Shown piece after piece: positions 1 through 64,000 of a stretch of 64,000 bases of DNA (positions are counted from its first letter, which is position 1; each line of letters opens with the position of its first letter). The stretch spans positions 56,956,788 through 57,020,787 of the forward strand of contig CM120640.1 in assembly GCA_051362555.1 (NCBI GenBank), written 5' to 3'. The notes below the pieces were generated by a model that saw nothing but the letters and a program-made list of their open reading frames with translations, was not told the origin of the DNA and made no database searches. Source of the DNA: Lingula anatina. Lineage: Eukaryota > Animalia > Brachiopoda. A program made the position numbers and the translations under genes.

Positions 1-1231
1 TAGTTGAAATCTTTTTGGAGATTTAATATGGCTGAAATACAGATCAAGTCTTTAACTTTTTATTTCTTGCTGTTCCACACTCGATAGCTTGTCATTAAAT
101 TTGAGCGCACTTTCCTCTAAATACTGGGAAATCTTACTGTTCAAAAGTGCACCTAATAAATAAAATACAAAAACAGCCTATTCATTTTGAATGGACTCTG
201 AGGAAAATACATGTATTCTTCATCATTGTTTTTTATAGAGAAAAAATGAGCAATGATTGATATATATTCAGAGAATACAAAAACATGAACAAGGTGTTTC
301 TGTCACCACCTATGACAATCTGATGGTACCAGACAGATACACCACCAACAATGAGCACTCAGAGAAATCTGCCATAGTTTGCAAGAAAAATCCATAAGTG
401 CCTTTATGTCTCTGATCTGAAATAAGATGGCTGCACCACACAATAAACATAACCCACACGAAATAATAGGCCATCACATGTAACTGATGTGTTTAAGGTT
501 GTTTTGTGTTATGTAGGGTAGAGTTCTTTTTCTTTGACTTAGATATTATTTATTGTTAAGTTTTCAGCCAAAAGGATCCATGGGAAAAATAGATATACAT
601 GTATTATATGTATTTAGTATTACAAATATTACTATTAATTTTTTATTTTTATCTAGAACTAGAGGGAAGTGCCTATTTGTTTGGTCTTTCTATCACATCA
701 ATATTCTGTTAAATATTTACTTTCAACATCAAATGAGAAATCTTTAACCAAGTTAGTTCTGATCTTTTATCTCTATCTTTAATTTTCTCAACTCTCAGTT
801 GATGATAGAGAGCTCTCAATTTATAACATTTGCTTTGCTTGCTCTCTTCAGCTAGATTTTCTTTGACTATAGACCACCAAGCACTTTTTTTCCTGCTGAT
901 GATACCTGGTATAATTTGAGTAGGGAAGGAGTTTTAATCATATTATGCCTTCTTTACACATGACTTGAATAGGGAAATAATATCATGGTGAAGTAATGTT
1001 TCCAGTTTTCTTATAAGAGTAATGTATTGAATTTTGAAGATATAATGTGTGTAAATAGAATAGTGAACCATACATGTAAAATGCAGCTCTGTAAGTACTG
1101 TATTCTCTTCTTATCACAATATTGGGATTATTCTATATATTTAGACATGGTGTGGAACTGAAATAGTTATATTTCTATCTTTATATCATTGTTTTCATAA
1201 AGATAATGCTTGCATATGCATCCCTTTTCAG

Positions 1232-2134
1232 CTGTTTGAAGGAATGAAAGCCTTCAGAGGAGTAGATGGCAAAATAAGATTATTCAGACCTGAAGAAAAT
1301 ATGAAAAGAATGAACAACTCTGCCACAAGATGCTGCCTGCCAGTGAGTTCATTATCATTTCAGATAGGTCTTTTTTGAAAAAATTAATAAATTATTGTAG
1401 ACTGCATATCATGCTTTGCTGCCAGCTGAGGTTAGATCAAAAATTAAAAAGACACCATGTCCAAAAGCTAGTTGACTTTGTTAGAGTTCACTTTAAGGCC
1501 TGTTTAGTCAGTTTGTCTATGGATGCATATCCATGGCACGTATGGATACATATCCATGGTACGTATGTCAGGGCTGCCTCGGCAGGATATGATTGTATTA
1601 TTTTACAGTGGGAAAGTGGTGCCCATGCTACAACCACTCTGCAATCACAATGTCCTTGTCCAGTGTGATGCATGGTGGAGCAAGGCTGGTGACATTGTTA
1701 TTGGCCTCTTTACCCCCTGCTTCAATCTCTTAATGCTGAATGCTAAGTGAGGACATAGCAGGTACCATTTTTATGATGGTCTTTGGTATGAACTAATCTT
1801 GGATCAAACCATTGACATTCAGCTCTAGAGGAGAGGCCTTGTCCACTTGAATCACCCAATATGGTTATGCTCACCTAAGATAGAGAGATGCAATATAGAA
1901 AGAAAAAATTGCTAAAATTTGTTAAAAGGTGAAAGCACTGTTGGGTATTGGTCATTTATTATCTTTCTCTAGGAATATATTCTTAAGCCATGAAATACAA
2001 GTGAAAATGGAGTGAAAAAGACTGTGGTGAAGAAGTGAAAGTGACTGTCAAATTGCCATCATATTTTTTCTTTAAGATACTGCTCTTTTTCATTGAAAGT
2101 CCAAGACAAAATCAGTATCAGTATTTATTATTAG

Positions 2135-2214
<80 letters not shown>

Positions 2215-5200
2215 AGATCTGCATTGACATATATGTAACAAATACTTTATATCTCTAGAATTTTGATGGCCTAGAGCTGCTGAAGTGTATCAAGAAACTA
2301 ATCAGGGTGGAAAAGGATTGGGTGCCACACTCAACCTCCAGCAGCCTGTATATTAGGCCTACCTTCATAGGAACTGAAGTAAGTGGAATGTGTAGGCTTA
2401 ATTGAAATATATCAGGCCTTCCTTCATAGGAACTAAAGTATCTTGAACATGTTGGGCTTACATGCAAAGGAACTCAAGTCAGGTAAATGTCTCAGGCCTT
2501 TCTACAAAGGAACTAAGGTAACTCACCAGTGGAATGTGTCAGGCCACCCTTTTTGGAAAAAAAAGAAGAAAGATTTGTAAAGGACATGGAATCACTTGTT
2601 CAAAAACCACATGCTCAGTTGTCTTAAGTTGTACAGACTGTGAAGTAAGAAGTGTCCGTCACTTCATCATCTGGTTTTGCACACTCAATATAATCAATGT
2701 GTCTTTATCAGGAGATTTGGTTTTTCTCTCTTACTGAAGTGGGAGAAGAACCAAGTCCTGTAGAGATACTGCAGAATATACACATTGAAAGATGTTTTCA
2801 AAATTTATCTTCATGGAAAAATAGTTGCCACATCTTTCCCCCATTCTTGGCATCCTGGATCTCTTTGTTGAATTAATCTCAAGCAAAATAAGATTGAAAT
2901 TAATTCCTCTGATGCCATATTGTAATTATTTTCCAGCCTACTCTAGGTGTGACTGTTTCTAACCAGGCTCTCTTGTATGTCTTGGTGGGTCCAGTAGGTC
3001 CGTACTACCCAACAGGAATGAAGCCAGTCATATTACTTGCTGACCCCACCTATGTAAGGGCATGGCCAGGTGGAGCAGGAGCTTCCAAACTGGGCAGGTA
3101 CAGAATAATAGTTGATAATTTTTTTCATTATGCCACACTGATTAAATTTTATGAATGACATCTGTATATTCATAAATTTTCTCCTGTTCTAAAAAAAAAT
3201 CACCTACTCCGAACTCTGGAACTGACTGCTATCACCACTCGAAATGCTGAAAAAGCCTGGGTTGTCACAAAACTCCCTTTGGTAGCAAAACCTCCGGAAT
3301 TTGTCATAAATATTACTTCCTGCATATGCCTATTGCTGCCTAAAGCAGGTGCAAAAATTGGTGGGTGGGTGCATCATGGGCATCAAAATGCGTGCATAAG
3401 CATAAAAGTTCACAAGAAGACGGAGGGGGTGATTATTGATTGGTATGCAGTTGACATTGGTAATTTTATATTGGGTAGTTAATCAGTGGCTGTAGGCGTT
3501 GATTTGGACATTTGTGCTCACAAATATGAGGTTTATATTAGAATACACCTAATTTGTTCACAAGGCCTGAAATGAGAGCTGACTCTTTAGTATTCTCAGT
3601 AGTTTGTATGGTACAAAGTATGGGATGAAGAAGTTGAGAGCCAAATCTCTGGTATTTTCAGTTGTTTGTTCAATATACAGATGAAGCAGATGAGAGCTGT
3701 TTCTTTAATATTCTCAGTGCAAAGAAAGACTTTTTGTTTGATACACTGATATAAAGCAGATGACTTCTGACTCTTCAGTTTCTTTAGTGCAAATAAAGAC
3801 GTGTTGTCTGTATGGTTCACTGTGTTCCGTGGTGCAATTTTTGCTTCCAGCTGTGTATTCCTTTACTTAACCACCTCCCCCCCCCCCCCCCCAGCATTTA
3901 TTTTTGGGTTTCCAGAATATGTCATCCATAAAATTTAATCAGTGTGGCCTTTTATAATGATTATTTATCTGGACAAACACTATGTGACTAGATTTATAGC
4001 AATTATTTTGTGCACTTTCATTGTTAAATGGGTTCTTCATCATTTTTAAACTGTCACCGTTTCTGTCAGTTTGTCAATTATATATATGTCCAGTAGACAG
4101 CTTTTCTACCTTTTTTTTTTTTTTTTTTCAATTTTTTTTGTGGTATGCAAAAAAGCAGTGTTGAGATAGCTTAAAATCAACATTTTCAATGGATAGGGTT
4201 ACTCTAAAATAATAAAATTCTAAAATTATAATTGTCAGTCAATGTAAGATATAGTATTAAGTTATACCAACTTGGATTACAATACATATTTGCTTTGTTT
4301 TTAATTGCCCTTGAATGATGTATGCAACTTAAAGTTTCATATCTCAGTGCGACTTTTTAGTACCATTAATCAGATGTAAATTACACAAATAACTAATTTA
4401 CCTGATGAAATTTTTTCCACTCATTCCTAGCAACTATGGTCCCACCATTAGCATCCAGAATATGGCTGCCCAGCATGGGTGCCAGCAGGTACTCTGGCTG
4501 TTTGGAGAAGAACAGAACCTTACAGAAGTGGGGACCATGAATATATTTGTGTACTTGGTCAATGAACAAGGAGGTATGAGGCTGAAGCAATAACCTTATG
4601 CTTGTGTTAACTTATTGTTGTACTAAGATGTTTGAAGAAGTATAAGATATATTGTGTTTGTTGTAATATATTTTTTCTCATATTAATCTGGTCACATTTT
4701 ACATGGTAGTGTTGAATTTGGTATAAGTTGTATTTTTAGGGGCTCTTTTTCAAGATAGAAATACATTAATGTTCTTAGTGTTTTCAAAGCTTTTTGAAGA
4801 CCTTTGTCTCTGTAGCCGTTGTAACCTTTGTTGGTACTATAACATATCGTTTCATTTTTTTCTTCAGAAAAGGAATTGGTTACTCCTGCTCTCAAAGATA
4901 ATTTGATATTGCCTGGTGTGACCAGAAAAAGTCTGCTGGAACTGGCTTATGCATGGGTAAACATATTTTACATCTGTGTCCTTTTAATTTGGAAAACTGT
5001 TTGCCTTTTTTAAAAATCAATAAAACACAATACTTTTAAACACAATACTTTTCTGATTTTGATGTTGTTTTTGTTGCATTTAGGGACAGTTTAAAGTGTC
5101 AGAAAGGAGGATAAACATGGGAGAGTTGACCAAAGCTCTGGCAGAGAAAAGGGTGAGTATATATTTTACCACCAAAGCTAATGCAAAGAGGAGAATGAGT

Positions 5201-6154
5201 ATATAATTAACTAAGTATTGATAGAGAAAGGAGTCGGTATATGAATGACTAATGCTTTGGCAGAGAAGAGTAAATATGTAGTTGATCAAATGAAGCCCTG
5301 GCAGAAAGAAGAATTAGTTGTTTGCCCAAGCTTGATAATAACTTTGTATGTCAGATATCCTAAATGTGTCCCAGTCTGCTACTGTAGTTCAGAAAAACAG
5401 GAGCGTGAATAGTCTTGTTGATTTACAAAGTTTCATATTAAATTTGATGACAAGAATAAAAATGTGTCAAAACCTCTTATACAGGAGGTTACAAATAGGA
5501 CAAAAGAAAAACTGCAAGTTAAGGCCTCTCTAATTGTAAATTTATTAAACTATAGGTATTAGAAATATTTGGAGCAGGCACAGCATGTGTGGTCTGCCCC
5601 GTGGAGAAGATACTTTACCAAGGAGAATTTCTCCAAGTGCCCACCATGGAGCAGGAAGACTCTCTAAATGGCAAATTCTTCCAAGTGCTCACTGACATGC
5701 AGGTAACAACACTGATATGATAATGATATGAGGTACACAATGTGTAAATCCAGATTCTATGTGCTGCACCCCTGATGATCTTAACTATATAGAAAAGTAC
5801 AGACTGAAGGAGTTAAACTAAGCTTATTAAGTGTAAATGTGTAAAGTTCATATTAAGTACTTTTTTTCAATCTTGGAATGGTCTTTGTGACACATGTTCT
5901 TGTAATATACAATTTTTTTCTTAATTTCCCTTTTTATTACCAAGGCAGGGAAATCCAGAATATCCCATTAATCCTTCTAATTGGATTCTAGTTGAATTAT
6001 GTGTTACATGTACAAATAAGGACTTTGTTTTTCTTTAAATAAAAGAAATAAATGATTGTTTAATAAAAACCCTACTTTGTCATAATTGTTGTGTAAAATG
6101 ATTTTTTTTCAGTATGGTCGCCAGCCCAGTGATTGGATGGTAGATGTTGACTAG
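1232..6154 (+). CDS. BCAT: Branched-chain amino acid aminotransferase (PLP fold type IV), 5'-partial, last 8 coding exons
   Basis: GT-AG exons 1232-1342, 2259-2378, 2937-3097, 4431-4573, 4868-4956, 5084-5152, 5556-5702 and 6113-6154 splice in frame. They give [45 protein letters not shown] (catalytic Lys), [33 protein letters not shown] and [13 protein letters not shown]. The N-terminal exons were not found and presumably lie upstream of the window. Confidence 0.97.
1600..1855 (-). mobile_element. Degenerate tRNA-derived SINE (Meta-domain type) in a BCAT intron
   Basis: The minus strand has a tRNA-like head (TGGACAAGGC...GGTTTGATCC). It is followed by CATACCAAAGACC..AAAAATGGTACCTGCT..CTTAGCATTCAGCATTAAGAG, resembling the MetaSINE core as I recall it. 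Boundaries are approximate. Confidence 0.55.
2139..2212. repeat. (TA)n microsatellite
   Basis: Perfect TA run just upstream of a BCAT splice acceptor. Confidence 0.98.
2355..2555 (+). repeat. Degenerate ~40-bp tandem repeat spanning a BCAT exon end and splice donor
   Basis: The unit AGGCCTACCTTCATAGGAACTGAAGTAAGTGGAATGTGT recurs in diverged form at ~2414, ~2453, ~2494 and ~2541. Confidence 0.8.
5128..5320 (+). repeat. Degenerate ~40-bp tandem repeat spanning a second BCAT exon end and splice donor
   Basis: The unit GACCAAAGCTCTGGCAGAGAAAAGGGTGAGTATATATTTT is followed by about 4 decayed copies (ACCAAAGCTAATGCAAAGAGGAGAATGAGTATA, GACTAATGCTTTGGCAGAGAAGAGTAAATATG, AAGCCCTGGCAGAAAGAAG). Confidence 0.75.
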
Positions 6155-7163
6155 AGGATAACAAGGAACATGTCACAGGTTTTATAGGTTTTACAAGCTG
6201 GCAGCTAATAGCTTATACTTTAGAAGGGAATATGATCATATTGGGGTGATAATGGAGCTACAAATTATGGTTAACATGTAACTAATCACACTCATGAAGG
6301 CATTTTTCACAAGGCCAATTCTACATACATTTCCACTATAATGTTTTATTTGACTCCAGTATGAATAAGAATCTCTGCAAAACGTACAAAGAAGGTTAAG
6401 GATTTCACCATTTTTTAACATTCTCATCATAATTGTTCTCATAGTGCGCACATCGAATAATCATATTCCATTAGTTCTTTATGGCACAAAAATGAATCAA
6501 TATGGCATTATGATAGAAGTTTGATTTCTGATATTACCATTATAACAGATTACAAGGTTATATTTTACAGCAGTATTTATTACAGATATGTATTGTTATA
6601 GCACAGGCAGCTATCAGAATCTCATCTTTGCATTTTAGCAGAAGTACATGTAGCTTGAAGTAGCTTTTGTCTTATCAGCTTTGGCAACATAATTTCAGTC
6701 AATATAAAAATAAAACTAGTGCATTTTAACACTGTTAGTCATCTTTTTGTATGTTCATGCTGAGCATTGATACTGTTTACAGAGTACCAAGTAAGCAGTA
6801 TGCTGTGCTTCTACAATTTCTGATCAAGTCACAGACTTGGCAATAAAAATGCTAAGGTTACAAAATGTTCGCAAAGGTGATACGTTCATGTTTCATTGTA
6901 ACAGAGACAGCTTGTTACTGTGTTTTGTGTGGGTTATCACATTTCCATATTTATTTATATATGCATACTGATATTATGTATGCCCATACTTCTTGGCCCA
7001 ATACTTATTTTTCATTAATTTTTTTGTTTTTTGGTTAAATGCTCTCCATGACTTTCCTTTCTGAGAGATGAAAGTAATGCATTAACTTTAAAATATTGAC
7101 TTAGATATACCAGTGAAGATGGTTATTAACAGTGAAAGCATTGCACAGATGTTAGGATAAAAG

Positions 7164-7165
<2 letters not shown>

Positions 7166-7218
<53 letters not shown>
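7166..7218. repeat. (TA)n microsatellite
   Basis: Perfect TA run, probably within the BCAT 3' UTR (candidate AATAAA at ~8170). Confidence 0.97.
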
Positions 7219-7221
<3 letters not shown>

Positions 7222-8553
7222 ACCAAGAATGATTTTTGTGTGTTATAGTCAAACATGATGCTCAACTTCATCATTGTGGCAGCTCACTTTATCAGTACAG
7301 ATTAGTTATCTACATATCAGATAAAGTTTTTGTTTGTGTTACAAAAATCTCATTTTGTTTGCTGTAGTTAGGTTTTGTTCTATATTTTTATGTATTGCTA
7401 TTTTATGACTACATGTGTAGATATGATGATATTATTTTTATGCTTTTGCATTAGAAAAACACAAGGTTTTTATTTCTGGGGCACAGAAAAAAGTAATGTC
7501 ATATATTCCAGTAATTTTATTGCTTTGTGATTGAAAAATATAAATGAGGTCTTTTACTGCAAACATGTCAGTTAGTGAACACACTTTGTTGAGTATTGTA
7601 TCTGGACAGGAGCCCCTTCCCAACATTTCTAGCCACACACGCAGAGCCATTTGACATGTCCATTAAGAATTTTTATTTATTCATCAAAACCACTCTCAGA
7701 TTTGATGTTTCAAAACATGGAACTTGAAAAAAAACTAGTTCGATGGCAACATGGATAAAATACTACAGAGTTTGGAGGAAAGGGAAGAAGGGCAACTGTC
7801 ATGATGACTAATTCATTTTAACAACAAGCTCAAGAGATACAATATCTGGTTTCATAGAAAGTATAAGTGTGTATTTAATTTTTTTATTTGCTCAGTTATA
7901 TCAAATGTAGTAGGTATGTTTACAGCTAATGCTTATATGCCCTTTAAGGTTACATTACCAATCAGTCTAGTCATTATGATATTGGTTAATTTGATATTTT
8001 TTTCTGCATTCCTATATACAGTTATTGGATTGAAAGGTGTGCTTTTATGCTAACAAGTATTTGTCCACTTGAAAATATTTGTATGTTGAAGGTTTAAATA
8101 TCAGAATGCTTCCTATTTACACAAATAAGGCACAGATATAGTCTTGTTAGTAGTATATACAGCATACCAAATAAACTATTGAAATGAGACGATTTGTTTT
8201 TATTGCACATGTATGATTGCTGTGTACCTTAACAGTTCAGCCTGAGTATTGTTAGGGTCGTATGGTGGAAGAGGCAAGGGTGACACCTGTTCACGGTGAT
8301 GAGATTTGCGTTAGCACATTGTGGTAATTGGGAGTGTTATTTTGTTGCACATTGTGATAGATGAGAGTCCGGGTACCTGTGCATTTTGTTTGGTGGGACA
8401 TGGGCGTTTGACTGTTCATTGGTTGTGGATATAGGTTGTGCCCAAAAACACAGTTGAATGCAACAACATAATTATAATCCAAACCTCTGCAGGCCAATCA
8501 CACTTAGGTCAGCTTTCTATAACAGGAACAGAACCTTGGCGTATGCTGCAAAA

Positions 8554-11220
8554 ATGTCGAGTCGACGAAATTTAGACAAGTTTTCTTCTCCTGCATCCGG
8601 TAAGTTCTTTTTACATTATTTTGGGACCAAAATTTTGTTTATTCGTAAACTTGCCGCTTCTCTATCAATAAAAGCCAGTAAAACTTTGATATATAAAAAT
8701 GGTCTTCCTTATTCTATGCCCGCACAGCGTCCAAGAGTCATCGTTTGAGAGAACAATTAGAACATGCTATGCGATTAAACGAAACTGGTCGCTTGCAAAA
8801 AGTGATTCAAGAAATCAAATGGAGCCGCACTCAGCTCACTGGGAGAATCATGGAGGCAGCGGAAGAGAGACTGCGGTTTCTTAAATGTAAAGATGGTAAG
8901 ACGAATTAAAATTCCTTTCAAAATTCCCACCTTGGGATTTATAAATGTTTTTATTTTGAATGCTTAGTGTGTTGTGTAAAGCTATTACCGTTTTGTCGGG
9001 TATTTATATAAAAACGATGTGCTACAAATTAAATTTTTTAGAAGCTAGAGATTTTGTCATAATGCTTTACCTCTTTATTGCATTGTTCTCATGATTTAAA
9101 GACGGACAGAGTTGTTTTCTGCCTTTGCACTGTAGCAATATATTTCAGACTTTTCTTGTGTGAAACGGTTGTCGAAATTTGCTACTTACCTGAAACTACA
9201 AGAACGAACCTTGCAGCCTTCTACAGACCAATATTGCATCTCACAAGCAAGTTTCTCTGCTTAATTTTCTCAATTGGGTTCAATTACAGCACTCCTGGAC
9301 TCAATTCAAAGGAAGGACATGCATGCAATGCTGAGGTCAATAACGGCGGTGGAAACCCAAGGCTATGCTGTCACCCTTCACGACGACCTCCATCATGCTA
9401 AGCGATTGGTTGAGGTGTGGGAACGAGTAAAACGCCTGAATCATCATGTCTCCATGCTGGATAGCGCTGCCATCTGTGAGATACGCCGTTACACGACGCC
9501 ACCTCCCGTATTACATAAAGTCATGATTGCCACGCTCTTAGTACTCGGAGAAGAGGAGGAGAAAATAAGGGTATTGAAATATTTCAATGGACATTACAAT
9601 CGCTAATATTTGAAACCCCTTTTACAGAATGATTTAATTTAAAACAAAATGTCTGTAAACTCCCCGAGATTATAACCAACTATCCTTGACCCGCCCATGC
9701 ACTTGAATCGATTTTTTGTTCCATTTTTTTAATTTGATGAAATAGTTGTAAATAACTGGCCAGACATTTAGAACGCTGTGTCTTCCTGTCATAAGGAACT
9801 ATCGACATCAGGTACTTTTAATGTCTAATTTTAATGTCTGTAGCTTTGCAGGACACGTAGAAAGTATGAATTTGGGACATTTCAAGCCCTTACAGAATGC
9901 CTTTAACCAATATTTGAAAAAAAAAATCAAGAACATGTTTATACGTTGGGCAGTTTCATTGCCTATTTTGTAAAAGGAGTTCGTAAAAGTATACAAGTGT
10001 TATTTATCAGCGTTATGGTAATGCATAACACATTTATTTCAGAATTGGAAAGAATGCCAAAAGCTCTGCAGAGTTGTTGGAAATGATGGGCTTAAACGCC
10101 GAGTTACAGAGTTCGAAATTGAGTGTCTTCATCCTTCAGTTGCATCTCGCGCTAGACATCTTCTTCATAACATAGATGTGAGAGAGCTGCAGGAGGTATG
10201 CCGAGGTGCCGCAGCATTCTACTCCTGGGTATGTGGACTGTTGTATTTAAAAATCATTTATATAGACAAAAAATGCAAAAATGGAAAATCATAATGCAAG
10301 AAAAAATTAATCACTTTTAATCATAATTCTTTTCCGCTGGCAACTTTCATTACACTTGGCTGTTGAGATTAGTAGTTCGGTTAAGCGTACACTTAGTATG
10401 CACTTTTTAAACATATTTTAAGGTGTATTATTTGTCTTTTCACGATTTGTTACCTTGTCTGTAAAATTTTCAGACACTTGGCATTGTTGAAGAAGTGGCA
10501 TACGCTTACTATGGCACCGCACCATACATCCACGGCCGGGTTCCCAGAAGAGATATATCCAGGAGCGACAAGTTGTTCGTCCCCTCTCATTACGTAACCG
10601 GGAAACAGCCACCAGTGACATCCCGATGGCACCTAACCACGCCTCCTTTGATGACCCCCTCCTATGGCCCGCCAACCTGGAGAACGCCATTATTTAGCAC
10701 TGACAAAGTGCTTTATCCAACACCGAGTCATCTTCGCCGCGAGATGTTTGACTCTGATATTTATGGCCATTCTGGTCGCAAGAATTCACAGAATTATGTT
10801 GCAAGAACCGCTTCTACTTTTGCTGAAACGTCCACTTATCGAAAACCGACATCAAGCATGAACAACGCAAAGTCTGCAAGTACCAATTTCAATTCTCTCC
10901 GGTCAACGCAACCCCAGGCGTCGCCCACACCAACGCATAATTTTCTTAGAAGAAAGAGCGTTCCGGTGTTCAACAGTGCCGGAAACTCTCAGCCACCAAC
11001 GTTGATATCGACTGGAAGCAACAAAAGTGCATCAGGGGTGCCGAGTGCAACCGCTAGGAGCCCGACGGCTTCGAGAGCAACGACGGCATGGAGAAGGAAG
11101 AGTATTTCTGGTCCAGTCGTTGTAGAAAGTCCGACTCCTACGGTCAAACCACGTAGGAAGAGTATATCTGGTCCCGGAAAACTTTCTGTGACCAGTAAGA
11201 CTTCCGCCATCAATTGCTGA
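8554..11220 (+). CDS. Uncharacterised ~475-aa protein: helical N-terminus, dynein stalk-head (MTBD)-like domain, long Ser/Thr/Pro/Arg-rich tail
   Basis: Exons 8554-8599, 8728-8895, 9290-9570, 10043-10228 and 10474-11220 are all GT-AG and phase-compatible (1428 nt). The core LDSAAICEIRRYTTPPPVLHKVMIATLLVLGE..NWKECQKL..LKRRVTEF..VCRGAAAFYSWTLGIV matches the dynein MTBD pattern (EI+SY..PP..V..VM.A...L.....W....S.A...L..WV). A CCAAT box lies at ~8494. Confidence 0.85.
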
Positions 11221-12845
11221 CAGTTCTGTTATCTCCATGAATATGACGCAGCACATATTGTTTTTATTAGATATTATATTATTTCCAAGGCATTAACTAA
11301 CAGTCGTAGCGTTACTTGGGCAGGAGAAGCATTTGTTAGTCCCCAAGATTTAGATATTACTAATAAGGGAGAATGACCCAAACTCCCGTTGTAAGGGATA
11401 TTAGCATGCCTCGTAACCTCATATCTCTGGCGACGAGCGTGTTGACGGTCGTGGATTTTCATTTTTACGTTTGTCTTATGTGATTCATATTTTTAAATAA
11501 CACATCATAGTCTGATATCCTCATTCCTTTGGAGCAAGTAATGTATTACTTGGCAACTTGCCAAAAATTATATCAAGGCAGCAATATTGACAAACGTTGT
11601 ACATTTTAGTGTTTACTTCAGAACATCATTGCAACTTATATACAAAAAAGAAACTGTTCAGTCTATGATGTATGTTTCAGATGTTTCACTGACAAACCTA
11701 ACGTTTGGGCTAGAGCGTGCGTGCTACATGATATACCGACAATTTTACTATTTAGACTAAAGCATGTTTTATGTTGAATGCAGAATTTTTTCCTGCTCTG
11801 TCTAGAGCATCCGTGTGCAAGTCGATCAACCATATTTGTTTTAAGATCATGTAAAATAATGTTTATGTAAACAACCCTCTGTCTTTTGAAGGCATTTTTA
11901 ACATGTTTTATAGTATATAATACCAAACCTACCATTGTCGCAGACCTGTGTTCTATTTTTTTTCAATAAGTGCGAGTTTACAGAGAGGAAAAAGTTAACC
12001 AGTTTTTCGCCAATCTCCTCTCTTAACAACCTGAATCCGTCGGTAGTGTTTTTTTTCTCAAAACTGCTGGTTTGAAATCATTTACATGTTACAAGTGTGC
12101 TGCGTATAATATTTAATTTAATTTTTTTAATTCTCAGGATGTGAAGTCACTAATATTTTACTTCCATTTTATAAACGTTCCATCTAGTAAATAGTGAAAA
12201 ATATTATTAACAACGTCTTACAATTATTCATCCTGCATTGAATTGTACAGGTTGTTTTCTGAAATTATATTTTAATATATATATACGTCAATAGTCAATA
12301 GTAGGTAAACCATGGCCTCCGTCCTGTTGAACTATCGATTTCTGTATGAAAGTGGAAAAGAACGTGGATTTTTACTCGTTTTTGTCCTGCAGTTCTGTAT
12401 CGGACACATTACACTGACACAAACGTTTAGAGTAGGTAGATTTCAGTCGTCTACAGGGAAGATACACCAGAGAAAGAATCAACCATTTTTTCTACATCTT
12501 TTTCTTTTCGCCGAACAGCGCATCAGTCGCCTTTTCTTTGTAGGCCTACGCAACCGACCCCGCCAGAAATCTTTCTGAGACCGTTTTTTCCAAGATTCTG
12601 TTCTTATTCCAAACGCAATTTGAAGATTTCTTACTGATGAACATGCTGATCCAGTTTAAAAAATATATCTGAAAGTTTATCACAAAGACATTTGGCAGTT
12701 AATTTGTCTTAAAGTAAAAAACAAGACCTTTAAACATTTTGTTAAAGCAGTATTTGAGTAAGATTTATACTTTCATGAAAAAATACAAACACGAAATTTC
12801 CAAATGACTGACGAAAGTAAAACATCATTTCTTTTTTGATAGGGG

Positions 12846-13613
12846 TAGGGGAGATCGGGGCTAGTTGGACCCCTGGGTCAGTTGGCCCCCAGTTAATTTT
12901 ACAAAAAAGCACCCACGAGGGAAAAAATTGATCACATAATCTTATGAAGTGACCATATCCCACAGTGCAAAGAAAGCGTGGGTCGTAAAAAACTTTTCTT
13001 GAGCAGTGAGTCCAAATGAATGTTTTCTGCGCCCGAAAGTTACTTTTAGTTGAAGAGATTTAAATTTTTTTAAGGACGTGATAGTACTAGTACTTGAAAT
13101 GGATGCGTACAGGGCATCAAACTATAGTTATGTCTAAATGTAGGTCATCCTTGCAATCTTTTCAGATAAAACGTGCACCTGGGGCTTAGCTCGGGACAAG
13201 TTAGTCCCTGTACCTGGTTATGATTTTTCAACAGAAATGCATAATACTGGAAGAAAGGTATGGAAACATCAATATGTCTGCCTCCACATTGAGTAAAAAA
13301 TTAAACAAAGACTCTTAAAATCAATTAAATATGACAAAATGCGCAAAAAATATATTTATGGCGTTTACATGGATTCCTACATTATTAAAGTGCCAACTTG
13401 CCCCGACCCCCAACTTGCCCCTACCCGACCCAGTTGGCCCACCTGAAATGAGTTGTTTTTTTTTTTTTTTTTTTTTTTTTTGTTTTTTTTTTTTTTCAAA
13501 TTTTGAGCCATGTGGCATTTTATTTGCAAAACAGTGATGTTGCATCTGTAGTGAAGTCCTTGTCCTTGTCCACAAGACCTAACTGGGTCAAGTAGCCCGG
13601 CCGGTCTCCCCTA
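12846..13613. mobile_element. Non-autonomous DNA transposon (pogo/Tc1-mariner-like termini)
   Basis: Inverted termini TAGGGGAGATCGG ... CCGGTCTCCCCTA, subterminal AGTTGGCCC/AACTTGCCCC motifs, and no transposase ORF. Confidence 0.7.
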
Positions 13614-14041
13614 TATCAGGCATCCCACAAGATTCGCTGCAATCGTCACAGTTAGCACAATGCGTGGTCTGCAATGAGCAATGCGTGGCACACCTGCTGC
13701 AATAGATGCTCCTTGGCTATTCGCTGTTTACTGCGGACTAGTTCTTGAGGGTATTTCCGTGTTGTTCCTTTCTCATCCTCTTTTTGGTTCTTAATTCAGT
13801 AATCATTCGAGTAGTTAGAGTCATGTAAGGAGCTGTTTTTGTGCTTTTGCAGATGGATTAATGAAAGGCTCCAGGAGTAGAATATTGATTTTAAACAACT
13901 TGAATCTTAGAATTTACTTGACGGTCGTGTGGGAAGAGTGAGTCATTGAATTCTGACAATACTTACCCTTTACGAGTACAAATAGATCTACAATTGTTAG
14001 TAGACATTTAATAGGCGTGAAGAATCTACAAAGGAAAGATA

Positions 14042-15980
14042 ATGGCGCTTATGGAATTTTTTGGTTGTACATTTATTGCGTTCGGGCCTCCTCTGGCATT
14101 GTTCTTATTCACCATTGCCAGGGATCCACTCCGTGTTATCATCATGATGGCAAGGTATCAGTTTTTTTGTCTCTGAATCTTTTGTCATAGTTCAGTCTCT
14201 CTTATTTAAAACGTACTTCACATTGCATAGGTATAGTATTCAAAATGAGGACTCATTAAATGAAGTGTATCAAGTAAAATTGGTTTTCAAGTACAGTAAT
14301 GTTGTTCTCATACAAGGTATGACCAATACGTTTTCAACTGTCTTTGTAGATTTAAACAATTTTATATTTTTCTCTTAGCTCCTTTTTCTGGCTGTTGTCC
14401 TTGCTTGTGTCCTCCTTGCTGTGGTTTGCTGTTGTCCCATTGAGACAGCAGCTGGCCTTTGGAGTGGTATTCTCAGTATTATTCCAAGAATTGTTCAGAT
14501 TCTTATTCTATAAATTACTCTGGTAAGTTGTATCTGTTGCTTTATTTTTGGAGATTGATTTGATTAAGATTATCTTTTCGGTTTTCATTTGCATAAGTGC
14601 GTTGTTATATAATTAAAGAGTATTCTGATGTTCTGACAGAAAAAAAGGAGGAAGATGTTACAAATGTGATTTTTTATACAGCTTTTAATGCCTTTTGGTA
14701 CTAAATGCACTGCATTTGTAAGGCTATATTCTGTGGTTTACACTTATTTGGATTTACAGTGAAAATTTATTTCATTGCAATGGTGGCACAAATGTTTAAT
14801 ATAAATTTTTCTCATACCACGTGATTGTTGAAACAGAGAGATGTTATTGATTTTGATGAACATTTTTTTACTTAATTATTGTTAACAGCAAAGCAGATGA
14901 AGGTTTGAAGAAAGTCGGAGAACAAGAAGAAGAATCATTAAGTTTGGTCAGGAATAAACATGTGCTGGCTTATGGTAAATATTAATTTTAATCAATTTTC
15001 TTTTATATTTTTGTATAAGAAATGAAAGTTTATCTTTCAGTCATCAATTACATTACCAGCATCTTAAGCTAGTATTTTACATACTAAAAGTTGTATTAAT
15101 TTTTTCTTACAGTGTCAGGACTTGGGTTTGGAGTGATAAGTGGTGCTTTCTCTTTGGTAAATGTTCTGGCAGACATGTCTGGGCCAGGAACTATAGGGCT
15201 AAATGGGGAGTCTGAGTACTTCTTCATTACTTCAGGCAAGTATAGTGGCTAACACGTGTCACCAAGACTGGGGTCCTATACCTAGATTGATCTAACAGGA
15301 TTGATCCATCTCCAAGGGGTTTCTCGCTAAATTGCTTTCAGCTTAAGCGGCTTAGATGCCTGGCACCCCTACTGTAGCTGCTAAACGATAACTAATTACC
15401 CCCTAGCAGCTTCAGTAGGCTTGACAGACATCTAAGCCGCTTAAGTTGGTTGCAGTTAAGTGAGAGTCCACAGTTACTATGATAGGGTCTGGAAATGGTC
15501 ATTTACATTCGAGAGTGGATGTATTGAATACAGAAATAATCTTTAGTTAGTTAACCTATTTAGAAACTTAAGTGTGTTTGCAAAATGAATGAGATGGAAC
15601 AGTGACAAGATTTTGCCGGTAATATGAAATTATATAGACCCTTTATATGTAGTGCTATATGTACAACTTATCAGTATAGACAGAACTAGGTGCCAGTTAT
15701 CATTATCACTGCTAACAGGTTTTATGTTTGATTCCATAGCATTCCTGACCCTGGCCTTCATATTTCTGCACACATTCTGGGGAGTTGTGTTCTATGCTGC
15801 CTGTGACAAGAAGAGCTATGTGGGGATTGCGGTGGTGATCCTGTCTCACATGCTGGTCTCATGTCTGGTAAGAATTGTGGTAGTTGTACTATACAGCACA
15901 ATAGACAACTAAATGCATGTTCATTAGGTTCATCTCCATGACTTGGTATTTTATAAGTTTTGTTTATTTAACATGCACTG

Positions 15981-16079
<99 letters not shown>

Positions 16080-16506
16080 GCAAAGATGATTATGCAAAAC
16101 AATGTCTGGTATAGTGAGCATATTAAGGATTTTGTTATTATGAGTGTGCATGTAAGAATTCTTAAATACGTGGGCACACATTGAATTTTTTTTAGTCTTG
16201 TGTAAAAATTTCAAATATGAAAGCATACCATAACACACACTGTGACACGCATTATATGCAGCAGCATAAGAACACATTTGATGCACTTTTTTGTGCAGAG
16301 AAAATAAAAATGACTTTATACTTACTTTGTTTCAGACCTTGTTAAACCAGATGGACAATCCCCCCTATGCTGGGACTGTAATTCCAGCGTATATAGTATT
16401 GCTTGCTATGGGAATGTGGGCTTATTACACTGCTGGGGGCTCCTTGAAGAATATCAAAGCTTTCTTTGGTTCTTTGTGGAGAAAGCCTGAAGGATACAAC
16501 CTATAA
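14042..16506 (+). CDS. APH1: Gamma-secretase subunit APH-1, complete, 254 aa, 6 coding exons
   Basis: Exons 14042-14154, 14379-14522, 14889-14974, 15113-15235, 15740-15867 and 16336-16506. They give MALMEFFGCTFIAFGPPLALF..RDPLRVII, FFWLLSLL, SVLFQELFRF, KADEGL, AYVSGLGFGVISG (GxxxG), LHTFWG and SHMLVS. Intron 4 is GC-AG. Confidence 0.97.
15270..15488. mobile_element. Palindromic MITE family 1, copy 1 (APH1 intron 4)
   Basis: Hairpin arms CTTAAGCGGCTTAGATG..CCTACTG.AGCTGCTA / TAGCAGCTTCAGTAGG..CATCTAAGCCGCTTAAG; related to four other copies in the window. Confidence 0.85.
15985..16079. repeat. Compound (TC)n(TA)n microsatellite
   Basis: Directly visible in APH1 intron 5. Confidence 0.98.
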
Positions 16507-18062
16507 ACATACTGGATAGTTTCTGTCAAAGGGAAATGCTGCCATTAAATTTTTCAGTTGATGTTCAATATTTTCCACATGAAAGTGAGTGTAGACTGGC
16601 AATGGGGTTTGTGTAACGTTACCTTGGAATGGATGCGTGAATAGAATGTACATATTGATAGTGTATTATATAACCAGGGATTTCTTCACTGTGTCTATAA
16701 CTAGTTTAACCAAATTGCAGAAAATGAAAGGAAAACATGCTCTTATGAATTCAGAAGGTAGTTTCTTATTGTAACCTGTGTTATTATTTGACCTTAGCGT
16801 GTTTTGCAAACTGTCCCTTTTAAAGCTAGAAATCAAAACAAATGTCTGTACAAATATGTTGTTGGATCTTGAGCACAACAAGAATATTTTGTTGTAGCAA
16901 CATCCAAGACATTAAAGCATCTGGTATGCAACCCATTCTGTAGTAAAAGAACATGTGTTTGTAATAAACCATGTCAGCAAATTATGACATTTACTACCAT
17001 GGTTATTAGATACCCACTTTCATTGTTTGTTTCAAGGTAAAACTTGTCGTCTTTTTCTTTTTTTTTTTTTTGTGACATTTTGACATGTAGTTAATACAAT
17101 AAGTACCCTGTGTTTCTGGTTTTAAACACCAGGTACTCCAGTACTGCTGGACACTAAACCAAAATATTTAAATACTTAATTCATCTTATCATACTGTAAG
17201 GTATATTTAAAATATATACATCATCTTCACGTTGCAAATAATATTGCAACTCGCTAAAACAGTTTTTGATAATTTATTATTTAAAAAAGCATATAGCACA
17301 TTAGCTTGCGCATTAAATTTTACTGTTAATATTTGGAAAACCAAAATACACAGTTAAGCATCTATGAAGATGACACAATAAATGTAAAATGCAAATAAAT
17401 ATTTTTTCCAGAAAAGCTGGGTTTGATTATTATTTAACAAAATAAGGGCACATATCTTGCATTCTTTCCATCAGAGTTTCTTCTCTTTCTCCTTGACTTT
17501 ATTTCTGTATTTTAAATTCAGTTCTTTGTTTGACAATATCTCCGTCTACATGTACTATCCATCGTCCATATTTCATTGTAGATATGTGATTGTGTTGCTG
17601 AGATTGAACCTTTTTGGTAATGACTTTTTCTTGAAAAGTACTCTCTCATTGACTTTTGCTTGAGTATTTACATATGAATATTATTTTACAAAATGAAGAA
17701 GTTGCACCATTTCTCATCTGGTAAAGGGGAATTCGGTGTGCACAAAAAAAGCGATATATTTTTGATCTGAAGTTGTTATTGGTTATGATTATGCGCATGC
17801 CTAATTAGTCAAAACTTAAACTAAATATATTTGAACATGAAGTGTGTTGGGTACAATTCCCAATATGTAACCAAAAATATAAACACTTGTCTTTAAAACT
17901 ATACTTGCGGCTTCGGGATCGTGAATTCCCTATCAAAGTTATTTTAATTCTCAATTACATTGCTAATTTTAGAAAGCGATTGAACGCTACAGTTCTTCTG
18001 GTTTACATTTAGACAAGATTTTTAATAACGCGGACATGGCAATGTGGGTGCACGTTTCTTAA

Positions 18063-18327
18063 TGACGTAGGTTACGCCTATAAATAGTGGAGAACTCGCA
18101 CAATTCGCCAGTTTTGTGACTTTTTTGCTCAGCACTGATATCTGACATCGTTACATATCAACAGGATAAATAGTAGACATATTTCAGGTCATCTATTTTT
18201 TGAAACAATAGTATTGACTTGTAGCAGATTGCATGCAGGACTACCGCACATCTTCATAAAAGAGATTCGCGGAACAACTCCTTAGGACTACCTAAAGTGA
18301 TCAGAGAAGGTGTACATACGTCTAAAG
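18063..18327 (+). promoter_or_regulatory. Putative promoter and non-coding first exon of BRICHOS gene A
   Basis: CRE-like TGACGTAG at 18063, TATAAATA at 18079 and a strong donor AAG|GTAAGA at 18327. The ATG exon of gene A starts with an acceptor (TTTCTTTACAG, 21346) and so needs an upstream exon. Confidence 0.6.
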
Positions 18328-19184
18328 GTAAGAAAATGTGTACGATAGACAGTAAAACAGATAATATGTTTTGGTATTTTATATATAATATTTAGTATTA
18401 TAAAAAATTATTTTATTTGAAAAAGCTGTGTATCGGGTGCTTACTGGCAACGCGCCTTTTAACTAAGTATCCTTGGTTTTTACCCCATTGCTGAGCTGAT
18501 TGCACCAAAAAAACCTGACCATAAGACCTAACCAAAAAGACATCTAGAATGAAGGGGAAGAGAGCATTAGGATATCTTTTATATCTTGAGTTTGGTTTTG
18601 TCTGAGTCCTTATTTTCTTTAAGGTCCGTAAATGAGTGTGGTGTAGAAGTGGTTTTTCTCATGTATCCGCCTCTGACATTAAATTAAATTAAATCAAATT
18701 AAATCATTTCAAACTCAATTATGTAATATATAATCATTTTGAATTAGTCTGCACAGTAGGCCTATCAAGGAAAGCTTATTTATACTCTGTTTGAATATGC
18801 AGATTCCGTCACGCAGCGCCCGGCAAGACGATTATTGACATTTCTTGATCAACATTACAACACGCACAGTCGTTCATGTATGTAGTTAGTTTTTGTCTAA
18901 CCAAAGGCATTCAGCAATTCTCTGACCGTGTTTATTTTCTTTTTACGGAGCCTCGCCCAGAAAGCACGAACAAAAGAGATACTAGAGATGGCTGCGCTTT
19001 TGCACCTGACCTACGCACAAGGCTAGAAAAACAATACGCCACTGCTTCTTCGTTTTCATATTGGTATCAAGTCGATAGCAAAAACATGATGCGTCATTCA
19101 GTTTAAAAAAGTGACTGAATCAGGAACGACATCAGTTGTACACCTACAGGTATCTATACTAGTAGGTAACTGAGGTAACACTAA

Positions 19185-19410
19185 GGGTGCTTTCCCAGAG
19201 ATTTAGATCGATCTAAAGATTAAGATTTAGATCGACCTAACTCCCTGGGGGTTCACGCTAAATTGCAGTCAGCCGAGCGGGCACCATAGTTAATTACCCC
19301 CTTACAGCTTTTAGTAGGCGGGACAGACGCTTAAGCCGGCCAAGCTGACAGTAATCTAGTGAGACTCCCCACAGGGATAGATCGGTCTAAAAACCAATGG
19401 AAATGGGGTG
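19185..19410. mobile_element. Palindromic MITE family 1, copy 2
   Basis: TTCCCAGAGATTTAGATCGATC ... GATAGATCGGTCTAAAA..TGGAAAT; very similar to 61627-61840. Confidence 0.85.
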
Positions 19411-19672
19411 TAAGCTACCACCTGCTCAGACCGATAGATACATATCTGTTCGTATTGATAAATATAATTGCTCAGTGACATTTAAGCCATTTTTTTTAAT
19501 ATTTAGAAAGTAAGAGGTAACGGAATGCTATTCGACAATCACTTGTCCATGTTAATCTCTATTCTATGAGAAATTAAGGACAGGGCCTGAACAGACGTCT
19601 GTTACTCGTTTGGAACGACCGGATAGTCGGGTCACTGGGGTAAGGTTGTTTGAAAGTAGGTCAGTGTGTTAG

Positions 19673-19890
19673 TTCCCATCCCCATACCTAGAACGATCTA
19701 CCAGGATCGACCCATCTTCGGGTTTCTCGCTTAATTGATTTCTCACTAAATTGCTTTCAGCTTAAGCGGCTTAGATGTCTGACACGCCTACTGAAGCTGC
19801 TAAACGATAGTTAATTACCCTCTAACAGCTTCAGTAGGGGTGCCAGATCAGAGCCGCTTATGCTGAAAGCAATTTAGTGAGAAACCCCTC
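19673..19890. mobile_element. Palindromic MITE family 1, copy 3
   Basis: TTTCTCACTAAATTGCTTTCAGCTTAAGCGGC ... GCCGCTTATGCTGAAAGCAATTTAGTGAGAAA; most similar to copy 1. Confidence 0.85.
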
Positions 19891-21364
19891 GCACCAGGAA
19901 AACACGCTTATTGCGTATTTTAGAGTCAAAATCCTGTAAACGGTTCCGTCATTTTTTTTAGTTGTATCAAGTTTAGCCAACTTATCGCCTGTTTAACTAA
20001 GTTAGTGTGTATGGTTATTTTACGTGGCGGCCTGTCAACAATAAAGTTATAAGACGGCAGTGATGATCGCAGATATCAAAAAGGAGGTAGATAATTTTTG
20101 TCAGTTCTCCACCCCCCTACCTGCTGTGGGGAGACATTTGGAGATTTCATACACGTAGGAGTACTCTGCGCTACTTCTGTAAGCCTTAGATAAATTTTTT
20201 TTCCTCTTTTGGTAAGGCAAGGGACCGGTATCCCCTGTATGCTATTGTTAAAGTTAATATGCAGTCGTAGGGTCACTGTATGGTTAGCAATGTGTTCTAT
20301 ACACATTGTAGTTTTATATTGCAATATTGTGAACAAAATCCTCGAAAAATTCTTTAAAAATTCTAGCCCGGTATTGCAAAGTATAACATCGTTTTTATTA
20401 AACTCCGTTCACTTACACTCCCAGATTTCCGAGGCACTCTCAGTCATAATCTTTCTATTAGGCTCTCGTTCACCATCAGTCCCGCCTATACGACTTCCAA
20501 CTCTGGGGCGGAGGGGGGGGGGGCTATCACGTAGTAACTCACCGCAACTGAAACATCATGCTTTGTTAATCAATGGCTTGTGACAGCATGTTCTGCAGAA
20601 TATGGCAGACAATCCATCAAATATTTGAACAAGTGAATAATAAATGTCCGAGTGTGATAAGCGACGTATTGACATCATATTAGGATATATTTCTTGTTAC
20701 GAAATCATCGGGGAATATGCTGATGTCGCGTGTCAGTTTTAATCTTTGTAGTTTGACTCTAAATGCTCAAAAGATTTTCCGATTTCGGTAATGGTGTATG
20801 CATTTGATCTTAATGTCATTTGTTGTTAGATGCTAATGTCATGAAAAGTTAATTAGATTACGCTAACCTTTAACTAGGTATTGAGTTTCTGCAACAATTA
20901 AGGGAAAGGTTAGTTGCTTTTAGGACCCTGGACGTTTGCATATATTGCATGCGCATGCAGGCCCCTGCCTTTGGTCTTTGAATGAAAATGGCACGTTTTG
21001 GGTAAATATATCGAACATGTAGCAAGTCCTGTGATATATCCTTTTCTTACTACGATTTGCAGTACCTTTCAACTTGGGCGGGCGTCTGTTGATACAAACG
21101 AGTGAAGTAGGTATTTTATGACGGGAAACACACGTGAAACTGCCACGTGGTGTAGAACTGTAATTTCTTAATTACACTTTGTGTAACAATTCCAGACCGA
21201 GAAACATATGTAACTCTCGTTTTGGTGGGCTGGGCTCTTAAAATTGCTTCTTTGGTTTCAAGTTAACAAAGTATATCTTATCGTTTTAGGTTTGTCGCTT
21301 ATTATCAGAGTTGATGAAAACTAAAAGCTTTTATTTTTCTTTACAGAAATCACCACAGTCCACG

Positions 21365-23835
21365 ATGCGGCAGGTCATCGTGTTGTTTGCCTTTTGGATA
21401 TGTGCAGTGTTCAGTGTACGGACGGTGAGTGGTCCATTTAATAATCTTAACCAAAATTGACGTTGAAAGAAATCATTTTCAATGTCCTTTTGAGAACCGA
21501 TAGAATTTTGATAATAATGCAAAGGTACAATGTAGAAAAATTTTAAACTCCAATGTAAACTTCGACTTTATCAGAAACGCTTAAAAAGATTCTTTTCTTC
21601 TATATATATATTTAACAAGTGAAAACAAATAAAATATTGAAAAACGAAAACAAAGGGATTCAATTGAAAATTTACTTTTCCAAATGTAAAAATCTAACGA
21701 CCATTTGGTAGATATTTTGTTCAGATGCGACATTTTTTGCAAAGTTGTGGTTGTGTCTTATCTATAAACGTTATTATTCTATAATTGCCATTGTATCTAT
21801 ACGCCTTTCACACGCTGGGACACCGTAGGTGGACCATTGTTTAATAGGGTGTTGACTAGTATTGCGTCTTACTGAATTTGGACCTGCTGATCTATCACTA
21901 ATGTAGTATTGAGAGAAACAAATATGATTGCTTTTTTCAGTTTTTTCTAATTTGCTGTTCAGATAATTACACTTTTAAATACGAGAAAAATGTTTCGTTA
22001 AACTGTAATCTGTTAATCACAAACGTTCACTGTACAAATATTTCTTAACTTCAAGCAAAACTACACTTATGACATATCAGCGGTGTTTTAAAATTCAAAT
22101 TCACTTTGACTTATGTTGTCAAGAAAACTATTTCCTTGCATAAGCACACGATTTAGCTTTATCATCCCATTAGTGGAATTAATAGCAAACATGTTGCTAC
22201 AGTGTTTGGTAAAAATGGGGATTCCTACCATTTTTTCACTAAAGCCATTAATCCAAATGAGGTGAACACGGCTATACATTTTCATCGTACTTTTCAAAAA
22301 TCTTGTTTCAGATAAAATGACAAATATAATTTTTATATAACCTCTAATTACACCTTTACGTCAAGTGGCATCTTTTGTAAAATATGAAATTATTTAAGGA
22401 AGGCTGTGTTTATAATTCAATCGGTATTGAACGCAATGAAGTAATCAGATTTATGTAGTTACCGGTTTACACAACGCACCCTACGGTGAATGATAATAAT
22501 GCATCTTATTGGCTTTTAGCGGCCGCCTATGGTCAGTTTTGAACTGAATGGAGAACCCTACTACATCTACGTCGAGAAAGACAGAGCACACAAACTGATG
22601 GTCATGCCAGAGACTAAAGATTGTGACAGGACCATTATTTTCCACGATTTTCTGGGGGTAAGGTAAAAGATGGGCTGGTGGCCAATGTGCCGGTGGTTTA
22701 TCTCTGGGATTTGTAAACAGTGTTTGACTGAACGGTCAGAAAAAAAGGGGGGGGCAGAAAGAATTTATATTGATGACGATATCTGATCCAATAACGGCCA
22801 CGTACTAACGTACTAACAAGCAATATGCAAAGTATTTACCTACTAGGACTAAGTAAAACGTGAACTATCTGACCTAAACAAAAGATTTGACTACAAGCAA
22901 TGTTTTTTTTCTTTCAGAACAAGACTATTTATAAAGACGTCACAGCGGAAACTTGTTTCGTTTCCCCATTATATAGGGACGTCGTAGACAAAGTAGCGGT
23001 TATTTTTAAGGCAGTAACTCCGCAATATGTGAGTAATTAAGTGCAATTTTTACATAATAGAATTTGTTAGACATTTGTTCATGGCGGTGAAATCATGCCC
23101 GCAGGAAATAAAATGATGGTTCAGTGCTGAGTCAAATTTTAGCTAGGACTCAAAAATGGTTCTATTTCTTAAAGATAAACGTAAGCTACATTAAAAGAGA
23201 ATAACCGCACCAAAAACTGATTTCATACGCAGATTGAGTTGGGATGCTAGGTGCGCCTCTCACCGGGAGCCATCAGCATTAGACATCAGAGAGTCATGAA
23301 ATGTGGCACGTAAATTGTTTCTTTTATACTTGGAATCTTGATTTGTGTAATTTACTATCGTAACACACATTGTTCTGTCTATCAAAACAGCATGAAACTG
23401 TACAAAATTAGTAAGCATTAGGGTTTTGATGGAAATCTTGTAAAAAAAAAATTGGGTTTAGTGTTGTAAATGGAAGTTTCAAATTCCGCCCTGTTTAATA
23501 AACTATCCAGACATTTAAGAAAGAGAGGGAGAGAGAGTGGTGATTGTACTCAAAATAAAATATCACACTCCATTTTTCATTAGGCAGTGGAAAATACTCC
23601 CGCAATAATTCTACTGAGGGAAAGAAGGATGGATGCCAATGAAATAACTTCTCTGGGAAGGATGGCTTTCCTATGTAGAAACTATGCCACATTTTGGGTT
23701 CGACGGAATACTCCAAAGGAAGGGATACGTTTCTCCGAGAAAGGCATTGACACCGATTCCGGGATTGTCATCGGAAGAGTTTTTGCCGAAACCGCAAATG
23801 TTCCACTCAGATTTGCCAGTAGCTGGACCTCCTGA
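21365..23835 (+). CDS. Secreted BRICHOS-domain protein A, 186 aa
   Basis: Exons 21365-21424 (signal MRQVIVLFAFWICAVFSVRT), 22520-22657 (..KDCDRTIIFHDFLG), 22918-23028 (NKTIYKDVTAETCFVSPLYRDVVDK..) and 23584-23835 (..SLGRMAFLCRNYATFWVRR..GIVIGRVFAET..). All introns are phase 0 GT-AG. It has the BRICHOS hallmarks HDF (conserved Asp), YK..C-F and LG....C...T.W. Confidence 0.9.
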
Positions 23836-25022
23836 AGCTTTTATTCGGAACGCCTAATGATTTTATAACAGAGACTATGAAGACACGCAACACATGAGGA
23901 GTTGAATTTCTTTGCCCAAGCTACGTCTTTCTGATCGCCTACGCGTGAAACTTATATTTATGAACAATTTTATGTTTTGCTGCACACTAACTGTGGCAGA
24001 AAATGGGATCTAAACTATTTTGTGAGACGATATCTCTGTCTCTTCCGCTGGCAAATGTCTGTGATATAAGAACATTTAAAAAGAAACAAATAATAAATCT
24101 TTTCTTTTGAAAAATCAAATGGAGAGCAGACTTCACATAGCCTCTCGCTCAAAAAGCGGTTAAGTTTTGCTTAAGTTCCGCTTTTTTTACAGAGATCACT
24201 TCAAATAATGGTGTTAAAGTTTTTTGTATTTATTTCAATTATTTGTAATACATGTAGTCTTACCAAATAATCTTGGTCATTTAAAACTGTGCGGTAATAA
24301 TACCCAATGGTCCATTGTAGGATGTTTAGATAGCCCCAAGAAAATAGTATTACATGTAAAAGTTAAACATATTCTTGTCGGTCATTGACGGTATTTTGAC
24401 AAACGTACAGCACACTATTTTTATTTCTTTTATTCGTTGCACGTCTCTGCTGGTTTCACACGTTTCTGACTTGTATAAGGAACACAGAGAGGAACATCAC
24501 ATCAAATTAACAATTAACCAGCAGAGAATAATTTGAAATGGCACCTTCTTTGATCCATGGATTTCAAAATTAGCTTTTGAACTTTATATTGTTGTCTCTG
24601 ATAGCGACATGCAACGGGAATGTTAGTTTTACTATGACCATTATTTACTGGTTCACGTGCACAATGACAGAAAAACGAAGTAAAAAAGGTCAAAGCATAC
24701 TGAGAAAACCACGCCTCATATCCGGTCATGTGAATACAGCCTTTGTTTCTGAGCCAAGACAAGTTGGCACTAATTTCCTAAGGTAATTAAATGAGAAGAA
24801 ACATAAACAGAGTTTTTAGTTATGTCAGCAGTAGCAGTAATAAATGTTATCTGAACAATATAAGATTCATTTATACTACGTTTAATCTTAGAATCCGGTG
24901 TCGTAGCATTCGTACGTAATCTAAATTGTAGAATAAAATGTAATTTTTTTAATTGTTTATTTCGCAAGTTTAGGCCACCAGCCTATATTACATTACAGTT
25001 ACAGGAGTCAAATTTTTTCATT

Positions 25023-25445
25023 CTATATATCCGTAAGCTTGAAGCACTCATACACATACACTGACAAGTTTGTTAAGAGAGTAGCATCTTCAGATTTCAT
25101 GAGCTTGTTAAAGTTGAATACGTTTGCCTGAATGCTGGTGTAACGTGATCTAGAGAGTCCCCCATGATAGAGGGTCCGCTTCCCATTCATTTGTACAGGT
25201 AAGCCTCGCCCTAGATTTTGATCCACTTAGGTCAGGCTGACCCTAACCATTAAAATTAAATGGAGGTGTGACACGGACCCTCAGTTTCGTAACACTGGGA
25301 ATATATGCATGTATATGGCTCTATAGCCATTATACCATGGACACACAAGCACGAAATGGTACTCGTCCTCTATATGTGCTTCTTTATAAGCATTGCAGCA
25401 ATAATTACAACATCTAAATTCAGGATCTATGGGGCCATTCAGAAT
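25023..25445 (-). mobile_element. 3' fragment of a non-LTR retrotransposon (RTE-X/L2-like C-terminal zinc knuckle), decayed
   Basis: The minus strand encodes CNYCC..IEDEYHFVLVCPWYNGYR and, after an insertion, VFNFNKLMKSEDATLLTNLSVYVYECF, the typical ORF2 end of such LINEs. Confidence 0.75.
25139..25294. mobile_element. Short solo-LTR-like insertion within the LINE fragment
   Basis: 156 bp with termini TGTAACG...CGTAACA, flanked on both sides by CTGG (4-bp target-site duplication), with an internal ATTAAA. Confidence 0.65.
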
Positions 25446-27322
25446 AGAAGATCCGAGTATCAACTGGTCCAAGGCTCAAATATGGCTGACCCTACAAAAA
25501 GGAAGACCGCTTAATCCTGTAATGGTCTCTCCGCCTCTCACACGCCTCCCCTCCCCTATAACCTTCCCTAAGTCAAATATCTGTTTACTAGGAAATGGCG
25601 AATGGTGATTGGTAGAAGAGTGCCAAATTGCTAAATTGCTGATGCAATCTCTGCGGAATAAGTGTGTTGTGATATGCCAAAAGTCTCAACTAAAACAATT
25701 ACAAGATGTACATTGCCAGTAGAAAGATGAATCTCGCCTCGCTGATTTTGTCAGTGATAAGAGGTTTTGCAAACTACAAGTAAGAAAGCATTTAAATTAC
25801 ATTATGCAATCGTTTTCGAAGAGAGAGGACAATAACGACCACATAGAGCTACACCTAATTATTTAAGATACTGTGTACTTTAATTGTATGATACGTTTGT
25901 AAACTAATACAGGCCTACTGCAATGGAAAGGCAGCTATTCTGAACATTAAAAAAACATTTGCCCAGATTTTGAAGGCCAGTAACATAAAAAATGGATGCA
26001 GGGTCTTGCAAAAAAGGGGGGGGGAGGGACCAAGGATAATAGCTGTTTGCCTCGTTTCGCTCAAGGACAATTGCAGTTTTACTGTGTGGGACAAATTGTT
26101 TGGCCTTCGCCTCGTTTCGCTTTTATTGCTGAATGGGGGCGGGGGTATTGCCGCAGAAAATAAATTGGGGAGTGTACGCTGAGCTGGCCACGCTCATTAT
26201 CAACAGAAACATGTTCGCTTCAGAAAAAAAATTCAGCGATATCTTTTAACACTGTTATACTATGTGCACATTTTTGAAGAAACTGCTAAAAGAATCAATA
26301 AACCAGTCTCAAACTTTGCCGAGAAACCAATCTGCTTCACTTACGGAAACCATCGACATCAAAAGATTAGAACCTTTTTGTATCGTTGCTGTGCTTCATA
26401 ATACTTCTTCCTTATGCCTTTTACGATTTTCTTTTAATCCCAGTCTGGCACTCCAAGGTTTGTTTACGCGGTAAACTAAAGTGTGCAAAATTGAAGATAC
26501 ATTAGTTAACGAAGTTGAGCATATTTATGTCAAGAATTTAAGCGAAAATCGATAAAGTTTATTAAGAACTAACGAAAAAAATAGGTCAACTGTTCTGTTT
26601 TTTAATGAATGAAAGAAATGAACATAAAGTGAAAAGTGTTAAAATCCTTTACACAGGTGCATCTCGCGACAGTTGCCCTTCTCTTTTTTTCTGATTAAGT
26701 TGCAAGTGGTTATTTAAAGAAAATGACCGATAAGTGTCCTTGATAATCAAACGTAACCGCGAATGAACTCACCATTGACACTGAGAGTGTAGTCGATGGA
26801 CATTTGACCTCTGGTAACAGCTTACAATAACACTTCAAGCATTTGATGCTTAATCATTACAGCAGTCTATTTGCAACTAGGGTGAAAAATGGAATAAAAA
26901 CGAACGTGTCTATTTTAAAATACTGGCACTTAGCAACGACTGCAGTGTGGCAACCTTTTCCCTTGTTTTGATATGGGCACAAAAATGCATAAGTAGATAT
27001 CCAGATAGGCTTTTTTATTTCCCATGAAAGTTAAAGGGGTTTTCGCGTAATTCTACTCGGTGCTTTCGAATTTTGTTAAACGGTGTATTTGATTTATTTA
27101 AATATTTCATCACTCCCATTTTAAAAAGTTTTGCGTAAAAGTTCAAAAACCAAAACATACATACAGATTTCTTCTGACAGTGCGTTATTTGTGAAAGAAA
27201 CACATTCTAGTCACAATCGTGCACCTATCAATGCAATGGTTGTGTTTTGCTCGAACATATTCATAAAGGACTGGTTTTATCATCACACATTTGTAGCTAC
27301 ATGTATATGCTTAGATGTATTA

Positions 27323-27609
27323 GATCGCATTCACAACGAGTTGAGCCAGGCTTTACAAATCCTGGGGACTAAATATGGCGGTCGTACATGAATCTTTTAA
27401 TAGTCTCTCCGCCTCTCACACGCCTCCCCACACGTCGTCCCTGCGGGGGGACAGTCATTAAATCTCGGCTCCATTGGGACGACACATGGGGAGGCGTGTG
27501 AGAGGCGGAGAGACTATTAAAAGATTAGGCGGTTTTTCTTTCATGTACGTCCGCCATATTTAGTCCCCAGGATTTGTAAAGCCTGGCTCAACTCGTTGTG
27601 AATGCGATC
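27323..27609. mobile_element. Near-perfect palindromic MITE (PIF/Harbinger, Tourist-like)
   Basis: ~115-bp inverted arms GATCGCATTCACAACGAG...CTCGTTGTGAATGCGATC flanked by TTA on both sides. A partial relative lies at ~25478-25555. Confidence 0.9.
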
Positions 27610-30413
27610 TTACACTATTTCTTATTAGATTTTGCCTGGTAACGTGCAGGTGTAAGTCCTCCAATGTCTTGAGCCAAATATCGCCGTTTTTTTATCCAAC
27701 CCATGATTAAACCATGTTGTAGGTTAATGTTTGGGTACAAGTGCTGATGCATTAAAAAAGAAAAATAAATAAAAAAGAAAAGAATGTATTTGTTTGCTCA
27801 AAACGTGGGGATAGTATTTTTTTCCGCTCTCGGTTTGCTCTTCACATCAGTCTCTAGTTTTCACGTGAAAAGTACTTTTTAAAACGTGTTCAATAATAAC
27901 TTTTTACCTTGAAACGTAAAAACGACGTGAAAAGAGATGAAAATCTCTGAATGAAAAACGCATTTGGAGTCAAATTGAACAAGTCGTACATCATCGATAT
28001 CCGAACACACCCCGACTCGTCAACCCCCGCCACCCGGTTTATGGTTGGTTTGACGATAAAACAACAGGAGATTCAGTTAAGAAATATCGTCTAAGTATGT
28101 AGGTCACTCAAGTTCGTCGTTCTCATGATTAAAGTTGCGTATGACAGGCACTCATCTCGTCTCAAATATTATACAAATAAAATGTGTCTTCCTGTTGGCG
28201 TCATTATTTCTCCTTGAATGTCCGATAATCGATACAATAAGGCTTCTAAGTGCTCACACATAAATAGAATGATAGATGAGAAGCTTTAAACGATTCAAGT
28301 GAATCTTATCTTTGCATGCTTTAAACCTATGAGTTTACGGCAGGACGTGTATTTTGCGCAGAGTCAGTTTCTGTTGATTTACTTGGGTCGTATCTACAGA
28401 ACTAACAGAAGATATCGTTGTCATTTCTCTTTTTTCTTTTTAATTCATGTATTTATCATCATTATCTTTTGTCTAAACAAACAGCGCCATTAGAGGAAAT
28501 TTTTTTAGTTTATAAAAATATTTCTAAAAATTAAAGGTAGATAAGTGACCGAAAAGGGCACGAGCTGAGCCAAAGACGAAAAAGAAAACGGGTTTAACAG
28601 CACATAAGATGACATATTTGACACTTATCTATGTTGAGAGAGTCAAAGCCTTAAAAAATAATAAGTTAAAAATGCCCTTTCTTGAATATTCGGGGGCGGG
28701 GTGGGTGGGGCATCCGTGCATTCTCCAAAAATTTCCGCCAGACAACATTTCTTTTATCAAACTCCTCGTGATTTATGCTAGGCATTGAAATTAAAATTCT
28801 GCTGATTGTCAAAAGAAGGACAATGAATATCATAGTTTACACAAAGGCAGTGATTACTACGAACCCTGGTAGTGCGCGCCACAAACTATTTGATCTTCAT
28901 CACACCTTTATCTACATTTCGCAAATCCACTTACTCATACTCAATAACTAACTTAAGCAGCTTATGCACTTTCTAATTGACCGCAAATTCAGGACATAAA
29001 AACCTTGGAAATTGTAGAGTTTGGTTTTTATATCTTTTTGCTGAATCCACATTTCAGTTTCATCATTTGGTAAAACTAGTTACTCATCTTCTGCTTGAAT
29101 TTGAGGTGAATTTCTTCAAGTTAATGTGAACCTGAAGTATCAGTGCCATGTGCTATAAGAATGATTGTCTAGGAAAGCTACATTTAGTTCTTTTTTCACA
29201 ACTTCATGGTAAACCACACCTAAAACTTTATTTGCCAAAAAAAAAAAAAAAATAATAAAAATAATAATAATAATAAATAAATAAATAAAAAACGTATCTG
29301 AACGCCGGGTCTCAGACAAGAATTTTACTGCAACAGGTGGTAGGCGTGTGTAGAATTCTCCCCTCCCGCCGAGATTTGAGTGCTTTGGCTAAGGCTGTGC
29401 TCCGTTACGTGGCCTAGGTTGTTGCTTCCGCCTAGGCTAGTTTAGTACAATGTAGAAACGTGTTCAGATAGGGAAGTGTGGAGTGAACATCAAACGATCT
29501 AAATGACAATTGTAATCGTCTACGTGGTTATACTGTATATACAGTATCTATATATGGTATGGGCGTGGCGTCACTCGAACGTTTACCTTGCCGACCGTTG
29601 TGCTCAGACTGTTTTCTTAGAGCATAATAAATAAAACTTCTTTTTGCTAAGTCAGGATACGTTTTTCTTGTCTGCGCGGTTTGAAGAAAATTTAGTCACA
29701 CAAGAATTTTGATTTTATTGAGTAATAGCGAAAACGATAGAGACACTACAGTGCACTAACCTCGCAGCAAACATTCTTCTGTTATTCAAAAACCATCTTC
29801 ATTATAATCGATTATGTGTAAAACTGCCATCAATAATTATCATATATATTACGATTAACGGTAAATAAAAGTGACAATAAGCCAAAAGGATGACTTTTAA
29901 CCACAGTCCAATTTTCCCATGACAGTTTGATCGCAAGGACGGTTTATTCGCGTGACACATTGCAAAACTTGTGATGAAAATTATAGAGACGAAGCCATCA
30001 AAATTTACATTTAAACAATTTCAAATATGAACACACCATGACATAAGAAAAAAGGATTTACACGGCACCCGGCTCGCGCAGCGTAGAAAATCAACCGCAT
30101 ACCATTCGCATCCGGCGACTCATTGACAAACCTCGACATTAATTCCCTCTTGATTTTTTTCCATAATTATTCTGACATGAGGCGGCTAGTACTTAAGCGT
30201 AATCTCTAGGCGGTCTTGTGGCATTTGATCGTAACGCTCCAGGGAGAGTGTGTCCTTTAGACAGGAGATATTATTGAGAGATTGTGTTCGACGAACTTTA
30301 AAATACCTGTGGAAGACCTCGCCAACTACATATTACTGTTATTAATTGACGATCGACAGTTAAACCACCTGAATGAACTGAACACCATTCTTTGATCATT
30401 GGAGACAAATAAT

Positions 30414-31664
30414 ATGTATCAAGTAAGTAAGATGGAACCGCTTTTTGACTTTCATTAGATACCTTGGGTTCTACTTTTCTACTTTAACTGGTTGGTTTTT
30501 ATCAGTTCCTATACGTTCTAATACATGTATATTGGTGGCCCGATAATATATATATAGGCCTATATTAAATGTTAAAACTTTTTTTAGCAGGGAAATAGAA
30601 TTTCAGACTAACGGAACTGCTGTGTCGTGTTTGCTTTTATTTTTATGCAACATAATTGTTATTGTTTTTTTATAATAAAGCATTGAAATATTTTAAAACA
30701 TTTGCCCTTAAATGAAGGGAAAGCTATCACGCACTTCACAAACGAATATGAAATGTGTTTGTGAACATCAAGACGTCTTATAATCACATCAAATGACAAC
30801 TAATGGTATTTATGCAAAATCATTTGCTAAGTATGCAGCCAGAGTAGAAAAAACACTGAGCATAGATCTGCCTGTTTATTTGTCTATCAGCTCATTCAAG
30901 AAGTGACGAATGGCTTTCTTCTGATTCTATCATCTTAACCAAGTTAAATATCGACTGAAAATGTCAAAACCTACTAGACATGATTATTTGTAAGCGCCTT
31001 CGGTAATTAGCAACCGAACACAAAGCGATACATCACCAAGACATGTAAAGCACAAGATGTTTCATGTAGCATGCCAAAAACTTATTATAACAATTTACTA
31101 TTTTTTACTTGTCTTTAGCTCAGTGTGTTCCATTGTTTAATTTAATGTCCAAGAAAACTTTTTAAAATGCATCCGGCACAATGAAAGAATTCCTTTAACA
31201 AAAAACGTTATCCTTGGTCTGAAGTACAACACTTTATATTCATGGTTACCTGAAAATGTATTTCTTTAATTTGCTCTTTTATTTCATTCCAGAATCTAAA
31301 GTTTCAAGGTAACATTTTTGTCGTGACATTGGTCTTTGCGTTCCTGATCGGCGAAACTATTGGCGGACTTATTCAACGGCATAAACTGCACATACAGGAG
31401 CCCACGCAAATGGAAAATAAGGCAAAAGACATTTCTGATAACGATAACATGTCTCACAGGCTACGCGTCAAAAGATACGGCGAAACCGATGAGGATGACA
31501 TGTGGTCAACCCTGTGCCTAGGCCTGTGCGCGGCTGAGTGTCAAAAATACAGTGTTCGTAACATAGCATATTGCGAAAGCTCTTGTTTAGACAACATTCG
31601 TCGTGACCCTTGGTATGGTTTTGACACGTTTGCCTCGAAAGTTGAAACGTACTGCCTGAACTGA
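30414..31664 (+). CDS. Secreted six-cysteine prepropeptide P1 (eclosion-hormone-like), 126 aa
   Basis: Micro-exon ATG TAT CAA|GTAAGT (30414-30422) plus exon 31293-31664. Signal MYQNLKFQGNIFVVTLVFAFLIGETIG, a propeptide, convertase site RVKR, then CLGLCAAEC-x10-CESSC-x22-C containing FDTFA. AATAAA at 32103. Confidence 0.88.
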
Positions 31665-32567
31665 GTTTTAGTGACAGCATTGGTAGCACCATTGTTTGAC
31701 CTGTAACATGAATGTGATTGGAAATAATTGTCAATTCATTTGGGGTTATTACATTAAGATTCCAATCAAGTCATCCCATATGACCAATTGAAAAATCAAT
31801 GAAGTTGTCAGTTCCTAGAACGCAACCACGCTAAAATCATCACAGAGGATAAAAAAACGACGAAATACAGATACTGTCACTGTCAGCTCTAGGTTATTGT
31901 AGCGCCATGATGCACACCAATACAGTCTAGATATAATTTGCTGACTAACATCTGTGAAATATATGAGTTCTGGATATCTACTTAAATGTACTTTCTGTGA
32001 TATACCGTTTCTGAAACTCAGAGCGTGTCTCGATTTAGACAAAATATTTATTTGTATATATTTGATGTACAGGTAAAAATATGATGATGTTCATAAAAGT
32101 ACAATAAATTAATTAAATTGTTTTTGAAAAAGACGTTTTTGATCGGTTTAAAACAGTGCAGATTCAAATTAACTTAGTCCAAAAAATAACCAGTGAAGTT
32201 TTATTCCTCTTTGAAATGTTAAGATTCGTAGGGGAAGGTAGAGCATACGGGTAATTAAAGATGTGTTGAAACTGCCTTTATTTTGATATACGTTTAAGAT
32301 GATTCAGGTTCTTTGAGCTAAAAATACATTTTGCAATTTAGACTTATCAATGTCATCGTCAAATTGCGTTATTAATGGATGACCGTCTCGGCATGTGCAT
32401 GGAATGATGGCGTAGAAGACCATGCCTTATTAGAGTAAGAAGAATGTTACAGGAATTCAGTTCGGAGTTAGTAGGCTGTTAGATGAACGTTTACAATTAA
32501 AATAACTATAATCATCACTATATGCCACAAGTCGGGTTTTCTGTGTTACAGTGCTTACACTGGGCAA

Positions 32568-32569
<2 letters not shown>

Positions 32570-32598
<29 letters not shown>

Positions 32599-32670
32599 AC
32601 TGATTTGTGAATGAGGTCGAAAAATCGGTTGAGCACATCTCTCTCTCTTTCTCTCCTCTCTCTCTCTCTA
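32570..32670. repeat. (CA)n and imperfect (CT)n microsatellites
   Basis: Directly visible. Confidence 0.9.
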
Positions 32671-35600
32671 AAATATCAAAGCATATGAAGTTCATGATTG
32701 AAAAGAATTCGCAGCTCGCACATTCCGGAGCAAGGCAAATGCCTTTCCATTCATAAAACCGCTTTTCGGCATTCTAATTTTAGGACGCTACGCTAGATTT
32801 AGAAATCTCTTTAAGATGTCAAATACAGAAGGGTATTACCTAGATTTATGGTTTGTTGATGTATTTGTAACATTTCATAGGTGCAGTTTTCAGGATGATG
32901 TGTTTATTTTAGTTATTTAGATTGAAAAAACATTATGAATTTTTTCAATGACTCGTCCTCAAATAACATTCATGTTTCAGTGGATATCGTAAAAGGTGTT
33001 TTGTTTTGTTTTATATCTTACCATTTCTATTGGGATAGTACACGAGCACTATTGATTTGATACGGAAAATATCCAGATGAAAAATGTTTGTGAGGGAAAA
33101 TTAAGACTTTTTATTTTAAAGATATCCCTTAAATTGCCAAGTCGCACTTAATTCGGCAGATAACGTGGACCTCGTGGTTTTTCTAACCACACGCGAACAT
33201 ACATCAAATATCACCAATACAGTGTATGTGTGTGGTATGTGAAGATAGTAAAGCATGTATGTATTTATGCTCTGTTTTATTTTTCTGTTTCCTACGTTAA
33301 AGCACTTCAAGTATAAAAATAAATTGCGTATTGGCTTAAAAAAATTTAGGAATAGATTTCATAGGAAACAACACTCAACATTTGGTATGGTATGGTAAAT
33401 GGTAAAGTGATATCCATCATCGAAAACACGACGCCAACTGCTACAATATTTGATCTAAGCTACGACAAACAAAGAAGAATTTGAGACAGACGCGGAAAAA
33501 CTGGGTAAAATGCATTCTCTTCAAATTGAAAACTAAACTTTTTTTGACTACTCGGTTCATAGTCGACCTTGTCACCTTTAATTATGCATCTGGATAATTA
33601 CAATTGCAACAGAGCGAAGAAAAAAAGGAACACATTGCAATATCGTCATCAACATTTTTAAAAATTTGTGAAATGCCTGTTGTTGATGTCCGTGCTGATA
33701 TTTGCAAATCGCTCGATAAATCTACAAACTATTCCAAATATTCTAAACATTTATAACTGGAAACAAACGAGTTGTATACTAATCTGTGAAATCCTTGTGT
33801 GAAAGAACGTCACAACGTCTGGGCCCCAGCAGGTACCCGATTCCCTCACAAATGGCACTGTTCAGAGAAATATACCTAAAAGCATAATCAGCAGGTGTGT
33901 CTTGAAAAATGCGTAAATATTTTGACCGTTAAAAAAGTTGAACTGAAACCTGGGCCATGACACACCGTCACGCTCTGTGTTAGGAAAGCATTTTCACTGT
34001 GTCCCGATTGTAATCATAAGAGAACATGGGGCGTAGTGGCGTGTCACCAGCAATGTGGGGGGCACGTAAAAAAATTCAGTGAGTTGGTTAAGTGCGTTGG
34101 TCAAAAATATTCAAAACAATAATAGCAGCGCGTTTTTTTTTTTCTTTTTTGTTGTTGTATGAAAATCATCGGAGGATAGCCAAAGCAACTAAGTATATTA
34201 ATCTTAAAAAAAACATTAATGATAAAACATAGACTATTAATTGCACCAAAAAAACATCGAAAAAAGTTCAGTGGCGCAAAAAAAAAAAATAATAATAATA
34301 AAATGCACTGAACGCCAGAAGTGTATTTTTAGATTTTTGATATAGACATGAACTTTCAGGAGTTTAATTTCATCATACAGAAATGTACGTTTTTTTCAGA
34401 TTACGAATGTTTGCATGTACATTTCAGATATTGCCTTCCCAACACCGCTGCCCAAGCAGCATTCTCTAAATGCTGTTAATGTGTACCGAACAAATAAGTA
34501 ACACCAAGAAAGGTGTGCAATCGGTGTTTTATTTTAGAACTGACGTAAGTCTCAAATACCGATGTTCACGTTCAACGGAGAGTAAGTTGGGTACTGATTG
34601 ACATGTTTGCCCCCAGTACTGTTTAATTACTTCACACATGCCCTGCCCTTTTCTGCCGCCTCTGGAACCTGATGTGAAAATATCCAAAAAATCGTCTCAT
34701 CCTTCCTTGCCCTGACCGTCTAGCACAATCTTTTTCTTTGAAAGACCAAAGAGATTTCTTATAGATACAGAAAACAGTTATATTTTCGATAACCACGTGA
34801 TATGTAGAACAGAATACATTTGTTTACCTTTCCCCTGAAGTCTGAAAACTATATAACGTAAACCTTCTCAATTTTTAAAAGTTGATTATCATAAACCTTG
34901 AAATTGCAGAAGTTGTCTTTCCAAAAAGTTATTTTCAAAATTAAAATTATATTAAATTAAAACCGTTTTCAACAAATTCAAAGCTGTTAATATGCACGAT
35001 TGATGTTATAAGTTAATGATTTAGATGTTCTCTTCTGAAAGTACATTAGTATGTGTGTGTCTGGTAGGAAGCTGTTTCAAACTACCGGCAAAGATAGCGT
35101 AAGCGGACCTAGCCTCTGCGCATGCGGCTCGTCAAGAGATGTTGATACGCTGTTGAAGAGAGATTTAACGCTTCATGAAGTGACTTAAAGATCACTGAAA
35201 AGCTAATCGCCATGTCTTTATTTTTATCAAAAGTCTTTAGCTCAAGGGTAGAATTAATTACTTTTGCTGTATATAGTATTGAGTCTATGCAGTGCAAACA
35301 TTTTGCAACTTTTTTTCTAGTTTCAACCACTTTTCCGGTTGTTTAATTTCAGTAAGTTATGGGCCAGACTTCCTCTGATCCAAATCGACTATTTGTCGGG
35401 TAAACGGGGCGAGGTTACATTAGATTCGTTCCTTCACGCGATTCTTATTTTTAATGAAAATTCGAGAAAGAGATGAAAACGACTGACCGTTTTCTTCTTA
35501 CGTGTCGGACACATACAGTATGTTATTTAGTAGGCCCCTATCGATTAAAAAGATTAATTGTTTTGTAAAAATATTTATTTACATCTGTTGCAACAAATCA

Positions 35601-35931
35601 ATCTGTGTGATATTGGGCAAATCGACTAAAGGCACAAGGGGCGATTATCTAAAAAATTAGACAGCCTTGCTTACAACATTATACATATATATATGGAATA
35701 CTTTGAGAGAAAAGCATCGAATACGATGTAAAAGTCCGTGGAGTGAAAAAATTCTGTCAGACTTGAATATAGTCTTTTTCACCTACTTTAATTTTTAAGA
35801 ACGTCATCTCCAGTCAACATTGTAAATTATTTCTCGATATCAAATCATGGGTGAAAATAGACAGATTTTGTTCTCTATGATATGATGGGGCGTCTCGAGT
35901 GCTGCCCAATCACTGTAAGAACGTCGATTTA

Positions 35932-36165
35932 GGGACCATTCCCACAGATATTTGGATCGATCTATCTCCCTGGGGAGTCTCACTAAATTGCTACCACGCC
36001 TTAAATGTCTGTCACGCCTAGTAAGCTGTTAGGGGATAATTATCTTTATACCCTAGCTGATTCGGTAGGCGTGACAGACATTTAAGCCGTCAAGTTGATA
36101 GCAATTTAGTGAGACTCCCCAGTGAGTTAGACCGATCCAGATGGATCGATCTAGGCATGGGAACC
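35932..36165. mobile_element. Palindromic MITE family 1, copy 4
   Basis: CATTCCCACAGATATTTGGATCGATCT..GGGGAGTCTCACTAAATTGCTA / TAGCAATTTAGTGAGACTCCCC..GATCGATCTAGGCATGGGAA. Confidence 0.85.
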
Positions 36166-37652
36166 CAGTCTAAAGGTCGACCATGAATCGAGTAGCCATA
36201 AAAAGTTTCTTTCCAACTCTGGCTTGTTCTTGAAGGGAGTTCGTTTTTTAACACAGCCTTTCCGGGTGTGACGCACACTCCTCTTTGTTGGTCGTAACTG
36301 AGAGAGGAAATAGTTCAATGCTTTGTGGTTGGAGGTAGCCAGACTGCAGCATATAACTGATAAATCATAAATTATTCTGTCGAAATCAATAATCTGTCTA
36401 TCATAATAATGAATCCCATGGCGCAACTAACGCAAAATAAAATGAGAGTACGACTGGAAGTATTGTACAGATTTGATGAATTGCTTCCCGTAAAATGCGG
36501 TAGTTGTTCCTTATAAGACAATAATGCACTTAAGACGATAATGCCCGGAAAAGCCATGACTTAACTTAATTTCTCTCTCTTCCCGCAAAAGATGAGCCGT
36601 CTCAACTTTCTGTAACAATCTGAACGAAAATCAAAGGCAATTTTTAGTACACAGAACTCGTGGCATTCAGCTCACTCCATATGACATTAGTGCCTGTAAT
36701 GCGGAGAAAATATAGTGCCGTATGAAGCTAAATTTGATTTTTAAAAATTTAAGTGGTGGATATGAACTGTTTAAAATTGTTTCAGATTCCCAACCATACC
36801 ATGGTTGACGTCCATATTGAGGAGTGCTGGAACAGTCGTTAGTGGGAGGTTAAAAAGAGGAAATGAACAGAACCGAGCCATCTTTCGTCAAATTCTAGTT
36901 TACCAACCTGGCATACACCACAGATGCCTTGTTTAATGTATTATGACGCTTGCTTTTCGGTTATAAAGTATGGGTCCTATCTTTACTCCCCCACCCCGTA
37001 AAAAAACCAAAATTGGCTTTCACGTGTAATGTTGTATAGCCTATAGCTCTTTGGGCTTTCAAATCAATTGATATGCAAGGTTTTTATTAATGGAATAATG
37101 TAAATGGGATTTTAGTGTAATCTGGTTCAATACATTTTAGGGACCACTTCAAGGACTAACAATTAGATTTACCACATAATTACTTTCACCAGTAAGGGAC
37201 ATAAAACCCACTCGCTCAACTTAAAAAGCTGTAAAATTACGCCCTCAGCCTCAAGTTACTTTATGGTGTACATAAATCGGAGGGGCTTGTATTCCAAACA
37301 TTAAGCGCTAATTGGCAAAATAAAGTGGTATAATTAAACAAACTGAAGGAAACGAAACCATTGCTGATATATCCGGAAGTATCTGTACTCCCTTTAATCT
37401 TGTCCACTCCCACATATTCTGAGGCAATAAATACTTTGGGAGATGCGCTCAGAAAATATCGTCAAGGAGGAATAGGTACTTTAGACACATTTTGATCAGT
37501 AAGTTTGAGCCCAGTTTTAAAGTGCCTTCAGAAATATATCTATTCTTTTTATTTCAAAGACGTGCAAATGCGCTCATATCATATCTTTTTCCTCTTTAAG
37601 TCTAGCAGAAGAGGAAGATTGTTGACTACCAGATGCAAAAATACTCTACGAG

Positions 37653-39052
37653 ATGAGAAGTATAAATTCGGTGAGTGTGAATTTCTAGAGAAATTATGTA
37701 AGTACCTGGTGTAAAAAAACATTGTCTTGATGTTGTTTTAAATAGATATATATGTGCCTCCTGTTAATAAGGGAAATTACTACCCAGACTTAAAAACATA
37801 CGTTTCTACGGGAAGTATAAATTAAAGTAATGCATATAACCGTCTGCTTGACTTGTGTAAGTTCGAAAAAAATGACCAATGAGTGTATTGGGAATAATTT
37901 CTAAAGCCGGAATACAATAAATCTATGTTCTCCATTAACCTGAAAACTAGCAACGAGCCCCGAAAAAAATTCTGATTTGAATACTTTTGCACCAAAAACT
38001 TGCCAATATATCACGGTAGCGTTACACAATTTATCCCTGTCTTTAAAGTAAAATCACAATCACGGAAGAGAAGCTAAAATTAGAAACAAAAGTCTCTATA
38101 GAGTAATAAATTTAAATAATGAATGTAGTTTGGCCTCATTCTTTCCATTTGGCTCTATTGATCTCTTCCACCAAAAACAGTCACAACACCTAAGATAATT
38201 TCGTCAAAGCCAATCCCTGGTCCGAGCGTTATGTGGCCTTCCGGCCTGGAGAATGTATCCATGTTCAGGGCAACTATAACAAATAATGTAGTCCCTGTAT
38301 TTAGTTTTATTGATCTTCCTTTTATGTCGGACAGATACATGTATACACTTACTAACAGATTTACGGCACAGGAATCAGTACGATTCCCTATAAAAACTGG
38401 GCCTCTAAAGTAGACAGAGAGGGAGAGACCCCGAGAGATCGTCACGACTGTTCCTGCCTGCGTGCCAGGCCGTATGTGAGAAATATAGAGTACTTGAAAC
38501 ACAATGTTATCTGCTGCGTTTATTTAAGTCGCCGTTCTCTTCAAAAATTAGTAAACAACCGAGGGTACACCAACTACCCCTTAATTCAGGGACTTTTGAC
38601 TTACTATAATACATGTACAAGTATTTTCACACACGTGGTTTTTATATCTTTGATTGACAGGCTTTCATACTGCTTGTTAATTTAAATGGTTTTTCATCAA
38701 AAATTTAATAAAACCATTTATTTTTATCCAGAGACCTGTGTCCCTGAAGTCCAGCCTCATCCTAACACCATCAACATATGTCCTCTTCTTGATGCTCTAT
38801 GTAAGCTGTGATCTGCGTGACAATGGCGGCACAGCAGCAGAGACGCCAAGACGGCACAGTGAGTCTTCATTTCGCTCGGACCAGTACGCCCACTTAATAG
38901 CCCTCGCTTGCCAAGGGCTTTGCTATGAGTGCTATATGCACGGGATTTACAACCTGACTCACTGTACAACAACATGTAAGACATGGGCAGGTATTTCATT
39001 TGATGGATTTGACACATTTGCCGTAGATGTGACAAAGCACTGTTCTGCGTGA
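37653..39052 (+). CDS. Secreted six-cysteine prepropeptide P2 (eclosion-hormone-like)
   Basis: Main exon 38732-39052 follows a good acceptor (TTTTTATCCAG). It encodes hydrophobic TYVLFLMLYVSC, a PRR site, and CQGLCYEC-x10-CTTTC-x21-C containing FDTFA. The first coding exon is tentative: ATG AGA AGT ATA AAT TCG|GTGAGT at 37653-37670 (phase 0). AATAAA at 39312. Confidence 0.8.
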
Positions 39053-42032
39053 CACTGCACGTACAAGTAGGCCTAAGCATGACCGACAAAGTCTTGTAGT
39101 CAAAGGGTCGTTGCCCTCAGTATTCTTATTGGACAAAGAAATTGTTTCTGTACAAGTGACACAAAGCAAAACGATAACTGAGTCGATGAATGGCTAATTG
39201 ATATAATGGCAATTTGATATTGCCAATTAAGAAGCTCAATAACGAAATGGAATTCTAATCTAGCAAAACTGCTGTCAAAGGTTCAATGAACAGAGTTCTT
39301 AACACCGAAGGAATAAAACATATGTCTGTTGTATATTTATTGTACGTGGAAACATAAAAGAACAAACACTAACGGATTTATAGCTAACAATTCACGGTAT
39401 TGTTGATATCACATTATCTTTTAATCGGTGCTTTCATGAAAAAATAAACGGCCGATAATGAGGTACCGCAATACAATGAGACCATGCGTATCATGAAACT
39501 TACATAATAACTTTTATACGAACTTCCATCTTTTTCTATATTTTCTATTCTTAAATTTTTTTATTAATTTGTTAAATAAATGTACCAGTAGATTATGGAC
39601 TCACACCGTTGACAAAAGCTTGTTTAAAACTGACGCAAAATCAAAATTCAGGAGTTTTATCCACCGGTACACAGATCCACACTATGAAGTATGTTCGTTA
39701 AGTGTTTAGCTCTAGGTGCATCTGCAATATATACACCTTGACGTCACTGTGAAAGCCAAGCAGTAAGGAGACATCAACAACTATCATTAGTACTGTACAT
39801 TCGACTCCATTATTTCGGACGATTTGATTTTGAGGTTTTGCAGGCGTTGTCATATCCTTGCCAGTGTTTTTTCTTAGCACAACTTGGACGAGGTTACAGT
39901 TGACACCCAGACATTATGTTAAGGCATCTTATTTCTAGATATGAGTTGAAATGAAAAAGGTTTTAAAATTGCAAGCGTAGGTTTTTCTCCGAATGAAAAA
40001 GTATCTGCAGAAAACGAACCTCATTCCATCACCGTTTTCTTGTTTTGAACGACTACTGCGAGCCCTATTAGATTATAACAACCAGTCATAACGGCCAGGA
40101 CGTTGTAAATTAGATGCTATAGTTACATTTTGCTGTGGAATCAATATGGAGTTAGCTGAGGAAACTGCCATTATCTGCTAATTCAATTTGTTGCAGTAAA
40201 TGAAATTCAAGAGTTGGCCTTCAGTGGAAGTAAAATCCTACAGTATGAGAAACTGGAGGCCTTATCTCAGTAAAGTTTCAATAATGTACTTGCGTATTCA
40301 CCGATGGTTTGCAGGGGCGGATCCAGAGATATTTTGTGACAGGCTTCCGAATTATCTTTATTGATCCACCCTCCACTTTTGACCGTCTTCCGACAGAAAA
40401 TAATGAGACATGACTTTTGTTGTGTGCGTTACGTCACAATAGGTGAAAAATTTTGGCTGATGAAAAAATTGATTTTGATCTTCCTTACGGTTTTTTTCTT
40501 TCTAAATATAAAGTAAGATGTCTTGAAGCAGGGGTGAAAGAGAATGAGAGAAAGGCTTTGATTTACATTCGATTCTTGACGGGTTGGTTTTGAAGAGAGA
40601 CTGCCAGACAATGTTTGTTCAATAGATATTGGTATTGGGACTAACTTAAGAAAATATTCCAATCATTTGCCCCAGCCAATTTATTCTATCACCACAAATT
40701 GTCATTTGTCTCGTGATATTGTACAATGTTCAGTATCGAAAAATTAAGTCTTCATCTAAAGCTTGCTGTTGCATCGATAAAGGAGGGTTTACAGAACACA
40801 GCGTCCACAATAAACATAATGAATATTTCATTTTCATTTCATAGTCACACAATTTTAACAGAGTTTATTAACAAGAAAAGGCGTGGTTACAGAACACATT
40901 CACGAGTGCCTGTCATGAGGGACAGTCTTTACTTATAAGATTTTATTGATTTTTCAGGATAGTAAACGTTCTCTTTTTTATGTAGCTTTAATCCTTCAGC
41001 TGTATAACTTTTAATACAGTCTTAAACTTATTTAATTCTTACTGCTTTTAAAGTTTTTAACACAACGACGCTTTTACAGGGCAATTTATCCCCGATATTG
41101 TGTATAATATTTATTTATTGGCTAAAAATATTTATCTTACCAAGGGAAGCTCGAAGCAAACGCATTATGAACTCTCCCGTATAAAGCAATGGGTTAAACT
41201 TATTAAAATCAATATACAGGAACATGTACAAACCATACTAGTATACGCAGTCACGCACATTCATTGATATTTAGTCTTACTTGCTTAACTCGGTTTGACA
41301 TCCACAGAATGGGAGGCTGTCATGGTCTGTGGACAAAGTAAGATTCATTGCAGCTTTGAAGCGACTGCACCATGGCGATAACTCACATGACATGATGACA
41401 CGATGAAATCTGCCAAATGAAAAATATACCCTTTTTTAACGCCTTCTAACGACACAATTGTAGTTGAAGCATGATTTCCAACAAAATGTAGAAAAACTTT
41501 TCAAAAATAATTACTTCTTTCTCTTTTTTTTTTTTTGGGGGGGGGGGGTTACATCAACATCAACACGTATTGTACTATTTTAGGGAAAGTTCGTAAAAAC
41601 CGTATGTATGTTTTTGCACAGGTACACATAAAATGTGTACAGTGGTTGGACAGTGGTAGTGCTGTCCAATAACAAATGACCAGGAGTTCGTCCGCTTAGA
41701 TTTCACATTGTCCATTTTTTAAATTCAATGATTAAGATTGGAAATTTCACCAGGGCCGATGTTTTGACGGACATCTCTAAAAATTTCAGTTTTTATTTGA
41801 TACAGTTATAAAGTAAATTTATTGATTAACATTTTCTGTACTCAAGTATTGACCTTCAAAAGTGTTTGTGAAAGTTTTGTTTCATGCTTTGGAGCAGCTA
41901 GTTGACGTGTTAAACCAAAAAGCATCTTCCATAAAAAGCAATAGTAGAAAGCGCATGCGCTTTGATGTATCCTATTGTATTATTGTCTGCTTAATTCTTT
42001 CTCTTAATAAGCTGGGTATGTTCTCAAAGGGG

Positions 42033-42040
42033 TATAAAAG
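42033..42040 (+). promoter_or_regulatory. TATA box of BRICHOS gene B
   Basis: Canonical TATAAAAG 60 nt upstream of ACCATG. Confidence 0.7.
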
Positions 42041-42092
42041 GTAAGCGCCCGTGAGTATTTTTAAAACGCTTTAAAAGCTACCACATTGTACC

Positions 42093-44133
42093 ATGCGAGC
42101 TCTCCTAGTTGTGTATATTTCCTGGAGTTTTGCTTCAATTTGGGCAACTAAGGTAGGTGCATAAAGTACGGTGCCCTGACAGAGGTTTTAAACATGTCAC
42201 TAAGGTAGACGATAATCTGCCTTGATAAGGGTGGTGACAGGCACAACTAAGGTAAGTATTACTTTTTCCTCTCAAAGGTGCCAAAACATGAAACTGACGC
42301 ATAATGTAGACTCACTTTTTTCTTTCACAAATTAGAAGCAGCTTATTCTAAAATATTATTCAAAATAGCAAATGGGTGTTATGTTTGATAGAGACGGTAC
42401 TCATTGGCTATCAACGGCTGCCATTCTTGTGACTGGAATCATTTCAGATTGGCACCGACAGTCAAAGTAACGATGAACCATTTTAGTAAATGTTAAAATT
42501 CTACAAAATTCAGAATGCACAACTTTTGGAGGGAGATTCTAGGTGTGTGAAATATAATATGAAATATTATGACACAAAGAAAAGTCCAATATATTTCCAG
42601 AACAATGACAATAAACATGTTACAATGTTTTGTGGACAGTGTACGTCAAATAAAAAGAAGTATGTTTTGCATCTTTTATATGGCAGATATGTGAAAGTTA
42701 CTTATCAATGTAGTAAATCCAACAATTACAAAATATAAGTAGATTGGACGTCAAAGGAAACGTGGTAAACACAAAACAATAGCAGTTCCTTTAACATTGA
42801 TTTTGTATTCCAGAAGCCTGAATTCCAATTTGAGCGTAATGGAATCCACTACATTATATCTACATTTGACAGAGAGACGTACAGAATGGTGGTTACCATC
42901 CCAGAAAACTATCGAGACAACGACAAATCCATTATCATCCATGATTTTACCAAGGTAGGTGTACTTTATATTATTTGAAACCTGTGTCATCATTCTAATC
43001 TTACTTTAGTCATATTTCTATTTCGTTAGACCTGAGCAATTCGTACTGCTTTGAGCTTACCAATTTTAAATGCTATTGCATGCCTTATTTCATCGATACG
43101 TCTTGAAAATGTATTGGCTTTCTTGTGCCATCTGCTTTAATGAATTTTGTTCTCTTCACATTTGTATTGAACTTCTGTTGCATATTTTGAAATGTTTTGT
43201 ATAAGAAATTAGTGGTCCACTATGAAGAACACCTCCTTTATTCCAACATGAAAAGTTTCCATCAGTGATAAATAATTTATCAGATAAATAAACCAATTCA
43301 CAATCATTATTACATCTGTCGAAAAAAAGGCTTTCATGGAAATGTTCTGAAAGTACCTTAGCTGACATTTAAATATTTTACATTCATATGTATATATTTG
43401 AATTAAAAATTTTCAGAAGGTAACTATCTACAAAGATGTCACAGATTCAACTTGCTTCATCTCTCCCATATACGATGACGTCGTGGACAAAGGGCTGCTT
43501 TTTCTGAAAACAGTTAGGACCAAGGAAACTGTAAGTTCTTTTTGGAAAAAAATTGTGGTATTCAGGTGAGGCAGTTTTTTGTTGATGTTGCTGCTGTTGT
43601 AATGGCATGTAAGCCAACAAACAATCTTTTAAACCGACGTTGTGCACATTATACAGTAAATAGAAACTGCCTTTCCAATTCCTCGTGCGAAAGAGAAAGC
43701 GTTATCGAAACAACCTATGGTAAGAGGATTAAAGGTCAAGGGACGTTATGCATAGCTATGTTGATTCAGAAACATATTTGAATGTAGTAAAAGATAAGAA
43801 TATATGTTTTACAGTATATGATCTTTAACTTAAACATTCACAGCTTTCGCGATAAAATAATTAGGGACAAAATGATATAGGTTACTGTTTATCATACTGA
43901 GATTTCACTCCTAATTGCAGGTCGACTACTCCGATGTTTCAGTGCTTCTAGAGACAGTCGTAAAGATAAAACCAGAGAAACTAGGCTTATTTGGAACTAA
44001 AGTTGCAATTTGTCAAAATTCTGACACTTATCTCGTAAGTCGGCGAAAATTACCAACTTCTGCCTACAACAAGACTCCCATTGAGCTTGGGACAACATTT
44101 GTGAGGATTTTTGCAAAGATTACGCTAGAGTAA
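42093..44133 (+). CDS. Secreted BRICHOS-domain protein B, 175 aa
   Basis: Exons 42093-42152 (MRALLVVYISWSFASIWATK), 42814-42954 (..DKSIIIHDFTK), 43417-43530 (KVTIYKDVTDSTCFISPIYDDVVDK..) and 43921-44133 (..FGTKVAICQNSDTYLVSRRK..IELGTTFVRIFAKITLE*). All introns are phase 0. AATAAA at 44157. Confidence 0.9.
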
Positions 44134-44511
44134 ATCACGAAGACGGCATACTGTCTAATAAATGGATAACCCATCTTGTCATATTTATTTACATATGCAG
44201 AATGTTCCTCTTACGTCATATTTGATTAAAACTGAATGGATAAATCATGACATTATCAGTCATTTGTAATTTTTATATTGTCAACTATAATGGATTAGGG
44301 AGTGGATTGGAGAGCTTCGTCCTTATTTATTTATTTTATTTTTATTTTTACACATCTCAAATAACATACGCTTTGTGTACCACGGGGAAGCATGTCATGC
44401 AAAGGTTCGATGTAAGATGTAAGATCGCATCTTACTACAAACATATAACCGCCTTGCGAATAGTTTATCATTCAACATTAGTAAACATCAATTATACTTC
44501 GAATCTCTTAA

Positions 44512-45361
44512 AGCCTCAGTCACAACCAGACCCACGAATTTTAGGATCGTACGCCCCCTGCCAATTTTGGTTGCAGTAGAATCCGTGGAGTTCGTAGAGG
44601 TAGAGGAAAGTTTGCAATGAAATGGCACAAGTCTGCCTTGCGAATCGCAGGGGCCATATGAAATGTCCTTTCAAGAAGGGACGCTAATTGCAAAGTGCGA
44701 TGACCGTGGAAATTGTACTCCTTAACTCAGTTTGTCTTGCTACAGTACCTGCTTATGTGGTACACACTCACCACTTATGAAGAGAATGCAACGCACGGCC
44801 AAAGTAGTTCCCTTTTGCGTCACTTTTGCCTCACACTTGCCTCACACGCTTGTGATGACGTACTGACCGCTTACATCAGTTTTGCCTCCTGTTCTCCCCT
44901 TTTTTCTTCCTCCTCCCTTCTTTTTTCCGTGCTCTCTAAGCTTCTTTCTCTTGCCTTTTGGAGGCATGTTAGAAGCTGAATAGTGCAAATTTTTTAAAAA
45001 AATTGTTGTACACGTTGCACAATCGACGTTAATTGTCGAGAAACGAGCGTGCGTTGTGAACACGCCTTTTATACTCCTGGCATGGAGGTGACGCATGTGC
45101 GACGCACTCCCTCCGTGCTTTCGATTTTGTCCGTAACACACGTCTCACTTGAGAAATCCTTGCGAATGGAGCAAGTTACGCTTGCGGCCTCGCTGTTCGC
45201 AGATTATTCGTAGAATATTTTAGACGTGTCCAATACCCTCCGTACGTGCTTACGGAACTCCAAATTTTGCGAGAAGGACTTGTGTGGCACGTGAAATTCT
45301 GCGCAGAATTTGGACGCAAACAGGCCGTTAAGAGCCCGCACGGTCGGTTGTGACCGAGGCT
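44512..45361. mobile_element. Non-autonomous PIF/Harbinger DNA transposon
   Basis: TIRs AGCCTCAGTCACAACC ... GGTTGTGACCGAGGCT with a TAA target duplication on both sides. The GC-rich interior has a frameshifted basic N-terminus (MPPKGKRKK..) on the minus strand. Confidence 0.8.
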
Positions 45362-48205
45362 TAAATTTTGCCTTGGTAAGCCAAAGTACGGTTAATGTGA
45401 GCAAGGTTCAATTGCAATGTCTATCTCACTGAATTACGCCATACTCTTATTTTTGTTTTTTTTCTTTAGGTTTAACTTTCATCGGATTTGCCTGAACAAA
45501 GCAAAAAAAAAAAAGAAAAAAAAAAAAGACACTTATGTTAGAACTCACTTCCGGTAATGGAAAATGAGTATCAATCTTGTTTTCGTTGTTTGATGGTTTG
45601 CCCTACGTACAGCTTTTTCTTTTCAAAGGAAATCAATAATGCGTCCACCGTATCCGCCATCCTGCGTGCAGACACCAACAGTACATCAGTCATCCTTTGC
45701 GTCTTTTAAGACATGTCAGTACGGGCGACAGTCACCAGTGACATGATGAATCGTTTATATGGTGACGATTGGCGTTTTTTTTTTTTTTTTTTCAGGAGCA
45801 CAGAATTACTCTGCCAAAATGAAAGATTTGTGAAAAAGTTGCCTGTCGGTGAGATACATTTAAGTATATGCAAAATGAAACTGGTATTTACTTGGTCTAC
45901 AATTTTGGGACAATTAACATATGAGAAATGGAGAATTGCTAACTAAGTAAAACATTCTGAAAACTATACATTTAAAGGCAGTAATAACCCCTTAGTCTAC
46001 ATCATCGAATATTTGGCTTGACAAAAAGCTTACAGAAGTGTGAAAAACTGTGTGTTAATTAGACAGACATATAAATCAATCCCTGCTTTGTTCAGTTTCT
46101 GTTGTAAAATTTACATATAATAAGGTTCAATGGTGCAATGTTTGAATATGCCCTATACCGTTTTCTGTAAGGAGATTTGGATGCTGTTATACATGTGGCT
46201 ATATTTACGTTTACAAACAGGTTTGATCCAAGATAAAATCCTTTTATCATAAAATGATCAATGGTAAGCAAACACACGTTTACAATCACTGATTTTGGAA
46301 GAATTTCAAGAATTTATCATGACAAAGGTAGGCTGGACATCGTGTCGATTTGGATGACACGCCTTCGCATGTGGCGTGATTACAAGTTATCGATCCGAGA
46401 GTGGTGTCACTAGTTGTTTATATGGTTCATGCCGGCCGGATGAGCGCAATTATAACCCTAATTGTGGTAACAGTCACTTTAATTTTACCACGCGATCCTT
46501 CTTGGTTGCATGTTAGGTAAATAAACAAAGTTTCAATAGCCATTCCAGACATAAGGATTCTAATAGCTTACCGGTATTTAGCAAAATAATATTTTTCCAA
46601 TGTCATTGCTTACGCCATGAATATCAAAATGCAGTGAAAAGTCATAAATTAAAACTTTCAAAACTGATTTTATTCCACTGAGTTTTGATTTCAAAACAGC
46701 GAGACTGTTCGTCTCTCACATAAATCCCAAAATGATTTATTATGTTTCTTCTATTTCTTCCGTGTTCGGAATTCATATTAAGATTGATTAAAAGCTACTT
46801 ATTATCAACAGGATATAGATTCGTGTAAAATAAATCTCATTTAAGTTTCTTTTAAAACGATAGCGCTTAGCCGCCGAAACACATTTGGTGAAATACGACT
46901 TAATGTTATTAACATATGTGCAGTTTATTTATGGCAGTTGTAAAGATCAAAATAGAAACAAATTGACTTAATTACTTTCAAGGCATTCCTCTTGGTCTTC
47001 CACACCAGGTAACTGACATTGAAACGTGTGAGATAAGAACTAATCTCTACTACAATTACTTTTTTCCTTCTTCTGCCAACTTTGTTTCAGAACCACTACC
47101 ATAGGCCTAGATTGTCTCACTTAGGCTGCGAATATATATGTTCATTCTATGCCTTGGCGTGGAAGGCAAACATAAACATGCTAAACAGTACAGAAACAAT
47201 TCAAATATGTGTTCCTACGTCATTCTGGTTTTCAAAAATTAAGGAAACATAAAGTTTACATTATATACTATTTTGATTTTGATAAGATTTTTGATTTATG
47301 TATAATCTATATAAACGTTATTCATACATGTACACACACGCCGCCTTCTCGCTTAACACCACTGAATTCTCTCATTACCGACCACAGCATCCATACACGC
47401 ATAACATCACGCACTGTTCACGATTGTAATTCGAATACTTAAATAATTTCGACCAAGGTTAACTTAATCTCCGGTTTCGCAACAGTACATGTACAATGTA
47501 ATAGGCCTCGTATTGCCCTAGCTATCCTTCAAATCTGTTACCAACAATCAGCGCAAAAGATGAACATGAAAAAGAAAAAGAAATACCTTACAGGAGAATC
47601 AATCACTGTTGAGATACTCACGAAAGACCACAATGACATGTAGAATCTAATGATAAAATATTATTATTACCATAATTCCTTTAAAATCGTTATGTTATTT
47701 AAGATTAATTTCCTGCTGCGTCCATTTTTCTTCCGGGAAATATATCAAACTATTTTAATCACACAAACACTTTGTGTATTTGTCATTTTTCGTTAAAAAT
47801 GCGATAAAAACCCTAGCACTAGCACAATAAATAATTAAATATATATTAGTAGTGTCGCAATACAAGATGCGATTTGTCAGAACACTTTCTCAGTAGGCTG
47901 TCTAAATTTGAGATGACGTACAGCTGAAAGTCCAGCGCCGTCGTATCACAGCTTCATGTCTGTTGTGCTCCACAACATTTATATATATATAAAATGTATC
48001 TTTCTCTGTATATATATATCCTAATATAATGCTGTCTTCAAATCAGTGTACATATATTGAATGATTCTTTCAACATCCCGAACATCTAAAGTTTAATAGA
48101 AGAGGAATTAAAGAAATGGAAAAGTTCGATTAGAATATGTCATACATTTCTTCCGATGCAGGACGCGAAGTAACCTTCCTTGCTGAGTGCGGTGCCATTT
48201 TATGT

Positions 48206-49910
48206 CTAAAGTAATGGCGGATTACAGAACCTCAGCACATTGACAGCAAACTTGTCGAACTTCCTGGAAGAAGATGTTGACCGCTGGCAGGATTTTTCAC
48301 AATACGCAATATCATAGATGGTATAAATTGAAGTACATTCGTAGCATAATCCCAGGCAAACGTCGATCATCAGTTCTTCCGAAAAGATGGAGCGTTTTGT
48401 GATTCTCCGAGCCGGATGAAATGAGTCAATGGTCCTTAAATTGGGCTCTATTTCGTATGGCATTTTCTGTATCCGATCTCTTTGTTGTGGGATAACCCTA
48501 GAGACTGCTACTAACATTAAGTTCAGCAACACCAACAAAGTAACGATGTATTTCCAAGTTTTCCTACACTGAAAAATAAAAAAAGACAATTACTTAATCA
48601 TTCCTTGATAAGGTCAATTCCATTTTGTCAACCAAACAAATAATAAATGTAGAAATAAAAAACATAGCTATTCAATTATTCTTTCAAGAAATAAGCATAA
48701 AACAAAGTTTCTCCTCTGCTCATAACTTTTCTTAATTTACAGCGATACTACTACCTTCCAATGCATAGAAAATGCAACAAATGATTGTACTTGTTAACGG
48801 GATCAACTTTGGTGCATAAGTATATTCCCATTCTGAGCGATTTTAAAGTATGATGATACACAAAAAATACAAAGCAAACAAGACGTATCGTTTGTCCGTG
48901 GAAGAGACAATAGGAAATAAACCACCTCGATTACTTTTTACTGTTTCACTGATCAGTTACTGAGTGGATGCATTTATCGTGACTAATCAAGCTAACTTGG
49001 ACCTCTAGGTCGTCCCTGCGGCACTAAATCATTATTAAAAGCTAATCATCTAAATATGGCCAGAAATTGCTATTTCATATGAATAGTACACTGAAAAGTA
49101 TAATTTGTTAAACGGTCTTTGATTCCGTAATGGTGCACAGGTGGCGGGATAGGCGACGGACCAATCCTTCATGGGAATTTCATCACAATTTAAGTCTGAT
49201 CCACGCGTTTCTCGACATCAAATAGCGCTGTGAACTAACCCCCCTGGGCTCATAAATTGTCTATTAATTTTGTGAGCGTGTGTTTTGAAACATCAAAAAA
49301 AGTCCTTTGGCATTCTTTGCATTCATTCACAAACCACACTCCTAGTCGCAGCGGAAAAGCTGTAGGAGAGGACGGTAAACCAAGACATATCAGTTTAATG
49401 AAGAAAAACGAAAACATAAAAAGGATTCATTCTTTAGTTTAAATCTGCCCAGTACATTATCAATCTATAAATAAATATTAAGATTAATTACAATCACTAC
49501 TTAATTAGTAAACTCATGATGATATCTTTTATATACATGAGAAATATACTTGTAGAAGGTGAATTATCAAAATGCCATAATTGTTTTATTAACAGCGTGA
49601 ATTCTTTTAAAGATAAAGCGCGTCTGTAAGAGAGCAAGCATAATAGCATCTTACATGTACGTATCAAAATACATTTGATGGGAGTAAATATGAGCCAACC
49701 TGTCTTGCAATATACTGTAAATCGTACATTTTATTTTTAAATGATTCAGTCTCATTATTCTTTAATTCGAAGAAACTGTCTTGAAGAAATGACTTAGTAG
49801 ATAACATCTGTATTAGATCAGCACTTGATAAGATTCTCTCTTTAGATCTTAAACATTTGGTAAACACGGTATATGGTAAGCAAATAGTAATGATATCTTA
49901 CCTGAAACAT
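48206..49910 (-). CDS. Secreted six-cysteine prepropeptide P3 (eclosion-hormone-like), 123 aa
   Basis: Micro-exon ATG TTT CAG|GTAAG (49910-49902) plus exon 48568-48206. Signal MFQCRKTWKYIVTLLVLLNLMLVAVS, a propeptide, RRITKR, then CLGLCYEC-x11-CEKSC-x20-C containing FDKFA. Confidence 0.88.
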
Positions 49911-51049
49911 GGTTATTGGACAAATCCTATCAAAGCATTAAAAGAAACAAAAGCCACTGATGACTCTCTTATCTTCTAGTTTCTCTGGGAAATAGATTAC
50001 TATTTTCACCGTAACGCTGTTCTCTCCTTTCTTGCTGGAATCCTTCTGGTCTGTAATCTAGCATGTGTTCATTTTACATACCAAAGTCTAGAGCGGTAAT
50101 TATACTAAAATACAGGGGGCATGCCATATAGATTAATAAAATGTTGGTTGACGACAGCTGTCAGTCACTCTTTTCCATTTGTTAATTTTGGTTGCAGCAC
50201 AGTTAGAGCAACCGCAAAGACGAAGGCAATTTATGATGACGTGATGCTGTAAAGTTCACCACAGAGGCAACATTAATAAAGCTGGGGAGGGGGGGGGGGG
50301 GTGATACACAAGCCAACAACAACGTCGGCTTGTCTTGCTCTATTCCCGATGTTTTTATCTGTGAAAGTTCATCTTCTTTTCTATTCACTTAATTAAATGC
50401 GCGATTTTCTTCAGAGATAAGATGATAAATTGCAGCCCTGTGATTTGTACGAGTTCGCTGGAGCTATCTGTGATTGATATGATTAAGAATATGACTGCTC
50501 TCTATTATCTGTGGAACAAAGACGAGAGAGACACGAGAAAGCCATCAAATTTACCGTAATCTTAGGAAAAATTACATGTAAGTGGAGAGAGTGAGATAAT
50601 AATAAGTAGTATATCAGCTCCCCCCTCCTTCAAATCATTCCCAATTTCTTTTGCAATAAGCGTAAAGAATAAAACTGAGAAGATATTTCACGTCTTAGAA
50701 AATAGTTTTAAAATTTCTGTTTTGTAAAATAATTTATTTTCGTTTGAAAAAAACTTAATGTAGGATCACATCTGTCCCGTCCTCATTACCGCCATTTGAA
50801 TTCTGCTCCAAGGGCGTAAATAACTCACGATTTCTTAAATAACGGATATTATATTTGACCGCAATATATCACATTTAATTTGAACATCTGCGTTTCGTTA
50901 AATGGTGCGGGTGCCTTTTGACACGACGCAATGAAGCTTATGTTTGGTAGCCATCTACATCAATTGTGCTAGCTGTTCACATCTCTTCGTGTTTATTGGA
51001 GACGATTCTTAAATGTGGTGAACAGTACGTTAAACAGCATTCTTTAATA

Positions 51050-52505
51050 TAGTCCCTCTGAACAGAAGTGTGTACATGTATGAAATAAAAAAGGAAAAGC
51101 CACATAATTCCAATAATATTGTTAATCTTTATTTGTAAATGTTTTCAGCCATAGAAGCTCTTCATAATAACAGTTACTAAAACGACAGCCATTGTCACCG
51201 CAACAAGGGTAAAAATTCTGTTAACTGGTAACTGTGCTAGTACATGTGTAACTTATGTTTTTATAGTTACTGTGGGGCACTCACTTGACAGCGACTACGA
51301 AATTCAGAGGGTTAGATAAGAGAGGGTTAGACATCATTAAAACCAAACAGGCAAATTGGCAAGAAGAAGTGGTGTTAATACGCTTTCCTCGTAGAAAACG
51401 TTTCATGAAATGAAGAAAGTTGACTGCAACATTTAACTAGAAAAGTTCAAACCATGTTTCTGAGTTTACCATCAGAAGACGTCCGCACAACCGCCGTTAT
51501 TTTGACAGGGTTTTTGTTAAGAGACCAGTGATCACTGCCAGGAACCGTCTTCGTAGAGCCAGCTGGTATACCGGAACTTTGACATTGGCACCAGTCAAAA
51601 ACTGGGCAGCGATACTGTTGTCAGATGAAAGCAGGTTAAGGGTTGTCAGAATTTATAGACGCGTAAGGGTTTGGAGAACAGCTGGTAAGAAGTATCTTCC
51701 CAATTTTCTGCCTCTGGTCGACAGAACGCACCCCTCGTAAGTCATAGCATGGGATGTATTGGCCACTTCGCTGTAGGCGAACTGGCAGTGCTCAACGAAC
51801 CCATGCAATTAATACAGACCCACGCATCCAGGTTCTGGAACGGAACCCAAGGAGAGACCAGTTTCATTAGCTCTGTATGTATCAATTTAAATTATTGTTT
51901 TTCTTTTTATCAAGAGCTTATAAAATATGTGGGTATTACCTCCAATATTTCTGTGACTGTCAGTCATCATCATCAGGGAGTAAATGACTAGGGTCATTTC
52001 ACCTGCATTAGGGACATTGACCAACCATTTCTGTTCCAGCATGATAATGCTACTCCACGCACAGCCAATGCAACAGTAGGCTGGTTATATACGAACCAGA
52101 TCGACCCCCCCTCCCCCCATGACCAGCTATATTAGAACCTCATTAATAATGTGTGGGGTATCCTCGGAAATGGATAACTGAGAGATAACAGAAATGATCT
52201 CATGATAACTTTGCACCGTATGTGGAAAGTTACTACTTCACAAACATTACATAATTGTTTGGGTCCACGCAAAGACGTATCAGGTGCGTCCCCCAATCCT
52301 GAGGATATACTGTACAAAATACCCAAAAAACCAAAAAGTGGCTTTGATTTTTTACTGTGGTTAGCTTATTCGTTGTTTGTACAATATGTAAATTTTTGAG
52401 AAAATTCCTTTTCGAAGTTGAATAAAGAGCATTTGTTCATGACATGATTTTTTGTATCACTCTGCGCATTGCGTTAGGGTTGACACTTTTGGCTAGGGGA
52501 GTATA
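51050..52505 (+). mobile_element. Decayed Tc1-like transposon
   Basis: Frameshifted transposase fragments WAAILLSDESR..RVRVWR, WGCIG..AVGELAV, FLFQHDNATPRTA and NVWGILG. The probable right TIR is ACACTTTTGGCTAGGGGAGTATA; the left end is uncertain. Confidence 0.8.
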
Positions 52506-54388
52506 CTTCCTACATTGTACAGGCTAACGAATTTTTTTTAATCGCCAAGAGTATGACAAAATTGTAAAGGCTACGATTTCATCCACCGCCCGTAGCACGG
52601 ACGCCGCACGAGAACGTAAAGAGATAAACGGACATCGCATGGTAAATGTAATCTCGGCTTAACCATATGATGACATATGTTCCTAATCTCGTATCACAAC
52701 AATTCTTTTTTTTGTTTGTTATGTTGGTTCTAACCATTGCTTTTCAAAGTAAACGTTTCAGGTTTGGAGTTTGACGGCGACTATTGATTATATGGGATCC
52801 TGTTATCAATTGTTCCAAAATCGGGAAGAAAAATTTTGATAAATTGAGTAATTGTGGCTCCGAGGCTTGGGTGTTATAAAAACGGAATTTTATCCTCTTT
52901 AATTCAACGTTGCTCTTAGATTTCTTTAATTCGTATGCTTTTTACTTTTTGAATGTCTAAGAATGTATATGAATACTTTTGTCTTCTAAGATGACATTCT
53001 AATTCCAGAAGTATTTGCTTTTGTGTTTTTCTCAGTGACTACGTTGCAAATGGTTCTGGCCAAATTATAAGGTATATTCCTTTAAGTCTTTTAAAATATA
53101 TGAAGGGTGGCACTATTCAAACTCTCAATTATAACTGATGTGTATCTGTACTGTAGCTTTAGAATATACATCGGTAAATTTTCTCCTTGTTTGATGTCAA
53201 TGAAAGAAAACACTGTTGTACAGTTTAAAATATTGAATCATCTAAATTATTAGCGTGGATTTTCCTTTTCTTTCTCGTTGGATGGCTTACCATTTTTTCC
53301 TGAAAAACTAGTACACAGTAGTCCTGTTACTTAAGCACAAAGGAAAATACGAACTGTTCAGTGCGAGAAACATACAAACTGTACATTTTCTCAAACTGTT
53401 TTTCAGACAGACAAAATTGATAAATCAATCAATGCTTAGCTCATAATAGTTTTCATGCCATATGGTTCCTTAATAACCATAAACTAACAATGCTTTTAAT
53501 AGTTTTTCATACCACGTTTTTAATCTTTGGTATTTGAATTATATATACTAACAATACCTTTATAACAAAATTATCATGAGTTACCATCATTTCTATACTC
53601 CTTGAAAAGAAAATGTATGGTTTATGCTAGGTTCCCAAGGGTTTCCTGGAACATTCAGAGAAATGACTTTCAGTTTCCAGTTTAGATCATATCACCCTGA
53701 AGATCCATTGCAGCATCTACATATTTGTACATGTGGCTGGTAATCGGCTGTTCATAAAATGCGTATGCTTTAATACAAGCATCTCAACAATATTTTAAAA
53801 ACATTGGTATTTATGTCTAAAGGTCACAGTGCCCTTTTATTAGAGCTTCAACAAGTGATGGCGCATTACTTTTATTGCAAAAGAAAATTGATTCAAAAAG
53901 GTGATCGCAAAACTAAATTTTCCTCTGCAAATCCAAACAGGCCTAGTTATTTACAACCACTGCAAAAAATCATCCACCACGTGATTTAAGAATTGTTTGC
54001 TGAAATTTAACAACTACGCACAAACAATCCTGGTTTGTGATCAAACAATAGTACATCAACCCCATGGGAGTCTTTTCACTTTTGATTAATTTCACGTAAT
54101 TTGAATGGCATCTCACTCGTTCATTAAGCACTTAAAACCCAAGAGGCATTTTACGTCTTTTTAAATGAAATATATCTTTGTAGAAAACAATTTTAATAAT
54201 TACGTCATCCCCTTAATCTGGAAAATTACAATTAAGCATTTACCCTTCAGTATAGTACTTCGGTCGACAATTTTATGTTCTTCTTTGAAAAATAGCGATA
54301 TATGGGCGTCTACCACGTTCCACATTTAGATTTCGAAAGATTGCATTGTGGAGACAGGAATGAAATATTTGAGAGCGTTTACTACCAC

Positions 54389-55056
54389 CACCCTGAGCTT
54401 CAGAGCTAACTTGACACTAACCTTTTCACTGTAGCCTATCTCCATCGTGTCAAGTAACCTCTGACGAAAATAGTTTGACCTAGTTTATATAAGCCAATCA
54501 AATCCATGTTTCAAAATTTTTCACCAAAGTTTGGTGAAAACGCTGATTGGTTGACCGTCAATCGGCAATCCTCGGCTGATTCCGCAAGCTCCATACTAAC
54601 AACATAGTTATTGTCGAGTGCGGAGACATCCGAGTAGTTCCGAGTGTATTACCGTACACAAAGAAAGCAAGGCGAGTGACTACGAAAAAGAATGTGTTAA
54701 GTTATCTCTTGATTCTTTGAAAAATATGAGTAAATCGGAATTGAAACCATAGGGTCTAGCAGTTTGAGGCCCTGCATCATTATCTACTGAGAGACGATGT
54801 AATTTGCGTGCTGCCCACAGGTTACGGCAAGTCCCTGATATTCAGCCTTATCTTTGATTGGTCCGGATTTGAACAAAGCGCGCTTTGACTCGTTCGCGTT
54901 CATTGGCTAGATCGTTTAATGAGTCATTGAGTGCGGGCTTTTAAATTTGATTGGCGGGCGGCGGAGGCAATCGAATCTGGTCAGAGGTTACTTGACACGA
55001 TGAAGATAGGCTACAGTGAAGAGGTTAGTGTCAAGTTAGCTCTGAAGCTCAGGGTG
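54389..55056. mobile_element. Non-autonomous DNA transposon with long TIRs and 8-bp TSD (hAT or P superfamily)
   Basis: ~77-bp TIRs CACCCTGAGCTTCAGAGCTAACTTGACACTAACC... with few mismatches, flanked by a perfect ACTACCAC direct repeat. Confidence 0.9.
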
Positions 55057-56041
55057 ACTACCACAGACCTGCAGGACTACTTTTATGTTTACCTTAAACT
55101 TTGTGCCAGTGTCAGTAAACCAACGCAGGAACTCCTAGAAACGATTAATAATCGAGCTTTAATGTTCAACACAAAAAGATCAACATGAAAGGGGACTTAA
55201 AATAAATGCAATCATCTAGCGTACTTCCAGCAGACATCAATACATTTTCCACGGCTAATTGGTGTGGATATGCAAAACCGATGATTTATGGAAAGCAAAC
55301 TCGCTATTGATCTGTAAATGCTATACTGAAATGAAAGCCCAGACAATTTCCACTTACAGAAACAAGACCAATGACATTTTGCTGATCGTTTGGATGTTCA
55401 CAAAGTTACGTGATTGAATTATGCTAAAGTAATAAAGCTCTCTATTCCTAGACAACCATTTAGCATAGATGGCATATCATGGTCAAGTCGTTCTCAGACA
55501 ATCATTTAGAACATCCGACCTGGTCAAGTCACCCTTACTTTGAAAACATCTGCCGTAAATACATGCTTTTGAATTGCCTTTTTAACATGCTTGTGTGTGA
55601 ATGCCAAAGCTATAATGAAAATATTACATTTGCAATGCCAAGATAACAATTTTTGTATCTATTTCATCAGATCATCATTGCAAAAATTACGAGAATACAG
55701 CACTGACATTTTTCTGGAGAAGCTAAAAGGCGTTTTATGTACGAAATTCGATGTGTTTGACGTATTGTTCCGTAGGGTAACCGCAACAACAAAGCCATGT
55801 AAGCTGGTCGTACCATAATACGCAGTTGTAAAATCTTTTTCGCGAATTTAGCTACACCATATCAAAAAGCAACATGCGGCTCTTAGAACTGATACTAAGA
55901 ACTCGTTTTTTGATGAATGCACATCTGAACATACAGAGACTGTGTATGTTAAGTATTCAGCGTTTTTTTCTTTTTCTTTTTTCACTGTCAGTGTACTCTA
56001 GCTTCTGTTTTACTATCTGATAGAATACGTAAGAGTTCAAA

Positions 56042-57279
56042 CTACTCTTCCTTGATTTGCGCATAAACCTTCCCTATCTTAATACTTGGTACCACGTCTC
56101 TCGTAGATCTCTGGGTAGAGGTTAAATGGTCATCTCTTTTCATCCAGAGAGCAGGGTATGTTCCACATATTTTGGCCCGTGGGCCCAGCGACTTCACCTG
56201 CAGGTCACTTAGCACAGTTTCTGGATGGAGTACAACAGACGGAGTATCTTCTCTCTGAAATTGAAATTTGAAAACTTTCTCTTAATCTTTTCTGTCCTTT
56301 GTAACGTTCATAACAATTGCAATGGGTCCTCTTACTCAATTACACACAAATCGTAAAAACGCCAGTTACCTTTGTTTTTGGCATTTATGAAGGGAACATT
56401 TTGATGTGTATTGAACATTGCAATTTGTTTATGCTTACATTCGAACGTTCTGTGGCTTTGAAAAGGATGACCGTCTTGTCTAACACATCGTCATAGAAAG
56501 GAGTGATGAAGCACGTAGTAGCTGTGATGTCCTTGTAAATAGTAATATTCTGGAAATATAAAGCTCTTTTAAATGACAGTAGCTAGGTTTAGGCAGACGA
56601 GGCACTTGTCCCGTCTGGAGTTTTCTCATATTTATCATTCGAATAAAGCTGTAAGGGTCGTTTGCCTCCCCACTCGTCTACCAATATTACTACATTGCAA
56701 ACCAGATCAGACAGTCAAATGACCCTCGGTTACTTTTGACATGACTTGTTTATGAAGTTAAAATTTATAATATTTGGGAGAGAGCAGGCCAAAAAATCAA
56801 AAGCGTTTTATATTTAATCAGCTGTTCACACACTTGGTGATTATATAGAGTCTACAGCTTGTTATCATTTGCATCACAATAAAACATTAACTTACCTTCG
56901 TAAAATCATGAACTATAATAGTTCTGTCACAAAGCGTCGTTTGTGGAGTGACCATCATTTTGTACGTGCCCTTTTCAAATATGGGAACAAGTATATTCCT
57001 GCCATTTAGTTCGATTCGCACGCCAGGGGCCTATAATTACAAGATATGTCATTATGAAATGCATTTTTTTCAGATTTTTATTATCATTACTATCATTTAT
57101 TTATTCTACTATATTTCGCTGATAGAAACTTGGGGCATTGCAGTTTTAAAGTGAAAGATATTCTGTATATATAATACTACTAATGGAATAGATTTACCTA
57201 TACACACGATTCAACTTACATAGAACGCCTTAACACACGCAAGCACGCAAACACTCAGCCAGCATATAATCTTCTGCAT
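56042..57279 (-). CDS. Secreted BRICHOS-domain protein C, 172 aa
   Basis: Minus-strand exons 57279-57220 (MQKIICWLSVCVLACVKAFY), 57030-56896 (..LCDRTIIVHDFTK), 56549-56439 (NITIYKDITATTCFITPFYDDVLDK..) and 56254-56042 (..SLGPRAKICGTYPALWMKR..RSTRDVVPSIKIGKVYAQIKEE*). All introns are phase 0 GT-AG. The gene is entirely absent from the ORF track. Confidence 0.9.
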
Positions 57280-60200
57280 TTTGAGGTGTCTTACAGGCCG
57301 ATCTGAAATATAAATCACCCATAAATCATTAAAGATGGTTAAATTGATAAGAGATGTTAGTTAAAAGAAAATCGACAATCACTTTTTACACAAATCTTTT
57401 TTCATTTATATAGAGAAGAAAAAAACAAAACAAAACAAAAAACATCCGTCTACTTCGTAATGTGATACCAATGGCTTATAAAATTACCATAGCGACCAGC
57501 CATAACAATTTATATAAACTACACGCAATTCAATCAGAAACACATCAAATCAGTGAACTTTCCTTTTCTACTTGCCTTCTTTAGCAGGATGCCATCCTCG
57601 GTAAGTTTCGGCTTATCGTTTGGCAGTGCAATTTAAGAAGCCGGTTTTAACGACCGTATATAGCCTTCCGATACGTCAATCATGAAATATCCTGTAGGGA
57701 CAAATTTGTTGAAGTAATCGAAATCCCACTGTTGTCAGGAGAGGAAGTCATTCCTCAGATTTTTTATTTTGGCCCAATATACTTAATCTGGCAATTGACT
57801 TCCAAGATCGAACGAATTTAACAATAAATGATAACGACTCTGTTTTAATTAATGCCGACTTCCAACGCGCCTTGCTTGCTAACAACATGGAAACTTCATT
57901 ACAACCAACAATAGAAACTGTCAGATCTTAAGAGAAGCGTGTCCATCTTGAGTTTGCACAAATTTGGATTCCATGCGGGAAGTCGTCTGATAAGATGATT
58001 AACAGCTCAGAACCTTACTTATGTCAGAAAATTGGGCGCCATCACAAAGGCACCGTTTCCGTGTAGAGCTATTATGTTTTAAAGTGGCTGAACTGTAGTA
58101 ATACATATCAAGCGAAATGTTCTACATTTAAGGACGGTGACGCCGTTCTAAAATATGAAATAGCATACCCCTTTCATTCAGAATTATTTGATTTTGTGTG
58201 CACTGTTTATGTTTCTCTGTAATAAAACCTAAGAGCCTGTCTTATTCCAACCATGGGAAATATGAGTTTAGTGCTGAGTCACAAATCAATAGTCTTAGGT
58301 AACATGTACCATGACATAAAGAACAAAGAAACGTGTTTTATTATCATTTTGTGATTACCAATTATCCAGATCAATATTTTACGTAAGTAACAAATATTTA
58401 TTTTTTGGGATTTCGTGGACAAAAATGTACCTCCACCTCCCCCCCCCCCCCACCACCAAAAAAAGTTGTTTGTGTTTCAAAGATTTCCGTTCCGATTGCA
58501 TTCCAACTTTTCAATGTGTTATATGTGAAAGCGGTATCTTGACTTTAATGATAACGGTCTTTTAAAAACAACAGTAGTTTGATATTCAAAATAAAGTGCT
58601 TGTCGTCTGTGATAGACTAACATGAATGATATTTTTGAGCTTGTCTTATTAACGCTATATGAACGCCTGTTTAAATACATAGGTTATTTAAGGCAAATGC
58701 ACGTGTGTGTAAATCCAAATAAATGTTTGATTAATTTCGTGTCAGAAGTAGACAAGAAGATTTGACTAAACTGTATGATTAGTCTAAAGTTCTAAGAAGC
58801 AAATCACGCAAACACGCTGTTGGCAAAAACAAGTATGACCACAACATCTCGTGCAATGATTTTTAAGTGAAATCATGATATGCGGATACAAAACTCGTCT
58901 TATGCAAACTGCAGGGAAAATGTTACATATTATCATAATTTTGAAGGACACGCACTGATCATCCAAAATTAAAATAATTTGTGACAATTTCGTTCACTTT
59001 ACGCATTTTTTTATTGTACAAAACAATTGTTTATTTTCTAAATTGATATTCTATATTATATAGATATCATATATTATATCATATTAGATATTCTATATCT
59101 ATTCTAGATATGTTTAGAGGAATGCATCTGAAAATATTCTACATGATATACCGTTCTTCAAGTGAGCATTTTACTGATTTTTATGACACTTGATACTGTA
59201 ACCAAAATATTACTCCAGTCAATTTTACAGCAGCAGTATTTGATAAATCGGTTAACAGTCAATTCAGCGAATTCGTTGAAAAATAAAACCTCAATTAATG
59301 TGACATAATGCTGTCAAGACTCCGTTTGCTACTTATCTTGCGTTTGATCTAATATCGTAGAGTCAGTGATATCCCTTATGGAATCGGTATTCTTTACATT
59401 AACTTCCCTGCAACTGTCCAATTCTTGAATTCATTTTGTACAATTAACAATTAAATCCGATCGAAACATTGCTGGTTTTCCATCTGGAGACATATAAGTA
59501 TCAAATAAGCTTTAGGCAAAAAGTTATCTGAAGGTTTAACTGTGCATTTGGAGCCATAACGTGTACCCCAGTGAGATGAAGGTACATGTTAAATGAAGTA
59601 GATAAGTTAGAGGAAGCCTGAAGAAGGGGAATGTAAGATCGGATAAAGCCTTCAGAACGTTCCCCTAATGTCTGACATACACATTAACACGAATACATAT
59701 CCTTGACTGCAAAAAGCACACACATACATACTTACACCATTATATTTTTAGTCGTTAACAAATTTTTAAAGAAAATGTCTGTAAGACATCCGCCAGTGGT
59801 TACTTTTGCAAAACATATCCAAAACTAAGTTGCATAAAAGGTATAAATACGCATTTAGTACCTCCTACAACTAAACGTGCTTAAAGTAGTTCTATTCATA
59901 GTTTCTGCTTACGTCAATGCTAACTCAGCTCAGCACGACTAAGATTCCACTAAAACATGACGACTGCCATTTTATTGTTATTATTCAAAGCCACCATTTC
60001 ATAAGGGTCTACTTATTCAGCTGCGAAAATCACACGTAATGCCTATTTCATGTTTTATAACAGTGTCTTTTGAGAGACAAACGTGACATGGGTCGTGTTA
60101 ATCTCGCATCTCTGGAGTTCAGTAAGTGGCGAAAGAGACACAGCCATGCCATTTTCGGCTCTCAAAGCTCTGTAGTAAAAGACGAACTCGGCATAGGCCT

Positions 60201-61626
60201 TGTCGTTTTCGCATGTAAAGGGGCGTCTAAAAGACGCACGCGTAGGCTCCTATGGGCCATGGTAAGACTGTTCTTTATCGCGTAGGCCTCTATATACGTA
60301 GCTTCTATCAGTTATGGAGGCAAATACTAAAGTGTGAGTCTACAATACAAAATGTTACAGCATTAATAACATTATTTGAATGGACAAAGTTTGGAAACAA
60401 CACACGTTCATTTTCATGTTCTTTGAACAATATGATAAGCCCGTACGAAAGTGTTACACACCAATGGCATTTTAAAAGCAAGAGGGCGATTAGAAAGTAC
60501 CCATTGTTTTTGCTTAAAGCCGTTCCATTTTGGAGTGGCACTGCATTGTATGATCAGCGAGATTTTAGTTGTCTTAAGTCTTCACATAAGCTGTTTATAG
60601 TGAAGTTACGCCAGGCTAGGGAAATGAAGTAACCACAGCTGCCTGAAAACGGCGTTTTAAAAAAGCACTATGCAAAGAGCATTTATTTGGCTTAAACCAA
60701 ATGTAAAAAGGTACCTGGCTTATAAGCGTTTTAAGGCTATCTTGCCATTTGATCTCAATAAAGTATTGATTAGGCAGTGCTAGAGAGGTGATGATGACTG
60801 ATGAACTAGAAAAAAAAGGCATGGTCATGTTATTTTTTTTTCTTTCCTTTCTGTTTTATTTACCAAAATCCACCGTAGGACACTGTAAACTTAGATCATC
60901 TGTTTCAGTAAATTGTTTGACCAAGTGGCTTACTGACCTCTCATAGCCTGAGCACACCCTCTTTATTTCTTATATTTGACACAGGGCTGTGACACAAATT
61001 TGCTTCAAACTATACCTCAGCATCTTTTCTAGAGGTTGAAAGCGTCATGTGGCATTTCGACATCTAGTCTCCTTTTCAGCACTTTTTAGGTCACGACAAA
61101 CCGTGACGTGCAATCATGACTGGGGATATTGGAAATGGAGTATGCGGTAAATCCACTTTACACTGGTACGTATCCAGTGTATTCTGTCAATCCGCCGTCA
61201 GTGTAATAAAAAGCTGTAGTTAGAAGGATATTATGTCCGTTGATCAAGTAAACAATCGCGTCATACACTTGCTTCATATTCGCTATAGGTGATTCACCTG
61301 CACGAACGTGATTCAGTCAAAGGTGATACGTTATTTCTTAAACATGACCAAACGTTATGAACTGTTAAATATTTTGACTTTTTATACATGTAAATAAAAT
61401 GCATTCATAAGTGTTGTACCGTGTTGCATTTTATGTTTCTTACTAATTTTACTGATGCGTAAAAAGGGGTCGTCAAAGAAAATTTGAGCATAACTGTTCC
61501 CTTCAACGTGGAGTTCAGCATGAATTGCGATATTTGAGCAAAGCTGTTGAGATAATACGCATGAATGCGTTCAACACTAAAAAATATACGTTTACAGCAG
61601 AGACATGCTTAACAAAGGAACCACAG

Positions 61627-61840
61627 AGTGCATTCCCAGAGATTTAGATCGATCCATCCGGATCGACCTAACTCCCTGGGGGTTCACGCTAAATTGCAGT
61701 CAGCCGAGCGCGCACGAAAGTTAATTACCCCCTTACAGCTTTTAGTAGGCGGGACAGACGCTTAAGTTGGCTAAGCTGACAGTAATCTAGTGAGACTCCC
61801 CACAGGAATAGATCGATCTAAAATCTATGGGAATAGGGTC
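61627..61840. mobile_element. Palindromic MITE family 1, copy 5
   Basis: Near-identical interior to 19185-19410 (GATCGACCTAACTCCCTGGGGGTTCACGCTAAATTGCAGTCAGCCGAGCG...). Confidence 0.88.
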
Positions 61841-62141
61841 ATAGTCGGAATTAAAAAATTTAAATTCACAATCTCTGTCCACTTTTTCACACTTGAAACA
61901 ATCTCCCTGGAGACAGAAGAGGCATAGCTAATGTTTGCGACTAATGCATACTTAAATTGGGCTACTATGGATTGGAGCTGAAGTAGATCTTATACTGGGT
62001 CTAAAAGTCTGTACCAATTTGGGGGTAATAAGCGTTTGGTGAAACCGGACCAATGTACCTTGCGTTTTGGATCATGTCGCATTATTGCCTATTTAACAAG
62101 AACACTTATAAATATAACAAAACAGTGTTATTCTTCACTTA

Positions 62142-63460
62142 CAGGGTTCCCACTTAGTATGGAATATTATTTTTTGGCGAGTAAATTCTCTACAAAATAT
62201 TTAATTTCTCTCTAACTACTTTAAATCCAAAGCTGAGGTGTCACTCCATGTGTAGCCAGGTGTGTTACCTAATTACCACACAACTCTCGAAACAGTTGAG
62301 GCATGCAGTTGCATGTTGTGTGGTCAGAAATGTGAGGGGTCGTCTTTTCGGCAATTTCTGCCATTGTATAAAAACGCATGGGTTTGGTCAATCTTTGGAG
62401 TGTATTTAGAGAAGCAACAAAGGGATCGCTCTGAAACTTGACAGGTACCTTAGAGAAGATATGGTTCGACAGCTAAGCAACTCAGCTTACTATGGGATTC
62501 TTGCTCTCAGAGAAAATGGCCAGAAACGGACAGCCATTGCCAGGTAATTCAACATTTATCAGGAACCGTTTGTGATGTCCTCCAAAGAAATGCTGCAACA
62601 GGGGCACCTGCTCCAATACCTCGACCAGGGTGTCCGCGTATCACACTAAGAAGACAGGATCACCTTCTCCTTAGAGGACGCCGTGCTGGTCGTACAAAGA
62701 CAACTAGTGTCCTCAGAAAAGAGAGGCAGAATGTCATCCAAACGCCCGTTTCAAGGTCCCTCGTGAACAAGAGATAACTGCAATCCGGTTATTTTGCACG
62801 AAGGCCAGTAGGGAAACCACTGTTAACAGCAGGTCATATACAGCGACGTATGCAATGGGCTGGGGACCACGTGCGTTTGCAGCCAAACCACTGGAATCAC
62901 GTCGTTTTCAGTGATGAGGCCAGCAAACTGGCCGGCAAACTCTCCAGATATGAACCCAATTGAAAATCTGTGGGCGGAAGTAACTCACATAATTAATGGC
63001 TATGGTCTTCGGCCGGTAAATGGTGATGAACTGCGACAGGCAAATATCACTGCGTGGAATGATATCCCCACCAAAACTCTAAAAAACGTGTCACAGGGTA
63101 TGCCACGTAGGATGAGGGCGCTGCAAGCGGCTGCTGGAGGTCATACCCGCAATAACTGACTTTTCATGATTTCCTGTAGTGAGTTCTTTGAGTGTGTAAC
63201 ATATCACTGTTTTTTTAAATATCTTAGCTTAAAATTAATACTAACATCAAACTGTTGACATGGTTTTCCGGGGGTGTTCTTTTCTTTTGAATCATATCTT
63301 ATGTCAGATTAGATATTATTGACCAAAATATCTCACAATAGGCGACTGGATATTTTTATCACTCAATGACATACTTTTTTGATGAATCAAGCCAAAAAAT
63401 ATTTAATCAGCACTCAAAAATAACAATGATAAAAATATTCCATATTAAGTAGTAACCCTG
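62142..63460 (+). mobile_element. Internally deleted Tc1-like transposon
   Basis: TA-flanked TIRs CAGGGTTCCCACTTAGTATGGAATATT / AATATTCCATATTAAGTAGTAACCCTG. Pseudo-transposase from ATG 62461 with a premature stop, then PRPGCPRIT, GYFARRPVGKPLL, WNHVVFSDE and WPANSPDMNPIENLW..AAGGHTR. Confidence 0.92.
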
Positions 63461-64000
63461 TATGTCTAGCAATTTTTTCCATCAAGTATGTCGTCCAAAC
63501 TGTTTCGGGAACGCAATGGAATACAGTAGTATTAGCTACAAGTATTTGATCATATATATTTCTACCAACAATGATACTTGATTCATGAAGCTATAAGATG
63601 CTTTCACGTTGGTTGATACGTCGAAGTACAGTGAAAATCCACTTACTGATAGGGCGAGTCAAAGGCAAATAAGCAGTAAAGTCAGTCTTTGTCAATATTC
63701 AATCAGAGGGCATTAAAATATTTTAAACGAGACAGCAAAAATCAGTATTTCAGTTTTTTAAAGCAGTGGGACTATATGTATACAAAATGTAACAGTGGAG
63801 TAATCTGTAGGATGTCCATAGTCAACGATAAACCTGTTGCTTAAAACCACAGTACGGCAGTACAGTCGCGTGGCCCTTTCAGCGAATATTTAAGATATCG
63901 CCTGATTTTAACCGTTGTCTTGCTCGATTTAACGGCTGATTTAGCAATCATTCCTTCGTCAGTTGAAAAAAAAAAAAAAAAAAACATGCGTCATCTTACC

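Follow-up and report, generated by a model that had tools for sequence, protein, structure and literature searches.

The genome of the brachiopod Lingula anatina contains genes for BRICHOS-like proteins interleaved with genes for small cysteine-rich prepropeptides, which raises the question whether the two products work as pairs or stem from neighbors that were duplicated together. We analyzed a stretch of 64,000 nucleotides of contig CM120640.1 (the window), in which a first-pass annotation had proposed a BRICHOS chaperone or carrier acting on eclosion hormone (EH)-like peptides. That annotation had referred to other molluscs and annelids, a placement that does not hold for a brachiopod.

Gene order and gene models

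The cluster consists of six real, intact genes in the order and orientation A> P1> P2> B> <P3 <C, as first annotated:

Gene A, 21365..23835, plus strand (exons 21365-21424, 22520-22657, 22918-23028, 23584-23835): BRICHOS, 186 aa; same sequence as XP_013408181.1; Pfam BRICHOS E 4.2e-4; exon 1-2 junction in 3 reads
Gene P1, 30414..31664, plus strand (exons 30414-30422, 31293-31664): six-Cys prepropeptide, 126 aa; exon 2 reads in runs X7 and X9; micro-exon predicted from similarity to P3, no junction reads
Gene P2, 37653..39052, plus strand (exons 37653-37670, 38732-39052): six-Cys prepropeptide, 112 aa; 1 residue off XP_013408184.1 / LOC106172132
Gene B, 42093..44133, plus strand (exons 42093-42152, 42814-42954, 43420 [or 43417]-43530, 43921-44133): BRICHOS, 174 or 175 aa; gene model with trace reads in X7 only
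Gene P3, 48206..49910, minus strand (exons 49910-49902, 48568-48206): six-Cys prepropeptide, 123 aa; junction 48568/49902 in 6 reads; Pfam Eclosion E 0.005; structure model with pLDDT 90
Gene C, 56042..57279, minus strand (exons 57279-57220, 57030-56896, 56549-56439, 56254-56042): BRICHOS, 172 aa; same sequence as XP_013408182.1 / LOC106172129; Pfam BRICHOS E 6.6e-5; Atlas gastrokine clusters 0.92-0.93

All six reading frames are open, as had been claimed, and 12/12 introns are GT-AG and in phase 0, with four exons in each BRICHOS-like gene and two in each prepropeptide gene. Both outer pairs show a BRICHOS gene followed by a co-oriented peptide gene at a similar distance (6579 nt from the A stop to the P1 ATG and 6132 nt from the C stop to the P3 ATG), matching the earlier estimates of about 6.6 and 6.1 kb. 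A, C, and P2 correspond to L. anatina RefSeq proteins; for B, the protein search returned no match. tblastn with the six models and two outgroup sequences revealed no further copies of either family in the window. Furthermore, the cluster contains transposon remnants and inverted repeats, and an Aph-1 gene lies upstream of it.

Transcription

Reads from six of nine raw-read runs of the same species, all at very low depth, showed transcription of A, P1, and P3. The spliced A junction was seen in X1 and the P3 micro-exon junction in X5 and X7, at a depth of 2-3; P3 reads continue about 2 kb further downstream, likely representing the 3' UTR. A was read without P1 in X1, and the two were read together in X7 and X9. 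X7 contained reads of both P1 and P3 plus traces of A, B, and C. While P3 reached its depth of 2-3 in X5 and X7, the exons of C remained at 0.4 or less; overall, B, C, and P2 yielded hardly any reads.

Features of the BRICHOS proteins

By their predicted sequences, A, B, and C are secreted-type proteins with a make-up closest to gastrokines; their assignment to BRICHOS is well supported, in agreement with the first family call. Pfam BRICHOS scores of A (20.9 bits) and C (23.5 bits) both lie below the cut-off of 25, which is cleared by the homologue from Lineus used as outgroup (P0005), and the ITM2B structure chain 8rnu was matched with an E value of 4.3e-5. B was assigned on the basis of 30-35% identity and the same exon phases. 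All three proteins start with a hydrophobic segment (best 11-residue hydropathy of 2.9, 1.9, and 2.7 for A, B, and C, at residues 4-5, on a simple scale without a signal-peptide predictor).

A conserved Cys pair, located in strand 4 and helix 2, and a conserved Asp are features of the BRICHOS family (PMC9714404). The pair is found at positions 79/134 (A), 79/135 (B), and 78/132 (C), and the Asp of an HDF motif aligns with that of ITM2B. Beyond the signal region, A and C harbor three Cys each (55, 79, and 134; 54, 78, and 132) and B only two, leaving one unpaired Cys in both A and C, which might pair in a homodimer, in an A-C dimer, or with a mucin or peptide. These two also share a CDRT motif and an N-x-T sequon (residue 66/67). 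C-terminal tails of 42 (A), 27 (B), and 18 (C) residues follow the basic sites RR, RRK, and RSTR; they consist of 33-44% V/I/F/T/Y, lack Cys, and carry net charges of 0, +1, and 0. In-cis chaperoning of such tails is a described BRICHOS mechanism (PMC9714404). The structure model of C was unusable (pLDDT 36), and a hairpin in the tail is putative.

The peptide precursors resemble eclosion hormones

P1, P2, and P3 carry cleavage sites of the types RVKR, RR, and KR, respectively. The mature peptides are acidic (net charges of -6, -3, and -1) and contain six Cys each, with no unpaired Cys, at spacings of 3-3-10-3-22 (P1), 3-2-10-3-21 (P2), and 3-2-11-3-20 (P3). F-D-x-F-A is found ahead of the final Cys, and P3 is predicted to be all-helical.

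We consider it a weak but reasonable call, judged from sequence, that these are six-Cys helical prepropeptides of EH-like type, with a layout nearest to that of echinoderm EH-type precursors; the earlier family assignment is thus broadly right. Only P3 matched Pfam Eclosion (16.9 bits, with the cut-off at 25), aligning to positions 8-39 of PF04736, and P1 and P2 gave no match. EH family members have six conserved Cys (PMC6660194), as do P1-P3. The EH spacing from C1 to C5 (x3, x2, x10-13, x3) fits P2 and P3, while P1 has x3 between C2 and C3. The sixth Cys follows C5 after 20-22 residues, outside the 8-18 of the EH entries counted (8-10 in arthropods and hemichordates and 14-18 in echinoderms; PMC6660194), and we therefore term the peptides EH-like rather than EH.

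A profile search of 1.84 billion proteins yielded no EH and returned only P2 itself and the outgroup peptide P0006. Foldseek with the P3 model gave no match in the PDB at E 0.001, and VIA-align found generic helical bundles (best Z of 5.5), with no EH or CHH among the 50 matches listed. Also, no match was obtained in a PDB sequence search with the peptide profile, no usable match in an Atlas search with P2, and no relatives in two metagenome scans. In a 2019 survey of the moulting pathway that included Lingula, brachiopods were listed with an EH receptor but without an EH ligand (PMC6660194). Whether P1-P3 are the ligands of this receptor, of an echinoderm-like long-spacer type, appears to us evenly balanced. 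Among the entries seen, this long-spacer type is unreported from lophotrochozoans.

Duplication history

In a toy parsimony model with equal event costs, the gene order requires four events if BRICHOS and peptide genes were duplicated jointly and six if not, and every history of five or fewer events includes at least one mixed-family duplication. Co-duplication is therefore likely, and this part of the original proposal offers the most economical route to the present order. Alignment of the units at the DNA level was confined to exons, with third-position identity in exon 3 of 12-16 of 37, which indicates an old duplication; no non-coding sequence common to the units was found. A split of a single gene was rejected, as profile comparison of the two families showed no homology (probability 1%).

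The two families had been thought to share one relationship, with the outer copies set against the inner one, and to yield congruent trees with A-P1, C-P3, and B-P2 as pairs. The trees do not support this. Across 18 variants of the BRICHOS tree, A+C was never the best grouping (0/18; A+B in 8 and B+C in 10), and AU values against it fell below 0.05 in 7/18. An A+B grouping from a single tree (AU of 0.031 against A+C) was not stable, appearing in 8/18 variants, and we retained only that A+C is not favored. Peptide trees were unresolved in 6/6 runs, and pairwise identities are nearly equal (28, 30, and 30%, with 12/13/14 exclusive shared sites). A+C occurred together with P1+P3 in 6 of the 43 shortest histories.

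The motifs on which the outer-outer relationship had been based are indeed present: A and C have CDRT and the sequon, while P1 and P3 have the M-[YF]-Q micro-exon together with CLGLC, IAYCE.SC, and KR. As markers of relationship they fail, since DRTII.HD also occurs in the Lineus outgroup and CLGLC plus YC..SC in P0006, indicating ancestral states. Furthermore, P2 has GLCYEC in common with P3, and GFDTFA in common with P1. P0006 has a C2-C3 spacing of 3 and its sixth Cys 16 residues after C5.

Do the two products act together?

The locus is probably an old co-duplicated neighborhood of EH-like peptide and BRICHOS genes whose products are likely independent. At least one segmental duplication would have carried both genes and been followed by an inversion. 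By analogy with known BRICHOS proteins, A, B, and C would be secreted, and the domain would hold the hydrophobic C-terminal tail of the same protein until the basic site is cut by a convertase. P1-P3, cut at KR or RR, would yield helical peptides of 61-65 residues with three disulfides (expected pairing 1-5, 2-4, and 3-6), which may act as hormones via a membrane guanylyl cyclase of the EH-receptor type. Independence is suggested by the lack of congruent trees, the even Cys count of the peptides, the occurrence of A without P1 in X1, and that of P3 with little C. On the other side stand the unpaired Cys of A and C and the co-occurrence of A and P1 reads in X7 and X9; also, all duplicates are intact and linked after deep divergence, and selection on linkage would give the same picture.

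If the BRICHOS proteins bound the P peptides in trans as chaperone or carrier, linkage would keep the pairs together, and the favored joint duplication, the secreted type of both families, the retention of all six genes, the joint A and P1 reads, and the unpaired Cys of A and C, as in gastrokine-2 (PMC2632736), would be explained. However, the trees and the small share of histories that unite A+C and P1+P3 speak against it, as do the six-Cys peptides without a free partner Cys, the all-helical P3, a binding groove that would already have its client in cis, and A without P1. A complex prediction for C (residues 21-172) and mature P3, covering 1 of the 9 pairings, without alignments and with controls that came out unfolded, reached a best score of 0.07 against a mark of 0.34, which speaks neither for nor against binding. 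Literature searches found no paper joining BRICHOS with eclosion hormone, nothing relevant on BRICHOS in Lingula, and only unrelated mentions of eclosion hormone with L. anatina; the searched terms were absent from the supplements of two Lingula genome papers. The chaperone or carrier reading of the first-pass annotation gained no positive evidence: a two-component system, though possible, lacks support, and we deem it very unlikely. Equally improbable is its extended form, a two-gene cassette in which a tail-less secreted BRICHOS protein carries or chaperones in trans an EH-like hormone that is also the missing brachiopod ligand. Linkage could instead be selected without contact, by enhancers that are common to both families and active in a single secretory gland or epithelium (of mucus, gut, or mantle). 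The long-retained interleaved order and the reads of X7 fit such co-regulation, which is nevertheless unlikely given A alone in X1, P3 with little C in X5, and units that share no non-coding sequence. Pure chance, with separate duplication of the families and shuffling by inversions, needs only six events, and transposon remnants, inverted repeats, and trees that give no pairing are compatible with it; we rate it as quite unlikely, since it takes two events more than the joint route and leaves the similar spacing and common BRICHOS-then-peptide order of the outer pairs to coincidence.

Independently of linkage, the peptides could form a separate family of disulfide-bonded helical defense peptides or pheromones with a convergent Cys pattern. 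The subthreshold Pfam score of P3, the profile search that returned no EH, the rapid divergence to about 30% identity, and the three residues between C2 and C3 of P1 and P0006 argue for this. In contrast, layout and spacing adjoin those of accepted EH-type entries from echinoderms and hemichordates, and typical antimicrobial peptides are cationic, whereas the mature peptides here are acidic. With an EH receptor present in brachiopods (PMC6660194), we regard a non-EH family as somewhat doubtful.

P1-P3 are concrete candidates for the brachiopod EH ligand that can be synthesized and assayed. If they are true ligands, an EH type with a long spacer and a pro-region extends beyond echinoderms. If the linkage is functional, BRICHOS chaperones gain a natural client in trans, and the cassette, if true, would be the first case of a neuropeptide with a BRICHOS partner. 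Without functional linkage, the locus would be a clean example of how hitch-hiking duplication can mimic a gene module.

Comparison with known systems

With GKN1/GKN2 and ITM2B/BRI2 (PF04089), A-C share the hydrophobic N terminus, a BRICHOS domain with Asp and Cys pair, a basic site, and a short tail; they are of gastrokine-like size (172-186 aa), and, like GKN2, both A and C contain an odd Cys. They differ in tails without Cys and in scores under the Pfam cut-off. Also, ITM2B has a type II anchor, whereas in A-C the putative signal peptide lies directly at the N terminus, and the RefSeq name ITM2B for A is therefore a similarity label.

In the GKN2-TFF1 system, too, an odd Cys is present in the BRICHOS protein, and its partner is a small secreted peptide rich in disulfides; according to PMC2632736, the two are linked by the seventh, free Cys of TFF1. 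This linkage needs an unpaired Cys on both partners; in Lingula, only A and C have one, and P1-P3 are six-Cys helical peptides rather than trefoils.

Annelid BRICHOS-antimicrobial precursors carry a cationic, disulfide-bonded C-terminal hairpin, whereas the A-C tails contain no Cys and have net charges of 0 to +1. Alvinellacin and arenicin are, according to PMC5431198, likewise secreted lophotrochozoan BRICHOS precursors in tandem duplicates, with chaperone and peptide in one protein, while the Cys-rich peptides of Lingula are encoded by separate genes.

As to the peptides, echinoderm and hemichordate EH-type precursors (PMC6660194 supplement 3), compared by eye on Cys spacing without an alignment score, share the signal peptide, pro-region, dibasic site, and C-x3-C-x2-C-x10/11-C-x3-C, and the echinoderm ones also a long spacer (14-18) before the last Cys, which lies close to the C terminus. 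P1-P3 differ by a spacer of 20-22, by F-D-x-F-A before the last Cys, and, in P1, by x3 between C2 and C3. The first five Cys are also common to arthropod EH (PF04736) and to mollusc, nemertean, and phoronid EH types, and Y-[ND]-[LM]-x-x-C before C4 recurs in mollusc and phoronid entries (PMC6660194 supplement 3), as does Y-[ND]-x-x-x-C in lophotrochozoan ones. Arthropod EH, in contrast, has a C5-C6 spacer of about 10 and a helix after C6, and the lophotrochozoan EH entries seen either combine eight Cys and a DDGP motif or have EH domains in tandem, both absent from P1-P3.

Gene models and database records

Splicing by coordinates yielded an open frame for each of three BRICHOS protein genes (A, B, and C) and three six-Cys prepropeptide genes (P1, P2, and P3), with all introns GT-AG and in phase 0, which bears out the six genes with intact frames described in the first-pass annotation:

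21365-23835 (+), A, BRICHOS protein, 186 amino acids
30414-31664 (+), P1, prepropeptide, 126 amino acids
37653-39052 (+), P2, prepropeptide, 112 amino acids
42093-44133 (+), B, BRICHOS protein, 174 amino acids (175 if the acceptor 3 nt upstream is used)
49910-48206 (-), P3, prepropeptide, 123 amino acids
57279-56042 (-), C, BRICHOS protein, 172 amino acids

A, B, and C have a common exon plan (60, 135-141, 111, and 213-252 nt); tandem AG acceptors at 43414-43419 in B exon 3 allow possible forms one Lys apart. The A exon 1-2 junction was confirmed by three raw RNA reads and the P3 micro-exon junction by six. No additional copy of either family was found within the window. Protein searches returned Lingula anatina records identical to A (XP_013408181.1) and C (XP_013408182.1) and one matching P2 except at residue 20 (XP_013408184.1), and none for B, P1, or P3. 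A 200-amino-acid form of A with 14 additional N-terminal residues (P0004) is also on record.

BRICHOS proteins

Assignment to the BRICHOS family was upheld by matches of PF04089 to full-length A (E 4.2e-4) and C (E 6.6e-5), both below the curated cut-off, and of a profile of A and C to the ITM2B structure 8rnu (E 4.3e-5). In the ESM Atlas, C adjoins gastrokine clusters (0.92-0.93), and its model adjoins ITM2, OAF, and BRICHOS models (TM about 0.6). The sole homologue from outside Lingula among the search results was Lineus longissimus XP_064636304.1 (P0005). Although named keratin type II-like, this protein clearly belongs to the BRICHOS family and has both a furin site and a tail rich in Gly/Ser. 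It shares with A, B, and C a hydrophobic N terminus, a Cys pair, and the HDF Asp. The domain is followed by a basic site (RR in A, RRK in B, RSTR in C, RTKR in Lineus), and behind it lie Cys-free, V/I/F/T/Y-rich tails of 42 (A), 27 (B), and 18 (C) residues, that of C putatively forming a hairpin. A third, unpaired Cys inside the CDRT motif of A and C is absent there in B and Lineus.

Peptides and their possible relation to eclosion hormone

In P1, P2, and P3 alike, a hydrophobic N-terminal segment and a pro-region precede a KR or RR site, after which comes an acidic six-Cys peptide (predicted mature length, 61-65 residues). The Cys are spaced 3-3-10-3-22 in P1, 3-2-10-3-21 in P2, and 3-2-11-3-20 in P3. 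Mature P3 is predicted to fold as a helical bundle (pLDDT 90) and P3 matched Pfam Eclosion (E 0.005), which neither P1 nor P2 did. P1 (residues 106-107) and P3 (105-106), not P2, carry a second dibasic site in the Cys5-Cys6 loop, at which a cut would yield a two-chain disulfide-linked peptide. Searching the peptide profile against 1.84 billion proteins gave two matches, P2 itself and the unnamed Logan protein P0006 (E 1e-3; RRKR, CLGLC, spacing 3-3-10-3-16, DDFA); because P0006 matches the profile, the peptide family occurs beyond this locus.

Eclosion hormone (EH) entries were compared through a term search and part of the entries in supplement 3 of PMC6660194. The echinoderm entries covered have the layout of P1-P3, and the three counted have 14, 15, and 18 residues between C5 and C6; the mollusc and phoronid entries covered share the Y-[ND]-x-x-x-C motif with P2 and P3 but differ from P1-P3 in having eight Cys or tandem domains. 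As far as the covered parts of that source go, the ligand is listed for molluscs, annelids, nemerteans, and phoronids, with Brachiopoda added for the receptor; Lingula was among the species screened, and the term search did not find it in the part of the EH file examined. In the covered part of the PMC8557429 supplement, neither CLGLC nor GLCYEC was found, and the first 19 of 22 "eclosion" occurrences are arthropod. We use "EH-like" because the first five Cys and the layout fit; the sixth Cys does not, and no alignment reached significance. That P1-P3 are not EH homologues, a question separate from the readings of the linkage, is unlikely but carries appreciable weight.

Duplication history and pairing

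Event searches began with a single BRICHOS gene and a single peptide gene and allowed tandem duplications, inverted duplications, and inversions. Reaching the observed signed order took four events when one duplication could copy both genes at once and six when it could not, and every history of up to five events includes at least one mixed duplication. These counts support the joint duplication of BRICHOS and peptide genes proposed earlier, but not the interaction attached to it: neighbors 6 kb apart get copied together, interacting or not. Judged by alignment between units, which is confined to coding exons with third positions near saturation, the duplications are old.

The proposed pairing A-P1, C-P3, and B-P2 with congruent trees fared less well. 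Identities are 35% (A-B), 38% (A-C), and 30% (B-C) among BRICHOS proteins and 28% (P1-P2), 30% (P1-P3), and 30% (P2-P3) among peptides, and the motifs taken to unite the A/C and P1/P3 pairs occur in the outgroups as well. Lineus served as the outgroup in 18 alignment and model variants, none of which ranked A+C first (AU for A+C <0.05 in 7); A+B ranked first in 8 and B+C in 10. B is the longest ingroup branch. No peptide quartet topology was rejected (6/6), and A+C together with P1+P3 occurred in 6 of 43 shortest histories. These tests, weak with a single distant outgroup per family, lend this pairing no support.

Expression

Co-expression, suggested earlier as a check, was assessed in six of nine same-species RNA-read runs (6-30% of each). 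At 20800-39800 (X1, X4, X7, X9), X1 covered A (depth 0.2-1.4) with zero P1 reads, X7 and X9 covered P1 (0.9-1.5) with A at ≤0.7, X4 had reads on neither, and the P2 exon-2 bin had none in any of the four. At 37600-57500 (X1, X2, X5, X7; looser matching), P3 depth was 2.6-3.3 in X5 and X7 and near zero in X1 and X2; C exon bins stayed at ≤0.4 (≤0.7 in the bin shared with the C 3' flank); B reached 0.2 in one bin of X7 only, and no splice junctions of B, C, or P2 were listed. These thin data lean against tight co-expression. Strand-specific X5 reads at 46232-48205 (-) extend ~2 kb beyond the P3 stop toward convergent B, likely a long 3' UTR. Most RNA reads mapped to the region fall on inverted-repeat (MITE-like) elements (27317-27615, 35950-36142, 54389-55056).

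Other features of the window

An Aph-1 (gamma-secretase subunit) exon at 15628-15909 (+) (Pfam E 1e-11), about 5.5 kb upstream of A, could serve as a synteny anchor. An exon at 1145-1378 (+) weakly matches aminotransferase class IV (E 0.007) and probably belongs to a branched-chain aminotransferase gene. Coding-looking frames of 113, 90, and 251 amino acids (the last Ser/Thr/Pro-rich) at 8458-11220 (+) gave Pfam matches no stronger than E 0.04. Tc1/mariner remnants lie at 51441-51737, between P3 and C, and 62827-63156 (+) (HTH_Tnp_Tc3_2, E 9e-4; DDE_3, E 0.005).

Interpretation and comparison with known systems

In line with the earlier statement that no description was known, the literature searched held no paper combining BRICHOS and eclosion hormone; subscription papers and preprint supplements, outside this scope, could list these peptides. 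No description of the locus was found, including in the covered parts of PMC5431198, PMC5577450, and PMC9793003 and, by term search, of the PMC13121700 and PMC4595640 supplements. The component families are of already known kinds; new, as far as the searches reach, are the interleaved arrangement and the presence in a brachiopod of an EH-like variant with a long spacer.

We favor, with some confidence, a neighborhood that was duplicated jointly and encodes two kinds of secreted product acting independently: BRICHOS self-tail chaperones and EH-like hormones. Co-regulation of both families without binding, set beside the discordant read depths, appears rather improbable; chance shuffling, weighed beside the event counts, is given a still lower probability. 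The least credible reading is binding in trans of the P peptides by the BRICHOS proteins: in the covered part of PMC2632736, the link between gastrokine-2 (a BRICHOS protein) and its small Cys-rich partner TFF1 requires both partners to have an odd Cys, whereas P1-P3 have none.

Under the favored reading of independent products, the EH-like hormones would signal via a receptor guanylyl cyclase, the EH receptor type in the covered part of PMC13311285, and the BRICHOS proteins would chaperone, then release, their own tails. In the BRICHOS plan in the covered part of PMC9714404, the protein's own C-terminal peptide sits in the domain groove until cleavage, and A, B, and C have the same layout of N terminus, domain, basic site, and tail.
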